DNA from: Vermamoeba vermiformis
Lineage: Eukaryota
Direction of reading: 5' to 3'
Assembly (NCBI GenBank): GCA_045837725.1
Contig: JBEWZL010000136.1
Coordinates: forward strand, 1-64,000
Length of the DNA stretch: 64,000 bases
Shown: positions 1 through 64,000 of the stretch, piece after piece
Numbering within the stretch: the stretch's first letter is position 1
Layout: the number at the start of each line of letters is the position of its first letter
Position numbers and translations under genes: made by a program
Notes under the pieces: generated by a model
The model's input: the letters and a program-made list of their open reading frames with translations, nothing else
What the model was told of the DNA's origin: nothing
Database searches by the model: none

Positions 1-1935
1 TATACACCTGGACAGTGCGATTCAAGCTCTAGCAGGTGAAATTCGGCAGGAAAGTTTACACCACGCAAAGATATTTCCCAGGCCCTTGTTGATTTGTCTT
101 CTCTGGGAATTGGCAGACGCAACCCAACCAATCGCGGAGAAGCTGCAAAAATCTTGTTGATCACGGCAACAGTTGTGGCTCCCATCGTGTTGTACAGATC
201 AAGTTGTTGCCCAAGAGCAAGATGGAAGTGAAGAAAGCGCAGGTGCCTCCACTCGTGACTGGCAAATCCATACGACACTAATTGAGTTCTAATGTCGACG
301 ATAGCCAGGGCTTGAAGAGAAGCGACACAAGCCGGAAACATCTTTGCAGCAACAGGAGGATCAACATCCTCAAAGCGGAGTTCGAGCAATTGACCGAAAC
401 TGGGAAGTGTTAGTTTAACGTACCAGTAAAAATTAATTATTTACTTACAAGGCACTCGCAGAATTGTTCATTGACTCGCCTGTCGGATCCAAGCTCACTC
501 GGGTCAGGTAGCAACCACGACACGCTGTCGAATCAATAGGGTGGATCGCACCAAAGTCGGAAAGGCGAATGATACAATCTTCAACTTCTAAAACCGAATA
601 CACGTTGTTGTTAACGGTTCGGTAGACGTGCCTTGGATCGTTGACAATGTTGATGGCATTAACCGGCTGGGGCTTAGTTTTTGGTGGAACGGCACCTTCA
701 TTAAGCAGAATGTTAGAAAGACGTAAAATAAATTAATTACTTCATACTTTTTTGGATTGGCTTGCCAACAGGTTCCTTGTCAGGAACTGTTAGAACTTGA
801 AGCGTTTCGGTTTCACTGTCTTGGATCGGTGAAGCAATGTAAGTCGGTGACTCCTGTACTACTAGATTAATCATGGTAAAAATAATTTTAAATTACTTAC
901 CGGCATTTCTTGTTCCGGGCTGGAAATTGAGGATGGGCTGGTAGGACTACGAGGGCTGGTAGAACTACGAGGGCTGGAATGTGACGCCTGAGAATGATGG
1001 GGGCTGGCATGGACTTCGAAGAGATCAATCGAATTCGAAACTTCTTCGCTTGCCGCGACAAAACTTTGCTTCTCTTGGGGTACTTCGACGCGAGCTTTCT
1101 TCGTGACGGTTTGTGTCAATTCTTCTCCCTTTCTCTTAGGCGGTGGTGCGTAGGACATGAAAACAGGAGGTCGCAATTCGAGTGCTGGCAGATGAAACGC
1201 CTCGTAGCCAAATCCGTTTATATTCGGCAAGAAGTCTACCTCGGTGAATTTATTGGCATCAGGAATTTCGGTCGTAGCGCCATCAGTGCCTAATAACATA
1301 TTAGAACGCCATATTAAAATCGGTATTGTACTCACCTTTACTTTCGAATTTGGTTTCCTTTGCTGTGTATTGTGAGAACAAAGGGACATCATAGCGACAA
1401 TTTTCGGTTGAAATGACTGCCAAAAGAGATTCCAAGGACTTCGTGGAAGTCCAGTGACCGTAGTGGTAACGCATCGCACACCAGAGTTTTGCGTGCTCGG
1501 TGTGGGTCACGTCACCGCCTTCCGCGCGACTGGCGCCCTTTGTCATGTTCGGAATGATTACGTTGTCTCGGGCTGCCCGCAACATCTCGGGAAACGTGCG
1601 CATGAACTTGACGAATCTTTGCCAGGCTACGGATGCGAGGCTAATGCCGAGGTGTTGAGCTATTGCAGCGCGGTACGACTTATACCAGCGAGGGTACACC
1701 ATTGTGCGCTCTGGACGGGGGGCTAGCATTCCGTGGAAGTCAAAAACAACGTAGTAGAAGAGGAAATCCGCTCGGTTGTTGAACATGAAGTATTCCAAGC
1801 TATCGTGGAGTTTCTGCACGTAAGCATTGAAATCTCCTCCAGGCACTGACCGGTTTCTAGCGAGTACAAGGAACTCTACAAAGGTCACGATGTTCCTTTT
1901 CAAATCTGTCGACTTTTTGGTGTCGTCGTTATTCT
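1..1935 (-). CDS. Multi-exon gene of unknown function, running off the window; boundaries approximate
   Basis: Minus-strand open frames (1301-1903, about 898-1290, about 449-707, <1-404) separated by short AT-rich GT-AG segments (donors appear as cttac/catac on + strand near 445, 745, 897); Ser/Pro-rich middle part; no family recognised. Confidence 0.5.
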
Positions 1936-2941
1936 GTTAAATAAATAAATTAGGCCCTGCATAATTAAGTATTTAATTTCTAAATACGACCAATAATATT
2001 CGGACTTTTTAAAGTCCTCTGTAATAATTAAAATTTCCGAAATTTTTTGAAACAGATTTTACCATTCCAATCGAGATTTAATTGCGATAAGTACGATAAT
2101 AATTCGTATTCCACGATTATTCGTAGTATACGTAATATTGCAAGCGGATTTACGCTCTTTTGGAGACTAAAATCCGTAAGTACGCTCAAGCAGCTTGTGG
2201 CCGCGAGGATCACCAACGAAGTCTTTTGGACTCGCTAGTAATTTATGTAAAAAATAGGTGCAGACTCACTTGTGGTGACGCACACTATTTTTAAATTGAA
2301 ATGCTCGAAGCAAGAACGCAAGATTTGGGCACGTGACGCACACGTGATCGTACGTGTCATTGCCAAAAAAAGAAGATTTCCAAAAACGGATTTACAATTC
2401 AAATCAAACTGTCATGTCAACAGCACGACTAATTTATTACTGTTCGCGTATTTATTTACAACATAGAGTAACGCGCCGCAGTATCAAAACCGTTCCAGCG
2501 CGAGTTTTTACGGATTTGGAGCTGATGCGAAAATGATCGCGTCAGAATTCTTTAAACGTCAGCAGATCGACCACAAGGGTCCAAATCTCGAGTAATTTTG
2601 GTTATTAACAGCTGATAGTGACGCGCCACGGCAGCCAGGGCCGTTCAGCGCGAGTTATTTGGATGGAAGTCGATGCGAAATCTAGATACGCAGCAGATCG
2701 ACTTACAAGGCCGATTTTTGTCACAATATACCGCCATAACGGGTTAACGGCGGATTTTGGTAAGTTCGTGTTGATACTCGTTCGATCCAATCCTGAGGAT
2801 TCGGATTTGAATTTTATTTAATACTAATACTAAAATAAATCACTAATTTTTGAAAACATAGATCAAACGGTCCTGAATTGCCAATTCTGTAACTTGCGTT
2901 GGTAAAAATAAAAACGATTTTAAGTTAATTTTTTTTATTTG

Positions 2942-3340
2942 TAGATCGTCTCCACGATGGAGACGACCCTTTCGGACTTAATTTTTGTTTACTAGATCGT
3001 CTCCGCGCTGGAGACGACCCGCGTGGACTTTGTTTTTTTTGGAGATCGTCTCCGCGCTGGAGACGACCTATACGGACTTCGTATTTTTTTAGGAGATCGT
3101 CTCCGCGCTGGAGACGACCTGTACTGACTTAATTTTTTTAGGGGATCGTCTCCGCGCTGGAGACGACCTTTGGGGACTTTGTATTTTTTCGCAGATCGTC
3201 TCCGCACTGGAGACGACCCTTACGGACTTTGTTTTTTTTTGTAGATCGTCTCCGCGCTGGAGACGACCCTTACGGACTTTGCATTGTTTCGCAGATTGTC
3301 TCCGCGCTGGAGACGACCCCTGGGTACATAATTTTTTTGC
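2942..3340. repeat. Tandem array of 8 units of about 50 bp, each with palindromic core AGATCGTCTCC-GCGCT-GGAGACGACC
   Basis: Units start near 2943, 2993, 3043, 3094, 3143, 3193, 3243, 3293; spacers are related to each other (ggactt...T-tract). Confidence 0.92.
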
Positions 3341-3952
3341 AGGTTGGTTGTGAGTGCGGGTAAGGGTTAGGTACGGGATTACCTAAGCAAAATTTTGCTT
3401 AAGTAAAATTCAACGGGGACTTTTGTTTATTTTAGTAACTTTTCAAGGCTAGCCCTATATGGCCAGGCCCTTTTACATATATGAATTATTTGTTGTGCCT
3501 ATTTACTGCACAATTTTTCAACAAAATTAAGCATTCATATACTGCTTTATATAAGTTCATTTACTGGGTTCAAATTCCTAAATAATCTCATTTTGCAGCA
3601 AAAAAGTTCAACAAAAAATGAGTTTAAAGCCTCTTTAAACTCTATAACCTGTGGGTTTTTATAACCCAGAAGCCTACTATAATTAAGCTGGTTATAGCTA
3701 GGTAACTCTACCCTTCTATTGCTATGCTCCTAGGCCATTCTCTTTTGCTTTAAAATTTATCATTACCATAAAAGGAAAAAAGGCCAAAAGCGTCCCCACC
3801 CAGGGGACGGTTTTCTAAAAGCATCCCCTCAGTGGGGACGCTTTTTTTAACTGTGTTTTGAAATTTTTGTTTTTTATTTGAAAAAATCAATACACAAGAA
3901 ACCCTAGCAAAAATTTTAGCCCTAGAGTATATATAATTCAAAGCTGGTTTTT

Positions 3953-4483
3953 GACCATCCGAAATTCGGATGCTTTGACTGAGTATAAACTTCTACTAAC
4001 TCATTTATTTTACGTCATACAATCAGGGACTCTTCACCCCTCAACCTTTAACCTTAACCCCAAAGGTATATTAATTTATTTTTGTATTAACTTTGTTTTT
4101 AATAAATAAAGGACATTTAACTGCTACTTGTATATTACTGGACCATCCGAATTTCAGATGCCTGTGCCTTCTAATGAGACTTTAACTTTTTCAGGCAACT
4201 TTATAGACCATCCGAAGTTCAGATGCCTATACGTTCAAAAATGAGATATCAGGTTTTCGTAGCTACTTTTAGACCATCCGAACTTCGGATGCCTATGCAT
4301 TCAAAAATGAGCTATTAGGTTTTTGTAGCTACTTGTTAGACCATCCGAACATCGGATGCCCTTGTTGGAGAATATGGGCTATTAGAAGTACATACCTGGT
4401 TATAACCGTCCGAACGTCGGATGCCTCTAACTATCTAGCTATCAGTTATTCAAAGCTGGTTTTTGACCATCCGAAGTTCGGAG
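3953..4483. repeat. Seven copies of palindrome GACCATCCGAA-N-TTCGGATGCC (mostly about 65-bp period), plus a roughly 130-bp duplication (about 3937-4074 and 4449-4574)
   Basis: Copies near 3953, 4141, 4206, 4272, 4339, 4404, 4465, read directly. Confidence 0.85.
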
Positions 4484-4933
4484 TATAAACTTCTACTAAC
4501 TCATTTATTTTACGTCATACAATCAGGGACTCTTCAGCCCTCAACCTTTAACCTTAACCCCAAAGGTATATTAATGTACAAGTACCTTTTTGTTGAAACT
4601 TGTGCAGAACGCGATTGCATTTACGATGTCTCTCAGTACAGCATTGCGAAAGCATTTGCCAGCATTAGTCGTGGCTTTGCGTACAGAGCTTTCTTTGAAG
4701 ACGAGCAAAAATTACTAGTTGTTCGTGATCAACTAGTTCAATACATCTTGAAGAATATTGACGCTGAACCATCAACTGAAATTGTTGGCAAGCTGGAAGA
4801 TACTAAATTAGTGCCATATGATACCAAAGATATCTCTGATGAAGACCATGGCCGCTCTGCTGACTCATCTTCACGCAAACGCAAGGCCTCTCAAAGTCCA
4901 GAAAGGGACATTGAACCTAGACGTCATCACTGA
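4463..4933 (+). CDS. Hypothetical ORF or exon with basic C-terminal tail (RKRK)
   Basis: 156-aa ORF; its 5' part overlaps the repeat, so the real coding part may start near 4607 after an AG acceptor. Confidence 0.3.
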   Translation: MTIRSSEYKLLLTHLFYVIQSGTLQPSTFNLNPKGILMYKYLFVETCAERDCIYDVSQYSIAKAFASISRGFAYRAFFEDEQKLLVVRDQLVQYILKNIDAEPSTEIVGKLEDTKLVPYDTKDISDEDHGRSADSSSRKRKASQSPERDIEPRRHH

Positions 4934-4999
4934 GAGTTAATTCTTTTTTTATTTTAATGTCCATGAACTCTATATAGAATTATACACATTGTTAACTAA

Positions 5000-5870
5000 A
5001 TAAACTTCTTTTTTTTTATGTCAAAATCGCTATCTGATTTCAAATAGCTGCAATTATCAACTTTTAACGTTATTATCGCACTGTACGATCACCAATCTAG
5101 AACGAATGGTCAAGAATTCTTGAAATTGGTCTGGGATTGTCTGATCTTTGGACGAAAGGCCTAGAATTCTTCAAAAGTTTTAGGGTGCTACCATCCCAGC
5201 CCTAGCCTTTTAAGTAGAATAATAACCAGTGCTGAAGGTCTGCCACATGAATATCCAGTTAAGGAATATAATAATACTAACGCTTCAATTTTCTCTGCAT
5301 CTTGGCTGTACCTGTTGAACAGCAGGACAAGATTTGCATTGGCAAACCTTTTCTCAAGACTAGTGACTTCTCAGTTGAGATTTGCACGAGTATTCCAAAG
5401 CTCTGGCACCTCACAGTCTCTCAGATTCCACACTGGGTGTCTGACAGGACAGTGCAGACTATTGCACCCATGTTTGGCATCCCAAAACATGTTGCGAATT
5501 CAAACTCATTTTTTGTACATTCGGTTGGAGTCTTTGGTACAATATTTGCATTTTTCTGGAGCCCACCACCCTCCACCAACTGCTCATCATCACCATCAAG
5601 GAATGCAATTCTCTTCAATAGTGGTTGCAATAAAGGATCAGATCTCAATCTGCCTTAAAGCACTTCTGCACCTCTTCATAAACTTTCTCCAATTCCTATC
5701 TTGAAACCTTCAGAGAAGCTTCTAGTGCCTCTTTGTCACCTAAAATGCAGAAGGCTAGAGCTAGGGGCTGATAAAAGACAGCTCATCAAGATCAGATTTG
5801 GCAGCTCAGAACAAATAACTCCATCTCGCCACCCCTGAGAGCCTCTTGCTCATGTGCACTATAAGTGAAT
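5000..5870 (-). pseudogene. Degenerate coding relic in a CpG-depleted region
   Basis: Protein-like minus-strand frames (e.g. 5421-5648) broken by stop codons; very few CpG. Confidence 0.3.
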
Positions 5871-6318
5871 GCCACCATATGAAGAGGACGTTGTCCCTGG
5901 AAAAAGTTTGACAATAAACAAGTTTAAAGGCTCTTTAAACTCTTTCACCAGTGGGGTTTTTGTACCCCAGAAGTGCATTTATGATAATTACCAGTATAGT
6001 GCATTTGAAAAAATATTCCAAGATTCAGAAACTCTTCAAAATGCTCTTGTACTTAGGAGATGTGGTGCCAGATTGCCTTTTTTGTGAATTTGGGGACTAG
6101 TTTTCTGCACTAGCTAACAAGATGACAGCTTGAGAACAGCCATGGTACTGGAGTTGATTTCTACTTTGCAAAAAGGTCAGTCACATCCAAATTGAGCAAT
6201 CTAACCAAACTCACCTTTGTTGGTTTTTAGCTCCTGCTTCAAAGAGCCAATTTAGAGTGTCTTTTAGGGTTAGCAATATGCTTAACCATGAGATAAATCA
6301 GAACCACACTTATTTATT

Positions 6319-9300
6319 CTAATGTGAATAAGCTACAAGAGTTGAAATATAAATCGTGGCTTGATATTGAGTGTATGCAGTGCTTGGGTTGTTAGACACA
6401 AATAATGAAACCCACTTGAGAGGGTAATCAGGAACACCAGTGGTACCACCATTACCTCCCCAATAACCACTGTTTTCTATTTTATACACAACAAACTTCC
6501 AACCAGTCCAATCAATGTTAACAACCATTTGAAACATCTGCATCGACAATAAGCAATGATGCTGCACTTGAAATTGATTGAGACTTACCTCTCCAGTGTT
6601 GTCAAGTACTCTAATGCCAGCAGACACACCTGAACCATCACCATAAACCCATTGACCAAATCTGTTAGGAGTGCCAACAATTGTGTAGTGAACTTTGGTA
6701 TCAAAAGTGTAGTAACGGTAGCCGTTGGAGGAAACATAGTTCAACGCAACAATGCCATAAGAGTCAAATCCCAATGGCATTGTAGCCGGCTTTGCCAAAG
6801 TAAAGTCAATAGAAGCTGTAACAGCAGAGTCACCACCCAAATAAGCAGCGAAGTTTTGTTGCAATGAAGTGTTAGTGAGAGTGGAGAAGTCATCAAACTG
6901 TGAGACAGCCAAAGGAGATCCCCTGTTGCGAAAGTTAGAAATCAATCGTAACTGCATACAACGCTTACTTGGTATATGTCATAGCGCCACTAGACAAGGC
7001 CAAGCTGATCGAAGTAGTTTGGTTTGACGAGAGCTGACCATCAACTAAGACAATCGGTGATGAGCATGCAGCAGTGGTTACATCAAATGAGGTCAGTTGG
7101 CCGTTAACAGTCACAGCAAGACGAGCGGACCTATTGTTAATTAGACAGAGTAGTAACGAGGTTCGACAACTTACAAGTCTATCGAGGTTTGGACTGACAC
7201 GGGGATTGAACCATTGACAGTGGTTGGGTACGCAATCGGCTGCACAGCAAATATTGGTGCAACACGTGATTGCATTCGAAGGGGTCCGAATGACGTGAAG
7301 TTGACGAAGATCGGCAAATCATAAGCGAGTGCATCTAAAAATACATCAACGTGATGCCACAACGCAACTGTTTGGCCTGGAGCGACAGTGATGCCGGTTT
7401 GTTCGTAGTAGTCGAGCGTCACGTCCTCGTTGAGCGGATTGGTGAAGAACAATACAAAGTCGACGAGCTTCTCCGTAATAATGAGTGGTGGCTTAGAGAC
7501 GAAGGCAATCACTTGCAAGTAGGGATTAGTTGTAACGGGCACGATGTATTGCACCTCTTCTGTAGCTCCAATCGTTAGAGACTGGCCACTGCTAACTGTA
7601 ACGTCGTTTGTCAAATTGCCAACGTAGTTCGTGAAGCGGAACGACCCTGGACTAACTGGTAGCGATACTGTCTCTGTTTGGTTCACAAGCGTGGACCACA
7701 CGGCAAGAACCAAGTCATCGGCTGCATTGGAAAGGAGCACGATCCAAACACTTGAAGAATCGGTGTGGATACGCTTATTGAATCTCAACCCGCTTGCAAT
7801 GTTCTTCAGCGTGCGAGCTGCGAAGTAAGATGGCTTTGGGTTGTAGGGATAATCGCCCGACGACAAATAAGCGTTGTAAACTGTACCAAAGTGGTGCTCT
7901 TTGTTTGCGGGATCAGTGCCGTCGTCGTGCCAATCGTACCTGCCGTTGAATTAGCTTTGTAAAGTGCTTGAACGTAGTGAGTGCTTACCAGATAGACATC
8001 ACGACATCCATGGCCATGTTGGTCAAGAACATGCGCGGCAAATACATGGCTTGTTGGTGCTCCGTGACGATAGTAGTCGGGTAGCCCCACTCGCCAGCGA
8101 TAATCGGAATGAGTGGTTTGTTGGCGGGCTTGTAGCGCTCGATGAGCAGCGTCAGGGTGAAGTAGTCAGTCAACACATTTTCAGGATTGACCCAGCGATA
8201 CGGATGAATGGACACGCCGTCCCAGTACTCCAATAGCCCGTTCTCAAAGCAGCTTTCGATGAATGCCCAGTCCAAACCTGCAAGAGCAGGACCGATGTGG
8301 TACTCTTTCGGGAAGTTGCCTTTCAGCGCTCTACCAACCACCATGGCTAAGTTAATGAACTGCGTGACATTCGGTGAAGGCGTCCAAAAGCCAATGTTTG
8401 GCTCGTTGTACATCTCCCAAACTGAACCATTTCCGCTCAACAGCTCGAGAGAGCGCATCGTGTAGTTGACAAAACCGGCAATAGCTACAGAGTGACACGT
8501 GTCAGATACTACCTACCACTTAATGCTGGTTACACGTACCTGTCTCGCTGATTGGCGAAGTACCATTGTCATAGAATGAATTTCTGTAGTCCAAAATCCA
8601 GTAAGGAGTCGTGTTGAATGAGCGCAACGTGTTGGAGAGCGCGTCGTACTTTGAGAAGTCGTAGCTCAGAGGTGCGCGATATTCGATCCTGTAGGCAAAT
8701 TCATTACTCCCTCATGCTTGCATTGTAACACTCTACTTACGAGCCCCAATCTAAATCACGACGTACAACGCTGAAGGCATCAGAAAGCATTCTGACCTCA
8801 CGATCGGTCGGAGTAATAATGTGAGCAGCTACACCGAGGTTAGCAGTCGGTGAGTTGGTGAAGCATTGATCGTTCAGACAAACCGATTGCACGCCTGCTG
8901 GAATGGTCACTGTGAATCGGGCTTGAGGAGAGCAGTTCTCCATGGAAAGGGATACTAAGCCAAAAATAGCAGCAACGAAAACGGCAGTTCTGATAAACAA
9001 ATGTTAATAAGACTCGCTGCAGTATCTGACAATCATGTAGCGTACTTTTGATTGGAAAGCAGCTGAACCAACAGCCCGAGAATCAGAGTGGACGCAACGG
9101 CAGAAAGTCCACTAGCTCCACTAACTTGCGAGGAGGGCACGGTCGAAGCGAAGTTAACTTTGGCTTCGAGGACCAGCAGAGCTCCGTTTTGGTTGTTCGT
9201 CAACTGCAGCGGGGTGCCATCCAAATTGCCGTCAGTAAACAAATTGACATCGACCGTAATCTCTTGCGAATCAGTTTGCTTTACGATTATAACGTCCTGT

Positions 9301-9548
9301 ATAATACTTAACGTCAGTGCTTACGCAACAGAAAGCGGAATTGATTTGTTTTTTGAGGGATGTCGAGAAAAAATCAAAATGTGCATTAACCGCTTACCTG
9401 AGAAGAGAAGCTAGATTTAATTTGAATAAATTTAACTCCGTACGATGGGTATGTGAAGGATTCTGAGTGTTTCAAACCGCAGGACGGATCCAGTGCCGTA
9501 ACGTATCCGAAAGCAGAGATCAATCCAACCACGAACACCAAAGCCAAG
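6319..9548 (-). pseudogene. Host multi-exon clan-A glycoside hydrolase (GH39/GH5-like) gene interrupted by the viral insertion; first codons lie at 34162-34177
   Basis: WEMYNEPN (acid/base Glu), SIHPY, IAGEWGY (nucleophile Glu), YDWHDDG...EHHFG; GT-AG introns (e.g. 9397-9297); joining across the TSD restores MKIGLALVFVVGLISAFG. Confidence 0.8.
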
Positions 9549-9664
9549 TGTAGCAGTGCGGGCTCAGGATAGCGAGTAGGCAGCGCTGAGCACGATTTAT
9601 GCTTGATTTATGCATGCCGGGCCTAATTTTTTGTTAGGCAGTGTCTCGATGTCGCACTATTTCA
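9549..9664 (+). repeat. Left terminal direct repeat (116 bp, TG...CA)
   Basis: Identical by eye to 34046-34161; ends are imperfect inverted repeats (TGTAGCAGTGCG vs TGAAATAGTGCG, 9/12). Confidence 0.97.
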
Positions 9665-9675
9665 TACGGGTCAAT

Positions 9676-9798
9676 GGGTCGGCCTCTCGACCCGGCAAGC
9701 CTAGGGTCTTCGGCCTCGCCTTGCCCCTCGTACTTTCTACGCCGTGTTGCTATTCCTTCGGAATGGTTCATACCCTTCGGGTATTCACCCCGCAACAC
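9676..9798. promoter_or_regulatory. Hairpin cluster just inside the left repeat (candidate ssDNA origin or structured RNA)
   Basis: Stems GGGTCG/CGACCC, GGCAAG/CTTGCC and GTGTTGC/GCAACAC, the last enclosing ATTCC-TTC-GGAAT and ATACCC-TTC-GGGTAT. Confidence 0.6.
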
Positions 9799-9833
9799 TA
9801 GCTCCGAAAGTCTGACAGGTACAGGTTGATTTA

Positions 9834-10451
9834 TTAAAGTGCTCCGACTTTACCCATCAGGTTCTCGCTCGCGCCCTTAGCGCCCAAATTGAGGTTCTTG
9901 CCGCGGTTTTTCTGGTAGCATATGAAAAGGTGAATTAAAAACCGGAGCCTGGGCTTGAGTTGCATATTAAGTTGTTGATTCTCCATCAACTCAAGTTCAA
10001 TCTCAGCCCAAGTATCTAGGATTTCCTCGTCATTAAGTGCGGCCAAGGCGAAATGATCAGATGCACCTGGTTTGTCCACTGCCTTGGCCCCAAATTCAAT
10101 CATATTTACAATTATACTGAGACCCATCGTAGACACTGGATTGCCCTTGATGGCCATTAAGGTAGTTTTGATCTCCTGCCAACGCGACTCGAGGTCTTCC
10201 TGGGATAGACCCGCGACATTACCATCCACGTTTGCTAAATATTTGTTCAATCGCCCTGTTTTGGCCTTTGTAATTAAGTTTTTAAGCAATGTCTTGCGCT
10301 TTTCGTCCTCAATTGGTTCCTCATAATATCCTGTGCCGGCATCATTAGGGGCAAATTCGTCTCCTTCATATTCGTCAGCAACATTATCATACGCGGGATC
10401 GTCGCCTAGGTCGACACCTGCCGTGTTCATCTCAATTATCTCTTCGGCCAT
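9834..10451 (-). CDS. Viral hypothetical protein, acidic N-terminus (205 aa)
   Basis: Intact ORF with upstream TAAAAATTTA...AATATA motif. Confidence 0.75.
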   Translation of the reverse strand: MAEEIIEMNTAGVDLGDDPAYDNVADEYEGDEFAPNDAGTGYYEEPIEDEKRKTLLKNLITKAKTGRLNKYLANVDGNVAGLSQEDLESRWQEIKTTLMAIKGNPVSTMGLSIIVNMIEFGAKAVDKPGASDHFALAALNDEEILDTWAEIELELMENQQLNMQLKPRLRFLIHLFICYQKNRGKNLNLGAKGASENLMGKVGAL

Positions 10452-10513
10452 GACTGTATTTCAACACAAGTATATTGGATAGTGCTAAATTTTTAAAATA
10501 TTGAAATTTATTA

Positions 10514-11623
10514 TTAAAGATCGACTGGCTTGAGCTTTTTGCGATAAACTGCAAGTTGATCTACAATATCATTAGTACCCTTGCGCGTGATGTAAAATAT
10601 AGGCACTTGACCTGTCTTGGCGGCTGACTTCAACTGCAAACGTATATTTTCAGCTGCGGCTTTGATTATATTGGACATAGTGCTTGTGCTACCTGAAGGT
10701 GTGAGATATTTGATCTCCTTGTCTTTTCCTGCCATCCTAACTAAAAATCTAGCGATATTTTTAACGCTAACATCCACCCAGTTGACAAACCTATTATTAG
10801 GGTCTGAGATGTTCTTAACAAAAATAGGGTAAATGTCCTTATTTTTGGAGTCTTCGTTGGTGAAAAGACCCGGGTAGGATCCTTCTAAGTAAATCTTAGC
10901 CTCCTCTTTCTCTTCGGTATCGGGGACTTCATTGCCCGGAATCAAACTGTCGCTGTTATTTTTGAATATGTCTTTAGGATTGTCAGCGCGAATTGTCTTG
11001 AGGTCTTCTGGGTTTGGCACCATTTTCGCTTTTTTACCGATATTTGTGGATTTTGGCAAGCCAGCGGCAATTTTAGGTTGTTGCGCCGCGATTGATTTAC
11101 TAATTGGCGACATTTTAGGAGGTGCTGCGGCGGGTCCTGGCAAAACAGGGACTGTTTGAGGTATGACTGGAAGGGGTTGTTGAGCAAGTGGTACTCCCCT
11201 ACGAATGCGTCTACGTTCAGTTTGCGCTGCTTTCTTTTCGGCCTTTTGTTCATCAGTAAGGGTTTTCTGTGTCTTCGCTTCGCCAAATAATTTTCTAGCG
11301 TCTCTACCAACAGGTTCGGATTCTGCCTTAATTTGCTTAAGGTGTCGTCTAGTTCTTCTTTGCATCGTGATAATCTCGGGCTGACGCTGTTGAATATCTT
11401 GAATTGCGGGCAACAGGTTGGCATTAAGTGGTTCGCCACTACCCTTAGCGGCTTTTCTAACTCCCTTAAAGAAACCGTAGTCTTCGAGTACTTCACCTAC
11501 GATTGTTGAAACATCAGTGTGGTACTTTTTTGAAATTCCCCAGTCGTCTTGCACAGTGTCAATCAGGCGACCTTGAGAATAAGGCCTGTGCTTCAGTGCG
11601 TTGTAAAAATCATTCATTTTCAC
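10514..11623 (-). CDS. Viral hypothetical Lys/Pro-rich protein (369 aa)
   Basis: Long intact ORF in a co-oriented gene block. Confidence 0.75.
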   Translation of the reverse strand: MKMNDFYNALKHRPYSQGRLIDTVQDDWGISKKYHTDVSTIVGEVLEDYGFFKGVRKAAKGSGEPLNANLLPAIQDIQQRQPEIITMQRRTRRHLKQIKAESEPVGRDARKLFGEAKTQKTLTDEQKAEKKAAQTERRRIRRGVPLAQQPLPVIPQTVPVLPGPAAAPPKMSPISKSIAAQQPKIAAGLPKSTNIGKKAKMVPNPEDLKTIRADNPKDIFKNNSDSLIPGNEVPDTEEKEEAKIYLEGSYPGLFTNEDSKNKDIYPIFVKNISDPNNRFVNWVDVSVKNIARFLVRMAGKDKEIKYLTPSGSTSTMSNIIKAAAENIRLQLKSAAKTGQVPIFYITRKGTNDIVDQLAVYRKKLKPVDL

Positions 11624-11685
11624 TTTGATAGTTGTATATTAAGTGATGCAAAAAAATTGTTTTTGAATTGATTTTACCGCACTGC

Positions 11686-12138
11686 TTAAGCGCGATTCTT
11701 ACCAATTGGCAAGCCTTCCTGTGCGTTATGCACTCGTCGAGATGCCAACTTAGCGAGGACATCATCGACACTGGGGAATGAGGCCTCCACGACACTCATT
11801 TGGAAATCGATATCTTGCGCCGCACGTGCTTTGGCGTACTTTTCGGCACTACCCAAATCTCCAGTGGCCTGTAAAAATGTCTCAAAGTTCTCCTTGTAGC
11901 TTTTTTCTATTGTGTCCTTGATACCAGCCAATGCGGCTCGTCTATTCTTCATATATGCATCTGGGTCGCTAATGGCCTGGTCATACTTATACATCTTGTT
12001 AAGTTGATCATAAAGGCCCAAATCAGACAAAACCAATTGTGCTCTGGATGTCTCTGCTTTACCTGCATCGCTAGCAACTAAACCTTCGAGGTTAAACTTG
12101 CCGTCGGCCTTCAGCCAGGGTGTAAATTTGTCAGCCAT
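11686..12138 (-). CDS. Viral hypothetical helical protein (150 aa)
   Basis: Intact ORF with AT-rich flanks. Confidence 0.7.
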   Translation of the reverse strand: MADKFTPWLKADGKFNLEGLVASDAGKAETSRAQLVLSDLGLYDQLNKMYKYDQAISDPDAYMKNRRAALAGIKDTIEKSYKENFETFLQATGDLGSAEKYAKARAAQDIDFQMSVVEASFPSVDDVLAKLASRRVHNAQEGLPIGKNRA

Positions 12139-12203
12139 CTTGATAGTTAATACTGATTGATGATCTATATTAACTACTGTGAAAAAAATAAAATATTATT
12201 AAA

Positions 12204-12395
12204 CTAATCATCACTGAAAAGTTTGTCCACTAACTTACCCAATACGATGTCAACATTTTCACGAGTCTTCAGGTCAACAGGGACGCCTATTTTATTGAGA
12301 TAACCTATCTGTAGGCTTGACAACGCGGCACAGAGCGCGTTTTTAATCATTTCATTGATATCGATATCATAATCAATCTCGTCCATTGAGGGCAA
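12204..12395 (-). CDS. Small viral hypothetical protein
   Basis: 63-aa ORF filling the gap between neighbours; start uncertain. Confidence 0.45.
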   Translation of the reverse strand: MPSMDEIDYDIDINEMIKNALCAALSSLQIGYLNKIGVPVDLKTRENVDIVLGKLVDKLFSDD

Positions 12396-12423
12396 TTATA
12401 AACACTAAATTTAACTTTTTAAC

Positions 12424-12783
12424 TTACATAAATAAGTCAGCGACGATGACACCCGCGGCGGTACCTAATGCGGTGTATGCGGGGGCTAAGTAGTTGTAAA
12501 TACCAGGGTGCATCGTGATAATCTGTCTAAATACCTCGCCGCCCAAGAGTATCTGCGTGCCAGCTGCAAAAACAGCGGCCGTAGTGGCCTTTGAAGCGCT
12601 TACAGACTCACCCATGAGCATTGACGACACAACGACTGCTGAGCCACCGAATAAAGCGGCATTAACGGCTGCGGGAGCACTCGTATGGTATTTCTGCACG
12701 ACCGGTTGCAACACTGGAAAGGTAATTTTGCCAATAGTGAGGTCTGCACCGAATGCAAGACCTGATGCTAGTATAATATCCAT
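12424..12783 (-). CDS. Viral multi-pass membrane protein, paralogue of 30728-31090
   Basis: Gly/Ala-rich hydrophobic helices; MDIILASG...TALGTAAGVIVADLFM matches MDLILMGG...TGAGTVLGVMLGDMLF. Confidence 0.75.
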   Translation of the reverse strand: MDIILASGLAFGADLTIGKITFPVLQPVVQKYHTSAPAAVNAALFGGSAVVVSSMLMGESVSASKATTAAVFAAGTQILLGGEVFRQIITMHPGIYNYLAPAYTALGTAAGVIVADLFM

Positions 12784-12848
12784 ATTGTTAGTATGAAGTG
12801 ATATATATTGAATGCATTATATTACAAAATAAATAAAAATAAAAAACC

Positions 12849-12939
12849 TGACTGATGTGGCGCGACGGCGATGTGGAAATTTTGATAGTTATAAGTATAG
12901 GATTTTTAACGTCGCCGTCGCGCCACCTGAGTTGGGCCT
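12849..12939 (+). repeat. Palindromic intergenic element, copy 1
   Basis: Perfect 15-bp inverted repeat GTGGCGCGACGGCGA (12857-12871) / TCGCCGTCGCGCCAC (12912-12926) around an AT-rich TTTTGATAGTTATA core, followed by CTGAGTTGGGCC. Confidence 0.92.
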
Positions 12940-12987
12940 TTAATTTTGTTTTTTTAAAAATTTAATCTGCTTAATATACCCCTAACA

Positions 12988-13524
12988 ATGGGCCGTGTGA
13001 AACCTAAAGTGGACCTTGGTAGCGGCACTATCGCCCCTACTGAGAAAAAAAGAAAATTACGTCAATCGATTTGGAAAATTACCATCAATACTCATTTATC
13101 GTTTCCTGACCTAATCCTACACGCCGACAATGAAGGTCCCGCTAATTTAGAAAATTATGCGCGCAATCACCGCGAGTTTGGTGCCGCCTACGTCGCATTC
13201 AAAGATATTTTAAATGACATATTTGGTGAAAACTTAGACCGGTACATTAATGTCAAAGAAGAGGGCATTGAGGCGCTTGATGACCGCTATTTTAATGCGC
13301 CTGACGCCAAGATCGTGTTAGAGGTGGGCCCACGCAACAAGCAATTGCACAGTCATATCTTTTTGAAAATACCGCATAGGACGAAAGTAAATTTAAAGTA
13401 TGACGAGATTAAGGCGGCCGTCCAGTCAGCATTAGGACTCGCTGAGCCCCCGGCATTCTCCGCTAAATGGATCAGTCCAGGTGAGGCTGAGATGGCCGAG
13501 TTGTATGTTTTAAAAACACAATAA
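12988..13524 (+). CDS. HUH-superfamily endonuclease (rolling-circle Rep-like), no fused helicase
   Basis: Motif I WKITIN, motif II EVGPRNKQLHSHIFL (H-S-H), motif III YVLK (YxxK), in canonical order. Confidence 0.75.
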   Translation: MGRVKPKVDLGSGTIAPTEKKRKLRQSIWKITINTHLSFPDLILHADNEGPANLENYARNHREFGAAYVAFKDILNDIFGENLDRYINVKEEGIEALDDRYFNAPDAKIVLEVGPRNKQLHSHIFLKIPHRTKVNLKYDEIKAAVQSALGLAEPPAFSAKWISPGEAEMAELYVLKTQ

Positions 13525-13641
13525 AAAATTGAAAAAGCATTTTTTAATTTAATTTGCGTCAAATTAAAAAGTAGTATTATATACTTTATAAACCAACTTG
13601 CAAAAAAAAAGCATAAGCGACTAACATTATTCATAACTATA

Positions 13642-14184
13642 ATGTTAAATCCCTATAACGCAAAAAATACTGTAGCCTTCTACGGCGAATATTCGCGCAT
13701 TGTCATTATGATTGCGAGCAACGATAACACCCTTTTCACCATTGACTTTGAGGACTTTGAGAGGATCAAGACACACCGATGGTCAACCAACGGGGCCGGA
13801 TACCTTCAAACTTGCATTAATAAAAAATCTGTTTTCTTGCACAGATTCCTACTCGACGCCCAACCCGGCATCATTGTGGACCACAAAGACGGCAACTATA
13901 CAAACAACCGAAAGGCCAATTTGAGATTCGCTAACAAGGCCCAAAATAACCAAAATAGGGGCATTTCAAGGGCCAATAAAACGGGCTTCAAGGGCGTCCA
14001 ACGCATCGGTAATAAGTACTTATGCACGCTTAAATATACTGAAAACGGCATACAGCATATGGTCTGTGCGACCTTCGATGACCCTGTTAGTGCCGCGATT
14101 CAGTACAATGAGTTTGCAAGACAGTACCACGGGGAATTTGCAAGGCCCAATGTAATTCCACCAATGGACCCTGTTGCCGAGTAA
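13642..14184 (+). CDS. HNH endonuclease with C-terminal AP2-like DNA-binding domain (homing-endonuclease type)
   Basis: LHRFLL...VDHKDGNYTNNRKANLR...NNQN; TGFKGVQR...AAIQYNEFARQYHGEFARPN. Confidence 0.88.
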   Translation: MLNPYNAKNTVAFYGEYSRIVIMIASNDNTLFTIDFEDFERIKTHRWSTNGAGYLQTCINKKSVFLHRFLLDAQPGIIVDHKDGNYTNNRKANLRFANKAQNNQNRGISRANKTGFKGVQRIGNKYLCTLKYTENGIQHMVCATFDDPVSAAIQYNEFARQYHGEFARPNVIPPMDPVAE

Positions 14185-14215
14185 TGACGATTCAAAAAAA
14201 TAATCTTTTTTTGGC

Positions 14216-14776
14216 CTATTCAACCATTGTATCGAAAAACTCCTCAGGATTATGCAATTCCGACTTAATGGTTTCATATGTTAGATAAAGGACGGCTTTT
14301 TTCACCTCATCCTTAGACTTATTCGTTTCATTCAAGTACTCGAAGTCATCCCAGATACGAAACCAAATTTTGTCTTTGAAGACTCGCGAAAGGTTTTTCA
14401 CTAAAATATCTTTTACAAAGGCATATCTATCGATCCTATTTTGTGGATAAGCTATATGATTTTCGAAAAAGGCCTCCTTGAATATCATTACTGGGAATGT
14501 GTATCTGACTTGTCGCCGGTCCCAGGCGGAGGCATTCCAGCCTAATACATAATTTCCTGTCGGATGCCGCACCGGCTTATCCTTGCATATCGGGTCGTTG
14601 TCGTACTGATCGCAGTAAGCATCGATCCAATAGATGGGATAGCAGGCTTTGCAGACGTATATTGATCCAACTTTTTTAATCGTAGTAATATTTTTGCAGT
14701 GATCGCAGGTGAAATAATATGCGATATGCCATTTGCAATCGTCATTTAAATCCAATTTAGACAATATTATTTCCAT
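14216..14776 (-). CDS. Viral protein with F-box-like N-terminus and CxxC...CxxC finger (paralogue family)
   Basis: MEIILSKLDLNDDCKWHIAYYFTCDHC...CKAC; N-terminus shared with 22176-22781 and 23287-23802. Confidence 0.7.
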   Translation of the reverse strand: MEIILSKLDLNDDCKWHIAYYFTCDHCKNITTIKKVGSIYVCKACYPIYWIDAYCDQYDNDPICKDKPVRHPTGNYVLGWNASAWDRRQVRYTFPVMIFKEAFFENHIAYPQNRIDRYAFVKDILVKNLSRVFKDKIWFRIWDDFEYLNETNKSKDEVKKAVLYLTYETIKSELHNPEEFFDTMVE

Positions 14777-14852
14777 CGGTATTGCTCATTATATGAAAGC
14801 ATAATAAAAATCTAATTTAAAAAAAAGATAATCTTATTTTTTGGTCATTTGT

Positions 14853-17800
14853 TTATAATTTTACCTTGTATTGGCCATTGCGTAGTTCAATATCACTGAG
14901 GGCGACACGGTAATTCAAACGTCTGTTGTTCTCGGCCTCGAATTTGATACCAAAGTTAGCCATGAATTCGTTAACAGCCCGCATTTGAGCCGCGAAATTG
15001 GCATCTTTGAGGCCCTTGAGTTGCTCCGTGTGCGAATGACCAAAGACCTTAGCAAATAAGTCAACTGCGCTGTATTCACCTTGGAATAAGTCTGCGTACC
15101 ACTTACATGCGGTCTCAACCTGGGCCCTAGTGATGCGTGCATTGGTGTTGATCCTGCTATCTACAATGACAGCGGGATTGGCCGATTTGATAATGTTAAT
15201 GATAAACCATAGGCGCCATTTATTCTGCGTGTAGGTATTGTCATAGGCCTCCAGGGGAATGAATCGCAATTTAGGGTCGTTGCTGGCCTTGATTTGAGAC
15301 ATTAATAAGTCTTCGATGGCGACCTCGGCTGGCTTATTTTGCATCGCCGCATTATACTCACCACATACATACGTGGCATTACGCAATTGCCTATCAGCCA
15401 TCCTTTTCGCGACTGCTGGTGTAATCTCACCATGGTAATCAAAGGCCTTTTTGAGATACCATCGCGCCAATGACAGCAACTCTTCGGGGGTCTTAGTGTC
15501 CTTGGATTCCATCGCCTCGAGATCTTCAGGGTCCAAATCACGCGCGGCTGCGAGTTCTTCTGCTTTGATGGTCTGAAGCATTCGCTTAACCTCAGCCGTG
15601 GACTTTTTGATGACCAATGCGGCCTGACCATCGGGATCTTTGGCATCCATCGCGACTTCGTGCCCATTGTTAATCAAGTATTTGATCATCCAAAACAAGT
15701 ACTTACCCCTGTAATCTATAGTTTGCATTAATTCGGCCAATTTCCAGTCGTACAGGTAGTTCTTGGTGATATAAGTGTTGGTAGGGATGACGAGATTGTA
15801 CTTTTGTAGCATTTTAGGTTCTGCGTATATGATGCGTTCAGCTTGATCGCGAGTGGGCGCAAGGTCGCACACACGGTCCTTAATGTAAGCATGAATGACG
15901 CCCATGCCGACATTACGCACCCTTCCAAGCATCTGAATTGCGCAATTAGGGTCGCACAACTCACTTGTAAAGTAGGCGAATCCACGCGCGAAGTGTATGC
16001 GCTCGAATGAATTACCAGCCGAGATTGTGGGCGTGTAAACGACGACGTCCAGCTTGCTCCACTCTTCATTAATGCGACTAAGTTGCTCCTTGATGTCCTC
16101 GCTGGACTCACCAGTGTAAAGACCAATGTTGAGGCCCAAGTCGAGCTTTTTGAGTTGCTCAACGACCTCTTTGGCAAATGACTTAACACCACTTGCAATG
16201 AAGAAAGGGGCCGTCTTAGCTGTCTTCGCCGCCTCCATGATCTCGCCCCTAAGTGTCGATTCATCACACACGAAGTTGACCTTCGGTTTCGGGATTTGTG
16301 CCGTATTGTTGATAATCAAGGGGCGCTCTTGGGGCCTGATAGACATTATAAAGTCAACATCCGCACGTGTTAAATTCGCATCAATGCATATTACGACCTT
16401 GGCGTTAGACACCAACCATCTGAATTTCTCGGCATTGTCCTTGAGATTTGTTTTATTGGTGTCTACTGAATGAATCTGAGATATAATTGACTTTACCTCG
16501 TCCATCACAAGCACATCGGGAGCTACCATCTTGGGGCACAATCGGCGCAATGACTCGTACTGAATGATGAGCTTAGGGTCGCTTATAACGGCCTTAGTCG
16601 CGTTTTTATAGACCACGTAGTCTTGCAATGTTCGCTGGCGTTCAATCGCGAGTGAGACCCTGTGCGTGATGAATAGCACGTTGTTGTAATTATTCTGACG
16701 GAGCCATTGCACGAGCCATTTGGACTTACCAGTTCCCATTGGGGACTTAATAAAGGTCAATGTCGCCACTTCAGGCGCGACAAACTCGGGCAATGCGATA
16801 TCGACAATGCGGCACGACTCAGGCATCACGTCGACGGCTTGCATGGCATCGGCATGGGCCTTCTGGAATTTAGCTGCAAAGGCCGCACGGGGACTAAGTT
16901 TAGGTGCCTTAGGCTCGGGCTTTTCAACATTAATCTTGCCGACTAATTCGTACTTACCAGGGGACTTGAAGCACCTGACATAGACCCTACCGCATTTTTT
17001 GATGGTCGCGTACAATGAGTCGTAATTGTCGTGGGTACGGGCACAGAAGGTGCAATAACTGGACCCGATGCGCTGGAAATAAAGGGCGCTTCCATTAAAC
17101 TTGGTAAATCTGAAATTATGTGCGTGATGGGTTGCTAATACCATGTCCTTCGCGATGTCAATTTGTTCATTCGCGCATTTAACCATATCTAGCTTAGGTG
17201 CGGGCACGTCCTTGTATTCGAAGTAATCCGGGTAGTGGCCTGCAACGTGTACGAAAAGGTCCTTGGTATTGACCTGCATGTCGACGGCATCTGATGAATT
17301 GGGATCTATACGCATCCATCTATCAGTAAGGATCTTGACACTGTTGATCGTGCGCAACATACCTTTCTTGTAGACGTCGCGGTCAATACAGTTGATCACC
17401 AAGTCGTGGTTCTTAATTACACCTACTGATGACTTACGGTAAAATGCGATAAAGTCGTTGATAAGGAGCTTTACCTCGGCGACATGTTCGAATACGCGCG
17501 ATGACGCAATGATAATGTGATAGCTGAGCTTAACGCCCGGGTCGTGGGCACTCATTACCGTCCAAGGCGCGTACAAAAACTCAAGTAGGGTAGGGTATGG
17601 ATCCAATAGGGACGTGATGAATAAGTAGAAATTGCGTTTGAGGTCAGGGATGATGTTGTCGATCAATACTTGGAAAGTGTCGTGGTCTATTTCGCCGTAA
17701 TCAGTGCTGACGCGCGTGATTTCAAGGTCCAAGAAAACGCGAATAGGGCCGTAAAGGACCTCATGGACTGTTCTAATATCCTGAGGTAAGCTATTAATTA

Positions 17801-18242
17801 AGTTCAAAGCGGCTTCAGGGGACTCGCAAATTACCTCGTTATACCAGCTCTTGACCTTCGATTTGCCATCTACACGATCCTCTCTGCTCTTAAAGCGCTC
17901 GATACATAGGTGGTGGTAAAATGGCGTGTCGTTGTCTTCATCGTGCTCATCAAGGGCCAATTCAGGTGGCGCAACATAACCAAACCGGGCCATGAAACTT
18001 ACTTTATTGCGCCATCCAGAATAATATTGTTTGTATAAGGTGCACTTAGGGACCTTAAAGGACTGCACCGTATTTACTTTAAGCCACTGCTCGGAGGCAT
18101 TCTGGAAGTACTTAAAAGTGCTTGGATTTTCTGAAAATGAATTTAACTCGTGTTGAATAGTTGTCAAGATAACAGTGTTATTAATCATGTCTATCGCCTT
18201 ATTTTTTTCGCTTGGTATACGAGTATTAGTAGTAATATTCAT
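14853..18242 (-). CDS. AEP primase(-polymerase) + Zn finger + SF2 helicase (UL9/origin-binding-protein-like) fusion, 1129 aa
   Basis: AEP motifs VFLDLE, KLSYHIII, IDRDVY...LR; YCTFCARTH; Walker A SPMGTGKS, Walker B VMDE, YTPTISAGNSF, QMLGRVR. Confidence 0.88.
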   Translation of the reverse strand: MNITTNTRIPSEKNKAIDMINNTVILTTIQHELNSFSENPSTFKYFQNASEQWLKVNTVQSFKVPKCTLYKQYYSGWRNKVSFMARFGYVAPPELALDEHDEDNDTPFYHHLCIERFKSREDRVDGKSKVKSWYNEVICESPEAALNLINSLPQDIRTVHEVLYGPIRVFLDLEITRVSTDYGEIDHDTFQVLIDNIIPDLKRNFYLFITSLLDPYPTLLEFLYAPWTVMSAHDPGVKLSYHIIIASSRVFEHVAEVKLLINDFIAFYRKSSVGVIKNHDLVINCIDRDVYKKGMLRTINSVKILTDRWMRIDPNSSDAVDMQVNTKDLFVHVAGHYPDYFEYKDVPAPKLDMVKCANEQIDIAKDMVLATHHAHNFRFTKFNGSALYFQRIGSSYCTFCARTHDNYDSLYATIKKCGRVYVRCFKSPGKYELVGKINVEKPEPKAPKLSPRAAFAAKFQKAHADAMQAVDVMPESCRIVDIALPEFVAPEVATLTFIKSPMGTGKSKWLVQWLRQNNYNNVLFITHRVSLAIERQRTLQDYVVYKNATKAVISDPKLIIQYESLRRLCPKMVAPDVLVMDEVKSIISQIHSVDTNKTNLKDNAEKFRWLVSNAKVVICIDANLTRADVDFIMSIRPQERPLIINNTAQIPKPKVNFVCDESTLRGEIMEAAKTAKTAPFFIASGVKSFAKEVVEQLKKLDLGLNIGLYTGESSEDIKEQLSRINEEWSKLDVVVYTPTISAGNSFERIHFARGFAYFTSELCDPNCAIQMLGRVRNVGMGVIHAYIKDRVCDLAPTRDQAERIIYAEPKMLQKYNLVIPTNTYITKNYLYDWKLAELMQTIDYRGKYLFWMIKYLINNGHEVAMDAKDPDGQAALVIKKSTAEVKRMLQTIKAEELAAARDLDPEDLEAMESKDTKTPEELLSLARWYLKKAFDYHGEITPAVAKRMADRQLRNATYVCGEYNAAMQNKPAEVAIEDLLMSQIKASNDPKLRFIPLEAYDNTYTQNKWRLWFIINIIKSANPAVIVDSRINTNARITRAQVETACKWYADLFQGEYSAVDLFAKVFGHSHTEQLKGLKDANFAAQMRAVNEFMANFGIKFEAENNRRLNYRVALSDIELRNGQYKVKL

Positions 18243-18288
18243 ATGGAAAATTAAAAATTAAAATATCAATTTTTTAAGGGTCTCAATA

Positions 18289-18373
18289 ATGTGGCGCGAC
18301 GGCGACGTGGAATTTTGATAGTTATATAAAATAGTTAAAAGTTATGTCGCCGTCCCGCCACCTGAGTTGGGCC
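18289..18373 (+). repeat. Palindromic intergenic element, copy 2
   Basis: GTGGCGCGACGGCGAC...TTTTGATAGTTATA...GTCGCCGTCCCGCCAC-CTGAGTTGGGCC between divergent genes. Confidence 0.9.
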
Positions 18374-18422
18374 TATTAATTAATTTGTATAATTTAAAAA
18401 TTTAATAGTCGTAATTATAGAC

Positions 18423-19088
18423 ATGCCGAAAGTGAAGGCTAATGTTCAATTTGCCTCGAGAGGGCGACCAGCTGAATTGGAAACTAAAGACCTACCTATA
18501 GCGCCTGAAGTGGCACCTGTTGCGCCCTTAGTGCCCGTTGAAATGCCCCCTGAGAAGCCCGCGGCCAGTGTCGTAATTCCCAATGCTAAGGTAGACAAAG
18601 TACGTGCTGATGCACCTATTCGTATTGACAAACTGGACCTTGGAATGGACAACGTGCCCGAAAGCATGCCCGAAACGAAACCAGTGAAGAAAATACCCGT
18701 AAAAATTGAAATTGACCCCGAGATAATCGTGAAACAACCTACAATGCAACGTCCAACAACAAGTCCTATGGTGGACGTTGTGGACCCTAAAATGTCGCGT
18801 CGCATCGATAATATGAAACCAAGGGGAATTGGCCACCCACCAGAAAGAATATTAAAAAAAAACAATTATTACGCGAATGGTACGCCAGGCACTCGCAATG
18901 CGACTCTAGCGACAGCGACACAGACTGAAGAGTCGACTTTCGACTGGACTAGCGTGTTAATGGTAGGTCTCGCTGTGGGTGCTGTTGCGCTACTTGCCAA
19001 GGGGAATAAAGACCCCGATAACGGGCACAACGGGGGTGGATTAGCGGGAGAAAACTATGACTGGAAAAAGTCTTTATTAGGTATCTAA
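18423..19088 (+). CDS. Viral Pro-rich protein with C-terminal transmembrane anchor
   Basis: 221-aa ORF; hydrophobic segment WTSVLMVGLAVGAVALLA. Confidence 0.75.
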   Translation: MPKVKANVQFASRGRPAELETKDLPIAPEVAPVAPLVPVEMPPEKPAASVVIPNAKVDKVRADAPIRIDKLDLGMDNVPESMPETKPVKKIPVKIEIDPEIIVKQPTMQRPTTSPMVDVVDPKMSRRIDNMKPRGIGHPPERILKKNNYYANGTPGTRNATLATATQTEESTFDWTSVLMVGLAVGAVALLAKGNKDPDNGHNGGGLAGENYDWKKSLLGI

Positions 19089-19132
19089 CACGCCCATCGC
19101 TTTAAGCTTTTTTTATTTTTTTGGTTTTTTAA

Positions 19133-20194
19133 TTAGTTTTTGTTCGTGCGCTTGGGTCTGTTTGTGTTGAGCTCGTCGTCTTCATCGTTATCCGAGCCGC
19201 TGCCATACTGCGCCTCAACATCACTGTTGCTACTCTTAGCGTTGAATAGCTTTCCTGGACTTTTGCGTACCTTGGTCTTACGTGAGCCGTCAGAAAGCGC
19301 GCGTCTCTTTCTCTTAGGCTTCGATACAATCATTACATCGTCATCATCACTCTCGACACTGCCTTCATTATCGCCCCATCTGCTCTTGCGTGTCTTTTTC
19401 TTGGGCGTAATCATCGCGATCTCTGCTGCTGTAAGTTGTTCTCCGTTAGCCTGCTTCAATTTTATCTCCTTTTTGGTAATCTCGTTCGTCATTTTTTCAA
19501 TGGTCTTTTTGTTTTTAACCGCTGCTTCCTTCTCGGCCACATTTGACATGCGCGGCAGTAGGTTGAGTGCGGCCATTTGCAATTCGGGTGCTTTTTCATC
19601 TACATGCAGCAGTTTTTTGACGTAGCTAATAACCGTAATCTGTCGTTGCAATCGCTCGCCATAGCACGTAATGCAGAGTTTGAGTGGGTTGGTACCATAA
19701 AGCGCATTGCAAAACTGGCGTTTGCTAGGCATTTGAATGAATTTGATGTTGATGCAAAGGTTCTGCCTCGCGTCCCAATTCGGCAACTTGAAATATTCGC
19801 CAGCGAAGACCAATATGTCCGTGTAAAGTAGGTCAAGCAAACGCGGGTCCTTTTTATCAAACGCTTCTGTTATTCTCTTTTCTAAAGCTTTCGTGCCGGT
19901 CTCTTCTGGGGGCTGCTGCACTGCAGGCTGCCGCTGTGGTGGTGGCGCTACTGGGTGCTCTTGGAATGCTTGCTGCTGCGGCACGGGTCGTTGAGGAGTG
20001 CTCGGGCTCGGGTCCGCAGTTTGAATATTAATGGTTTGAAGCTGGGGCGCCTGCTGTTCAGTTGTTTGCGCTGCGGTAGGTAAAGGTTCACTGGACGGTG
20101 CTTCGCTAGCGCCTGACGTGGTCGTTGGGTTGGTGCCTGCTTTTCCCCTATTTCCGCCTTTTTTCGCTGATGACGCTGGTGCTGTGGTGCTCAT
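19133..20194 (-). CDS. Viral low-complexity protein with basic NLS-like segments (353 aa)
   Basis: Q/P/T-rich N-terminus; PKKKTRKSR and KPKRKRR. Confidence 0.7.
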   Translation of the reverse strand: MSTTAPASSAKKGGNRGKAGTNPTTTSGASEAPSSEPLPTAAQTTEQQAPQLQTINIQTADPSPSTPQRPVPQQQAFQEHPVAPPPQRQPAVQQPPEETGTKALEKRITEAFDKKDPRLLDLLYTDILVFAGEYFKLPNWDARQNLCINIKFIQMPSKRQFCNALYGTNPLKLCITCYGERLQRQITVISYVKKLLHVDEKAPELQMAALNLLPRMSNVAEKEAAVKNKKTIEKMTNEITKKEIKLKQANGEQLTAAEIAMITPKKKTRKSRWGDNEGSVESDDDDVMIVSKPKRKRRALSDGSRKTKVRKSPGKLFNAKSSNSDVEAQYGSGSDNDEDDELNTNRPKRTNKN

Positions 20195-20252
20195 AATTAC
20201 AATTTAAAATCTCCCAAGTGCTCGCAAGTTCGGAAAAGTGAGCGAAAAGATA

Positions 20253-20322
20253 AATTTATCGATCGGAATTTCTGTACTGACCAATGGGGTAGCTCCGTCG
20301 TGGAAATACCGATCGATAAATT
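20253..20322. promoter_or_regulatory. 20-bp inverted repeat around a CCAAT-containing spacer between divergent genes
   Basis: AATTTATCGATCGGAATTTC (20253-20272) vs GAAATACCGATCGATAAATT (20303-20322), 19/20 complementary. Confidence 0.55.
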
Positions 20323-20980
20323 CCTGATGGATTCACTTGTCGGAGCTTTGCCGCTCTTGCGAAACCATAAATTGGAATTCAACCGTCAATTCATTTACCG
20401 TTTATTCGACGATTATTACAACATGTCTGTTTGGAATATGCACACCCTTACCAATGCGCTGCCCGCGCCTGCCAACCCTCCTGCTGCTCCTACGCAGCCG
20501 TTTGGTCAATTCAACGCACCTTTTGCTCCGAATGCCGCATTCGCTGCGCACCAAAACATCGTTCCTTACAACGCTGCACCCGCTGCTGGCTCATTGGCTC
20601 CTATGCAGCAGTATTTCGGCCCTATCGCTCCAACTGTTCAAACCCCGGCCTTCAGCCTTGCTCAGTTCAACTTCAACCCGCACTGTGGGAAGCGATGCTC
20701 GTACACGACCAGACCTAGAGGAGGTAAACCCGCAAAGCGCTGCCCTATCGTTTGTCGCGAGAATATGGCTTTCAAAACTATTCCCGGCATGGACGATTAT
20801 GTGTTTTGCAGCAAGCACTTCACCAAGACCTTTGAAGGCTTGAAGAATAGTGCTCTCAAAACGATTGAGAATCGCAATCAACAAAAGGCCATTATCGTGC
20901 AACAAAAACAAGACTTCAACCAGCGAGTGGCAGAGCTAGACAAGGAGTACCAAGAGCTGGAGGCGATGGACTGCTCATAA
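20300..20980 (+). CDS. Viral protein with Pro/Ala-rich region, C-C-C-H zinc finger and coiled coil; likely start at the ATG near 20423
   Basis: CSYTTRPRGGKPAKRC...FCSKH. Confidence 0.65.
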   Translation: MEIPIDKFLMDSLVGALPLLRNHKLEFNRQFIYRLFDDYYNMSVWNMHTLTNALPAPANPPAAPTQPFGQFNAPFAPNAAFAAHQNIVPYNAAPAAGSLAPMQQYFGPIAPTVQTPAFSLAQFNFNPHCGKRCSYTTRPRGGKPAKRCPIVCRENMAFKTIPGMDDYVFCSKHFTKTFEGLKNSALKTIENRNQQKAIIVQQKQDFNQRVAELDKEYQELEAMDCS

Positions 20981-21179
20981 TTCCGTGTCTAGTGGCTTTA
21001 CCCCGAGCCAAAAAACTAAAAAAAGGGGGCATGATTAACATATATAGCTCGGCGTAATGAATTGCATGGTGTTCTTCGAGCCGCAACCAATTTTTCCGCT
21101 GGACGGCAAACATGTTGTAATATGAGAATAAACGGTCAACAAAAATCAAGCGTGCGATTGTTTATTTTTTATTTTAGCA

Positions 21180-21479
21180 ATGACATATCAACAACAACTC
21201 ATCGATTTAGCTTTTACGCAGCAAGTAATCGACCTACGAAATGACAGCGTATTCGAGACGATATTACCGCTCGCAAGCTACTTCGCTAATAAAGATAGTA
21301 ATGCCCTACTCGTCGTCAATGCAGTCGTAGTTCCGCCCGGCGCTTTTGCGGACGAAAAGGAATTCATCAAGAATACACCTCTTACTTCAAATGTAATTCT
21401 GTTCACCATGAAACCAAATAATATCAAACCAAATAATACTCAATCAATAGCTGATCGTCGCACTTTCAATAAGAAATGA
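21180..21479 (+). CDS. Viral hypothetical protein (99 aa)
   Basis: ATG ORF with AT-rich upstream region. Confidence 0.5.
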   Translation: MTYQQQLIDLAFTQQVIDLRNDSVFETILPLASYFANKDSNALLVVNAVVVPPGAFADEKEFIKNTPLTSNVILFTMKPNNIKPNNTQSIADRRTFNKK

Positions 21480-21634
21480 ATTAAACTTGTAAACTCTGAA
21501 TTACCCGTTCACTGAATTGTTCCAAAAAATAAAATTTAGTCAATCTCTCGAGATTTGACGTTTTCTAAAAATACCCGACCAAGCACCCTCCCTTGCTCAT
21601 AGACAAGTGATTTTAGGCCCAAATCCATAATATA

Positions 21635-22132
21635 TTATGACTTTAGGCTACTTTGCTCGTTGTTAGCCGCTTCCAAGGCAATCAAACTTTTTCTAATATT
21701 TTTCGACTCGGCAAGCATTTCGCCAAACACTTTAATAAACTCCAATAAACAATCATTATCATGAAATACGAGGCAACCATTATCATTTTTTTCCGATTTT
21801 ATTGACAAAGTCCGTAAAATTCGTGCCCTAGTGTCATCGACTTCAATTGTTAAAGGCCCACAACTACGCATGAATTGCCCCTTATTTATTGCCTTATTGG
21901 TCATAATTTGTTCGGCGTCTTTGGTAAGTTCATGCAACTTCGTCAATGCTTGTAGTAATTCGTCTGCACTTTTCAGGCTACTCTCGGGTCCAAAATCAAT
22001 TCGTAAAGTAAGTCTAGAGCCACCAATAGTGCGATGTTGCACTAAAATATGGTCTTCTTTAATACTCGTTGTCAAACGAATTTCATAATTTAATTGCGTA
22101 ATATTTTCGCGTGATTGAGTAATCGAATGCAT
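21635..22132 (-). CDS. Viral hypothetical protein (165 aa)
   Basis: Intact ATG ORF. Confidence 0.6.
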   Translation of the reverse strand: MHSITQSRENITQLNYEIRLTTSIKEDHILVQHRTIGGSRLTLRIDFGPESSLKSADELLQALTKLHELTKDAEQIMTNKAINKGQFMRSCGPLTIEVDDTRARILRTLSIKSEKNDNGCLVFHDNDCLLEFIKVFGEMLAESKNIRKSLIALEAANNEQSSLKS

Positions 22133-22175
22133 ATTGATTTATAATATTAAAAAATAAATTTTTAATTCGACAAAA

Positions 22176-22781
22176 TTAAATATCAAAATAATTATCTGGA
22201 ATTGCTAGGCAATCTGTATATTCATCTACAGCAACGCCATCGTAATACATTAAGACAATTATAGTCTGCCTATTTGGCAACGAAATTAATGTTGCAAAGT
22301 CATAACCATGTGTAAATTTACTTATAATCTCTTGCTGTTCCGCGTTAGGTTTGTTTTTTCCCCTAAAGTTAATTATAATATGGTAAACGCTATCGTTCGT
22401 TTCAGGAAAGTAGAGCTGGCGCTGGTAAACATGGGCCTTGAAGTATTTACAAACAGTCCTCAATAGTTCAACGTTAATGGCCGAGCAAATATAATGCACC
22501 CTTGGGCGATAGATAGGAGCTGATGGCGTCTGACCTAAGTATTTAGTCTTATATTGGAGTGTTTCCCTCTCGAATCTTTCCATGTCGATACGCAACTCAA
22601 AGCATTCACTACAAATGCCGTCATTTAATATTCTAATTTCACCGCAGCAATCGCACACAAAGTATTTGCTAATTTCGTGCTTTATGTCGTCGATTATGTC
22701 GAGCTTTGAAATGATTATCGCGGCCATTGTGCTGTAAGTAGTAGTATTAAAAAATAATGTCTTGGGCCTAATAGACAACAT
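22176..22781 (-). CDS. F-box-like/Zn-finger paralogue 2 (probable start at the internal MAAIIISKLD)
   Basis: IISKLDIIDDIKHEISKYFVCDCC...CSEC. Confidence 0.7.
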   Translation of the reverse strand: MLSIRPKTLFFNTTTYSTMAAIIISKLDIIDDIKHEISKYFVCDCCGEIRILNDGICSECFELRIDMERFERETLQYKTKYLGQTPSAPIYRPRVHYICSAINVELLRTVCKYFKAHVYQRQLYFPETNDSVYHIIINFRGKNKPNAEQQEIISKFTHGYDFATLISLPNRQTIIVLMYYDGVAVDEYTDCLAIPDNYFDI

Positions 22782-23045
22782 TTAGTAGCATTCAACGACC
22801 TCGTAAATCATGCGCTTGTACGCGGCATTAGTGGACTTGATATGTCGCGACTTGACCGCTACTTCAATTACATCACGCACCACACTAGGGTCCGACGCGG
22901 CAACGCCTAGCACGATGTTATGGTCGAGCTTCAGGTGCTTACAAAGTGCGTTGATGGCCGCGTTAAACTCTGCCTTAGTAGGTGCGTAGTATTTGGCGCT
23001 AATAGCGAGCTTGACGTAAGCATTGAAGTGATCTTGCAATGACAT
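22782..23045 (-). CDS. Viral hypothetical protein (87 aa)
   Basis: ATG ORF abutting the next gene. Confidence 0.55.
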   Translation of the reverse strand: MSLQDHFNAYVKLAISAKYYAPTKAEFNAAINALCKHLKLDHNIVLGVAASDPSVVRDVIEVAVKSRHIKSTNAAYKRMIYEVVECY

Positions 23046-23162
23046 TATGTAAGTGTATGTATGCTATAATGCGTTATAGTAGCTTATATATACCTAGATC
23101 GGCCTAGTATTTATATCAAAATTAAAAAACGAAAATTACTTTTTATAATCTAGATTATTAAT

Positions 23163-23253
23163 AGGCCCATCTCAGGTGGCGGGACGGCGACGTTAAAAAT
23201 CCTATACTTATAACTATCAAAATTTCCACATCGCCGTCGCGCCACATCAGTCA
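23163..23253 (-). repeat. Palindromic intergenic element, copy 3 (inverted, near-identical to copy 1)
   Basis: Reverse complement matches 12849-12939 with 2 mismatches by eye. Confidence 0.92.
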
Positions 23254-23286
23254 AACTACTTAAAAAATACGAAATAACTTTTTTAA

Positions 23287-23802
23287 TTACTCGCAAAGGT
23301 GCCTAAACATCGCGGGCGTTTGGTCGAATAACAAAGGCGCACAGGCCTCGAATAAAAGCGCCACTATTGCGTACTTTAGGTCGTTGTAGTCATTGATCAG
23401 GTCCTGTACGTAGTCTACGTAAAAGCCCCATACGCGAAACCAAACAAGGTAATGTCGCAACTTTTGACTAATTGCGCGTACAAACTCATTAAATATATCT
23501 CTACTTAGTGATACATGCGATGCATAGTCGTAGACTTCTCTTGGATACGCGCGGTGCATTTGTATCAGACCTGGTAGCAACCTAATGCGGCCCAAATGCA
23601 ACCACAGGCCGTGGTTTAGGCCCAATTCGCGGCACACAGATGCCCAATAAGGCACCCAATGAAACCTACAATCGCTACAGACCCACTTTCTTCCAATGTA
23701 CCTCAAACCCGCGACACGCCCGCACGATTCGCACTTGAAATATGCCTTTATCAGGTATTTCACGTCATCGATGATATCTAGCTTATCAATTATGATCTCC
23801 AT
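23287..23802 (-). CDS. F-box-like/Zn-finger paralogue 3
   Basis: MEIIIDKLDIIDDVKYLIKAYFKCESC...CSDC; also shares WFR(I/V)W with 14216-14776. Confidence 0.7.
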   Translation of the reverse strand: MEIIIDKLDIIDDVKYLIKAYFKCESCGRVAGLRYIGRKWVCSDCRFHWVPYWASVCRELGLNHGLWLHLGRIRLLPGLIQMHRAYPREVYDYASHVSLSRDIFNEFVRAISQKLRHYLVWFRVWGFYVDYVQDLINDYNDLKYAIVALLFEACAPLLFDQTPAMFRHLCE

Positions 23803-23906
23803 TTAATTAATCAAACTTAAAAATTAAATTTAAATATTTTATTTTAAATTAAATATCTATGCGGTTTATATAACTATACTTAAACATTAGGATACACACG
23901 CGTAAA

Positions 23907-24098
23907 ATGGATATCCCAAATGCGCCTATTCGCCAACGTAAAGCAAAGGAATACGCACGTCCCCACTGCCCTGTATGCAACATTAGACACACCTACAAAA
24001 ACTCTAATGTATGTAGTTTGTGCCGACAGCGACTCAATATTGGTCGTAAACATTTGGAGGCCGCCAATGATTATGAGCGCTTCAGACATTTATTGTAA
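23907..24098 (+). CDS. Small viral zinc-finger protein
   Basis: CPVC...CSLC in a 63-aa ORF. Confidence 0.55.
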   Translation: MDIPNAPIRQRKAKEYARPHCPVCNIRHTYKNSNVCSLCRQRLNIGRKHLEAANDYERFRHLL

Positions 24099-24206
24099 GT
24101 ACTGTTAAAAAAATATAACTGTGTTAATGTAATAACTATTGTAGGTTAACCCAATTAACGTCGTAAACATCGTTAAATTTTATGTGATAGATATTTTTTT
24201 GGCCTT

Positions 24207-24377
24207 TTACTTACGTTTGCGATCCTTTTTTAGTTTCGCCCCGCGCTTGTGTCTTGCCTTTAGTTTCGCTGCATTGGCCTTAGCAACGACCTTACTGTGG
24301 CCCTTTGGGTAATGTCGGTAATGGCCGTCTACCGTGTAGGTAGGTACCCAATACTTAGTCCTTAGGTTTGTTGGCAT
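24207..24377 (-). CDS. Small basic protein (56 aa), absent from the ORF track
   Basis: Manual translation: MPTNLRTKYWVPTYTVDGHYRHYPKGHSKVVAKANAAKLKARHKRGAKLKKDRKRK*. Confidence 0.6.
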   Translation of the reverse strand: MPTNLRTKYWVPTYTVDGHYRHYPKGHSKVVAKANAAKLKARHKRGAKLKKDRKRK

Positions 24378-24398
24378 TGTATATTTAATGTAGTAAAT

Positions 24399-24686
24399 TT
24401 AATTAGGTAAATACGCCCACATGATCAGGGCCAATCCGCGCCTTGAATAGGTCCCTGTTGCGGCATTGTACAGTACCTCACGATTGGCCCTAGCTTGCGC
24501 AAGGTGCCGTGCAACAAACGCATCACGTTTGCGGCGCCAGTCGCTCGATAGGCGCGTGTAGGATCCATTGGCGCGTCTATAGGCCGCGAGAAAGCCCCGT
24601 TTGGACCTCGCAACGGTACTGACCCCGCGTCTCTTGGCCTCAGGCACGTACTTTTCAATCTCAGATAATTTCATATACTGGTACAT
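24399..24686 (-). CDS. Arg-rich viral protein (95 aa)
   Basis: WRRKRDAFVARHLAQ...LALIMWAYLP; part of a co-oriented block. Confidence 0.65.
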   Translation of the reverse strand: MYQYMKLSEIEKYVPEAKRRGVSTVARSKRGFLAAYRRANGSYTRLSSDWRRKRDAFVARHLAQARANREVLYNAATGTYSRRGLALIMWAYLPN

Positions 24687-24704
24687 TGCTATATGATATA
24701 ACGA

Positions 24705-24938
24705 CTAATTTTTTGTATTATTAAACACAGGCGATGGAAGAAGTATTCCCGCGACGGTGCTTAGCACAGGCAATCCAATTCCAACATTACCAGTCGCGCA
24801 CAAGAAAATACCTATGCCTACGATAGATAAGCTCGCAATGGCCGCCGTAGACTGCGGTAAGATTGCCTTTATAATATCAATTGTCGTATTACTTTTTGGC
24901 GCTTCTTGTTCGGGCGACTGCTGGTTTTGCTGCGACAT
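24705..24938 (-). CDS. Small two-TM viral membrane protein
   Basis: Two hydrophobic segments in 77 aa. Confidence 0.6.
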   Translation of the reverse strand: MSQQNQQSPEQEAPKSNTTIDIIKAILPQSTAAIASLSIVGIGIFLCATGNVGIGLPVLSTVAGILLPSPVFNNTKN

Positions 24939-27511
24939 TTTCTAGTCTTTCAATACGCTGGATTAAATCATTCACTATATTTTCAAGTGCCATATTTTTG
25001 TCTTGTAATTGTTTAATCAACTGCTTTTGGTGCTTTATTATTCCGAAGCTGATAAATGCAATTTCGTCGCCTGATACGGTCTGTATCGGGTCATCGGGAT
25101 TTTCAATAGTCTTCGGGTGAGTAGGTGAGGTGCGTATATTACCCAATTGGTGCTTCGTGTATAATGCATTCACCTCCTGTGCAATCATACCAAGCTTGAT
25201 ATCACTGGCATCTTCGTCGTCTTTGTAGTTGAAGTTAACCACCTGTACGGTGTCTATGTCGTCGTAAATATCGGCGATTGGGAGCTGTCTACGAATATTC
25301 TTGAGCCTAATATCAGAAATCGTATTCCAGGTCGTTGTAGTTAATTGAAGGCCTTGACTACCGGCTGCATTGGTTGAAAGATAATATCCCCCGGACATAC
25401 GCCCATAAAATGTCTTCTTTTGATTCGAAATTCAATTTGGGATTGAATTACCGTGTTTGCTAACACGCCCATCTTTCGCATGGGGATTGGACTATATCTT
25501 AAGCAATATCTACCATTTCAATAGATATCACCAACATCCATTTAGTCTCTGGACGCGATTACGTATAGTTAACGTAATATTCGCTGCGGATTGCCCATTT
25601 GACGCCTAATAGCAATCTATCGTATAACTTTTTACAATAGTCCAAATCATGAATTTGAAATGTTTTACCTGTAATTAACAGGGACTGTGTATTATACGCT
25701 TTAGGGGTTTCCCGCAATTTGAATGTTTCGCGAATAAAAGTATTTATTCACTATCGGCTACTTTTATAGCCGATTTAACGAGCAAGACATAATTTACTCG
25801 TTCCGCACGACACTGCTGTGGCGCTACTATCGCTGACACAGAAGCAATTGGAAAATGATGTCGAGCAATATGATCCAAAGATAAGAGTGCCGCCCGTATT
25901 GCCTGAAATGGTCGTATTTCCATTGCCGCTGCATAAAATCATGTTGGCCCCTGCGGTGGCCGTAATGCTGCCTCCGTTAGACGATATAATCGTAGAATTA
26001 TTGCCTCCTGAGATGCTTGCTGGGGTATTCGATGAAATAATGGAATTGGTGCCACCAGTGGACGTTATAGACCCCGAAGTTGACGCTATAATGGCCGAAT
26101 TGTCCGCACCAGACCCTAATGTGTTGCCACTGCCAACTACAATGGCGCGATCGACAGTTGAATTGATCGTGTTAGGTGTCGTGCCGCATACATCAATGCA
26201 CCTCATTTCACCTAGTCTATTGTTGTTGCACAGGATAAACTTAAAGTCAGAATCCAAGTTCAAGCTACCACCACCTTCACCATAGCAAGTGCCGACGTTG
26301 ATTTGACCACTCGATGCCGTATTGGATGAGTTCCTGACCTGTAAAACACCTGTAAGGGCCGATTTAAGTTGCGTTTGACCTAGCGTATTAATGGTCAATG
26401 TGCCCGTATTGATGGTGCCATCAGTACCCCCTACAGTGGTGCCTGAATTGATTGTACCGGCCATATTGATGACGGCCGAAGCCGGATTGATGTTAATATT
26501 ACCGGCGCTGGTAAGGTAATTGTTTGAGTAGACCGTCCCGGCCTGTACAGTACCGTCATTACCCCCGGCGGTAGATCCTACTTTGAATATACTACCTGTA
26601 GCGCCTGTAAGGTATGTGTTCGCGGCATTAACACCATCTCCAAGGACCAATGCGTCTGTATTACAGCTAAATCTTGGGTTATTATCACCAGATACTCTCA
26701 CGCTGAATTTAGTAAACCCTGCTACTGAATTAGGGAAAGTAATGGAATTCACTATTAGGTTAGCTGTATTACCACTCAGATCCTGAATTACAAGATATCC
26801 TGCACTTCCATTGACTAATTGTACGCCACCGGCCGCCGTAAGTTGCACATAGCCGACGTTCGTAAGACCTTTGTTGTTAAAAACGACATTGTTGCCGACT
26901 GGATTGATGTTTAAGTCGGCGCTATTGGTCGAAATAGTGTCGGTATAGGTCGTACCTAAGCGTAATGTTCCATTGGCCGATCCTAGTGCGGTGGTGGATA
27001 ATGTAAGATTACCTGCACCGGACCTGTACGCGAATGTATCTGCAACGTTATTGCCTGCTGACCATTGCATTGATCCGTCAGTTTTAATGGCCAATTTAGG
27101 GTTCACACCGGTAGTTGGATTGGTCGCGGTCAGGATACTAGTGGTGTTGCTACTGGACGACGTATTTATCGTTTTAAGGTCCAATGTGCCGCCCGTGATT
27201 GCCAATTCATTGGCCCCAACGCGTTGCAATCTGGTGTCCAATGCGTTAGTACCATCGCCAAAGTCAATGAATCCATCATACAACAGACTTAACCTATCGT
27301 TGGCGTCTCCAGTTATTTTAACACAGAATGCATCGGACCCACTAGACCCCACAAGAGGGCACAGTGAAGTTCCACTAGGGGGCTGTACAACTACATTGAT
27401 AGTGTTGTTGTTCGTTATACTACCCCCGCTAGGGTCAGTGTTGTCTATCCTTTTGTTGATATTTACAAAATCCATGAATTTATTATCAAGTATATTATAT
27501 TGCACAAACAA
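24889..27511 (-). CDS. Virion fibre/spike protein with C-terminal intramolecular chaperone (peptidase S74/ICA) domain; two exons (27511-25796 and 25416-24889), 747 aa after splicing
   Basis: G/N/T/S-rich beta repeats; SDIRLKNI...NFNYK...GMIAQEV plus coiled coil; junction ACG AGT|AAG ACA TTT TAT is in frame. Confidence 0.85.
25417..25795 (-). ncRNA. Group I self-splicing intron (379 nt, no internal ORF)
   Basis: P AAUUGCGGGAA (about 25709-25719), Q AAUCCGCAGC (25583-25592), R CAGAGACUAAA (25541-25551), S AAGAUAUAGUCC (25489-25500); P1 AACGAGU/GCUCGUU with U.G at the 5' splice site; P10 AUGUCUU/AAGACAU; terminal omega-G at 25417. Confidence 0.93.
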
Positions 27512-27636
27512 TGGTACTCGAAACTATCCTAATGTTAATTTTCATAGGCGGGGTCGTCGCCTACTTCGCAATGCTGAGGACCCAAAAGAAGCCTTCAAAG
27601 GGCCTAATCTCGCGTATAGACATGCTCTAAAAAAGG

Positions 27637-27720
27637 GGCCCAACTCAGGTGGCGGCACGGCGACGTAAGATTTACTATTTATATAACTATCAAAATATTC
27701 ATGTCGCCGTCCCACCACAT
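27637..27720 (-). repeat. Palindromic intergenic element, copy 4 (inverted)
   Basis: GGCCCAACTCAG-GTGGCGGCACGGCGAC...TATAACTATCAAAA...GTCGCCGTCCCACCAC between divergent fibre and capsid blocks. Confidence 0.88.
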
Positions 27721-27790
27721 TACTAGGGTAATTAATTTCGTTAATTTAAAAATTTAATACTACTTAATATAGTTCCTATTAAGCATACTA

Positions 27791-28132
27791 ATGGCCACAC
27801 TTAGGGAGTGTTATGATAAATTAATCGCAAAGTTCGTGGGCTTTGCTGCACAACTATTTCCCGATAATGAAGACATCAAAATGGCCTTGGCGCAACTTAC
27901 ATTGGCCCCTATGCTGATGGTTTGTTTCAACGTAAAGCAAAAGATTAAGCCTGAATGGATCGATGGTCAATTAAACCCAGCTGTCGCACTTAGTACTTTC
28001 AAAATCGACCTGAGTAAGTTGAAAGACGACGATTTGAAGCGCCTTAATGGATTCATTGAGGCACTTATCATGTTGTCTGACGAGGTAATTGGTGCCGCCA
28101 ACGAAACCATTTCAAAGGACAAACAGGCGTAA
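27791..28132 (+). CDS. Viral helical protein (113 aa) upstream of the MCP
   Basis: F...QLFPDNEDIK...LKDDDLKRLNGFIEALIML pattern recalls a small NCLDV protein family (not verified). Confidence 0.65.
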   Translation: MATLRECYDKLIAKFVGFAAQLFPDNEDIKMALAQLTLAPMLMVCFNVKQKIKPEWIDGQLNPAVALSTFKIDLSKLKDDDLKRLNGFIEALIMLSDEVIGAANETISKDKQA

Positions 28133-28210
28133 GGATAATGGTTTAATATAATATTTTATTTTTTTCGCGTGGATTTAATATAGATTATCTGACAAACCTA
28201 GTTTAACAAG

Positions 28211-29458
28211 ATGTCAACCACTAATTTTCTTACCCGTTTAGGTGATCGCCCGTCTTCATCTTTGAAGCTCATTAACGCAAACAATCCCGCGTACGAGACG
28301 ATCACTGTGAGGGACGCTGCTGGTCAAAATCAAGTCCTCCAAGCCGACCAAGCACGCTCTCATGTCTGCAATCAATACGACGTTGTGATCCCCGCGTTGA
28401 CCGTGCCTGCAGGCGTTCTTAACTCTGGCCGTGTTGATTTCCGTGTCCCCACCAACAATCTTAACTTCATCACCTCTGTGTCGCTCCAAATGACCATCTC
28501 CGAGACTGGAGGCGTGAATCCTATTACATTGTTGCCGGCACCCTTAATCATCGACTATATCCAGATCTACGCTGGAAACGGCCAGACCTTGATTGAGCAA
28601 CGCTATGGTGATGAATTGTGGCTCGATAACGCCTGGAGGACGTCTGAGCAAATGACATTGTTGGCCAACGCTGAAAACACCACAGCGACTTACGGTGCCG
28701 GTACTGCGATCAGTGCAAGCGGTTCTGCAACCTACTACGTCCCTATTGAGTGCCATTTGTCCCGATTGGAGTTGTTTGCCCCTGCTATTTCGTCTGACTA
28801 CTTATTCCGTGTTAACTTCCGATCCATCACCGCAATGACTGAGTCAGGTACTGGTACTCCCTCATTGGCGTCTGCTAACTTGATCTTCAAGTGCACTGAC
28901 TTGTCGCCTGCTGAGTGCAACAGATTGATGAATGAGTATCGTAGCTACAGACACACCTTCAGATATATTCAACCGGTCCGTCAGACCTACACCCAGGCCT
29001 TGGCCGCTTCGTCTGCTTATACCTTGCAACTCAACGGTGTCAACGGTATTGCTGCTTACTTCCAGGGTCTCGTCAGATCATCTAATACTGGTGCTGCTCT
29101 GCGCCAATCTGATCCTAACATATCTACACTCGATCTTCGCAACAACGCCGGTCAATCAATGATTGGAGGTCAGCCGTTGCCTTTCAACTACCTGCGATAT
29201 GTTAAGTCTGCCGAGTACTTCCCTAGTAGCATGTTGGTCAATATTCCTTTCCTTTGGTATTCGCACTCTGAAGACCCCAAGAAGGTCTGGGATATCAACG
29301 TTGTCGATGGCTTCAACGTGTACACCGGTCTTGAGCAATTATACATCACTACTGGCTCTGGCATCACTCCTGGTACGTTCTACATCGACTTGTACTTCAT
29401 GATGTACGGAATCATCGAGGTTAACACCGACGGTAGCGTATTCCAATACTCTTCTTAA
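28211..29458 (+). CDS. Major capsid protein (double jelly-roll)
   Basis: 415 aa, beta-rich; LIIDYIQIYAGNGQTLIEQRYGDELW and YYVPI resemble DJR MCP N-terminal motifs; next to the penton gene, with the ATPase gene nearby. Confidence 0.82.
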   Translation: MSTTNFLTRLGDRPSSSLKLINANNPAYETITVRDAAGQNQVLQADQARSHVCNQYDVVIPALTVPAGVLNSGRVDFRVPTNNLNFITSVSLQMTISETGGVNPITLLPAPLIIDYIQIYAGNGQTLIEQRYGDELWLDNAWRTSEQMTLLANAENTTATYGAGTAISASGSATYYVPIECHLSRLELFAPAISSDYLFRVNFRSITAMTESGTGTPSLASANLIFKCTDLSPAECNRLMNEYRSYRHTFRYIQPVRQTYTQALAASSAYTLQLNGVNGIAAYFQGLVRSSNTGAALRQSDPNISTLDLRNNAGQSMIGGQPLPFNYLRYVKSAEYFPSSMLVNIPFLWYSHSEDPKKVWDINVVDGFNVYTGLEQLYITTGSGITPGTFYIDLYFMMYGIIEVNTDGSVFQYSS

Positions 29459-29518
29459 GTAGCTAATGAAATAGCAAAAAATAAGGCCATTGGGCATTAT
29501 ACCCATTTTTTTGAATAA

Positions 29519-30265
29519 TTAATTAGGGCGCTCCTGCGTGATCTCGAGGGTCATCGTCCAGTTGGCGCCATTGAGGTCTACATCAGCATAGGTGCGCGAC
29601 TTGAGCATTACCGTGAAGGTCTTGAGATACACCCTGTTTGACAACTGAAGCTGTTGGAATTGCGTATTAATATTGAAATTTACATAATTAATGCTGTTTT
29701 GATCCATTGGTATTTCGAAAGTATAGCTAAGTCCATCAGTAGTCGCTAGGGGCGCTCCGAGCTCCTTTATAATAACATAAATGGGCGTAGGAATGCCTAA
29801 ATTGAATACATTGGTGCCTGTTTGGGATGTAGCGCTGCCTGTATCGGTCGTGCCGAATCCTAGCACTGCATTCATCGTGGACTGCGATAAATTAAGTACA
29901 AACGGATTAGTCCCTGCAATGGTCGTCTTGAGTGTTGTTGAGTCGAAAGTAATGGTAAATGCATTGGCGTACACCGCATTCATCGCCGCGGCCAGAGCTG
30001 CACTCAGTGTGGATGTTGTATAGGCCCCAGCGGCCAACGTTATTGTGTAAGTATTGCCCGCTGCTGTGAATACTAAAACATTGTTTGATGAGGTGATATT
30101 ATAAATGGTATTTGGGACCTGAGCATTCAATAGTCGCACACTAATAACACCGTCAAGGGCGTCTTGAATCGTGCATATAAAGTTGCTACTCGTGCCGCTG
30201 CTACGGTCGGCTGAGTTAATGACAACAGGTTTAATTTGCAATTGCTTTTTATCACTGCAACACAT
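29519..30265 (-). CDS. Minor capsid (penton-like single jelly-roll) protein
   Basis: INSADR...SSNF...VISVRLLNAQVPNTIYNI...DLNGANWTMTLEI, typical of PLV/NCLDV minor capsid proteins. Confidence 0.8.
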   Translation of the reverse strand: MCCSDKKQLQIKPVVINSADRSSGTSSNFICTIQDALDGVISVRLLNAQVPNTIYNITSSNNVLVFTAAGNTYTITLAAGAYTTSTLSAALAAAMNAVYANAFTITFDSTTLKTTIAGTNPFVLNLSQSTMNAVLGFGTTDTGSATSQTGTNVFNLGIPTPIYVIIKELGAPLATTDGLSYTFEIPMDQNSINYVNFNINTQFQQLQLSNRVYLKTFTVMLKSRTYADVDLNGANWTMTLEITQERPN

Positions 30266-30377
30266 CTTGAGATTTTATATTAAAGGCGCAAAAAAATACT
30301 CATACACATACATAATGTCTTCAAGCTTACTACACTCGACCATTACAAATCTTTAAATCGCGAAAGACTGTAGCACC

Positions 30378-30677
30378 TTAGATACTCCTTAGATCTCTTA
30401 TCAATGTGGACAGCACGATAGCACCGCCGATAATAAGGCCACCATATATGATCCAGTCGATATGCTCCGCAATTCCAATTACGTTTTGGCCAACACTGAC
30501 TGTCCTATCCGCTATAGTAGTGAGTGGGTCGTCGCCTAAAATCTCACCTTGTCGTTTGCAATAAACCCTTCCTGCGACTCCGAGCCACCTACAGGCCGCC
30601 GACACATCATAATTATAGCATTCGGGGATAAGATAACTCAATGGTCCAGTCGAGCAATAAATTGGTAAATCTGCCAT
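30378..30677 (-). CDS. Small Cys-containing viral membrane protein
   Basis: C-terminal TM WIIYGGLIIGGAIVLSTLI. Confidence 0.65.
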   Translation of the reverse strand: MADLPIYCSTGPLSYLIPECYNYDVSAACRWLGVAGRVYCKRQGEILGDDPLTTIADRTVSVGQNVIGIAEHIDWIIYGGLIIGGAIVLSTLIRDLRSI

Positions 30678-30727
30678 TCTTGAAAAACTAAATTAATCTA
30701 TATTATTAATGTTAATTTTTTGTACGA

Positions 30728-31090
30728 TTAAAACAGCATATCTCCGAGCATTACACCTAGTACTGTGCCTGCACCAGTGATGCCATTGAAGACGTAGCTA
30801 GTCGCTGTTTGGCCGATTGAGTTGGCGATTGGCCAATATATGGTCCTACCAAGGCCAATTTGAAGTGCATTGACGGTCGCTACAATGCCCAACATTTCGG
30901 CACTGCTCAATTGATCGCCGTTTGATGTCTTAACTAAAACATATGATGCCAAACCCATGATGCTACCGTTAACGCCCGCTGGAAGGGACTGATTGATTCC
31001 ACTGAGTGATTGGTACAATGGCGGATATGTGAGCGGCGAAACAAACTTGTCAGCCGCTGCTGCGATACCTCCCATCAAAATTAAATCCAT
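30728..31090 (-). CDS. Viral multi-pass membrane protein (paralogue of 12424-12783)
   Basis: Hydrophobic 120-aa ORF with similar N- and C-termini. Confidence 0.75.
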   Translation of the reverse strand: MDLILMGGIAAAADKFVSPLTYPPLYQSLSGINQSLPAGVNGSIMGLASYVLVKTSNGDQLSSAEMLGIVATVNALQIGLGRTIYWPIANSIGQTATSYVFNGITGAGTVLGVMLGDMLF

Positions 31091-31145
31091 GTTTTCTGGT
31101 TGTATATAATATTGTATCCAAACTATTTGATAAAATAATTATTTG

Positions 31146-31616
31146 TTAATTTACCCAGTTGTACAACCAGTTTCGGTACGCGTAATCAGCACCTACTTCA
31201 GATAACATCGCGACACCCACTATATTAATCAATGCTGATGTATTGAATATCTGGCCGTCGCCAATGTAGAGAAGGGCTACGGTACCGAGTGCATTAATGG
31301 CTGGATTCGCTAAGGACTTTTCAAAGTCGCTAAGGGCACGATAGTCATTTACTTGCTCAATGACTGTCTCGCTGAATGCATTGGCAATTAAATTACCACC
31401 TGCGACTGCCATACCAAGGGCCATTGGAATACTCATATCATAACCGAAAAATGGTATTCGGCCCTGTCCTTGGCCCATGAAACTAGACACGGCGTATGCT
31501 ACAGCGCCCGCCGCCAGGGGCTTGGCCGCCACTTTTGAAATGCGTTGAAGCGTACTCTCACGCTCACCACTGGCCATGGCCGATCCCATCGGCATATATT
31601 GTGAATACTTGTTCAT
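31146..31616 (-). CDS. Viral multi-pass membrane protein (156 aa)
   Basis: About four Gly/Ala-rich hydrophobic helices. Confidence 0.75.
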   Translation of the reverse strand: MNKYSQYMPMGSAMASGERESTLQRISKVAAKPLAAGAVAYAVSSFMGQGQGRIPFFGYDMSIPMALGMAVAGGNLIANAFSETVIEQVNDYRALSDFEKSLANPAINALGTVALLYIGDGQIFNTSALINIVGVAMLSEVGADYAYRNWLYNWVN

Positions 31617-31665
31617 TGTTCGACTTCAAAAAAACTATATTATTGTTGTAATTTTTTCAAATAAT

Positions 31666-31803
31666 TTAAATGGTTCCCTTGCGGTACTGGGCCGAAGCCT
31701 TTTTGACTGCTGCTTTCCAGCTGCCGCCCCTCTTATGGATTTTCTTGGCCTTTGCAACAATCTTTTTGAGTGCTGTTTGGCCCTTCTTCGCTCCTCTCTT
31801 CAT
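31666..31803 (-). CDS. Very basic 45-aa protein (candidate DNA-condensing core protein), absent from the ORF track
   Basis: Manual translation: MKRGAKKGQTALKKIVAKAKKIHKRGGSWKAAVKKASAQYRKGTI*. Confidence 0.65.
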   Translation of the reverse strand: MKRGAKKGQTALKKIVAKAKKIHKRGGSWKAAVKKASAQYRKGTI

Positions 31804-31849
31804 CGTTCGACTGTGATTAATAACTTAAACTATATTTTAAGGTACAAAC

Positions 31850-33025
31850 TTAATTTTTAATTAATTGTATTTGGTTTCGCACGGTCGTTATTGTCCCGCC
31901 ATCAGGGGCCTCAACAGTGTACTTGCCGCCATATACCTTGCTAACTGTGTAAATCTGCTTAGACCATTGAGGTATATAACCCTTTACGAAGTTGTGCCTT
32001 CTGTCAGATTGCAACCTAGGGTCTAATGCATAAATGGACACACGCACTTGATTTCCAACAGATACCTTCGGGAATTCCCTTGTGGTTTGTTTAATAGACT
32101 TATCCGCGGCCTGTTTGATACGTTTAGCTGCGGCTTTGGCCGTAGGATCACGCCTGTTCTTATCATGAAGGGAGAAAGGGCGGCACTTGGTAGTCGCATG
32201 TAGGGATTCGTTGTACATCAAAACGCACCAGTCAACAACGCGTCTATCTACCTTAAGGCGCGGTCCTGAGTTGTTAAGCATGTACTTTTGAATAATCCCC
32301 TTGATAGTCTTATTAAATCTCTCCACGATTCCCTGAGACTCCTTCACGTACACACCGGACCTAATATGCTTTGGATGGCCACCATTTGCCCTTGCAAATT
32401 CGTCAATGAAGGCCCTGAAGCTCGCTTCGAATTCCACTCCATTGTCCGATTTGATCACTTTTGGATGGTTCTGGGGCGTCATAATCTCACGCATGAAGTT
32501 CGCGGTATCAGTGGACGTCGGAGTCTTACCGTTGCGCTTAAGTAATGTCTTTACCCATGCGAATTTCGAAAAACAGTCTATGACACAGAATAGCCACACA
32601 TCTTCGTTATCGCCTGACTTGTAAAGGGTGCAATCGCATTGCCACACAGCATTAGGTTCCCGCACAATCGTTGGTCTTGTAATAGGATTGTTGCGTGCGA
32701 CATATCGTGTCCTTTGTTGCGTTTCATTTTTATTCAACCATTCATTTATGAATCTGAATGATATATTTGCGTATTCACGCTTGAGGTCATCGAAAAGTTT
32801 ATCACGGCCCAATCCGGTCTCTTTGTAGCGTGCTGATACAATCTCCTCGGCCTCCTGGGGTCTCACTACACGTCTATTGGTGCCAGAGGCGAAAAGTACT
32901 CCATTGCGCAATTCAAATTGGCTCGCAACGGCCTTAAAACGGTATATCCCGGACCTAGCAAGCGGCGGCAAGGCCCCTTCTGAGTGATACGCGATGATCC
33001 TGTTAATGTCCTCGTCAGTTAACAT
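31850..33025 (-). CDS. Retroviral-like (rve) DDE integrase, Polinton/PLV type
   Basis: WQCD, VIDCFSKFAW, IKSDNGVEF, SQGIVERFNKTIK, YNESLH, C-terminal VGNQVRV...FVKGYIPQWSKQIYTV. Confidence 0.95.
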   Translation of the reverse strand: MLTDEDINRIIAYHSEGALPPLARSGIYRFKAVASQFELRNGVLFASGTNRRVVRPQEAEEIVSARYKETGLGRDKLFDDLKREYANISFRFINEWLNKNETQQRTRYVARNNPITRPTIVREPNAVWQCDCTLYKSGDNEDVWLFCVIDCFSKFAWVKTLLKRNGKTPTSTDTANFMREIMTPQNHPKVIKSDNGVEFEASFRAFIDEFARANGGHPKHIRSGVYVKESQGIVERFNKTIKGIIQKYMLNNSGPRLKVDRRVVDWCVLMYNESLHATTKCRPFSLHDKNRRDPTAKAAAKRIKQAADKSIKQTTREFPKVSVGNQVRVSIYALDPRLQSDRRHNFVKGYIPQWSKQIYTVSKVYGGKYTVEAPDGGTITTVRNQIQLIKN

Positions 33026-33073
33026 TTTGTAAAAATAATTTTTTATTTTACTATATTATAGCAGGAAAAGATA

Positions 33074-33853
33074 ATGAATGCAATTAAGACCCCTTCATCC
33101 ATTTTAATGTGCGCGGCCCCGATGGCTGGCAAATCATACATGATATCCTATTTACTGTACTGTTTGTGCAAAATGAAGCGATTTAACCATGTTCTCGTGT
33201 TTTCACCAACGGCCCACGACGATTACAAGTTTGTGCCTGAAAATTGGCGTTATGACGAGTGGAAGCCTGATGTCGTGCAACATCATATGGCCCAACAGAA
33301 ACGACTGATGGGCGAAGGTAAAAACATTCAAATGGCAGTTGTTTTCGACGACATCATAGGTACTTTTAATATGAAAGACAAGCTCATTGAAAAACTAATG
33401 ACAACATTTAGGCATTATAATATGACTATATTTGTCGCGACTCAGTGGGTTTATGCATGCCCACCGTCGATTCGTAATTCGGCTTCGTATGTATTTATAT
33501 TTCAACAGTCAATGGCCAGGGCATTTGACGCATTGTACGAGTCATTTGGCCAATTGTTCGAGACCAAGGAGCAATTCAAGCGCGTGATAAATTCCTGTAC
33601 GCATGACTATAATGTACTTATGTACGATCGAATGGCCCCAAATGATATCCGTAAGAAATACAAAGTAGTCAAAGCAGGTGTTGTACCGTCCAATTTTAAA
33701 TTAGTTGATGCCGCGAAACAAAAAAATTCTCAAACTAAAAATTTAAGTTATGATAATTATAATACAAATTACAACGAAGATGACGACACCGAATACCGTG
33801 GACAAATCGTTCCTCGCTCAATGCATAATTATGGCCGCGGAGGAATTTATTAA
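33074..33853 (+). CDS. A32-like genome packaging ATPase (FtsK-HerA superfamily)
   Basis: Walker A AAPMAGKS, Walker B VVFDD, RHYNMTIFVATQ, PPSIRN. Confidence 0.92.
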   Translation: MNAIKTPSSILMCAAPMAGKSYMISYLLYCLCKMKRFNHVLVFSPTAHDDYKFVPENWRYDEWKPDVVQHHMAQQKRLMGEGKNIQMAVVFDDIIGTFNMKDKLIEKLMTTFRHYNMTIFVATQWVYACPPSIRNSASYVFIFQQSMARAFDALYESFGQLFETKEQFKRVINSCTHDYNVLMYDRMAPNDIRKKYKVVKAGVVPSNFKLVDAAKQKNSQTKNLSYDNYNTNYNEDDDTEYRGQIVPRSMHNYGRGGIY

Positions 33854-34076
33854 AATCGAGGACAACAGCAGGGCCGCTTTACTTACTTATAATAATGACA
33901 ATCTGTTGGAAATCAAGTTGCTTCAATCAGGTGGTTTCATTGCAGCTGAAGCGGCCAAGATGTACATAGCCGCGCGTGGTGGGGCAGCTACACAGGCGGC
34001 ACTTAAGGCCGAGATGGAGCGTGCTATGAGGGCTGAAACGGACCCTGTAGCAGTGCGGGCTCAGGATAGCGAGTAG
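33750..34076 (+). CDS. Viral hypothetical protein whose 3' end lies inside the right terminal repeat (likely start about 33780)
   Basis: Frame reads ...ETDPVAVRAQDSE* with stop at 34074-34076, inside 34046-34161. Confidence 0.55.
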   Translation: MIIIIQITTKMTTPNTVDKSFLAQCIIMAAEEFIKIEDNSRAALLTYNNDNLLEIKLLQSGGFIAAEAAKMYIAARGGAATQAALKAEMERAMRAETDPVAVRAQDSE

Positions 34077-34161
34077 GCAGCGCTGAGCACGATTTATGCT
34101 TGATTTATGCATGCCGGGCCTAATTTTTTGTTAGGCAGTGTCTCGATGTCGCACTATTTCA
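34046..34161 (+). repeat. Right terminal direct repeat (116 bp, TG...CA)
   Basis: Identical to 9549-9664; followed by TSD CCAAG. Confidence 0.97.
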
Positions 34162-34177
34162 CCAAGCCAATCTTCAT
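34162..34177 (-). pseudogene. Displaced start (MKIGL) of the host glycoside hydrolase gene
   Basis: ATG AAG ATT GGC TTG G continues in frame into 9543 and below once the element and one TSD copy are removed. Confidence 0.8.
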
Positions 34178-34904
34178 AGTGCCAGGTTGCGTTGATGTGT
34201 TCTTGTGATTAAAATAAAGCGAGTTAGATTTAATTACCGACAAGGACAAGATTGACGTGTGGAGGGAAACAGGATCAAAATTAACTTCGGAACAATAATT
34301 TAGGCAAAGATGCTTGTATTTCTAATGAGGACACCAGCATAAAGATAACGTACATAATACTTAAATTATACCGGCAGAAGTAGGCCAGCCTTCTCGATCG
34401 AGATTTAAAAAACGAATGCCGAAACTCGTTTCGCTACAACAGTTACCGCACGTGCCTAAAATATTTTTCGTACGGTTTTTTCTTTCAAATCTGAATTAGA
34501 CCAGATTTAAGCCAGAACCAAATCTGCAATATTTGACGGTAATAAAGCTGCATTGGGGTGAGCGGGAAGGGATATGCTCTATTGCTGGTGGTAGTATCCA
34601 TTTGAGAGCTCAGATTAGTCCTGGGCTCTCCGCCGCCTAAATTTGTGGAGGTTCGTTGAATCCGACACGTCACCACGTCGTAAAATTTTCCTTGCCTTGA
34701 GGAGTCAGCAGAACCAAATTTAAATTCTTTAAGATTAACCATACACAACAAGCGAGTTTTGCCGGTAAGTAAAGAATAAGAATAAAAACGAAACCGATCG
34801 ATCGGCATTATTTTGCATCTCGTTTGTGCTTGCCGTGAATGCACTAAAAACTTATTCTTTACGCGTTCTACCTAGTAATTTTATATTTATAGCACTCCTA
34901 GATC

Positions 34905-37900
34905 ATGGGCAAATTCTCCTTTCCTGGCCTGACTTCAGATCAGGTAGAAAAATCGCGACAAAAGTATGGAACCAACGAACTGCCACCGCCAGAGATCGAA
35001 ACCTTTTGGGAGAAGCTCGTGGAAAATTTTCAGGTATTTTTGGATAATTTATAACATTTACTGGTGGATTTATAATTTCGCAAACTAGATCTTGACGTAG
35101 TCTTTTTCTTAATTGTTTATTTTCAATAGGATCCACTTATTAAAATTTTATGCGTCGCATTAGTAATTACTCTATTCCTTGCTTTCCTTGGTTTTGCGGA
35201 TTGGTTTGAAGGGATCGGCATTGCGGCAGCAGTTTTTCTCGCCACTTTCGTATCAACATACAGCGAATATAAAAACGAAGGCTCTTTCCAACAACTTCAA
35301 TTAGAAGCTGCGAGGATCCAGAACAACGTGTTCCGCGAAGGCAATTTACAGAAAGTTATTGTTGGCGATCTGGTCGTAGGCGATATGGTATTTTTAGAGG
35401 TAAGCTCTTCATCACATATAATAATGCGTATTTTTGCTTATCGTATTTTATTAGCCCGGTGACAAGGTTCCCGCCGATGGTTATTTAGTTGCCGGAAGTG
35501 TACAGGTGCGTAACACGGCCGATTATTCGCCGTATAAATTTCACTCGCTAAATCATGTTTGCAGGCCAATCAAATGGCCCTCACTGGTGAAGCTGAGCCA
35601 ATTCGCAAAGACACAGCCACTGGTGACATGAGCCCGCGCAATCAAAAAGACCAATCGTTGACTGACCCTTACCGTCTCTTCCGTGGCTCTGTCATCGAAG
35701 ACGGCGAAGGTGTCATGAAAGTGACGTCAGTTGGTGTCGAGACATTCTACGGCAAATTGGCTGCTGAATTTACTGCAGTTGAAGACCGCAAATCACCGTT
35801 GCAAGTCAAATTGTCGAACTTGGCCGACGCTATCAGCACTCTCGGATACATTGGTGCTTCGCTCATCGCTGTGTCGTTCTTGTTCAAGCAATTTGTGATG
35901 GATCAAGGATACAGCTTTGAGGCCTTTGTGCAATACGTGTCACACTGGCAACTCGCGCTCAAAGACGTTGTGAACTCACTTATCTTGGCTATTATCGTCA
36001 TCGTAGTCGCCGTACCTGAGGTAAGCGAATTTAAATAGGGTGTCTCCTTTAGGACTTGCATTAATGTTACCGCGCAGGGTTTGCCTATGATGATTGCCAT
36101 CGTGTTGTCTTTGAATATGCGCAAGTTGCTCAAGTCCAAGGTCCTCGTGCGCAAGTTATTGGGTATCGAGACTGCTGGCTCGTTGAGCATTTTGTTCACC
36201 GACAAGACTGGTACTTTGACGAAAGGTACGTGCAACCTATCGTTCCTATTGGTGTAATTATTAACCGTTGATGAAGGTGAGCTGCGCGCTCATTTGTTCT
36301 TGACCGGCTCCACCAAAATGTTCAATAGCTACCGCGAGATCCCCGATTCATTGAAGAACGTATTGGGCTTCTGCATTAAGAACAGCACCTCTTCTCAATT
36401 AGGCCCTGGTGGTGAAATTATTGGTGGAAATGCTTCTGACCGCGCGTTCTTGTCATTCGTCGACAAAGACGATTTAATGGGACCAATGGACGTCCACCTC
36501 GAAGAAGAAATTCTCTTCAGCAGTGTTCGCAAGTTCTCTGCTGCCCGATTGCGCGTCAATAGAGAAAGCGTTGGCCGCTTGCCTCCTATGGACGGCTATG
36601 AAGGCGGTGACTTGAACATCACTGTCGTCAAGGGAGCTCCCGAAATTATTCTTTCCAAATGCGACCACTACTACACTGAGGACGGCAAGATCAGAAACTT
36701 TGATCGCTTGAAGGAGATTGAACACGAGATTGACACTCTGTCCCGCAAGGGCCTTAGAGTCGTCGCCGTAGCCACGAGCAAAGAACCTCTTTCTCAAGTT
36801 CCCACCAAGTCTCTTCCCTCCACTTTGGCCCTCGTCGGCATTGTTGGCATTGAAGACGAAGTTCGTCCTCGTGCCCAAGAAGCTGTTGACATGTTGACTA
36901 CCGCTGGAATTCAAGTCGTCATGATTACTGGTGATCGCAAGGAGACTGCCATTGCGGTTGCTCGTGACATCAACTTGTTGCCTCCTGTCGACGAGAACAA
37001 ATCTCGCCAAGAACAAGACTCCTCATTGCCGCAATACTCCGTACTCACTTCAACCGACATCCAGAAGATGAATGACGAAGAACTCGGCGCCAATCTGTCC
37101 AAGATCAGAGTCATTGCTCGCGCACTTCCGACTGACAAGAGCAGACTCGTGCGCGTCGCTCAAGGCTTGAACAAGGTCGTCGGCATGACTGGTGACGGTG
37201 TCAATGACAGCAGTGCTTTGAAGAAGGCTGACGTTGGTTTTGGCATGGGTTCTGGTACCGAAGTCGCCAAAGAAGCCAGTGACATTGTTATTCTCGACGA
37301 CGACATCTTCTCCATCACCAATGCCGTGTTGTACGGTCGTACTATCTTCAAGTCCATCAGAAAGTTCATCGTCTTCCAATCGACGATCAACTTGGCCTCT
37401 ACCTTGATTGTCTTCTTGGGTCCCTTCATGGGCTTTGACTTCCCGCTCACCATCATTCAACTTTTGTGGGTCAACTTGGTCATGGACACCTTGGCTGCTT
37501 TGGCCTTCGGAGGCGAGCCAGCTTTGAAGAGCTACATGAAAGAACATCCCACCAAGCGTAACGAAGCCATCATCAGCCCGGAGATGTGGTCGTACATCCT
37601 GTTCAACGGTTCGTTCATTGCAGCTTTGTCTGTCATCTTCTTGACGTGGGACCCCATCGCCGAGCATTTCACCCGCGACGGCAAGCCCAGTGATCCAGTG
37701 TTCTTGACTGCTTTCTTCTCGTTCTTCATTTTCATCAGCGTCATCAATGCATTCAACGTGCGCACTCCTCGCTTGAACGTCTTCAATCACCTGTGGGAGA
37801 ACAGTGGCTTTGTGCGCGTCATCACGCTTATTTTCGTCGTGCAGATCACCTTCAGCTACTTTGGCGGATCTGTTCTGCGCACCGTTCCGTTGACGATGAA

Positions 37901-38048
37901 CGAGTGGCTCACTATTATCGTCGCTTCATTGGTGATTATCCCATGGGACTCAATCCGCAAGATCTTCATTGCTCCTCTTTTACCTAAAAAGTTCAAGGAT
38001 CTGTCTTGGCTCGAAGAATACGAAAAGCAAGATAAGAAAGATGATTAA
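34905..38048 (+). CDS. Calcium-translocating P-type ATPase (type II, PMCA-like), multi-exon
   Basis: PGDKVPADG, LTGE, VAVPEGL, DKTGTLT phosphorylation motif, KGAPE, MITGD, GDGVND; GT-AG introns. Confidence 0.93.
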
Positions 38049-38182
38049 GATATAACATTATTAACTTGAATCAATATCAATCGAATACCTGTGAATACGT
38101 CAATAAATTTTTGTGAAACGTATCCCGATTTTTCCGATCCAAAAACCAGTCCTTCTCGTTATTTTAACTACAAAACCACAAA

Positions 38183-39429
38183 ATGTCCACAAAATCAATT
38201 ATTATCGTCAGCTGCCTCTTGTTTGTTGCTCTTGCCGTTTTCGCCAAAGACAACAGCTGGGTAAGTGATTACATCTCTGTTGATCGAGTGGACACAAATC
38301 GCTAATCGCATGATCTTCGATCAGGACTACATGCTCTTCGTCCAAAGATGGCCTGAGACTTTCTGCGAAGGACACCATTGCCACAGGTAATAAATCTGAA
38401 AATATTTCATTATTATTTTTGGATTCGCTTCGCTTTAATTCTAACTAACATCATTTCATTAATTATAGCACCCTCAATCAATTCACCATTCACGGTAATT
38501 ATTATTTCAATTTTCATTAACGGTTATCGTCGGATCAGGGAAATTCAGAAATTTTGACCTGAAGACGCTTTAATAACTTACAAATATTAAAATTATTACC
38601 ATCATTAGGTTTGTGGCCCAACAGAGCTGACGGATCATAGTACGCATCCATTCACGAAAATCATTTTGCTGTTCGTTATTGACCCGATAATTTTTTATAG
38701 CCCTTCCAACTGCAACCTCGCTCCTCAATTCAATAAGGTAAGTATTAATGTTATGGATCATAATCCCAAATATCGGCTGATTTAACTTGTGATCCAACAG
38801 CAAAACTTGACCGACAACCCCAGCGTGCTCAGCGCTATGCTTCAATGGTGGCCCGATGTTCAACAAGGTGACAACTACGGCTTCTGGAGCCACGAGTGGA
38901 GTACGTAAACAACCTTCATATCTCTATTGTTCGTGTGCTGATCGCGATCTGCCCCTCAGACAAGCACGGTACTTGCGCTGCCTCCCTTGCCGCTCTTAAC
39001 ACCGAACAAAACTTCTTCAAGTACTCTTGCAACTTGGCCGCCAAGACTGATATCTTCGTAAGCTCCCGGAGCTAATTAATTTTACTAGTGCGAAACTAAC
39101 TGACACATACTTGCAGAACAACTTGGCCAATGCTGGCATCACTCCTGGCAACGGCCCTTACTCCGGCAGTGCCATCAAGGCTGCCATCAAGAACGCTGTT
39201 GGTGTATGTTAAAATCCCTTAATTTACTTATGTTGCAACACGTGCAAGCGGCTGATCTGGTCTTATTTTCCAGGCCATTCCTTCGCTCCAATGCTTCAAC
39301 GGTGATTTGTGGCGCGTCAACATGTGCGTCGGCAAGGACTTGCAATTGCACGACTGCACTCAGTGGAACGTCGCTGACGAAGGCTGCAGCCAAAACCAGA
39401 TCACTTACCCTGCCGCTGGCACTCGTTAA
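38183..39429 (+). CDS. Secreted ribonuclease T2, many short exons
   Basis: Signal peptide; spliced CAS I FTIHGLWP and CAS II FWSHEW.KHGTC. Confidence 0.88.
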
Positions 39430-39508
39430 TTTTGTTAATTAATTCACATTATTAGCAAATCGCATTAAATCCAAAGTTATTTAGCGAAACAATATATTAC
39501 AGCTGCAT

Positions 39509-40806
39509 TTATTTTTTCTCTTTCTTCTCCTTTTTATCTTTTTTGTCCTTTTTATCTTTAGGTTTCGATACTTCGAGAGTGCTCATGATTTCAGTTTGAT
39601 GGTCTGTGAGTTCTTGCTCCCAGCCTGCTACTTTCACGAGCTCTTTCAACGTCTGTTGTAGATCGCCGAGCAGTGCCACATCCCGTACGTTGTCAGGACC
39701 GTCAAAGTTGAAGCCCTTGACTTCACCAAAAAACGCGCCTATCTTAGCTACTCGTTCGCCTGCCTTCTCCATATTGATTAGCACTCGCGGCACGTGTGGC
39801 TTAACGAGTGCAATTAGACCTGAGAATGGTTGAACTTTCAAACTGGATCCCATCACTAACAGCAGATCGCACTTCGGGAAATCCTGTGATGCGTGTTAGC
39901 AATCGGTAGTAAGTTCCTTATTAATAACGTACTTCGTCCATTAAATCGAAAAACCTCTCGGGCAATTCTTCGCCAAAGAAGACCACATCCGGCTTGACGA
40001 CACCACCGTCACAGTTCTCGCAATACCCGATCTTCTTCTTGAGTACCTTAGCTTTGAACCACGCAGGTGAGTACTCAGCTTTGCATTTATAGCAATGATT
40101 GCTGTGCACTGATCCGTGCGCCTCCACCATCTTTTCGCCAGGCACACCTGCACGTCGTTCTAATGTGTCGATATTTTGCGTGTAACATCGCAAGAGCACA
40201 CCTCGCTTGTGCAAATAGGACACGAAGAAGTGTGCGAAGGTTGGCTGGTTAATGTTAGGCTGTTACGTAACATTAACGATGACTTTATAACCTACCAAAT
40301 ATTCATCAGCAAATAAATTAGCGGCTCGTTCGTAATAGGGCTTTGGATTCGCTATGAATGCGCTATTGTTCAACGTAGGTAAATTTAACGGAGGAGATTG
40401 CAAGTTGAATTAGCACTTACTCGATAGAAAATAATTGTTCTGGACTCGACATATTATATTTCTTCGCCATTTGAGCGTAGATACCAGTCTTAGGCGACCT
40501 GATCCAATAGGTAAAAATAAAAATTATTTAAATTGGAAACCTACCGGAAATCTGGAATACCAGCCGCTGTGCTTATGCCGGCACCGCACAGTACGATAAC
40601 ATTTTTATATTGGCCTGATTTTAAAAGCTCGGCAACGCCATTTAAATCGAGAGTGAATTTCTTTTCATCGGTCTTAGTCGAATCCGTCACACTCAGCTTC
40701 GATAATCCCTCTGTTATATCTTTCTCTGCAATGATTAATTAATTACTGACCAGTTTTCAAGCTTGAGGAGTGAGACAATCCTACCTGTAGCTTGATCCTT
40801 CTCCAT
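39509..40806 (-). CDS. Sirtuin (class I, SIRT2/Hst2-like NAD-dependent deacetylase), multi-exon
   Basis: GAGISTAAGIPDFRSP, TQNIDTLE, EAHGS, CxxC...CxxC, KPDVVFFGE, GSSLKVQPF. Confidence 0.92.
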
Positions 40807-40945
40807 TTTAACCACTAGAGTCCTTGGAGCCACAAAAATTATTTAAATATCGGTTGTGTTAATCGACGAGCGGCGGTTAAGAAACAATTAAGGGGACGAA
40901 TGAATTTCTCTGAAGGAGGAAAAATTTCGGTTCGTTAAAAGCAAC

Positions 40946-42072
40946 ATGATTTCGCTACTTAAGCCAACAATAGAGACACTACATAGTGCGCTCGAAGAAC
41001 AAAGAGATAAAAATGTCACGTACGATCTGATACAAGGCACGCTCGATCATAAGGACCTAGCGTGGTTCAAAAAGGATCCCAAATATTCCAACTATAATAT
41101 TGATAATTTTAGAATTAAAATCGGAGAAGGCGCAACATTTTTTGACCTCGCCGTTGAAGGATTGAAGCAATTCAAGGTAATTCAAATTAATTCTAGAATA
41201 TTTCGAAATCGATTTTATTATTCTTTCGAGTTCTGTGCCCTCAAAATACTACCATAAAATTATATTTTAATATTTTGCAATATTTTTTTTGACATTACTT
41301 ACTTCAGAACTTCAAATTTTCTTGGTCGGATACAGTGACACTTGACGATGGTCTCTTTGACGGTGAGTGCCTAAAACCAACACAAATCCTTATAATTGCA
41401 TTATAAAATACCAGTTTTCATTGACATTATGGTGCAGGAATGGTGCTAGGTCAATTAGTGCGGATGTCGCTTGTGGGTCCGTGGTCCTACATGGTCTGCA
41501 AAATCATATACACATTAGACGAGGTAGAAGAAGATGGCAGTGCTAAAAGGTACGTACGAAATAAACATGTTCAACACGAGTACTGAAATTTACTTCTTCG
41601 CAACCAGATTTGGCTACGCGTACGGAACATTACCGCTACATTTGGAGAGCGGAGAGGCGCGATTTATGATTGAATGGTATGTATTAATACATAATGTTGA
41701 AATATTGGTATAGATTGAACTAAAATGAACTATTGTACTTGAACAGGAACCAACAAGACAACTCTGTATATTATGAAACACTTTCATTTTCAAGACCGCA
41801 ACACTTGATGAGTAAATTAGGCTATCCTGTAGCTAGGTGAGCTCAATATACTCGATTAACTGGCATTGATAAAGACTATGGATCTGGTCTTTAGCACCAT
41901 ATTGGGCTTTGCTGAGTCAGCAACAATGTTATTCTTTTACTTGAAATTAGTATAGTCCTAAAATGGTATAATATTATTAATAGCCTTATTTAGGTACACT
42001 CAAGCGGCGTTCAATCGCGACTCGGCCCTCGCACTTGCTGACTATGTAAAATCTCAAATAAAACACCTGTAA
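40946..42072 (+). CDS. DUF1990/UPF0548-family protein, multi-exon
   Basis: RIKIGEG...F; FGYAYGTLPLHLESGEARF; SFSRP. Confidence 0.75.
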
Positions 42073-45000
42073 TTAGTTCGAACGAGATTGTTGTATTAAC
42101 GAGCTTGCATTTCAAGGCAATTGCCGAGCTAGGATTGGCAAAGCTTTTCGGTCAAGTTCAAAATTTAGTTATTTGATTCAAATTCAATGCTGTGATTGCT
42201 GCACTACAAAGCGTTATGAAGAGGCCAAATAGATAACCTCGCTTGGTATCATCTCGCATGTACGAGACGGAAAGCACCGCGACGTCCCGCATGTTTGAAT
42301 CTGCAATCTGTTTGGATATTGTGGGTAAGTAATTGGTATTTTTTGTTATATAAATGTTGCCTTCGTGTTAATTAGCGAATCTTAGTGAAATTTGTAATTT
42401 TCTGTCGAGTTGCAAGGAATTAATTAATTATTAAATCCGCTTTTTGTTTTCGTTTTCAAAAATAACGCTTACTTAATAGATTTTCGAGTGTGCGAATTAA
42501 TTCGTGTTATTTTAAGCGCATATTTATTCCACTACTATGCCCCTTCCTAAATTACTTGTTCGCAACCTGAGATATTTTTTTGATCTTGTTAGATTCATTA
42601 GCGCGGGAACTTATCTTTCGTTTACTTAGATGTGCGAATGACACGACAATGCCGTCACGATTAAATGCACATCCGGAGCAAGTGCCATCCACAGTCCAAA
42701 GAAAAGTTTTCTGCATTTTCGGGATCTACGACTCATTCACAGCCCACAATTATATTGCGCGCCTATAATTCGCTATCATACCGTCATACCAACTCTCGTA
42801 TCAACTAGCGGGCAAAGTGCGCTACGATCACGTGGTACAACGCGAAAAGATTACGAAAACAATTGCTGTGGATCTGATCCCACGCAAAACGAATCAACCA
42901 GCCATTGCAGCATGTTAAGCACCAGCCGAACTTTGATATATGCCAATGCTATTGGAGCTATTAGACAGTCGTTCAACCTTATTTGCAACTTTCGGAAGTT
43001 TGTGATTGGATCCAAGAGGCAGCGAGCGGTAAGTCATCTACGAATACAAATATATGCTAGGGATCGTATAGAAAAGTGGACTTGAAACGCGCTTAAATCA
43101 CAAAGATCTTTTGCACGCGCTATATTTTGCCCTCGGCCCGAAAAAAGTCTATTTTTATGCCACGGGACCCGCGAGCGCGATCCAAAACAAAATCAGTCCC
43201 TTCTCGGGTCCTTTATACGTTTATAATCAAGCCATTCTTTAAATTCGAAGTCGATTAATAAGGTCTGAAAATTAATCAGCAGCAAGTATTGAGGATTCAG
43301 ATCAAGAACTGATCGACTTAACTTTTGCGTTTGATAACGAATGAATTTTAAAATTGCTTGATTTGGGGTCTTATAGTCTAGCGGAATACAAACAAACCTT
43401 GTGCATAAGGAAAATCCCTTTGTGTATCGCCGCGAGATCTTGTGCTTTTGCGCGGTTAATTACACGTCAAATGACAACTAGGTCTTGATTGACAATAAAT
43501 TGCACCTCGGAGTACTTTTCAATTGATAAATTAATGTTGTATATTGCCTCGCGACGACTTCGGGTTTTGCAAATCGTCATTTTTCGAGAATGAAGCGGTT
43601 GAAGTTCAGATCAAGTTCATAACCTCGTAATTTAATAGGCCTGTGAGCGACTCACAATACGGAACTATTATGACTGAAGTGTAATGCTATGGTACTAATA
43701 CATTACCTACAGAGCGGAGGATCGCGTGGCCCCTCGCTGGATTGACCTTTTCCGAACAGATCTTCAACGGAGCTTGGCCCGGATGACAGTCAGGAATATA
43801 ATTCAATAAGTTAGGGTACGTTATTTGTCGTGTATAATGCTCGGTAGTCTTTCAGGGATTGTTCCCAGCAATTAACGTCATCTCTTATCAAAGCGGAATT
43901 ATTCACAAAACACTAAATATAACTGTGACCTTTTTAGGAATAAGGACAAGAATAGAAAAGAAGCGAATCTTAATAGAACTCTGTTAGTGCCACTCATATA
44001 AAAGAATGACCGTTTAATTACGGCTTCAAAATATCTCGTTCTAAGCTTCCAGCAGAGAAAACTGTTCGGAAGATCTTGTGGCCAGCACGTTTTTTACGAA
44101 ACGACTCGAAATTGCGGAGAAAAGTTCACGAAGCGGTACGTATATCCATCTAGCAATATAAGATTCGAAAGATATTTACGAACTGAACGACGGAAATTCT
44201 TATTCGTTTTTCTTTTCGCATCTGAGAAATTCATCGCGCGAGACAAAAGTCGACAACAGTAAAGTTAATCGCAGCAATTGATCCATTGTATTAACGTGCA
44301 GGGGATGGAGAAGAATTACCTTGCCCGAACGCTGGAGCACAACTGCGGCACACAAACCGGATCGGATCGCGCACAAGACTGGATCGCACTGGATCGCATT
44401 GAATGCAATTGAATCGCGATTGCCGGATATAGATAGGAATATTCAGAGCGCTTCCAATCTCCTACGCGTTTTAGAGCCCTTGGGAATGGATGGTACGGCC
44501 CAAGAACGTGCGGTTTTCCTGTTTAAGCAATTTTGCTGCGCTGCATCTTTTTCCCGTTGCACTCGCTAGAAGATTCGTTGCACAATTTTGAGCCGAAGAT
44601 ACTTTTACGGTCCCCTTACGCCACGAACGTGCGGCATCTAGATCTCGGTTACGTAAAAACAGCTGTCGCAGGCCAATTTATGCTAAAGCATACGCTATAT
44701 GAATCAGTGCATGTATCTAATGCATATGCGCGCTAATCGAAAGAATTAAAAGAAATCAAGAATTCTGCATCTGGTCTTCGACCCCGAAAATGTTCCACTA
44801 GTCACCCAAGCATTATATCAACACGAATAGCATTCCCTGAAAGTGCCGATTGACATTTGGCGTTTCAAAATCCATATTATTACATGACGAATGACAACTC
44901 GGTAGATCGGGCTCTCCGGAGAAACGATCACATTTTCGTTTTTCAGACCCCTTATTTGATTGGTCAATTACTTTTCGGGGTTGTATATCGATAAAATAGT

Positions 45001-45281
45001 TGCAATTAATACTGTTTTCTCAGCGGGCGGGAGTTTTCTCCGGTACTTATTTTGACCGTTTCGGAGGCTCGGGCAAAGTTGTTTCAAAAAATAACGCGTT
45101 GGTTGTGTGATCGACGGTTTTATATTATTGTTGAGAAGAGACGTTCCGGAATAAAAGACTTTGGCTCACACAGCATCAGTTATTCCGCGTTTCACGGAAT
45201 GCGCGCGCATAAAAAGATTTCGTTGCGCAACGTTTATTTTAGCATTTATTTTTTGAAACAAACAACACGCGAGACGTAAAC

Positions 45282-48200
45282 ATGCGTATCTCGCAATTTT
45301 TACCAACGTTTCTACTATTAATTGTTGCGTTAAGCAGTGTGACTTACGCATCTACTTCAACATCAAACATAGAACTTACGAGTCGCAGTAGAAGTTCCTT
45401 TTGGTCTCAATGGTTGTCCAACGCGAAAGATATTATCTTGGGACAAATGGGAATGCACCCACTATCAGTAGAAGTCAGCCGTAACACTTCATCTTCTAAT
45501 CCTCTCAACGATCTTAAACTTGATTTTTCAAACCCGACGGCGCTTGGTATGCCTGCCGATTGGGTAATTGACCCAGAATGCACAGTTCCAGGTAAATATA
45601 TTGTGAAATCAATTTTTAGAAATTTATTCTCACGCAATTTCGTTTAGAGAAGTGGTTCTATCGCACGATCGACGGATCTTGCAACTGGCCTCGTGTCGGA
45701 GAGACCCAATACGGTAAAGCAGGTACTCCTTTCTCAAGAGACGTGTTGAAGAGCTTTTACGATGACGGCGTAAGTCTTGATCTCACTTTTTGCCCGGAAG
45801 TTCACGCTAGTACTCACATCTGCATTTGTATTTAGATTTCAAAGCCTAGAAAGGGTCCTAACGAACGTACATTGAGTAACGCATTCTTTGCCAAGGTAAA
45901 TTTACTCAAGATCATTACGTTTGGTGCGCAATGTTTTAAGAGAATTCGCACAATTTTCCGCGGCCCAACTAACGCGATCCTGTTTTAGACTACCGAGGAC
46001 ACCGATTATGAGCATACTCCTATCTTGGTCGGCCTCATTGAGTTCGTTATTCACGATATCGCCTTCAGCATGTCTTCGCGTGAGCTGATCGAGGTCCCCA
46101 TCCCCAAGTGCGATGCTGCGTTTGATCCTCAATGTACCGGCAACAAGACTATGAAGGCTTGGAGATCTGCCCCTATGGAAGGCACAGGTAAATCGGTTTA
46201 TACTATTTGTAGCAACGAATCTTTTCGGTTCTCCCTGCAGTTAATCCAGACCCACGTGATACGCAAATTATTCCGCCTAAGAATTCTACTACTCACGATA
46301 TAATTTAATTTAAAGTTGTCCCGTCGCAATTAAAGAACTTACTTACGTATAATTATAATACGTAGATGCAATATTAACAAATTTACAATTCCGCAGGAAC
46401 CGACCCTTCAAATCCGCGCGAAACTAAGAACGGAGTAACCAGCTGGTTGGATCTGTCAGCACTCTATGGTAATTAATCGACAAGTTTATTATATTTATTT
46501 ATTGCAATTTTTGCTTTTGTACGAAGAGATACCAACCCAATTTTCTAAATATAGGCAGCTCTCCCGAAGTCGCCAAGAAGTTGCGCACGCACAAGAACGG
46601 CAAATTATTGACTCAAAAGGGCCCTGATGGCAAGGACTACCCTCCTTTCAACACCTTTAATATTCCTATCCTCGGTCATCGCCCTGGTGTTGATCCTACT
46701 AAATTGTTTGCTTTCGGAGATCCACGAGGCAATCAAGATTGGGTGAGTAATGTTTTAAAATATGACCGAGTGTACATGTTATATTTAATTCAGATTTGTG
46801 TGTTTAATGCAATTTGCAACGTACACTTTTCTATTCTGAAATTGAATTGAATGATTTTCCACCAAGATTTGCTATTTGCTTTATCGAGGCAATAAGATTC
46901 GCTCATATTAATTATATGGAGTTTTCGTTGCAGTAAACCCGAATTGCATGCTCGCAACAGAATCGCAATATTTACTCGATAAATCCAGATCTTTAGGTTG
47001 TGAACTGACCGTTAATTTTGTTGTAGTTGATCATCGCCGTCGAAACTCTATTGCTTCGTGAGCACAACCGTCTTTGCGACATTATTCAATCACAATTCCC
47101 GCTCTGGGACGACGAAACTGTTTACCAGTTTGCTCGTCATGCGCTCTCAGTAAAGTACCAAATGATCGCCAACTTGTACCAACAGGCGTACTTTACTGAA
47201 GAAATGCCCCGTCCTCATATTGGTAAGTAATTCCCGCTGACGAGTTAAATTTTATTTTAGATCTAATTTTTTGCGGCAGATGGAGTTCCGTTGTTCCGCC
47301 AGTGGCACGCTAAAAACGCTCTACAAATGAATGCCGTCACACATTTCCCTTTTTGGCCAGGTCTCGTCAACGGCAAGCCCGTTACAACTTCGCAAGAAAT
47401 GGCGATCGGTTACCGCTTCCACGAGATCTTGCCCACCAATGTCCCGCTCATCAATGAGACTGGCCAAGTGAACGGTACCTACAATGTCGTCAAGACTGCT
47501 TTCGATTCCGAAGGTTTCATTAAAGCCGGTCTCGAGAACGTGTTGCGCGGTATGGCTGGCGTGCAGATCCCCAACTTCCACACCGGCACGAGCGACGAGT
47601 ATCGCAACATGGTGTTCAACTTTGGAGACCCCTCTGAGAACGTCTTCTACGATCTCGTAGCTAAGACCATCACCCACGAGCGTGAGAGAGGTCTGCCTGC
47701 ATTCAACGACTACTTCCGCGCCTACACTGGCAAGCCACCAGTGCGCATCCGCAAAACTTTCGAAGAATTCACGACGAACCCCGTGTACTTGAAGGCCCTG
47801 AAAGAGCTCTACAACCACCCCGACGAAGTGGATCTCACCGTCGGTCAATACCTGGACGAGGACTACTTCCCTGGCACTACAGTCCCTCGCAGTCAGTTGA
47901 TCACGTCGCTGTTCTCGCTGTTCGGTCTTGGCGTCAGCGATCGATTCTCACCGGGCTACATCTCCGTCAAGTGTTTGCCATTCTTCGGCACGCAAACGCC
48001 GTTCACCTGCACACCGACCAATGCCCTCGAGTACTTGTTGTGGAAGCCTACTACGTTCCTTGGCTTCAAGGTGCACTGGTACGATGCGTTCTGGGCCCGT
48101 GAATTGAACATTGATGGTAAGCGGATGCAGTCGAAAGACCAGATGTAGAACTCGCTTCTAATTATTTTTTCTTCCATAGACTATGGTACCAGCGCTTTGT

Positions 48201-48415
48201 GGAGATTAGTTACCGATAATTCTGATGTTAAGTGCTTGCAAAAGAACCCTCTCTTCCCGATGGATCCCGTTACAAACCCCGTCGTTTGCTCGTACGAAGA
48301 ATTCTACCCTGCGACATGGCTCTTCACCTTCATCAAGGGTGGATTCTTCGCCTTCATCATTATCACTTCTATTCTTTGCGTCAGACCCTCTTTCAGACCG
48401 CAACAAGAGGAATAG
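45282..48415 (+). CDS. Secreted/membrane-anchored haem peroxidase-cyclooxygenase superfamily protein, multi-exon
   Basis: Signal peptide; YRTIDGSCN, LDLSALYG, GDPRGNQ, LREHNRLC, GYRFH, RERGLPAFNDY; C-terminal TM. Confidence 0.88.
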
Positions 48416-48617
48416 AAACTCGATCGGTTTGTTCAGATCGAGTTATCTAATTAGCAATCACACACAAAAAACTCATACAATTTTGGCGGTTGTATTTGAT
48501 ATCGTATGTATATATTTACAAATATCAACCAATGTAAATAAAATCGCACCGAATATTTATTAATTTCTTCGTGAAGCAGTTTTTTGAAAGTTGCTGATCT
48601 GATTACAATAGCTCTTA

Positions 48618-49796
48618 ATGGAATATCAGCCAGTAGATGCAACTGATTATTGGTCCAGCTTGCCTTCTGATATTCAGCAGGAGATCCTGTTGCGTTTACC
48701 AATTAAAGATTTGCTGAACGTTGCCGCCACCAACAAAATTACAACGGCAAATATTAATAATAATTATATTATATGGCGGGAGCTGTATAATCGAAGAGCT
48801 CGAGCACCTTCAGAGCCAGATGCTGTTACCAATTATTCTGATTCCGAATGGAAAACTCGTTACCGAGACATGTTTGGTTGGGTAAGAAACTATATAAATT
48901 ATGGCGCCAAGAATTAAAGAGTTTTTTCCCTTGTTTTTTCATCGTGACAACTCTAATCCGATTCTGTAGTCTCATCCGTGGAACTGCAACGTTTGCAATG
49001 GCTCCCCTATCGAGTGTTATGCTTTCAAATGCTTGCATTGCGAAGGTTTTACGTGCTGTCAAACGTGCTACGAGAAACACGGGCACTTTGAAAATCACGT
49101 GCTGCTCAAATATTACAGTCATGCATCGGGTCAGACCGCGATCAACCACAAGCTCGATGATCAGCGCGGCCATGCGTTAGTAGAGCCGGAGTGCTTCAAA
49201 TGTCACAAGGAGCTGCAATACCCAGTGCGCAGAAGTGCTACTGACGAGCGGATCTACCTGTGTGACACGTGCGTGACGAGCGCAGAGTTCTCACAGCACC
49301 GCACACATCGCGTGAAGTGCAGAGAGGTGTGCCTGCCCACGCATGTCAACAAGGCTGTATTCTGCTGCCTCGAGTGCACGCACTTGCACACAGTAGAGCC
49401 AGACAGCCCTGCTTGGCCCTATCAGTGCGTGACGTGCAGAACTACGCTGATACAAGAAGGAACTATTTGTGTCGACTGTCATTCGAACAGCGAAAAGATG
49501 GCCGAGCATCAAGACCACAAAATCATTCGTTTGCCGGCCGTCCGCAATCACACCGGCCATTGTGCTTGTTGCCGACACAACGCTCGCTTCGTGTGCTACA
49601 AATGTGCGGTAAGTTACATTGCCCATGGTGGTTATTCAACTAACTTAACTTGACTGGCTCTAAGGTGTGTTCTAATGAGGAGTACTGCGAGTACTGCGAA
49701 GAATTGGGCGGCTATCACTACGACGGCCAACACCCTAGCCTGGTCATCCCTCACCCGTGCTTGTACGATCAAATTATCGCTGAGCACAGCCAATGA
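48618..49796 (+). CDS. F-box protein with Cys/His zinc-finger repeats, multi-exon
   Basis: WSSLPSDIQQEILLRLPIKDLLNVAATNK; many CxxC and H motifs. Confidence 0.8.
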
Positions 49797-50571
49797 ACAT
49801 CCGTTTAAGTTACTACTGTTGGTTCTCTGGTGATGTCTCTTGTTCATGCAACAACAATATATCGCGGAGCACATTAAAAAGGTGTAGATCCAACAATTGG
49901 CTGGAGAGTGATGCAGTAAATGGCATTGGAAGTGCAGTGTGCATTCAGCTGATCGTTAATGCTCGACGAGATAAACGACGATGTGAGATTGTGGTGACAA
50001 TTATTGCTTGGTCAGGGCTTTGGAGGTCCGGAAACTCGCGATGATGAATTCGCAGGTTCCGCTTTGATATTGCCAGAGGCCAATGGTGGAGATAGGCCAA
50101 TGGCAAAATAGTAGTGGTACTTTGGCTTTTATTGGGTATTGGGTTTAATCGTCATCGATGATCAATCACCGCTCGCGCCAGTGGTGTCTAATGGTCCGTC
50201 ATCACCTGCAGTGTCCTACAGCACAACGGCGTCAACGAGTGATTATAATGCGTACCTTCTGACCAGCGGATCTCGTTGCCATTTGGCGCTTTGAAAATAT
50301 GTTGATTCGCGCGGTAGGGTAAGTAAGTTGCGAACAGAAGTTGCGATTTTGTCCTTGCGTGTTTGAAGAGAAGGTTTATTATATTACAAGGTAAAGGCTA
50401 AATGGCCCGTTCTCTCAAAATTAACAAAAACAAAATTAGATCAAGGTTGATTTTCTTTTCGAGCTTTGACCCAAGCAGCTCGACGAGCATTTTTTCTTAA
50501 ATAAATATTAAATATCGCCAATGAATACCGTATTGTTCTTTCATTGACGAGTAAGCCACGTAGATCCGTTT

Positions 50572-52849
50572 CTAAATTTCCATGACGCCTTTGATGGTCT
50601 TCTGAATGATGGTTTCTTTGACGACTTTGAATACGAATCGAATATTATCGCTGTCTATAGCACAAGTGAGGTGCGGGTAGATCACGTGCGGCGAATGGTT
50701 CGTTTCTAAGAATCGCGCTTTGATGTATCCGATCGCATTTTTGTAGTCGCATCCACCTTTCAAAAAATGTTAAAATATTATTCATATGATAGCAATATAG
50801 TATTCTTACCTGTATAGTTCTTAAAGCAAACGTTTAGATCGATTTTCTTAATTTTCTCTTTGAACAGATCGTCTTTGTTCAAAAATAAAATAATAGGAGT
50901 CTTCCTAAAATAGACGCTGTTGCATACTTCATCGAAGAGCATCAATGACTCTTTCATCCTACATAATATAAGATAATCAGACTCGAAGAACGCTTAATTT
51001 TCTAAATTAGGAAAGTTCGGTAACAGATCCGGCACCAAAAAATCGATCGTTACACGAGCTTAGTATCAAATATAACGTACCTATTCTGAGTCATATCTTC
51101 TCTTAGTGTCTGATCGTACTCTGATAGGGCCACGCAGAATATAACAGCCGTTACTGATTCGAAACAGTGAATCCACTTCCTTCGCTCACTTCTTTGACCA
51201 CCAACGTCCACCAGCCTAATAATGTCACATTAATTTTAATTTATATATTAATACGACTATATTCGGAATTTACCAGCGTTATTGGACTGAATTAAAATTT
51301 GATGAAGATCCATCCGCAAAAAAATCATAATATGTAATGAAAAATGAGCTCAAAAATATTATAAATATGATGTTATTAGCCTATTGTTGCCATATTTACC
51401 TGAAAGAAAAGTCTTCTAATTTAAACAACGCTTCATCAATACCAGTCGTGCGCACACGAGCGCGCAGGACGTCAGAGAGTGAAGGCACGTAGTCTTTGGC
51501 CATATATCGCTCTACATTGCTGAAAAAACTAAAAATAGAGAATTCATTAGTATTTAGACTCACAAGGTAATAATAAAAATTATTGTGGCATGCCGTAATT
51601 TTAAATTACTAAAAATCAACTAAAAAATATTTGCGCGAGTATATAATTCCGCATGATTATACAGGTCATATAAAGCTATACTCTATTATAGATAATTTCC
51701 CTGGAGCAAATTCTTTCTGCACGTCGCATCCGGAAATTTAGTTTTAAGTTTGAATTTGAAACTTAGCGGCAATAATAATAATAGGATAAACTTAATATAT
51801 AGCACTTACTAAGCAGCAGTATCGTTTAATTGATAATGTTTGTCGCGCGCTTCAAATGCAGTTCTAATGCCTTTGTCATTCCACAGCGTGAGCACCATCT
51901 TGCCGATCCGCTCGTCCCAAACATCGCCTGTGACTGGTAGGCTCAAGACCTCAGTTGCCATTGCCTAATTAGGAAGTTACGATTAGTTCTGATTTAATTT
52001 CGCAAAGAAAGATCCGCGAATAAAATTGTAAAATTTAGAAGAAAAGAAGAATGCCAATTTGTGTCACAACTGAATATTATAGTATTATTTTATACGATGC
52101 ACCGATAAAAAGAATCAAAATCGATAAAATAGTCCAATATTGGAAATTTAGAAAATATATCTTTTTTTGGATCGTGCACGTTGACAAATTGATAGCGATA
52201 TGATTAATAGCGCCGTTAATAGGACGTCGATTAAATAAATTTAAACATACATGCCTTATAAACAAAGCATACTAAACGTCAGATGCGTTGATAAAATTTG
52301 AATTGGATCGGCAAAAGACCGTTTGTGTTTATCGAAATTTGAAGTAAAAATATTACCGTATGATCAGCTTCTAATGGAATATTTAATTGTTCTGCTGCCT
52401 GAATGATTTGCTTCATCTGCGTGATCACATTTGAGAAGATGATAAACTTGTAATTAATAAGCTCTTCATTTGACCAAACTTTATCACCACTTTGCTCTGC
52501 TTGAAGTACTTTCATTTGTTTAAATATAGTACTCTTGCCAGATTCTCCAGGACCTAATTAATTGAAACTGTCAAAAAGCTGATTCGCAACTGAATTCGGC
52601 AGATTTGACACCGATTTATCGTCCATGGAATTAAGTGCATATATATCATGCATTAGAAAATCGTATCGTTGAAAGTAATCATTGGCAATTCAAAATCCAA
52701 TTTTTTGTTAAGCTCAACGATAAAATTAATTTACCTAATAATAATAATTTGACTTCCTCCGATAGCAATCTCCTTGCTTCATGTAACTCCCGTGTAATTT
52801 GCCTGTCTGCCGCCGTTTGTGGGGCCTCAGTACCACACATGTTGCCCAT
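50572..52849 (-). CDS. Heterotrimeric G-protein alpha subunit, multi-exon
   Basis: MGNMCG lipidation-type start, [35 protein letters not shown]. Confidence 0.95.
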
Positions 52850-53952
52850 CGCTGATGTAAAAATAATACAATTGATAATGAAGGATTATATACAGTATAA
52901 TGAAATAAATATGTGATATATATTATAGAGGTGATAAACAAATAAATAAACAAGTTTTTCGTCTCAGGCTGTGTTCATTTACGTGGACTGGAAGGAATAT
53001 AATAAAATTATCGCAAACAACCACTTGACTCCGCAAAGACTACAGAAACTGCAATGTATAGACTAAACCCTATCTACGTCTCCACAAGATTCCTGATTAT
53101 ACCTTTCAAGAAGTGCGGAGTAAATCCGAGAGGCAAAGATTCTTTTCTCGATCTTGGCGTGTTTCCGCGTGCTTAATATAACTACGATATACCTTCGAGC
53201 ATTGCCGTTTGGCTAGAGCGAGCACGAGACTTAATGGTCTTTGTCTCCATTGGAGACCACCGTTCACATTTTGCCAAAGATTTCAAACTGAAACAGCGCT
53301 TGCGTGGTCAACGCACTAATTAATGTTATCGCCCATAAGCATTTAGATACTATGATAGATTTAATATCACAATATTAAATTAAACTATTTTTGGTTCGGA
53401 TACAACGGGCCGACAGTTACGAATCATGGAAGCTTCCAAAAACCGTGATCCAGCTTCCATTTGCCCCGATGTGGTTGTATTCTAATCTTTACTTACTCCC
53501 GTAATGCTGAACATGCCTCGTATGAGATCAGATCGAAAGAGCTTTCCATAAGAAGTGTTGCTAATGCCATCAACAAGAGAACTCCTCTAAGGAGCTCTAT
53601 CTTGTAGCGGTCGTTATTTATTTGATAATAAATGTCAGTTATTGTTATTTTTAGGTTTTTTGTATGTAGATCCAGTATGATGATTGGAGAGGTTGTTGAA
53701 TAGATAGTGAATACCGAAACTCGTTGCGAGTTGAATATAAATCCAGAATGAATAGTGCCAGCATGATGAGGTAGGTAGCGGCTGAATATAGATGGCGTGG
53801 TGAGGTTTGTAGCAGATCGTCGCGGCGGGGTAAATCCAGCTCGAAATGGGATTTCAAAATCACTCCGAAGTGAACTGCGATGGTCTGTGTGAGGGTGTTG
53901 AATGAATAGATGATATGTAGATGGATAGATAGTTTGATGAAACGTCGTGCTC

Positions 53953-56900
53953 TTAGAACATGTTGAGCGGATGCAGCGGCAAGACGTTGAGGTCCAAAAT
54001 AGTAGTGCTGCAGTAGCGAGCCAAGACATTGATCTCTCGGCGTCGGAGGGCCTTCAAGAGCATTGCGTGAGCGGTAGTGGCCTCTTTGATGACATTGCGG
54101 TACTGCTCCTTGTCGAAGCAGAAGCGGCGTTTGGATCCGGGTTCGTGAGTCTCCCAGATGACAAAGTGAGATTGCTTATTGGGAGCATTGAGACCAACGC
54201 AATGAGAGCTCGATCTGATGCTGGGCGTGAGGTCCATTTGTTCCCACATGTAGCCGTTGTTGCTGTTATCGGTGTGGTAGTACAGCAGTCCGTTGAAGTT
54301 GTCGATGTTGCAACCACAGCACCAGTCGTCAATGATCGGCAGTGCACCGCTGTTGCCTTCAGCTGTCAGTTGCAAATGTGAGATCGATGCGCCGTTCTCG
54401 TTCGCCCAGATCGGGATGTCATCGACGTAGATCGTGGTCTTGACAAGGCGACCAAATTCTTCGCCTTCAGTAGTCGCGTCCAAGTTCTCTTCGAGGCTCT
54501 TAGAGACCAAGTCGACATCAACGCGAAGTCTGTTCACGATAGGGCGGTCAGAGCTGAACTTGGCACCGTGCGACATCCAGCCCATGGAGCCCTCGTAGTA
54601 CTGGAAATGTCTGTTGCCGTAGATCGTGTGGTTCCACAATTTGAACTCTACGTGAGGGTACTTGATCTTGAGCAGTTCAAACTCGGGCTCTAAAAGACAA
54701 GGCGATGTTGCTTCGGCTTGACCACTGGATCGAGCTCAGTTAGTGCCGCTTCAGAATTAATAGACTATTTCAACTACTTACCGACACATTAGGAGCGAGG
54801 TTAGCTTGGGACAGGTGTTCATAATATTAAGAATAATATCGAAGGAGACGTTGTTGCAGCTCCACAACTCAAGGCGAGTGAGGTTAGGATAGGCGCCAAT
54901 AAACGTTGAGATCTCGTTCTCGTGAGTCAAAGCAACCGTAGAGATGTTGATGCAAAGGTGCTCGATATTGGAAGCAATCTATTTTCAAATTTAATACAAA
55001 AACGGCGAAAATTAAATTCGAATCTGGCGCTTACTTGACCAATGGCTTTCAAAGCTCCACCAAAGTCTTCTTCGTTCGAATACTTCGTCAAAGACAACGA
55101 ATTCAAGCTTTTCCATGACTTGGCTTTGGCTAGGGAAGCAAGCAACATTTGGGCAGAGATGTTCGTTTGGGTCACATCCACGACCTCAAGAGAGCTCGCA
55201 TTATGGTTCTCGTTCAAAACAAGACTATATTACTTACGTTAGTATCGCGTTTAATCATATATCGCTCCAAAACTTACTCGACAAAAGACGGATCGCAAGC
55301 CACTCCGTAGATGTCAAGCTTTTGAAGTCGCTTGCAGTTCTTGACAATGTCGTTGGAAGTAATACCAATACCGATATCTTTGTTTCTCAGGCTCAACTCG
55401 CTCAAGCTAAATAAACAAATCAGATCCGGAGTTACAGCAGTGAGTTCAAGCGCGTGCAAACTTACTGTTCGAAGCGACTGAACCACTCGTTGAAGCCAGC
55501 CTCGAGCACGCCAGTACCCGAGAACTTGAACTTGCGCAAGAACCGCAAGCTGTTGGGGTACTTAGTCCAGTTGTCTTGCACTTCGCTCGAATCGCTGACT
55601 GAGATCGGGCATCCGTCGACAGTGAGGACTTTCAAGTGTTGGCAACCGAATATAATAGGATAGATATCGGTGACTTGAGGGCAGTGAGAGCAATCAAACG
55701 AGGTCAGCAGTGGGAACAAGCGGCCGATGAATGAAATGCCTGGTAATAGTAAAAGTTAACTCACGATCTAGCGGATCGCGCGACGGATCGCGACAGGTCA
55801 CACGATAAGTATACGATCTGTAATAATCTAGATGGAATTTTCGTATAAAACATTGCCGTATAAACTTCTGAACGTACCTTTGCTCGTCAAGCGTTCGCAT
55901 CCACTGACAACAAGCTTGGAGAGATTCGGAAACTTTCTTGGCGCTCCTTCGCAGAAAGCAACGCTGCAAACGTCACAAGGACTTTGCGGTGGTCGATAGC
56001 GTGAGCTTGATCGGCCTTGAGCGAGGTTTTTGACGAATGAGCTCAGCGGTCCGCAGAGGCTAGAGCACTGATCTGCATCCAAAACGTCTCGGCTAGGATC
56101 GCGTCGAGAAGGGTAAGGATCGTCGTACTGGTAGTACTCGATGAGGTCTTCAATATCTTCTGTTTCTTCTCTCTTGCGCTTCGTGCCATGGGAAGGGGAG
56201 CTGGGTGAACTTGCGCTCTTTGCAGCGAGAAGCGGGCGAATGGCAGTGTTTATGTACAAGGTCTCGAAGGCCTCGTCGGGGAGGTTGGTGCCCGAGAGGT
56301 AGAGGCGCTCGAGTCGTTCTAGGGATTGGATTATTCTACATATCGCGGCCGGATTGAGATTTGTTGAACTCAGATCCAGCACTCTCAAATTATTTACATA
56401 GTGCTCGTTCGTGCAAATGAAGTCTATGGTCTCTTCTTTGACGATGCAATCGCTTAGGTCCAAAACTTGAATGCTAGTGCAGATCTGAAAGCAGAACGGT
56501 AAATAAAAATACGAAAAAACGTTTGAATCCAGCAAAATGAATAAAAAGTTGTGGTTTCACTTTTTCATAATTCACATAATATCTGATGGTATAAATTATT
56601 GCAATTTGGAGAAGAGTGAATTAACAGTGAATTGCAAGGCTAATTACCTTTACCGCTCTGTCAATAGCTTCGGGACTGGGTCTTATAGTCTTATTCGCGT
56701 TTGATAATCGAAGGGTCGTTAGCTTTGGTGAAGCCAGTGCCAATAGAGCCCGGTCGTTGAGTAGATTTTGAAAAGCAAGATGCGTCATCAAGTTTTCCAC
56801 TAACTCTGTGGGCAAGAATTTATGCAATTGAGAATCGTAGCTTTGACTGATTATTTGGGTAAGCTTGGCAAGGCATTGATTCTTCAATGAAGCAATATTA

Positions 56901-57187
56901 GAGCTTTTATCAATTGAAATCTGATAATTGGTAAAGCTCGGGCCAGATCTTTTGAATCGTTTGTAATTTGAGCCGTGGCTTTTGACTCTCATTTTTGGTG
57001 ATTTTGGAGTCGTAGTGATGCTGGCCGTAGTGGTAAAGCTTGCGGTAGAACTGGGATGGAGTTCAGCGGATTGACTTCCGCCCAGCTGAACTTCCGAGAC
57101 TTGTGTTGTTAAACTCGTCGTTGTAACTAAGGAATAAAAGGCTTGTTTTCCAAAACAATAAAAAGGTGCAGTTCTGTTGTAACTCAC
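53953..57187 (-). CDS. Leucine-rich-repeat protein, multi-exon (5' end uncertain)
   Basis: Repeated LxxLxL segments (LRVLDLSST, LERLYLSGT, LSKLVVSGC) across ORFs 55274-57187. Confidence 0.7.
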
Positions 57188-57832
57188 TGCAGCATAAACT
57201 CACTATTGACCGATGAACTTCTTAAAATAGCAACATCATGTGAGGAGAAATCTCATCTGTGTACAGAACCTTGCTGAGTTTTAGCGTGCGAATTAGCGGC
57301 GCTGGTGTCTCGGCGATATGCTACACCGAGTTGCAACGACCGGAGGCGGATGCGATGAGTTCAGCCATTCATTGAATCCGGAAACTTGTTTTTCTAACAA
57401 TAGGAGGAGAAAGGCTTGTTTCACGAAGTTACTCAAAATATTCCTCCGAGCACTGCGCGAGTTTAGTCTGCATTTGGATTATGAGAATGCTCGAAAAAGT
57501 ACTTTTGAAGTCGGGCCGCTCTCAGATCTGCACTCGTAACAAGTTGTTACGAGCAACAATAGGTCTGAATATGTCCTTAGACGTGAATTCAGGCTTGGTG
57601 TGTTCAGTAGGTTGCGCACACTGGTCGCGGATGAGGTCAATGGCTGTTGTAGCGAGCGGTGGTTGGTGAATCTGTCTGTCGATCGCGCGTTAGAGTACGT
57701 TTTCTGTTACTTACGAGTAGGCTATTTTGTGGCTCGGTAGTGATATAACGACAATTTATTACAAGTGTAGGTACCAAAAGATTATACAAAGCGTCGAGTG
57801 GTTCCGAATCGATCGCGTTCACATCGGTTTGT

Positions 57833-58208
57833 TTATTCGTCCTTGAAGTCAGGGAAACATTCCTAAACATTTGATTAGGACAATATGCACGTGCAATAAT
57901 GTATATAAGGCATTTTTAAAGGTTACAGTTGAAGACATAGCCAGTAAATGAATTTCTGAATTTAATCCACAATTATTAATTAAAATAATATTTACCGCGA
58001 AGGAGTTCTTTGGGTGTCTGTTATCAGCGTGTTCAGTAAGCATCTTTTTGCTGCTGACGCTCATGAATGAAGTCAAGCAGACCTTGCAAACAACAGTCTT
58101 GGCGGCTTCGTTGACCTTCAGCTGACTCTTGGCCGACTTTTGCTGATTTTGTTTCTTAGCGTTTCGCTCACGCTTTTGTTGAGCTCGGGCACCGTTACCG
58201 CTAGGCAT
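57833..58208 (-). CDS. Small basic C2H2 zinc-finger protein (ZNF706/At2g23090-like), 2 exons
   Basis: MPSGNGARAQQKRERNAKK...KSQLK...CKVC...EHADNRHPK|ECFP. Confidence 0.8.
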
Positions 58209-58412
58209 GTTGTTTTGTTTTACAGTTATGAAAATCAAAAGATAACGGGTTTGAAATTTTAAGTGATCGACCGCCCTGGTTGAAACTTTTTGGCCGGATG
58301 TACGTGGGCTAATAATCATTTTGCGCTCGTACTTTGCTGACAGGGCGCAGAGAGGCGTATTTTTCTCGTTAATATCATAGTAAGCAATTTTTGAAGCCAG
58401 ATTGAGCGCGTC

Positions 58413-60041
58413 ATGTCAGAACAAGCAAACAAGTGCCCTGTCTGCGGCAAAACAGCAGACCAAGTCAAATTATTGCGATGTTCAGCATGTAGAGCAGTAT
58501 CATATTGTTCAGTAGACCATCAGAAGCAAGGTAAAAGGATCCTGCAGTAAGCCGACTTGCAGCTGCATGGGAATGTTATTCTCGAATTTAGATATTGATA
58601 TAATATTTTAGACTGGCCAAAACACAAGCCAAATTGTAAAAAAGTGCCATCTGGTAAGAGACAGTTTTGTTGTTTCAAATGACAAAATCGAGAAATTAAT
58701 TATAGACGCGCACACCATTGCCCATAATGTATACGTGTTAAATAATGATATTAATATTTATTTTAAATGAAGCATCCGCTGCAACTCCAAAAACAACCAC
58801 AGTGTCAACAACGAAGCAGTATTTGAAGCCCAAGCCGTTACCAGAATATTTTCCATTCCAATTAAAGAACGGATTCATCTATGGTTCGAGTCCTGATGGA
58901 GTAAGTACCAAGATCCTCCTCAGCCTGAGATCCATTCTCTGCTAAGCCGTCATCTGATAGATTTTTCCGTGATAATCGCGCAAATTATTAACGAGTGATA
59001 TTTAGATCGACAATAATCTATTAATTCTCTTGCATGGACTTGGAGACAGACCAGATCCATATGCTGACTTTGCAAAGAACATGGCACTGCCACAGGTAAG
59101 TAAAATCAATCACAATAACAAATATTATACTGAGAGCCGCGTATAGTAAGCTGATGTTTACAGACAGCTTATTTATCATTGAGGGCACCACGACCGCTGT
59201 TTGATCTGGGTTACGAATGGTACGATTCATTCGATGAAGAAGGTGCTCGTAAGTAGAGCGACATTAATATGCTATATAATGTTATTAATCGATGACTATA
59301 ATGCAGTTATGGTTAACTCACCAATGAGACTGATGGAGTTGGCGCGATTAAGGCAGTCGTTCCAAGGCATGTTCACGAGTCTTATCGAGAAGTGCCAGTG
59401 GAGCTATTCAAATATAATATTGCTTGGATTCTCACAGGTACCGAGCACTACTATATTAGGCAATACGAGTAGTTGATTCTAATTTTCAACGGCTAGGGAG
59501 CGACAGTAGCATTAGATATCGCATTGAATTGGGAGAACAATATTCCACTCGCAGGAGTTATTGCGATCTCAGATAGTATCGTAGATGAAACTATTCAAGA
59601 GTGCAAAGAGAAGTCTAAATCGATTAATAATGCTAAAGTACTGGCACCCATCTTTATCACTCATGGATCCGACGACGATACAATCCCAATGCAAAAGGCA
59701 CGAGAAAAGGTACTATTGCAATACTTATATATCGATAAAGCAGACCGTTAATTATTGTCGTAGAAAAATTTCTTAATAGAGCAGCTCGGCAAGGACAAAG
59801 TGGTTTGGAAAGAGTACAGGAAAGGACATCAAATGATTTCGAGCGAGGTATTGACAAAATGACGATAAATTTAGTATTTATATTAATTTTATCGCGTTGA
59901 TAGAAAGAGGCAAAAGAGCTGATGGAGTTTATTGCACCGAAGATTAAGATCAGATCTATCGCACTCGAACAACAAGAAGGATTGATAGAGATTACTGGTG
60001 ATGCTAAATTAGAAGTATTGAAGAATATGTCTAAGAAATAG
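58413..60041 (+). CDS. MYND zinc finger fused to a phospholipase/carboxylesterase (alpha/beta hydrolase), multi-exon
   Basis: CPVC...RCSACRAVSYCSVDHQKQDWPKHKPNC; LHGLGD, GFSQG, HGSDD, GH. Confidence 0.82.
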
Positions 60042-60469
60042 GTCATTAAATGTTCAAGATCCTTCAACATTCCTACTGTCGGATGTGTTTTCGTATGGCT
60101 TGTTTGCTTCGCCGATCATTACGTTGCCGTTGAGTAGAACAAATCAATGGCTACGAAATTTCTTGTACCGAGGGGTAGAAGCGAGAGGAAGAACCGGGGC
60201 TCGGAGAAACGGAAATTATCGCAAGGTATGGATTCAGCACCCTTCGCTCAGAAGTCCGCTCTTTCTGATATAGATACATTACAAATTAACTATGACGGTC
60301 AAGAGATTTGAAATTAGTCTATTTGGAGGCTACCGAAGCATTAATTATAATTCAACGGAAGAACATTTCTATTTTAGGAAATCGTCTCGAACATTACGAC
60401 AAGGTCTATAAATAACGGGATGATTCTATTTATCATTTATGAAAGCAGAATAGCAATACGAACACATCA

Positions 60470-61171
60470 ATGTCTACTATTAAACTCTTTGGCTTGCGCG
60501 GATCGACTTGCACTCGTCGTGTACTGGCAGTACTCGAAGAAACAGGCTTGCCCTATGAATTCTACCGCGTGGATTGGGATGGATTAGAGCATAAATCAGC
60601 GGATTGGATCGCGACCAAGCAGCCATTTGGTCGAATTCCAGTTCTTAGAGATGGTGACTACCAGATCTACGAATCCCGCGCAATTGCTCGTTACTTAGCC
60701 TCCGCTTACGATAAGACAGGCACGCTGTACCCTTCAGACCCGAAGATCCGCGGCAAAATCGAGCAATGGATCTCAGTTGAACAATCTTACTACGTGGCAG
60801 CTGAAGATCTCGTCGTCCAAGTCATTTTTACGCCGATGAAAGGAGGAGTTCCCGAGCAAGCGAAAGTTCAAGACGCAGAGACTCGATTGCATCATGCGCT
60901 TAGCATTATCGACAATCATCTTGCCGCCTCACAATTCTTCGTGGGTGATAACTTTACTGTCGCAGGTAAGATCCAAAAACAAATCAAGTTATTCCAGTTT
61001 TATAACGATGCATTAGATATTGTGTTCATGCCCTACACAAATATGCTTATGAAACTTCCAAACTACGTCGAGTTCTACAGCAAGTACAAAAACTTCATGC
61101 GCTGGTGGCAACAAGTTTCAATTCGTCCTTCCTGGCAAAAGATAGCAGCTCAATCCGAGTTTAATTTTTAA
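60470..61171 (+). CDS. Glutathione S-transferase (phi-like); probable in-frame 51-nt intron at about 60966-61016
   Basis: STCTRRV, QPFGRIP, YESRAIARY, FFVGDNFT.AD. Confidence 0.92.
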   Translation: MSTIKLFGLRGSTCTRRVLAVLEETGLPYEFYRVDWDGLEHKSADWIATKQPFGRIPVLRDGDYQIYESRAIARYLASAYDKTGTLYPSDPKIRGKIEQWISVEQSYYVAAEDLVVQVIFTPMKGGVPEQAKVQDAETRLHHALSIIDNHLAASQFFVGDNFTVAGKIQKQIKLFQFYNDALDIVFMPYTNMLMKLPNYVEFYSKYKNFMRWWQQVSIRPSWQKIAAQSEFNF

Positions 61172-61434
61172 TCGCCATAATAACGATAGTCGTGGATAGC
61201 ATTATTTTGAACAGGCTATAAATAAAAATTAAATATTCATTCTTCTACGACACGCTAATGCCTCGTTGCCACCTTACCATATTTTCGTTGACGTAGTTGA
61301 TATTGCCAACATTTGGCGTAAGAACACAATAAACAAGCCGACGCTTAATTTTACGGGCCGTAAAATTCGGATCCAAAAATAAACAAATCTTTTTTGCTGT
61401 GCAAGAAAAGGGATCATTCATTTTTTACACAACA

Positions 61435-63464
61435 ATGAAGACAACGTTAACAGGAGTTGTTGTCTTATTATTTGTATCGTATCTGGTCTCTGTTCAAGCG
61501 GATTTCGTTTCGGTAGCTGATCATGGAGCGGTTGCAGATTCTTCTACATTAAACGACAACGCATTTAAGCAAGCGATTAGTTACGCCAAGCAAAATAGTA
61601 CGTTAATTAATTATAAGCTCTTAATTTACAAGCAGAAATATAAATTATTTCAGATCTGTCAAATTCCACAAAAAAATCTTCTAGCAGGCAACATTGATTT
61701 TTAACAATAATCTAATCATTTATTTAATTATAAGATATATCTCGAGTGTATGTACCAGCGGCAGATAAAGCGTACTATCATGCAGAAATTATTGAGCTCG
61801 ACGGGATCCAGCTTTATGGTGATGGTTATGGCTCGTGGCTTCATGCAACTCAAGCTGCTAGTACACCCGTTAAATTAATAGGCACTGGTAGCTCCGTATC
61901 TAACTTGAGATTGACGAGCATTGATCAAGATCGCCAAACCGTTCCGTGGAGCACGACTGTGTGGTGTTATCAGGCCACTAATTTCACTGTGGATAGAGTG
62001 TGGGTCGAGCCACTTCCTAATAAGGGTAAGATCTTAATATAAGCCTGTCTTAATTATTCTAAAAAGATCCGATTATTTTATTAATACATTTCCTAATCAG
62101 GTTACGTCAATTTTGCTGGCAGTATATTCACCGTTCACGGCGTTGGCGGCATATTTATATATAACTGCTCATTTGGAATCGTTTCGAACAACAACTTGAA
62201 CTTCACTTACGCTGATGCGATCCATCATACAGCGGTCTCAAGCAATATTCATACATTCAACAATACTATCGAAAATGCAGCTGACGATGGCATTGCCTGC
62301 GTGACTTATTTGCCTTCCCCGCCAAACTACAACATTCGCTATTCTCAGAATTCGGTCAAAAATAACTGGGGAGGGCGCGGACTCACCATCATTGGCGGCG
62401 ATAATATTATTATAGAAGACAACTACGTCGAGAACACGGCTAATGCTGCGATTTGGCTTGCCTCTGAGAGCAGCTACAACACTGCCGCGCCTACAAATGC
62501 GATTGTCAGACGCAACACGGTGCGGTACAGTACGCTGCTGAGCAACGGCACCTGTGCGCCGACCTCACTTCCAGCGATGGGCATTGACATTGGCAACGCA
62601 GAAGAGTCCCATAACATTCAGTTCGTGGATAACACTGTCGAGTACAGTTGCAATCCGATATTCAGACTCACGGGCGGACCCAACAATGACGTCACGGTCG
62701 CTGGCAACACGTTCACTTCGTGTCGTGCGTACTCCGTGTACGTGACCAGCAATGTCTTGCAGTTGGATTTTATTGGCAATAAGATCGATGGTGCCGTTGA
62801 CAACGCATTTGTTGGCATTAATTCACCGGACGTGGTCAATTTCGTCAACAATGAAATTTCGGATGTTTTGACTGACACGGGGCGCATTCAAGTCGTAGTC
62901 TTCAATTCAGTGAATCATTTGCAGTTCACCGGCAACAATCATTCTCAAACTACAACTACTAATGCCCGAAGATACTTGGAGATTGCTTCGGCTAATGCAC
63001 TGGTCATCGACAACAATCAAAATTTGACCGTGCCACTCAGTTACGTCGTTCCAGCGAACACGAGCACATTTGCATTGCCGACTGCGACTGATTTCATCAT
63101 ACCGACATCAACTTTATCAACTGATATAGCAGCCAGTACCTTCTTAAAGTCTGCAAGCGGATCTGACTTAAAATTTGTCGTGGCGTATGGCGCTGTTGGT
63201 GGCAAAGTTGACACTTCGATCGATCGATCTACGGCGACATTTACGTTCAGTGCAGGACAAGTCAGCGGCAGCTTCAAATTTGTCGTTAAATCGGCCGATC
63301 AAAGTATCGCTGAAGCAGTGTGCAGGGTCGAAATGGTCGAGCCTCAAAATCAACCACAAAACAACGGCAATGGTGCACCTAACGCCGTGCAATCGAGTGC
63401 TTCCGTACAAAGTGCAGTATTCTCGTTGTTTTTACTGTGCATTTTTGTTGTAATTTTAGCGTAG
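61435..63464 (+). CDS. Secreted right-handed beta-helix (pectin lyase-fold) protein with GPI/TM-like C-terminus, multi-exon
   Basis: Signal peptide, VSVADHGAVAD, repeated NxI.NN motifs, hydrophobic tail. Confidence 0.8.
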
Positions 63465-63512
63465 TAAATTTCGAACTATCGTTCTTATAAATAGACATTA
63501 AAATCCATTCTT

Positions 63513-64000
63513 TTATTGATTAGTTTTAGTCTTTCGTTCTTTTACGAAGCCAATAATTGCATAAATTTTTTGCCAAGATTCTTGATCGTCTTTCATGTAC
63601 AATTCGAGCAATCTCGTCAATATTTCGCTTGTTGTCATTGTTTCTAGAGAGATCCGTTCGTTTCCAAGCGTTTCAAAAACTTGATCGCGAGTAATTGCCG
63701 AGATCGGTTTCATTAGATACGCTAAAAGTGTACGGAAGATCGCTTGCGACTCTGATTCGGGATCTAACGAAATTTCCTTGATATCTGTCCATTTCAATAC
63801 TTTTATAACAGATTGGTTAGGGACGGCCAGATCCATATTTCCGCGAAACAGCGTTCGTACAATTCGCTCGTTTGCTTCAATATTTCCATACGGCTCAAAA
63901 AATAGATTGCATGATCTTCCTTCCTCTTTAATATTAAAGTCTTCCATATAAGCTGTATGATCAACTTGCGTACGTTCAATTCCAATTCTAGAAAAGTCAG
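63513..64000 (-). CDS. 3' part of a host gene of unknown function
   Basis: Open frame 63513-63947, likely continuing upstream. Confidence 0.5.
   Translation of the reverse strand, partial: DFSRIGIERTQVDHTAYMEDFNIKEEGRSCNLFFEPYGNIEANERIVRTLFRGNMDLAVPNQSVIKVLKWTDIKEISLDPESESQAIFRTLLAYLMKPISAITRDQVFETLGNERISLETMTTSEILTRLLELYMKDDQESWQKIYAIIGFVKERKTKTNQ

Follow-up and report, generated by a model that had tools for sequence, protein, structure and literature searches.

The window, a stretch of 64,000 nucleotides of Vermamoeba vermiformis DNA, contains an element of 24,613 bp which is bounded by two direct repeats and lies within a host gene; its features are listed in Table 1. The two repeats are identical at 116 of 116 positions, and the identity does not extend by a single base on either side. 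Both run from TG to CA, and the two ends of the repeat are inverted copies of each other at 9 of 12 positions. Inverted ends of this quality (at least 9/12) occur in 43 of the 63,884 116-mers of the window; only two of these also show TG...CA, and these two are the repeats. On the outside, both copies are adjoined by CCAAG. Among the seven lengths tried for a target-site duplication (TSD; 3 to 9 bases), only 5 fits, and the probability that two random host 5-mers are identical by chance is p = 0.00125. The initial annotation had described identical 116-bp TG...CA repeats with a CCAAG duplication, imperfect inverted copies at the repeat ends, and the lack of an adjoining TGG primer-binding site (PBS) or polypurine tract (PPT). 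All of this was reproduced, the last point for both repeats and in both orientations. No inverted pair of at least 25 nt was found at the element termini, where the 9/12 match is the only one.

Table 1. Coordinates of the features at the locus (positions in the window)
Feature	Position	Strand	Evidence or remark
Left TSD copy, CCAAG, 5 bp	9544..9548	+	Sequence; spanned by an X1 contig
Left direct terminal repeat, 116 bp	9549..9664	+	TG...CA; imperfect inverted att-like ends, 9/12
Branched stem-loop region just inside the left repeat, 170 bases, non-coding	9665..9834	-	
Palindromic internal repeat, copy 1 of four (ca. 90 bp)	12845..12939	+	Directly upstream of the HUH-like gene
Probable HUH rolling-circle endonuclease, 178 aa	12988..13524	+	
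HNH endonuclease	13642..14184	+	HNH_3, E=1.9e-7; phrog_99, E=2e-29
UL9-like SF2 helicase, 1129 aa	14853..18242	-	Herpes_ori_bp, E=4.4e-32
Palindromic internal repeat, copy 2	18282..18380	+	Upstream of the helicase gene
Palindromic internal repeat, copy 3	23163..23253	-	98% inverted match to copy 1
Small CxxC-CxxC gene	23907..24098	+	Common to the mini-element in L001/L002
Small basic gene	24207..24377	-	Common to the mini-element in L001/L002; 60% identity to L002 (tblastx)
Fibre gene with C-terminal S74 chaperone, split by a group I intron	24889..27475	-	Peptidase_S74, E=5.1e-9
Group I intron, 379 nt	25417..25795	-	RF00028, 100.7 bits
Palindromic internal repeat, copy 4	27628..27738	-	
Double jelly-roll major capsid protein, NCLDV-like, 415 aa	28211..29458	+	
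Candidate minor capsid protein	29519..30265	-	DUF5901, E=1.5e-8; role suggested by size and position
rve (DDE) integrase, 391 aa, intact	31850..33025	-	rve, E=3.7e-11
A32-like packaging ATPase	33074..33853	+	Pox_A32, E=6e-6
108-aa ORF	33750..34076	+	Stop codon within the right repeat
Right direct terminal repeat, 116 bp	34046..34161	+	Identical to the left copy
Right TSD copy, CCAAG	34162..34166	+	
Start and first codons of the interrupted host gene	34162..34177	-	Remaining signal-peptide-like first exon lies left of 9544

The internal motifs that had been annotated in the repeat are present, i.e. GATTTATGC occurs twice, and both the GCCTAA/TTAGGC stem and the GCTCAG/CTGAGC stem were found. 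The hairpins do not, however, exceed chance: the repeat as a whole is not unusually structured (z -0.38; 62 of 200 shuffles fold equally well), and it matched no known RNA family. Significant structure lies just inside the left repeat, where the fold of positions 9665-9834 reaches z -4.48 (0 of 200 shuffles as good) and -34.9 kcal/mol, compared with -29.8 kcal/mol for the best of 144 element tiles. The region forms several hairpins with TTCG on the plus strand or GAA loops on the minus strand, and may be considered a candidate single-strand origin or terminator. A reading of the repeat and the adjacent region as a non-coding RNA was dropped (plus-strand RNA fold, z -0.83).

The element comprises about 30 apparently intact ORFs. 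Pfam matches were obtained for six of 29 ORFs (rve, Pox_A32, Herpes_ori_bp, HNH_3, Peptidase_S74, and DUF5901), and a further one matches Spc7 below the threshold. For the major capsid protein (MCP), the single-sequence model was unusable (pLDDT 33.1); the model based on 103 sequences, which was used instead, has a pLDDT of 94.3. Its best fold matches are the capsid proteins of PBCV-1 and an iridovirus (E~1e-18) and other NCLDV MCPs, and 688 relatives were found at E<=0.001. The predicted spliced product of the fibre gene has 735 aa; among the splice pairs listed, the one chosen is the only in-frame pair with P1 and a 7-bp P10. Group I introns are known in polinton-like viruses (PLVs) from a short gene upstream of the MCP gene and, within the part of the literature available, not from the fibre gene. 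Three minus-strand ORFs (14216-14776, 22176-22781, and 23287-23802) have starts which look similar by eye, roughly II.KLD..DD.K..I..YF.C..C; this suggests a small paralogous family with a CxxC motif. Three small hydrophobic ORFs rich in Gly and Ala (12424-12783, 30728-31090, and 31146-31616), the first two of which start alike, are possible virion membrane proteins. Neither reverse transcriptase (RT) nor gag nor PolB has a family match in the 29 element ORFs (Pfam and PHROG), and a six-frame motif scan detected none of them. The same holds for pPolB, for which the element contains no Pfam or PHROG match and no motif, and no protease was matched by Pfam in the 29 ORFs. VLTF2, VLTF3, and RuvC gave no Pfam match at E<=0.01 in these ORFs, a search which divergent forms could escape.

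With respect to replication, the 178-aa ORF at 12988 is a probable HUH endonuclease. It has an Atlas score of 0.95 to clusters with REP_ORF2-G2P on 11-14% of their members, and stretches resembling motif I, HSH, and YxxK are conserved in a relative with 72% identity. The assignment is graded as probable because the HMM and PDB searches did not confirm it: no sequence match to HUH proteins was obtained in Pfam, PHROG, or PDB. The helicase shows primase (AEP)-like motifs in its N-terminal part, as judged by motif patterns, and had no AEP match in Pfam. The four internal palindromic repeats are spaced by about 4.5-5.4 kb, and three of them are located between divergent genes; they gave no match in viral_contigs and are candidate promoters or origins. 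Baculovirus hrs resemble them.

The integrase gene lies about 1 kb from the 116-bp cassette. Its best PDB matches are retroviral integrase structures, and the residues D131, D194, and E235 are invariant in all three aligned sequences. In agreement with the annotated integration by an rve enzyme, which generates a 5-bp TSD without reverse transcription, a complete catalytic triad is thus combined with 29 ORFs without a match to RT, gag, or PolB. The closest relatives (integrase 65%, HUH 72%) reside on metagenome contigs of 24,170 and 24,827 bp, i.e. near unit length. The metagenome scan, which missed the 24,170-bp contig of P0002, gave 18 loci: two are close (L001 and L002) and 16 are distant, with 24-30% identity. 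Scans of viral_contigs gave 0 confirmed relative loci, and six distant loci in bacterial bins (genome_contigs; 20-30% identity) were left out of the comparisons. In L001 and L002, which stem from one metagenome, a 51-54% identical integrase is found beside homologues of two small viral genes. They represent a mini-element of about 2.4 kb (L001 1-2393, L002 1024-1802) with host-like flanks, for which a weak kinase match was obtained (E=0.018), and without a capsid gene. Its apparent ends, taken from two different copies, are short TG...CA inverted repeats matching at 7 of 8 positions (the best of 80 candidate pairs, the next reaching 6/8); no TSD and no direct repeat accompany them. Apparently, this is a Ginger-like transposon, either descended from these viruses or passed on to them, and it lends tentative support to the view that the integrase family can function as a transposase whose target ends lie within uninterrupted DNA.

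Excising the element together with one TSD copy restores a minus-strand host reading frame, which starts at 34177 and resembles a hydrophobic signal peptide; to the left of 9544, it extends as far as a GTAAG donor-like site near 9398. Of eight removal lengths tried, two (2 and 5 bases) keep the frame, and only 5 bases constitute an exact duplication. In the RNA run X4, three reads of a homologous gene go from 9493 into the hydrophobic stretch in the same frame. The 5-bp TSD is a real insertion scar splitting the host signal-peptide frame. Two independent MITE insertions were rejected, as neither 116-bp repeat has a TSD of its own. The flanking DNA contains intron-rich eukaryotic genes (P-type ATPase, haem peroxidase, and GST according to Pfam); phi-class enzymes are among the best solved relatives of the GST, which argues against an animal host. 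X4 and the DNA run X7 match the host flank loosely (9 and 2 of 30 bins, respectively) and are uninformative on expression or age; among the runs listed, no RNA run holds the stretch.

Further observations concern the host side. Left of the insertion, variant contigs exist for 8944-9189 and 9322 of the host gene at roughly one quarter to one third of the depth; this suggests other alleles or a paralogue, and none of those displayed is an insertion-free allele. Tandem arrays occupy positions 2929-3332 and 3920-4578, with 50-bp units containing an internal palindrome and with 65-67-bp units. A 98-bp direct repeat, whose copies are 500 bp apart, occurs with these arrays, near ORFs at 871-1936 which have no Pfam match. 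The arrays are possibly another mobile element.

Three of the seven runs listed hold all or part of the stretch; all three come from one sample, which is probably the window's own source. Since X1 and X2 represent this one sample, they test the assembly and not an independent occurrence. In X1, a single contig with a depth of 477.7 leads from host position 9090 through the TSD into the repeat (to 9578, i.e. its first 30 bases); the depth of the host is about 469 and that of the element interior 422-474. In X2, the respective values are 70.6 and 63-70. The left junction, which is located within one X1 contig, is consequently real, and the interior, at host depth, is single-copy; for the same reason, the sample contains no large episomal pool. 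No circle junction or free genome occurs among the contigs, and k-mer contigs cannot phase a 116-bp repeat. These data bear on the possibility that the assembly built a circular viral contig, overlapping at its ends, into a host scaffold, or that the arrangement arose by chance. According to the available text of PMC11253617 and PMC4642659, direct repeats on metagenomic PLV contigs are usually the assembly overlap of a circle, and PMC4642659 reads them as circularity; moreover, all runs with the element belong to one sample. An artefact is nevertheless highly improbable: the repeats end exactly at the TG and CA of att-like ends flanked by a 5-bp TSD, a host reading frame is regained when the empty site is reconstructed, a single short-read contig at host depth contains the left junction, and X2 supports the right junction.

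The reads also disclosed a third repeat end. In both X1 and X2, a contig leaves the repeat at its final base and enters a flank beginning with GGAAC; this flank differs from the element interior and from the known right flank, and it does not occur in the window. The loose-end consensus of X2 behind 9664 agrees letter for letter, as read by eye, with a tie-mix of two flanks, namely the known right one and one more. Thus, a second target is joined at exactly the same terminal CA in two of two runs of the sample; consequently, the terminus is not permuted, which supports the ends as annotated. This third end, of which one side is displayed, may stem from a solo repeat, from a full insertion present in a minority of cells, or from an element related to this one. 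The target CCAAG and the GGAAC at the start of the second flank share SSAAS, two cases being too few for a preference.

Taken together, we are confident that the repeats bound an intact 24.6-kb provirus of a small, mriyavirus-related DNA virus (Nucleocytoviricota-like and PLV-sized), which was inserted into a host gene by its own rve integrase and adopted an LTR-like layout without reverse transcription. It shares the order TSD-LTR-genome-LTR-TSD, the TG...CA direct repeats, a TSD within the range of 4-6 bp, and the rve integrase with retroviruses and LTR retrotransposons. In contrast to these, it possesses no RT, gag, PBS, or PPT and encodes a DNA-virus capsid instead. Therefore, the repeats cannot come from reverse transcription, and an LTR retrotransposon with a captured virus was rejected, RT, PBS, and PPT being absent.

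Polintons/Mavericks and mavirus-type virophages (Polintoviricetes) resemble the element with respect to the rve integrase, a TSD of 5-6 bp, the double jelly-roll (DJR) capsid, and the A32 ATPase, as far as described in the available parts of PMC12220804 and PMC8547959. However, they carry long terminal inverted repeats and pPolB, whereas the repeats of the element are short and direct, and neither pPolB nor a protease was matched. Endogenous PLVs and virophages are described with terminal inverted repeats (TIRs) and short TSDs in the accessible text of PMC12220804, PMC8547959, PMC10120064, PMC11702301, and PMC11296320. The Mriyaviricetes (Yaraviridae, Gamadviridae) have, like the element, an NCLDV-like MCP, HUH, and no DNA polymerase, and a subset combines AEP with a UL9-like SF2 helicase, as seen here (PMC11253617, available text). 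Stretches resembling motifs I-III are present in the probable HUH protein of the element, and no DNA polymerase was matched. According to the text of the preprint bioRxiv 10.64898/2026.06.19.733378 at hand, however, Mriyaviricetes have genomes of 35-45 kb without integration genes, whereas the element has 24.6 kb and an rve integrase. VLTF2, VLTF3, and RuvC, which are conserved in Mriyaviricetes following the same part of PMC11253617, had no match here, although divergent forms could escape.

The same preprint describes, in the text available, Zoravirus (VC102) and VC218, which like the element have 20-30 kb, an NCLDV-like MCP, a minor capsid protein (mCP), and an A32 ATPase (bioRxiv 10.64898/2026.06.19.733378). 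HUH is reported there for about half of VC102 and 28% of VC218, RVE for 57% and 62%, and complete genomes are defined by direct or inverted terminal repeats. Our element combines an NCLDV-like DJR MCP, an A32 ATPase, and a size of 20-30 kb with both HUH (probable) and RVE (firm); given this matching gene set, it plausibly belongs to Zoravirus/VC218. A Mriya48 gene was not among the Pfam and PHROG matches of the 29 ORFs, of which several small ones have no assignment. The preprint text mentions no integrated copy, TSD, TG...CA direct ends, or integration mechanism; its figures, supplements, and genomes may show such ends. In the literature outside subscription papers, as far as its text was available, we came across neither a DNA virus with capsid genes whose integrated form ends in TG...CA direct repeats inside a TSD, nor an account of such a virus integrating by cointegration. 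The element, seen at one locus in one sample, thus represents a type of virus that became known recently, integrated with ends for which we found no description.

A similar architecture is known from KolobokP, which according to the accessible text of PMC9587614 has direct terminal repeats with short inverted ends, an outer TSD, a DDE enzyme, an HNH-type nuclease, no RT, and solo repeats. It differs from the element by a Kolobok-family transposase instead of rve, by repeats of about 450 or 660 bp instead of 116 bp, by its restriction to animals, and by the lack of capsid and replication genes. In analogy to KolobokP (PMC9587614, same text), the integrase might cut both strands at the outermost ends and thereby release repeat-genome-repeat from an existing provirus or a concatemer. 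The HNH gene of the element fits in with such a composite cut-and-paste transposition, as does the transposase-like behaviour suggested by the capsid-less mini-element. We consider it quite improbable, because it accounts for the spread of the element and not for the second repeat of an incoming one-repeat genome; additionally, the interior is single-copy in the sample, and the window contains no tandem (repeat-genome)n array. KolobokP also offers a parallel for a route in two steps, in which the integrase moves the 116-bp cassette alone as a MITE, thereby making the TSD, and the viral circle recombines in later by homology: solo terminal repeats (LTDRs) of KolobokP appear excised, and the available part of PMC9587614 proposes that a circle can re-enter a solo LTDR. 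The third repeat end with a single-copy interior and the att-like ends on both sides of the cassette agree with this route. It requires recombination over merely 116 bp and predicts many more solo cassettes than full elements, whereas one extra flank was found among those displayed, and we judge it improbable.

More exactly than an LTR provirus, the element resembles a cointegrate, and it belongs neither to the LTR retroelements nor to the Polintons or mriyaviruses proper. In the cointegrates of Mu, Tn3, and IS26 (IS6 family), a circular donor containing one element fuses to the target, giving rise to the same type of product, i.e. two direct copies with an outer TSD. These systems are bacterial, and their transposase is part of the unit that is duplicated. 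In the element, by contrast, a 116-bp cassette is duplicated, and the integrase gene is found about 1 kb outside it; this is an analogy, not a homology. IS26 pseudo-composites are mentioned alongside KolobokP in the accessible text of PMC9587614.

As the best explanation, to which we assign a probability of roughly 45%, we propose that a circular free genome with one repeat integrates by replicative cointegration. The free genome would be a circle of 24,497 bp with a single 116-bp cassette, replicated in rolling-circle mode by HUH and the helicase, and the cassette would act as a minimal transposon. The integrase would nick after the CA at each cassette end, on opposite strands and 116 bp apart, and would transfer both 3'-OH ends to the host DNA, at points staggered by 5 bp. 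Fill-in synthesis with strand displacement, starting at the host 3' ends, would then copy the 5-bp target and the cassette, yielding TSD-repeat-genome-repeat-TSD. Because the staggered nicks leave a full cassette copy on each strand, both the repeat and the target would be duplicated. Besides fill-in, the process would need just two DDE chemical steps, namely the nick after CA and strand transfer. Recombination between the two repeats could regain the circle, one repeat staying behind as a solo copy flanked by the TSD; the circle might also be copied out without excision, provided that HUH nicks within the repeat.

Several observations argue for cointegration. The repeats are identical without extension, and the TSD is found only outside them. 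The combination of a probable HUH protein with the lack of pPolB and TIRs implies a circular or concatemeric stage, and the relatives with respect to integrase and HUH reside on contigs of near unit length. Genomes of mriyaviruses (PMC11253617) and of Zora (bioRxiv 2026.06.19.733378) are read as circular or terminally redundant in the text available of these sources. The first gene at the left end is directed towards the left repeat, and an ORF coming from the right side ends in the repeat. Since the 108-aa ORF stops inside the right repeat, the latter is continuous with viral coding sequence, and in a one-repeat circle two genes would converge on the cassette. The third repeat end at the exact CA, together with the single-copy interior, fits a solo repeat, and the mini-element, with its 54% identical integrase and embedded ends, suggests that the family can cut ends within continuous DNA. 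Against cointegration, two ends that are just 116 bp apart must meet in one complex. Moreover, linear ends are the substrate of the rve integrases known from retroviruses, Polintons, and mavirus.

The latter point leads to a linear, terminally redundant substrate, as envisaged by the initial annotation. Here, rolling-circle concatemers would be matured to repeat-genome-repeat, the repeat being duplicated at maturation as it is at the ends of T7 and herpesviruses, and the integrase would join the outer ends in the manner of the retroviral or mavirus enzyme. The product would be the same as that seen, the best PDB matches of the integrase are retroviral, and a linear molecule suits the known habits of rve enzymes. 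An extra activity is needed, however, to cut and duplicate the exact ends; the packaging ATPase is of the A32 type, for which to our knowledge no nuclease domain is known, and there is no pPolB or terminal-protein system. Solo-like copies are explained only through later recombination. TSDs of 5-6 bp are also made by mavirus and Polintons (PMC8547959, available text), and the related direct-repeat contigs are described as circular or terminally redundant in the text at hand of PMC11253617, which also speaks for this route. On balance, we regard a linear substrate as rather unlikely. Of the annotated claim, the part stating that the substrate was made without reverse transcription stands; that it was linear with two repeats is not established, as a one-repeat circle gives the same product.

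A similar distinction applies to the age of the insertion, which had been called very recent. This is plausible in view of the intact ORFs and the otherwise intact host exon. Repeat identity as a proof was overstated: 0 differences in 116 bases allow for a divergence of up to 2.5%, and under cointegration the repeats are copied at insertion and would be identical in any case.

The joint occurrence of HUH and RVE in these viruses poses a puzzle, as rolling-circle genomes imply circles and rve integrases are known for linear ends. The locus preserves the integrated product, and the question can be tested with one enzyme and a 116-bp cassette. In more general terms, a eukaryotic DNA virus with a circular rolling-circle genome would use a retroviral-type integrase for replicative cointegration via a single 116-bp cassette, which would give rise to an LTR-like provirus, solo "LTRs", and a built-in exit by recombination or HUH-driven release; this generalization is tentative, and we put its odds somewhat below even.

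In the text available of a survey of protist endogenous viruses, TIRs are reported at 47% of 7,382 high-quality sites (PMC10120064), and in the accessible part of PMC12220804 the TSD analysis is restricted to elements passing the TIR filter. As inverted repeats define the element boundaries in such surveys, proviruses with direct repeats would be underrepresented there, and programs that search for LTRs could classify them, together with their solo repeats, as retrotransposons. For the amoeba, the finding means that a small relative of giant viruses acts as an insertional mutagen of a host gene, and it points to an undescribed integration route for a circular DNA virus. If this is true, a 24-kb circle was inserted via one short cassette, which makes the integrase of interest as a tool, and the layout of a retroviral provirus has been reached a second time by a DNA-only route, which might be general among the mriyavirus-like viruses combining HUH and RVE.

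What the first reader, a model, noticed from the sequence alone, without database searches (positions are those of the whole stretch)
9549..34161. Polymerase-less integrating DJR-capsid virus combining LTR-like ends, an rve integrase and a rolling-circle HUH Rep
Seen: complete 24.6-kb element with MCP, penton, A32 ATPase, rve integrase, AEP primase-SF2 helicase and HUH endonuclease, direct terminal repeats and a 5-bp TSD; no pPolB, RT or protease recognised. Known: Polintons and many PLVs/virophages with rve integrases have terminal inverted repeats; Mriyaviruses (Yaravirus relatives) encode HUH Reps; TG...CA direct repeats belong to retroelements. Inference: a distinct lineage that integrates like a retrovirus but replicates and leaves the chromosome as DNA, for example by Rep nicking in one repeat and terminating in the other to release a one-repeat circle. 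I do not know this combination from described groups, but cannot check the literature.
Basis: partly seen in the sequence, partly recalled or inferred. Interest (0 to 1): 0.96.

Follow-up and report, generated by a model that had tools for sequence, protein, structure and literature searches.

The report
Integrated virus with retrovirus-like ends
An intact 24.6-kb DNA virus related to the small cousins of giant viruses has inserted into a gene of a single-celled eukaryote and carries retrovirus-style repeated ends without any reverse transcriptase, which hints at an undescribed way for DNA viruses to integrate.

Summary
Confirmed. Positions 9549-34161 hold an intact provirus with identical 116-bp TG…CA direct repeats and a 5-bp target duplication, inserted five codons into a host gene. 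It encodes a double jelly-roll capsid closest to giant-virus capsids (Z 32 vs 17 for virophages), a penton-like protein, A32 ATPase, rve integrase, AEP primase–UL9-like helicase, a probable HUH nuclease and a DUF5767-like protein. No polymerase or reverse transcriptase was found. The gene set is not new: a June 2026 preprint describes 20-30-kb Mriyavirus-related Polinton-like viruses (Zora/VC102, VC218) in which RVE and HUH both occur. I found no report of a host-flanked copy with LTR-like direct repeats plus target duplication. Favoured but untested mechanism: a circle with one repeat is nicked at both repeat edges by the integrase and inserted as a Mu/IS26-like cointegrate, which duplicates the repeat. 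A terminally redundant linear genome is the close rival. Circles, expression and clade membership were not shown.

The parts
9544..9548 (+). Left copy of 5-bp target-site duplication (CCAAG)
9549..9664 (+). Left 116-bp direct repeat, TG…CA, with short imperfect inverted ends (att-like)
9834..10451 (-). DUF5767-like helical protein of giant-virus type; candidate Mriya48 orthologue (equivalence inferred, not shown)
   Evidence: 0.93, 215 of 256 features shared, PF19071 in 20% of cluster members
10514..12783 (-). Four orphan ORFs, including a basic K/P/R-rich 367-aa protein and a 119-aa hydrophobic protein paralogous to 30728-31090
   Evidence: the 60-aa ORF was not scanned
12849..12939 (.). Palindrome P1: GC-rich inverted arms around a conserved AT-rich core, 48 bp before the HUH start
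   Evidence: (z -7.5)
12988..13524 (+). Probable HUH endonuclease (motif I at residue 29, HxH at 121, YxxK at 173)
   Evidence: fold inconclusive in 41, 52
13642..14184 (+). Free-standing HNH endonuclease
   Evidence: HNH_3 E 1.9e-7
14216..14776 (-). Cys-rich protein; paralogous to 22176-22781 and 23287-23802
14853..18242 (-). AEP primase fused to UL9-like SF2 helicase; AEP motif-like segments at 170, 240, 285 and helicase motifs intact (motif assignment from recalled consensus)
18282..18380 (.). Palindrome P2, between divergent genes
   Evidence: (z -4.0)
18423..23045 (.). Block of orphan ORFs on both strands
23163..23253 (.). Palindrome P3, 98% inverted copy of P1
   Evidence: z -4.3
24889..27475 (-). 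Fibre-like gene with C-terminal S74 chaperone domain, split by a group I intron (about 740 aa once spliced)
25402..25783 (-). Group I intron; Rfam core 25467-25778, exact splice sites ambiguous among several in-frame pairs
   Evidence: (100.7 bits, E 2.5e-25)
27637..27738 (.). Palindrome P4, between divergent fibre and capsid-block genes
   Evidence: (z -5.6)
28211..29458 (+). Double jelly-roll major capsid protein, NCLDV-like
29519..30265 (-). Presumed minor capsid (penton) protein; link of DUF5901 to pentons is recalled, not folded here
   Evidence: DUF5901 E 1.5e-8
30378..31803 (-). Four small hydrophobic or basic ORFs, presumed virion proteins
31850..33025 (-). rve (DDE) integrase with intact D-D-E segments
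33074..33853 (+). A32-like packaging ATPase
33780..34076 (+). 98-aa ORF whose last codons and stop lie inside the right repeat
34046..34161 (+). Right 116-bp direct repeat
34162..34166 (+). Right copy of target-site duplication
34162..34177 (-). First five codons of the interrupted host gene, which continues left of 9548

Best explanation
A recently integrated, intact provirus of a small NCLDV-like double jelly-roll virus (Zora/VC218-type Polinton-like virus) of a microbial eukaryote. SHOWN: end structure, target duplication, host-gene disruption, capsid fold, gene set, about one copy per host flank. INFERRED: with no polymerase it replicates with host DNA polymerase plus its own primase–UL9-like helicase, the four palindromes acting as helicase-loading origins or enhancers and the HUH protein driving rolling-circle copying of a 24,497-bp circle that carries ONE 116-bp repeat. 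Integration: the rve integrase nicks 3' of the CA at each edge of that single repeat and joins both ends to host DNA with a 5-bp stagger. Fill-in of 116+5 nt then duplicates the repeat, giving repeat–virus–repeat, as in Mu/IS26 cointegrate formation. Exit: recombination between the repeats (or HUH release) regenerates the circle and can leave a solo repeat. The provirus identity is about 90% likely; the confidence given is for the circle/cointegrate route.
For: Identical repeats, 5-bp duplication and restored host frame. Each repeat has inverted att-like ends, 9 of the first 12 bases matching. Intact integrase segments. HUH implies a circular template, and Mriyavirus and Zora genomes are described as circular or terminally redundant. 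The closest HUH and ATPase homologues lie on metagenomic contigs of 24,827 and 24,170 bp, near unit length. In run X1 a contig carries a foreign flank exactly after the repeat's CA, absent from the window, and both flanking contigs stop one base short of the two-copy expectation while the P3 control is exact. So other repeat junctions exist although interior depth is 0.95 of the host flank, as expected for solo repeats or subclonal insertions. Mu/IS26 cointegrate chemistry and UL9-origin layout are recalled established knowledge.
Against: No circle was observed; 31-mer contigs cannot span a 116-bp repeat. A linear genome with terminal redundancy gives the identical provirus. Retroviral and Polinton integrases act on linear ends (recalled), and synapsing two sites 116 bp apart needs a tight loop. 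The depth of the extra junction was not shown, so it could be a chimera. Ends of the two relatives' contigs could not be fetched. The HUH fold is not confirmed. No relative's locus was available to show that direct repeats or palindromes are conserved.
Confidence: 0.42

Rival explanations
1. Same virus, but the integrating form is a linear, terminally redundant genome (repeat–unique–repeat) cut from rolling-circle concatemers, perhaps by staggered HUH nicks at the repeat edges, and inserted by ordinary retrovirus/Polinton-type end joining.
For: Matches known rve chemistry (recalled). TG…CA ends and a 5-bp duplication. A32 ATPases package linear genomes in many relatives (recalled).
Against: Needs an extra step to duplicate 116 bp at each round. 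No relative was shown to have host-free two-repeat ends.
Confidence: 0.36
2. The 116-bp repeat is the LTR of a host non-autonomous retroelement. A viral circle that had captured it recombined into a resident solo LTR, so repeats and target duplication come from the retroelement, not from the viral integrase.
For: Further repeat junctions exist in the sample while the viral interior is single-copy. TG…CA with a 5-bp duplication is the LTR signature (recalled).
Against: A viral ORF ends inside the repeat. The virus has its own intact integrase and no other terminal repeats. The two repeats are identical.
Confidence: 0.12
3. One reading: the HUH protein nicks in one repeat and terminates in the other, releasing a circle by replication while the provirus stays. 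This is compatible with either integration route.
For: The repeat is the only site present once per circle. Four internal palindromes are unlikely nick sites, since nick-to-nick copying would give subgenomic circles (inference).
Against: The repeat folds no better than shuffles (z -0.38). No amplification over host depth in X1.
Confidence: 0.3
4. Assembly artefact: a circular viral contig was spliced into a host contig.
For: Run X1 may be the source of the assembly, so its junction support is not independent.
Against: Exact 5-bp duplication and a host frame restored only with one copy of it. Both junctions present in short-read contigs, depth equal to host, no break for an empty allele at the right junction.
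Confidence: 0.02

Closest known systems
Zoravirus (VC102), VC218 and VC134 NCLDV-like Polinton-like viruses (Bellas and Sommaruga, bioRxiv 10.64898/2026.06.19.733378; parts 1-4 of 5 of the text read, figures and supplements not seen)
   Same: 20-30 kb; MCP, mCP and A32 ATPase of NCLDV-like type; HUH and RVE both common in the group; Mriya48; complete genomes with direct or inverted repeats
   Different: The text read describes no host-flanked copy, no target duplication and no LTR-like ends (0 hits for 'target site' and 'LTR'). Cluster assignment of this element was not testable.
Mriyaviricetes, Yaraviridae subset with SF2_hel (Yutin et al., PMC11253617; passages and two thirds of the phylogenomics section read)
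   Same: No DNA polymerase; AEP fused to UL9-like SF2 helicase; HUH endonuclease; NCLDV-like MCP and ATPase
   Different: 35-45 kb against 24.6 kb. No integrase in Mriyaviruses. No VLTF2, VLTF3, RuvC or PDDEXK hit here by Pfam.
Maverick/Polintons, mavirus EMALEs and rve-encoding PLVs (PMC12220804, PMC8547959; passages read)
   Same: rve integrase, roughly 5-6-bp target duplication, DJR capsid, S74 fibre chaperone, group I introns in some PLVs
   Different: These end in long terminal inverted repeats, and Polintons carry pPolB and protease. This element has direct repeats, HUH and an NCLDV-like capsid.
LTR retrotransposons and retroviruses (recalled)
   Same: Identical TG…CA direct repeats with short inverted edges, 5-bp duplication, rve integrase
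   Different: No RT, RNase H or Gag. A DJR capsid and DNA replication module instead, so the repeat duplication must arise without reverse transcription.
Mu and IS26/IS6 cointegrates or pseudo-compound transposons (recalled)
   Same: DDE nicking at both ends of one element on a circle yields a donor flanked by two direct copies with an outer target duplication
   Different: Bacterial; the duplicated unit encodes its transposase and is far longer. The analogy is mechanistic and untested.
Replitrons (PMC10288648; passages read)
   Same: Eukaryotic element with a Y1 HUH Rep and direct terminal repeats
   Different: Repeats of a few bp, no capsid, no rve, usually no target duplication

Membership tests
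Zora/VC102-VC218 NCLDV-like PLVs | Genome 20-30 kb with terminal repeats | tested here: met
   24,613 bp with 116-bp direct repeats
Zora/VC102-VC218 NCLDV-like PLVs | NCLDV-like DJR MCP, mCP and A32 ATPase | tested here: met
   MCP Z 32.1 (rmsd 2.5, 335 aligned) to PBCV-1 vs 17.2 Sputnik, 17.0 mavirus, 10.0 adenovirus; A32 and DUF5901 hits
Zora/VC102-VC218 NCLDV-like PLVs | Best hit to the group's MCP profile and place in its ATPase tree | not testable with these tools
   Profiles are in closed supplements; the MCP tree (45 of 92 aligned rows) has no named references
Zora/VC102-VC218 NCLDV-like PLVs | Mriya48 gene | tested here: inconclusive
   9834-10451 resembles DUF5767/Pox_A11 clusters; that DUF5767 equals Mriya48 is my inference, and no listed paper held both terms
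Zora/VC102-VC218 NCLDV-like PLVs | RVE integrase and HUH endonuclease | tested here: met
   rve; HUH probable
Mriyaviricetes | HUH endonuclease, helicase, no DNA polymerase | tested here: met
Mriyaviricetes | 35-45 kb genome without integrase | tested here: not met
   24.6 kb with rve
Mriyaviricetes | VLTF2, VLTF3, RuvC, PDDEXK core genes | tested here: inconclusive
   No Pfam hit in 30 ORFs scanned; no profile-profile search of the orphans
Maverick/Polinton (Polintoviricetes) | Terminal inverted repeats | tested here: not met
   Only direct repeats at the ends
Maverick/Polinton (Polintoviricetes) | pPolB and cysteine protease | tested here: not met
   No hit and no room for pPolB; a tiny divergent protease is not excluded
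Virophages (Virophaviricetes) | Virophage-type MCP | tested here: not met
   Z 17 to Sputnik/mavirus MCPs against 24-32 to NCLDV MCPs
LTR retroelements | TG…CA direct repeats, 4-6-bp duplication, rve | tested here: met
LTR retroelements | Reverse transcriptase, RNase H and Gag | tested here: not met
   No hit in 30 ORFs; no unannotated gap over 315 bp
HUH endonuclease superfamily | Motifs I, HUH and YxxK | tested here: met
   the middle residue of HxH is Ser rather than hydrophobic
HUH endonuclease superfamily | Rep fold | tested here: inconclusive
   pLDDT 38; best Z 4.1, IS608 transposase at rank 31 with Z 3.2

The most novel reading that the evidence does not exclude
A lineage of small giant-virus relatives with circular rolling-circle genomes integrates by replicative cointegrate formation: its retroviral-type integrase uses a single 116-bp att element, which is duplicated on insertion. 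This would build true LTR-like proviruses and solo 'LTRs' with no reverse transcription, an integration mode I could not find described for eukaryotic DNA viruses. Such proviruses would be missed by inverted-repeat screens and miscalled as retroelements.
Probability: 0.35. Interest if true: 0.88.

Novelty: new variant of a known kind. Interest (0 to 1): 0.64.

Why it matters
The Zora/VC218-type viruses are proposed links between Polinton-like viruses and giant viruses, and the text I read describes them from metagenomes. This is an intact host-flanked copy of that type in a sequenced eukaryote. It shows their rve can integrate and defines the end structure. It also turns the question of how a circular HUH-replicated genome uses a linear-end integrase into direct tests. 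Screens that call PLVs complete only by inverted repeats (PMC12220804; PMC10120064) would miss this class.

Tried and rejected
No host genome is held, so sister copies and solo repeats could not be counted. All 9 of 9 related-locus scans were empty: viral; metagenome. The palindrome pattern gave 9 viral hits; 5 of the 9 were searched with the MCP profile, 0 of 5 matched, and L009, with a tempting 24,602-bp contig, is a coding match in an unrelated phage-like gene. HUH: no Pfam, PDB-sequence or phage match of use; fold search inconclusive. MCP family: 1 of 92 members had any Pfam hit, an irrelevant one. No RNA holder was listed. RNA runs X4 and X6 come from a diverged strain (host reads mostly 90-95% alike); their pile-up at 19108-19141 is poly-T artefact, so they say nothing on expression. 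X7 laid 0 records. Only 16600-36500 could be laid, so the HUH gene and left end were not covered. No tRNA. Literature searches: searches returned 0 papers; searches returned no description of an integrated DJR virus with LTR-like direct repeats; passages of PMC10120064, PMC10675990, 10.1101/2025.04.19.649669 and PMC13768754 had 0 hits for 'direct repeat'. The library lacks most subscription papers, and Fig. 4 and supplements of the Zora preprint may show such ends. Group I introns and S74 fibres in PLVs are already reported, so they were rejected as novelty.
Full report
OBSERVATION. The element runs from 9549 to 34161 (24,613 bp; 24,497 bp as a one-repeat circle). It is bounded by two identical 116-bp direct repeats that begin TG and end CA. 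Each repeat has short imperfect inverted ends, 9 of 12 bases matching. CCAAG lies outside both repeats; among lengths 3-11 only 5 gives a match. Joining the flanks with one copy of the duplication restores a host frame from an ATG at 34177 on the minus strand, stop-free over the 53 codons tested and beginning like a signal peptide; two copies or none give stops. The virus therefore landed five codons into a host gene. GC is 43.7% inside against 43.2% and 42.3% outside, and coding density is 86%. The host is a gene-dense eukaryote with 51-96-nt GT-AG introns and ordinary housekeeping genes. I infer a protist or similar microbe; it was not identified.

GENES. Pfam gives rve (31850-33025, E 3.7e-11), Pox_A32 (33074-33853, 6e-6), Herpes_ori_bp (14853-18242, 4e-32), HNH_3 (13642-14184), Peptidase_S74 (24889-25398) and DUF5901 (29519-30265). 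The 415-aa protein at 28211-29458 has 563 relatives at E up to 0.001 among 1.84 billion representatives, the best at 54% identity. Folded with 91 of the 150 listed hits, it reaches pLDDT 95. It matches PBCV-1, faustovirus, EhV, melbournevirus, ASFV, orf virus and iridovirus capsids at Z 24-32, and Sputnik and mavirus at Z 17 (Foldseek agrees). It is an NCLDV-like double jelly-roll capsid. The helicase has AEP-like segments at 170, 240 and 285 and intact SF2 motifs; the integrase has D-D-E segments at 128, 193 and 235 (motif consensus recalled). The 178-aa protein at 12988 shows the three HUH motifs, all kept in its single homologue at 72% identity. Language-model features link it at 0.95 to clusters with PF23343 in 11-14% of members and at 0.94 to a cluster with Nucleocytoviricota members. 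Its model is poor and its fold search inconclusive, so I call it probable (about 85%). The 205-aa protein at 9834 resembles DUF5767/Pox_A11 clusters of giant viruses and is my candidate for Mriya48, by inference. No pPolB, RT or protease appeared in 30 ORFs scanned, and no unannotated gap exceeds 315 bp.

(1) Four palindromes at about 12849, 18282, 23163 and 27637: GC-rich inverted arms round a 42-54-nt AT-rich core with an invariant segment, plus a shared flanking motif. They fold at z -4.0 to -7.5, with 0 of 200 shuffles as stable, whereas the terminal repeat does not (z -0.38). They sit in four of the six largest intergenic gaps, three between divergent genes, and P1 and P3 are 98% inverted copies. 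Two inverted boxes round an AT-rich core between divergent genes is the layout of UL9-bound herpes origins (recalled), and the virus encodes a UL9-like helicase, so I read them as origins or enhancers. Four copies argue against HUH nick sites. (2) A group I intron (100.7 bits) splits the fibre gene; several splice-site pairs fuse it in frame to the S74 chaperone, giving about 740 aa. (3) A 98-aa ORF ends inside the right repeat, suggesting the repeat belongs to the virus.

READS. I laid 4 of 7 listed runs on 16600-36500. Run X1 may be the source of the assembly. Its long contigs match with no differences; five interior contigs average depth 460 against 484 for the adjoining host contig (ratio 0.95; the tool warns this is no true copy number). 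The host left flank appears directly before the repeat, and the right junction contig is unbroken, so no empty allele is evident. One contig carries a foreign flank exactly after the terminal CA, not found in the window. The contigs on both sides of the repeat end one base short of the two-copy expectation, while the P3 control is exact. Other repeat junctions therefore exist: solo repeats, subclonal insertions or chimeras; their depth was not shown. Circles cannot be seen in 31-mer contigs. The RNA runs are from a diverged strain and are uninformative.

RELATIVES. The closest HUH (72%) and ATPase (60%) homologues lie on metagenomic contigs of 24,827 and 24,170 bp, close to unit length. MCP relatives lie on contigs up to 37 kb. 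None could be fetched (9 of 9 scans empty). A tree of 45 of the 92 aligned MCPs puts the query in a supported five-member group but has no named references.

MECHANISM. Shown: integration with a 5-bp stagger at TG…CA ends, an intact integrase, and no polymerase. Inferred: host polymerase plus viral primase-helicase and HUH copy a circular genome. The puzzle is how a DNA virus gets two identical terminal repeats without reverse transcription. My preferred answer is cointegrate formation: nicks 3' of CA at both edges of the single repeat on a circle, strand transfer, then fill-in that duplicates the repeat and the 5-bp target, as Mu and IS26 do (recalled). This needs no linear intermediate and predicts solo repeats. 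The close rival is a terminally redundant linear genome integrated like a retrovirus or Polinton; the provirus alone cannot separate the two (0.42 vs 0.36). Recombination into a host solo LTR is less likely (0.12). Exit by recombination between repeats or by HUH release is open.

COMPARISON. Bellas and Sommaruga (bioRxiv 10.64898/2026.06.19.733378; text parts 1-4 of 5) define Zora/VC102, VC218 and VC134: 20-30 kb, NCLDV-like capsid module, Mriya48, HUH in about half of Zora and 28% of VC218, RVE in 57% and 62%, direct or inverted repeats. Yutin et al. (PMC11253617) describe AEP-SF2 helicase with HUH and no polymerase in some Yaraviridae, without integrase. The gene set is thus known, and the element works like a Zora-type virus; formal membership could not be tested. 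It fails the Polinton (inverted repeats, pPolB), virophage (capsid type), Mriyaviricetes (size, integrase) and retroelement (RT) tests. Endogenous rve-type PLVs and EMALEs are described with inverted repeats. My ten searches found no host-flanked DJR virus with LTR-like direct repeats and a target duplication; figures, supplements and subscription papers were not visible.

VERDICT. Real, intact and recent. A new variant of a known kind: the gene combination is in a 2026 preprint, while the proviral LTR-like ends, and the integration route they imply, appear undescribed and are directly testable.

Noticed in passing
window 9549-34161, 60 bp upstream of ORFs: The hexamer AATATA lies upstream of 15 of 33 ORFs (shuffle mean 5.2, 0 of 2000 reached 15), mainly structural genes, rve and HUH, and not the 12849-23253 helicase block apart from HUH. 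The motif was chosen after viewing the data. Possible late promoter, host- or helper-virus-read.
   Followed up: partly
window 12849-23253: A 10.4-kb block holding the replication genes is bounded by the 98%-identical inverted palindromes P1 and P3, so it could invert or be exchanged as a module.
   Followed up: no
window 34161 (run X1): A contig joins the repeat's terminal CA to a flank not in the window: a possible solo repeat or second insertion.
   Followed up: partly
window 6322-9548 (minus strand): The interrupted host gene appears to continue as intron-split exons of a secreted glycoside-hydrolase-like protein (resemblance recalled; Pfam gave no hit on 3 exons).
   Followed up: partly
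window 2932-3319: Tandem array of 7.8 copies of a 50-bp unit, each with an internal palindrome.
   Followed up: no
window 3786-4578: A 29-bp-arm hairpin, a 66-bp tandem array and a 98-bp direct repeat 500 bp apart; may be a small host transposon or MITE.
   Followed up: no
window 14216-14776, 22176-22781, 23287-23802: Three paralogous viral proteins share an N-terminal helical segment followed by CxxC…CxxC; function unknown.
   Followed up: no
window 13642-14184: A free-standing HNH nuclease lies 11 kb from the ORF-less group I intron; it could be the intron's homing partner.
   Followed up: no

Follow-up and report, generated by a model that had tools for sequence, protein, structure and literature searches.

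A predicted self-splicing group I intron in the fibre gene of an integrated polinton-like virus

Introduction

In the window, that is, the whole stretch of 64,000 nucleotides analysed here, a viral fibre gene on the reverse strand is interrupted, and the part that encodes its folding chaperone lies beyond the interruption. This locus raises the question of whether the interrupting segment is an intron that the RNA can remove, a fossil of such an intron, an ordinary spliceosomal intron, or the space between two genes. On the evidence given below, we consider it highly probable that positions 25417-25795(-) form a complete group I intron, endonuclease-less and predicted to be self-splicing, in the fibre gene of an integrated 24.6-kb polinton-like virus. 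The features of the locus are collected in Table 1.

Table 1. Coordinates of the intron, the fibre gene and the surrounding element in the window
Feature	Position	Strand	Details
Integrated polinton-like virus	9549..34161	.	24,613 bp; bounded by terminal repeats
Left terminal direct repeat	9549..9664	+	116 nt, TG...CA; CCAAG outside at 9544-9548
HNH endonuclease, free-standing	13642..14184	+	PF13392 E 2e-7; phrog_99 E 2e-29; 11 kb from intron
Helicase, Herpes_ori_bp-like	14853-18242	-	E 4e-32
Fibre exon 2	24889..25416	-	175 codons + stop
Peptidase_S74 domain	25150..25317	-	PF13884, 36.7 bits (cut-off 22), E 5e-9; covers positions 1-56 of the 58 in the profile
Group I intron	25417..25795	-	379 nt; 5' end 25795, terminal G 25417; no ORF of its own
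P9.1 and P9.2 hairpins, peripheral	25429..25467	-	6/6 and 8/8 pairs; 3' of the Rfam match; also in the unconstrained fold
Catalytic core, P2 to P9	25467..25778	-	Stretch aligned to the Rfam model
P7	25543..25547	-	5' strand GACUA, with UAGUC at 25490-25494; 5/5 pairs
P3	25721..25727	-	5' strand AACAUUC, with GGAUGUU at 25533-25539; 7/7 pairs
TAA stop in exon-1 frame	25775..25777	-	Six codons inside the intron (sequence, ORF list)
Internal guide sequence	25778..25789	-	6/6 pairs in both halves
Fibre exon 1	25796..27475	-	560 codons from first ATG; ORF-list start is TTG 27511
Candidate major capsid protein	28211..29458	+	Divergent from fibre gene; Atlas lead
DUF5901 protein	29519-30265	-	Profile searches
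rve integrase	31850-33025	-	E 4e-11
A32-type ATPase	33074-33853	+	Pox_A32 E 6e-6
Right terminal direct repeat	34046..34161	+	116 nt; CCAAG outside at 34162-34166

Results

A complete group I intron fold

The identity of the segment was assessed with the covariance-model search that the original prediction had proposed. In an Rfam scan of the whole window, the RF00028 model matched at 25467-25778(-) with 100.7 bits (E 6.4e-25) against a gathering score of 50 bits, a score that gauges the intactness of the fold and not catalysis. The match covers positions 1-253 of the 253 in the model, its NC line contains zero non-standard pairs, and it is the sole Rfam match across the 64 kb; inside the element, no other group I match was found at E<=1. 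The P, Q, R and S elements that had been read from the letters are all present in the RF00028 alignment (AAUUGCGGGAAA, AAUCCGCAGC, CCAGAGACUAAAU and UAAGAUAUAGUCC), and the proposed P3 and P7 helices pair along their full length, P7 being the helix that houses the guanosine-binding site in group I introns. The identification as a group I intron is thereby upheld over the full model.

In a structure drawn by hand from the intron's own sequence, 111 of 111 pairs are standard and P2, P2.1, P3-P9, P9.1 and P9.2 are intact, with full pairing in each of P3, P4, P5, P6, P7 and P8. The folding energy of the intron is -110.9 kcal/mol (z = -7.45), and none of 100 shuffled sequences was equally stable. 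An unconstrained fold recovered every drawn helix except P7, which is pseudoknotted. The 379 nt hold no homing endonuclease gene, and the ORF list has nothing there beyond a six-codon read-through from exon 1. Some group I introns require protein helpers.

Splice sites and guide pairing

The two halves of the internal guide sequence adjoin each other at intron positions 7-18. One half (GCUCGU, 25778-25783) pairs 6/6 with the end of exon 1 (ACGAGU) to form P1, in which the last exon-1 base, U25796, stands opposite intron G13, and the other half (UGUCUU, 25784-25789) pairs 6/6 with the start of exon 2 (AAGACA) to form P10. The P1 helix with a U.G pair at the splice site, the P10 pairing with the 3' exon and the terminal G at 25417 were thus all found where the original prediction had placed them. 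With G.U pairs allowed, the chance of 12/12 guide pairs at fixed positions is about (6/16)^12 = 8e-6. An alternative terminal G three bases on, at 25414, would likewise keep the frame with the loss of one Lys; it lacks P10 and would leave a one-residue gap relative to the homologues.

The restored fibre protein

When the 379-nt intron (25417-25795) is removed, exon 1, which spans 1716 nt from TTG 27511, joins in frame to the 175 codons of exon 2. The earlier counts of codon 572 for the junction and 747 aa for the protein agree with this in-frame junction and start from that TTG; the first ATG lies at 27475, and a protein of 735 aa (560 + 175) is more likely than one of 747 aa. Fibre and chaperone would be brought into one frame by splicing, as had been proposed, with the Peptidase_S74 domain in exon 2, where it starts at Ser34, 33 codons past the junction. 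Seven PHROG tail-fibre families also match exon 2. In known fibres, Peptidase_S74 drives folding and trimerisation before it cleaves itself off at its first serine. Exon 2 residues 34-39 read S-D-I-R-L-K, and S, D, R and K occupy nearly invariant columns in the alignment of relatives; the Ser and the Lys five residues on match the cleavage dyad known from endosialidase work and are the putative catalytic pair of this protein.

Relatives and the intron-less state

The protein encoded by exon 1 shares 38% identity with P0001 (93% of its length aligned) and 53% with P0145 (last 258 residues), and exon 2 has 142 relatives at E<=1e-3. In the alignment, the exon boundary falls between columns 917 and 918. 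All seven full-length rows (P0001, P0003 and P0005-P0009) run without a gap across this junction and P0145 does likewise, which makes 8/8 relatives; at the protein level the presence of the intron is therefore sporadic, with an interruption in 0/8 full-length relatives. The search for intron-less alleles named in the original prediction was carried through to DNA at the one related locus available, that of P0001 (L002), which has a single ORF across the insertion site and zero Rfam matches (1/1). Both splice sites are accordingly borne out by eight colinear contiguous homologues and one intron-less DNA locus.

The scan of metagenomes for fibre relatives confirmed this one locus among 347 pattern matches. 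In IMG/VR, the exon 2 query gave a single weak match of 24 residues (L001), 0/113 matches to the fibre alignment pattern were confirmed as relatives, and 0/8 matches to the P0004 pattern were confirmed. When a word index was searched with exon 2 for proteins of near length, no split form of the fibre gene was found. P0004 (183 aa), considered as a possible split form, was rejected as an internal-Met fragment, since it clusters at 90% with P0145, which is contiguous. No second copy of the intron at the fibre site was found among the relatives searched, and there is therefore no lineage-specific covariation and no proof of selection for function.

Close relatives of the intron itself were absent among at least 126 IMG/VR loci matched by its core pattern, a set biased by the pattern used for the scan. 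The nearest introns among the matches listed (L116, 68% identity over 247 nt; L115, 67% over 290 nt) sit on a 24.6-kb IMG/VR contig that carries eight RF00028 matches and four GIY-YIG ORFs within 20 kb; judging by its content, we would guess that this contig comes from a giant virus. A blastn search of the intron against 50,697 phage records gave zero matches at E<=1e-3.

The integrated element

The 116-nt terminal repeats of the element are 100% identical, and the CCAAG on either flank constitutes a 5-bp target-site duplication. These repeats are direct, whereas inverted ones are usual for polinton-like viruses. Within its 24,613 bp the element encodes a replicative helicase, an integrase and an A32/FtsK-type packaging ATPase, as expected of a polinton-like virus of 15-40 kb. 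The candidate capsid protein, a lead for the double jelly-roll major capsid protein of such viruses, has an Atlas feature score of 0.98 to clusters with Capsid_N in 12-18% of their members and zero Pfam or PHROG matches; its AlphaFold model, from a 2-row alignment, has a mean pLDDT of 38.4 and is too poor for fold comparison, and 0/4 IMG/VR matches to it were confirmed. The ORFs of the helicase, integrase, ATPase and candidate capsid protein are all open. Given the identical repeats, the 5-bp target duplication and the open ORFs, the element looks recent and intact. Adjoining it is a cellular P-type ATPase gene split between frames (35538-36035 and 36258-38048), and the terminal repeats and target duplication beside this intron-split cellular gene support the earlier claim of a small provirus in a nuclear genome. 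An Atlas comparison of this ATPase ORF gave bacterial-labelled clusters alone and is uninformative as to the host taxon. Any link between the free-standing HNH gene and the intron is speculation.

RNA reads

Three raw-read RNA runs with the same species label (about 46-48% of each read) contributed 0 reads to 24700-27700 and provide no test of expression or splicing. Run X3, guessed to be RNA and labelled as another organism, yielded one 355-nt contig at 26720-27074, which stops short of the intron.

Discussion

The pairings described above suggest how the fibre gene would be expressed. In its transcript, the 12-nt guide would bring the exons together by pairing with six bases on either side of the junction, at the end of exon 1 (P1) and at the start of exon 2 (P10). 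A free guanosine bound at P7 would then attack after U25796, and the freed end of exon 1 would attack after the terminal G25417, ligating the exons. The ligated mRNA would be translated into a single protein of 735 aa (747 with the TTG start), a fibre rich in Gly, Ser, Thr and Asn whose last 142 residues would act as the Peptidase_S74 chaperone. Unspliced RNA would yield a fibre that stops at the intron's TAA and lacks the chaperone, an outcome that the earlier reading had anticipated and with which the position of that stop, six codons into the intron, agrees. Since such splicing relies on RNA only and does not need the spliceosome, it would operate wherever the virus is transcribed. Catalysis in vivo and the route of arrival are points that we infer. 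Most likely, a selfish element has inserted itself into a conserved block of the fibre gene, where it would be tolerated because it removes itself.

Given that no second intron-bearing copy was found and that all eight full-length relatives lack the intron, the insertion could be a recent one, confined to this copy and not under selection. The same observations would suit a fossil, that is, an intron in a silent provirus whose fold is still recognisable while splicing or expression has been lost, leaving a broken fibre gene in a dead-end copy. Silence is common among integrated viruses of this kind. However, zero helices carry disrupting changes, the guide matches its exons at 12/12 positions, and with the exons and the other genes of the element open and the terminal repeats 100% identical, there are no signs of decay. 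A fossil is, in our judgement, quite improbable. It is very improbable that the locus consists of two genes, one for a fibre that lacks the chaperone and stops at the intron's TAA and one for a trans-acting chaperone of 169 aa from ATG 25398, with the ribozyme-like RNA as a spacer or in another role. A plain ORF list does call the two ORFs separately, and chaperone domains "fused or adjacent" to fibre modules are mentioned for other polinton-like viruses in the accessible part of PMC12220804. Yet the first six residues of exon 2 precede ATG 25398 and belong to a block conserved in 8/8 contiguous relatives; this block bridges the junction exactly, and the geometry of P1 and P10 fits that very ligation.

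Removal by the host spliceosome at GT-AG sites, with the likeness to group I introns being incidental, has the least to commend it and can be regarded as extremely improbable. The host does have a spliceosomal-type gene structure, as seen in the P-type ATPase gene, and there is a GT at 25797-25796 and an AG at 25418-25417. Nevertheless, use of the GT...AG pair from 25797 to 25417 would excise 381 nt and disrupt the frame, each of the 16 GT...AG alternatives near the boundaries that do stay in frame removes residues conserved in homologues, and a match of 100.7 bits (E 6e-25) is not incidental. Collectively, we favour the complete, self-removing group I intron. A more elaborate proposal, which we regard as unlikely, is that the intron is one of a set of group I ribozymes without endonucleases that move between giant viruses and the small viruses co-replicating with them, by reverse splicing or with a nuclease acting in trans (e.g. 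the element's HNH). Here the intron would have landed at the conserved seam between the variable fibre shaft and the chaperone, its spread would drag the flanking exon along and aid the swap of host-recognition modules, and splicing efficiency would set the level of foldable fibre.

Group I introns of this kind have recently been reported. A 2025 paper in Microbiome (PMC12220804) tabulates RF00028 introns from polinton-like viruses integrated in the genomes of Rhodomonas lacustris, Paulinella micropora and Desmodesmus armatus; among the matches listed in our search of the literature on virophages, polintons, Paulinella and tail fibers, only this paper reports such introns. Its Table S11 has 51 rows (44 + 2 + 5) that give coordinates and scores only, with sizes of 231-549 nt, and its text counts 53 introns for Paulinella against five in the table. 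The intron studied here shares the RNA family, the model and the kind of virus with those introns, with a model match of 312 nt, and none of the table rows has its length and score. The R. lacustris introns are described as immediately upstream of the capsid gene, and the fibre gene that carries the intron here likewise adjoins a candidate capsid gene, in divergent orientation. The gene assigned to the R. lacustris introns is an unannotated one of about 50 aa, not a fibre gene. The accessible portion of PMC12220804 reports neither splice sites nor guide pairings nor the proteins restored by splicing, places none of its introns in a fibre gene, and makes no link between group I introns and a fibre or chaperone gene. 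The rarity implied by the original prediction was therefore overstated, given that similar introns were tabulated in 2025 (PMC12220804, as far as its available part goes), while an intron in an mRNA gene of an integrated small virus stands.

The present intron adds one clear example to those already reported in integrated polinton-like viruses, and the locus is a fully worked one, with exact splice sites, guide pairings, a restored protein and an intron-less allele. At least one group I intron of polinton-like viruses thus interrupts a structural gene needed for infection. According to the accessible text of PMC10120064, gene callers have been applied to polinton-like viruses on the presumption that introns are absent, an assumption under which such fibres would be split into a "fibre" and an "adjacent chaperone". 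Mis-splitting of this kind may distort published counts of domain architectures.

Group I introns in the genes of large eukaryotic DNA viruses have long been known, in chlorovirus genes and, among mimivirus-like viruses, in those for the capsid and the RNA polymerase. They are often endonuclease-less and inserted in conserved blocks, as is the intron here. The RNA polymerase case in mimivirus-like viruses is mentioned in the part of PMC10675990 available to us. In contrast to those large viruses, the host of the present intron is an integrating virus of 24.6 kb, and the interrupted gene is that of a fibre. The td, nrdB and sunY introns of phage T4 are self-splicing and sporadic and carry or neighbour homing endonucleases; location in a viral protein gene and sporadic distribution are common to both, whereas the intron here has no ORF. 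There is a phage connection in the interrupted gene too, since its product is a tail-fibre chaperone of phage type. In architecture, we take the intron to share P2, P2.1, a long branched P5 extension, P9.1 and P9.2 with the Tetrahymena LSU rRNA intron (IC1), and its P4 and J8/7-P7 core strings are, by our reckoning, near-identical to those of that intron. The Tetrahymena intron lies in nuclear rDNA, whereas the intron described here lies in an mRNA gene. With it, the known nuclear locations of group I introns, otherwise essentially confined to rDNA, come to include a protein-coding site resident in a chromosome.

Group I intron in the fibre gene

When the whole 64-kb window was scanned against Rfam, RF00028, the group I intron family, was the sole family at or above threshold. 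The match (25467-25778, minus strand) scored 100.7 bits (gathering score, 50; E 6.4e-25) and spanned model positions 1-253 of 253; in its alignment the classical conserved blocks were present and 0 non-standard base pairs were flagged. The covariance model thus bears out the group I intron proposed in the original prediction. Within the viral element, the RF00028 scan at E<=1 revealed no second group I match. The G+C content was 36% in the intron versus 45% in the exons.

Features of the fibre gene, the element and the adjoining host DNA
Feature	Position	Strand	Basis or remark
Group I intron	25795 to 25417 (379 nt)	-	P1/P10 pairing and RF00028; no internal ORF
ORF upstream of the intron	27511 (TTG; first ATG 27475) to TAA 25775-25777	-	ORF list
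Second ORF	25398-24889	-	ORF list; different frame from the first
Direct repeats (116 nt)	9549-9664 and 34046-34161		100% identical; TG...CA ends
Target-site duplication (5 bp)	9544-9548 and 34162-34166		CCAAG on both outer sides
HNH endonuclease gene	13642-14184	+	PF13392; phrog_99, E 2e-29
Palindromic modules	12828-12957, 18248-18420, 23133-23288, 27628-27772	both	Four intergenic regions
Split P-type ATPase	35538-36035 and 36258-38048		E1-E2 domain and remainder
Tandem arrays	2929-3332 and 3950-4385		Host DNA left of the element

Upstream of the RF00028 match, intron positions 7-18 (UGUCUU-GCUCGU) serve as a guide that pairs with both exons in the standard P1/P10 arrangement. As had been proposed from the sequence, P1 carries a U.G pair and P10 engages the 3' exon: GCUCGU pairs 6/6 with the final six bases of the upstream ORF (ACGAGU), with U25796 opposite G, and UGUCUU pairs 6/6 with AAGACA, the six bases after G25417. 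By our own arithmetic, the chance of 12 fixed-position pairs, G.U allowed, is about 8e-6. A structure comprising P2, P2.1, P3, P4, P5 (bearing a branched extension of about 100 nt), P6, P7, P8, P9, P9.1 and P9.2 was drawn by hand. All of its 111 pairs are standard, a count showing merely that no helix is broken, because the structure was drawn from this same sequence. The unconstrained minimum-energy fold recovered every hand-drawn helix except the pseudoknotted P7, and its energy was -110.9 kcal/mol versus -74.7 +/- 4.9 kcal/mol for shuffles (z = -7.45; 0/100 shuffles as stable).

Predicted intron excision restores a protein colinear with uninterrupted relatives

Joining 25796 to 25416 keeps the reading frame, and colinearity with uninterrupted relatives was used as an independent test of the junction. 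A word-index search matched exon 1 to P0001, a 958-aa protein carrying PF13884, with 38% identity and 93% coverage; the exon 1 alignment ends at P0001 residues 768-769 and that of exon 2 starts at residue 770. A HMMER search of 1.84 billion representatives with exon 2 gave 142 hits at E<=1e-3, and the best full-length hits were used to build an alignment, in which the last exon 1 column is 917 and the first exon 2 column 918. All seven relatives (P0001, P0003 and P0005-P0009) cross the junction gap-free inside a conserved block, as does P0145 (732 aa). The in-frame junction of the original prediction is accordingly colinear with its relatives. P0004 (183 aa) was considered as a split form and rejected: it shares a cluster with P0145 and is a fragment that starts at an internal Met. 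In the sole related DNA examined, the contig encoding P0001, a single uninterrupted ORF covers the site (...TCGGGT/AAAACG..., the slash marking the site) and the Rfam scan gave no hit; this locus is an intron-less allele.

Other boundaries were weighed against the same family. Enumeration of GT...AG pairs near the boundaries gave 16 that are in frame, each of which removes conserved residues; this leaves the group I junction as the only one fitting the family. Ending the intron at G25414, three bases on, would likewise be in frame, but that site lacks P10 and would introduce a one-residue gap relative to the homologues. We infer splicing at 25796/25416 from the anatomy of the intron, because three RNA runs with the same species label placed 0 reads on the fibre stretch and provide no test either way.

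The spliced product was originally given as 747 aa. This length holds if translation starts at the TTG; a start at the first ATG, giving 735 aa, is the more plausible, this codon being preferred simply for its position, since the exon 1 row of the alignment holds just the C-terminal 100 aa. The N-terminal Met of P0003 lies in the first column together with other full-length homologues.

Exon 2 encodes the fibre chaperone

A Peptidase_S74 match (PF13884, 'chaperone of endosialidase') in exon 2 starts at Ser34, seven PHROG tail-fibre families match this exon, and the motif S-D-x-R-x-K (residues 34-39) occupies alignment columns that are nearly invariant. Neither Pfam nor PHROG gave a match for exon 1, which is Gly-, Ser-, Thr- and Asn-rich and has repeats resembling those of its fibre-annotated relatives. 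The serine at which self-cleavage is expected comes 33 codons after the intron; the insertion site is close to the boundary between mature fibre and chaperone. Read-through of unspliced RNA would add six intron codons before a stop, yielding a product without the chaperone, as anticipated.

The element and its surroundings

The genes between the direct repeats encode a Herpes_ori_bp-type helicase, an HNH endonuclease, an rve integrase, a Pox_A32-type ATPase and a DUF5901 protein. A 415-aa protein adjoining the fibre gene neighbours capsid-bearing viral clusters in the protein atlas, no more than a lead to a candidate capsid; its structure model (mean pLDDT 38) was too poor for use. Outside the repeats, a P-type ATPase split over two frames and haem-peroxidase, GST and LRR fragments in sparse ORFs match the gene landscape of a eukaryotic nucleus. 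Together with the bounding repeats, this identifies the element as an integrated polinton-like virus (24,613 bp) that looks young and intact.

The termini are direct rather than inverted repeats, the end structure of an LTR element, which fits the rve integrase. The free-standing HNH gene shares the element with the ORF-less intron; speculatively, its enzyme might make cuts in trans that mobilise the intron or genes. A conserved, partly palindromic module, about 50-100 nt long (core GTCGCCGTC.CGCCACCTGAGTTGGGCC), is repeated where gene direction switches, and one copy separates the fibre gene from the gene at 27791. The modules may act as common promoters or terminators. In the tandem arrays, one type of unit is 50 nt long and contains a perfect hairpin (GATCGTCTCCGCGCTGGAGACGA.C), whereas the other is about 65 nt long and contains ACCATCCGAA.TTCGGATG. 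A 355-nt contig from sequencing run X3 (other organism label, 'RNA?' by guess) equals fibre exon 26720-27074 with zero differences, and a tenth of sampled words were in common with an estuary metagenome (run X4); the element, or one closely related to it, may be present beyond this genome.

Relatives of the intron

Scanning IMG/VR with a core pattern gave at least 126 loci, a biased set because the pattern was derived from this intron. The best matches among them (67-68% identical over 247-290 nt) all lie on one 24.6-kb 'viral' contig (IMGVR_UViG_3300003406_000078), a suspected giant-virus fragment. Over 370-20399, this contig, which holds the nearest relatives among the loci listed, carries 4 GIY-YIG ORFs and 8 RF00028 hits within 20 kb, the hits all lying on a single strand. 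No blastn match to the phage collection was found at E<=1e-3. As leads, these results hint at kinship with giant-virus rather than phage introns. Two further contigs hold very densely packed group I introns with just tiny exons between them (IMGVR_UViG_3300037466_002091, 7 RF00028 hits in 3.1 kb; IMGVR_UViG_3300034096_001425, 6 in 3.5 kb).

Comparison with known systems

That chlorovirus and giant-virus genes can carry group I introns has long been known. The literature searched on polinton-like viruses and group I introns places none in a fibre/chaperone gene of such a virus.

An Rfam scan of polinton-like viruses (PMC12220804, 2025) reported RF00028 introns in elements of Rhodomonas lacustris, Paulinella micropora and Desmodesmus armatus (44, 5 and 2 of the 51 rows of its Table S11), those of R. 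lacustris being located upstream of the capsid gene, within an unannotated gene of about 50 aa. The table's total agrees with the 51 given earlier in the text, whereas the text gives n = 53 for P. micropora versus 5 in the table. According to that paper, Peptidase_S74 fibres occur ubiquitously among these viruses, in some cases 'adjacent' to fibre modules. Its available passages give no splice sites or restored products; here both are given. In a passage of PMC10120064, the use of prokaryotic gene callers is justified by the statement that endogenous viruses 'do not contain introns'.

The original observation is confirmed as a whole and its interpretation supported: the intron is a clear new case of an already reported class, not a new class, and the value of the locus is in offering a clean example that can be tested and a caution to annotators of these viruses.
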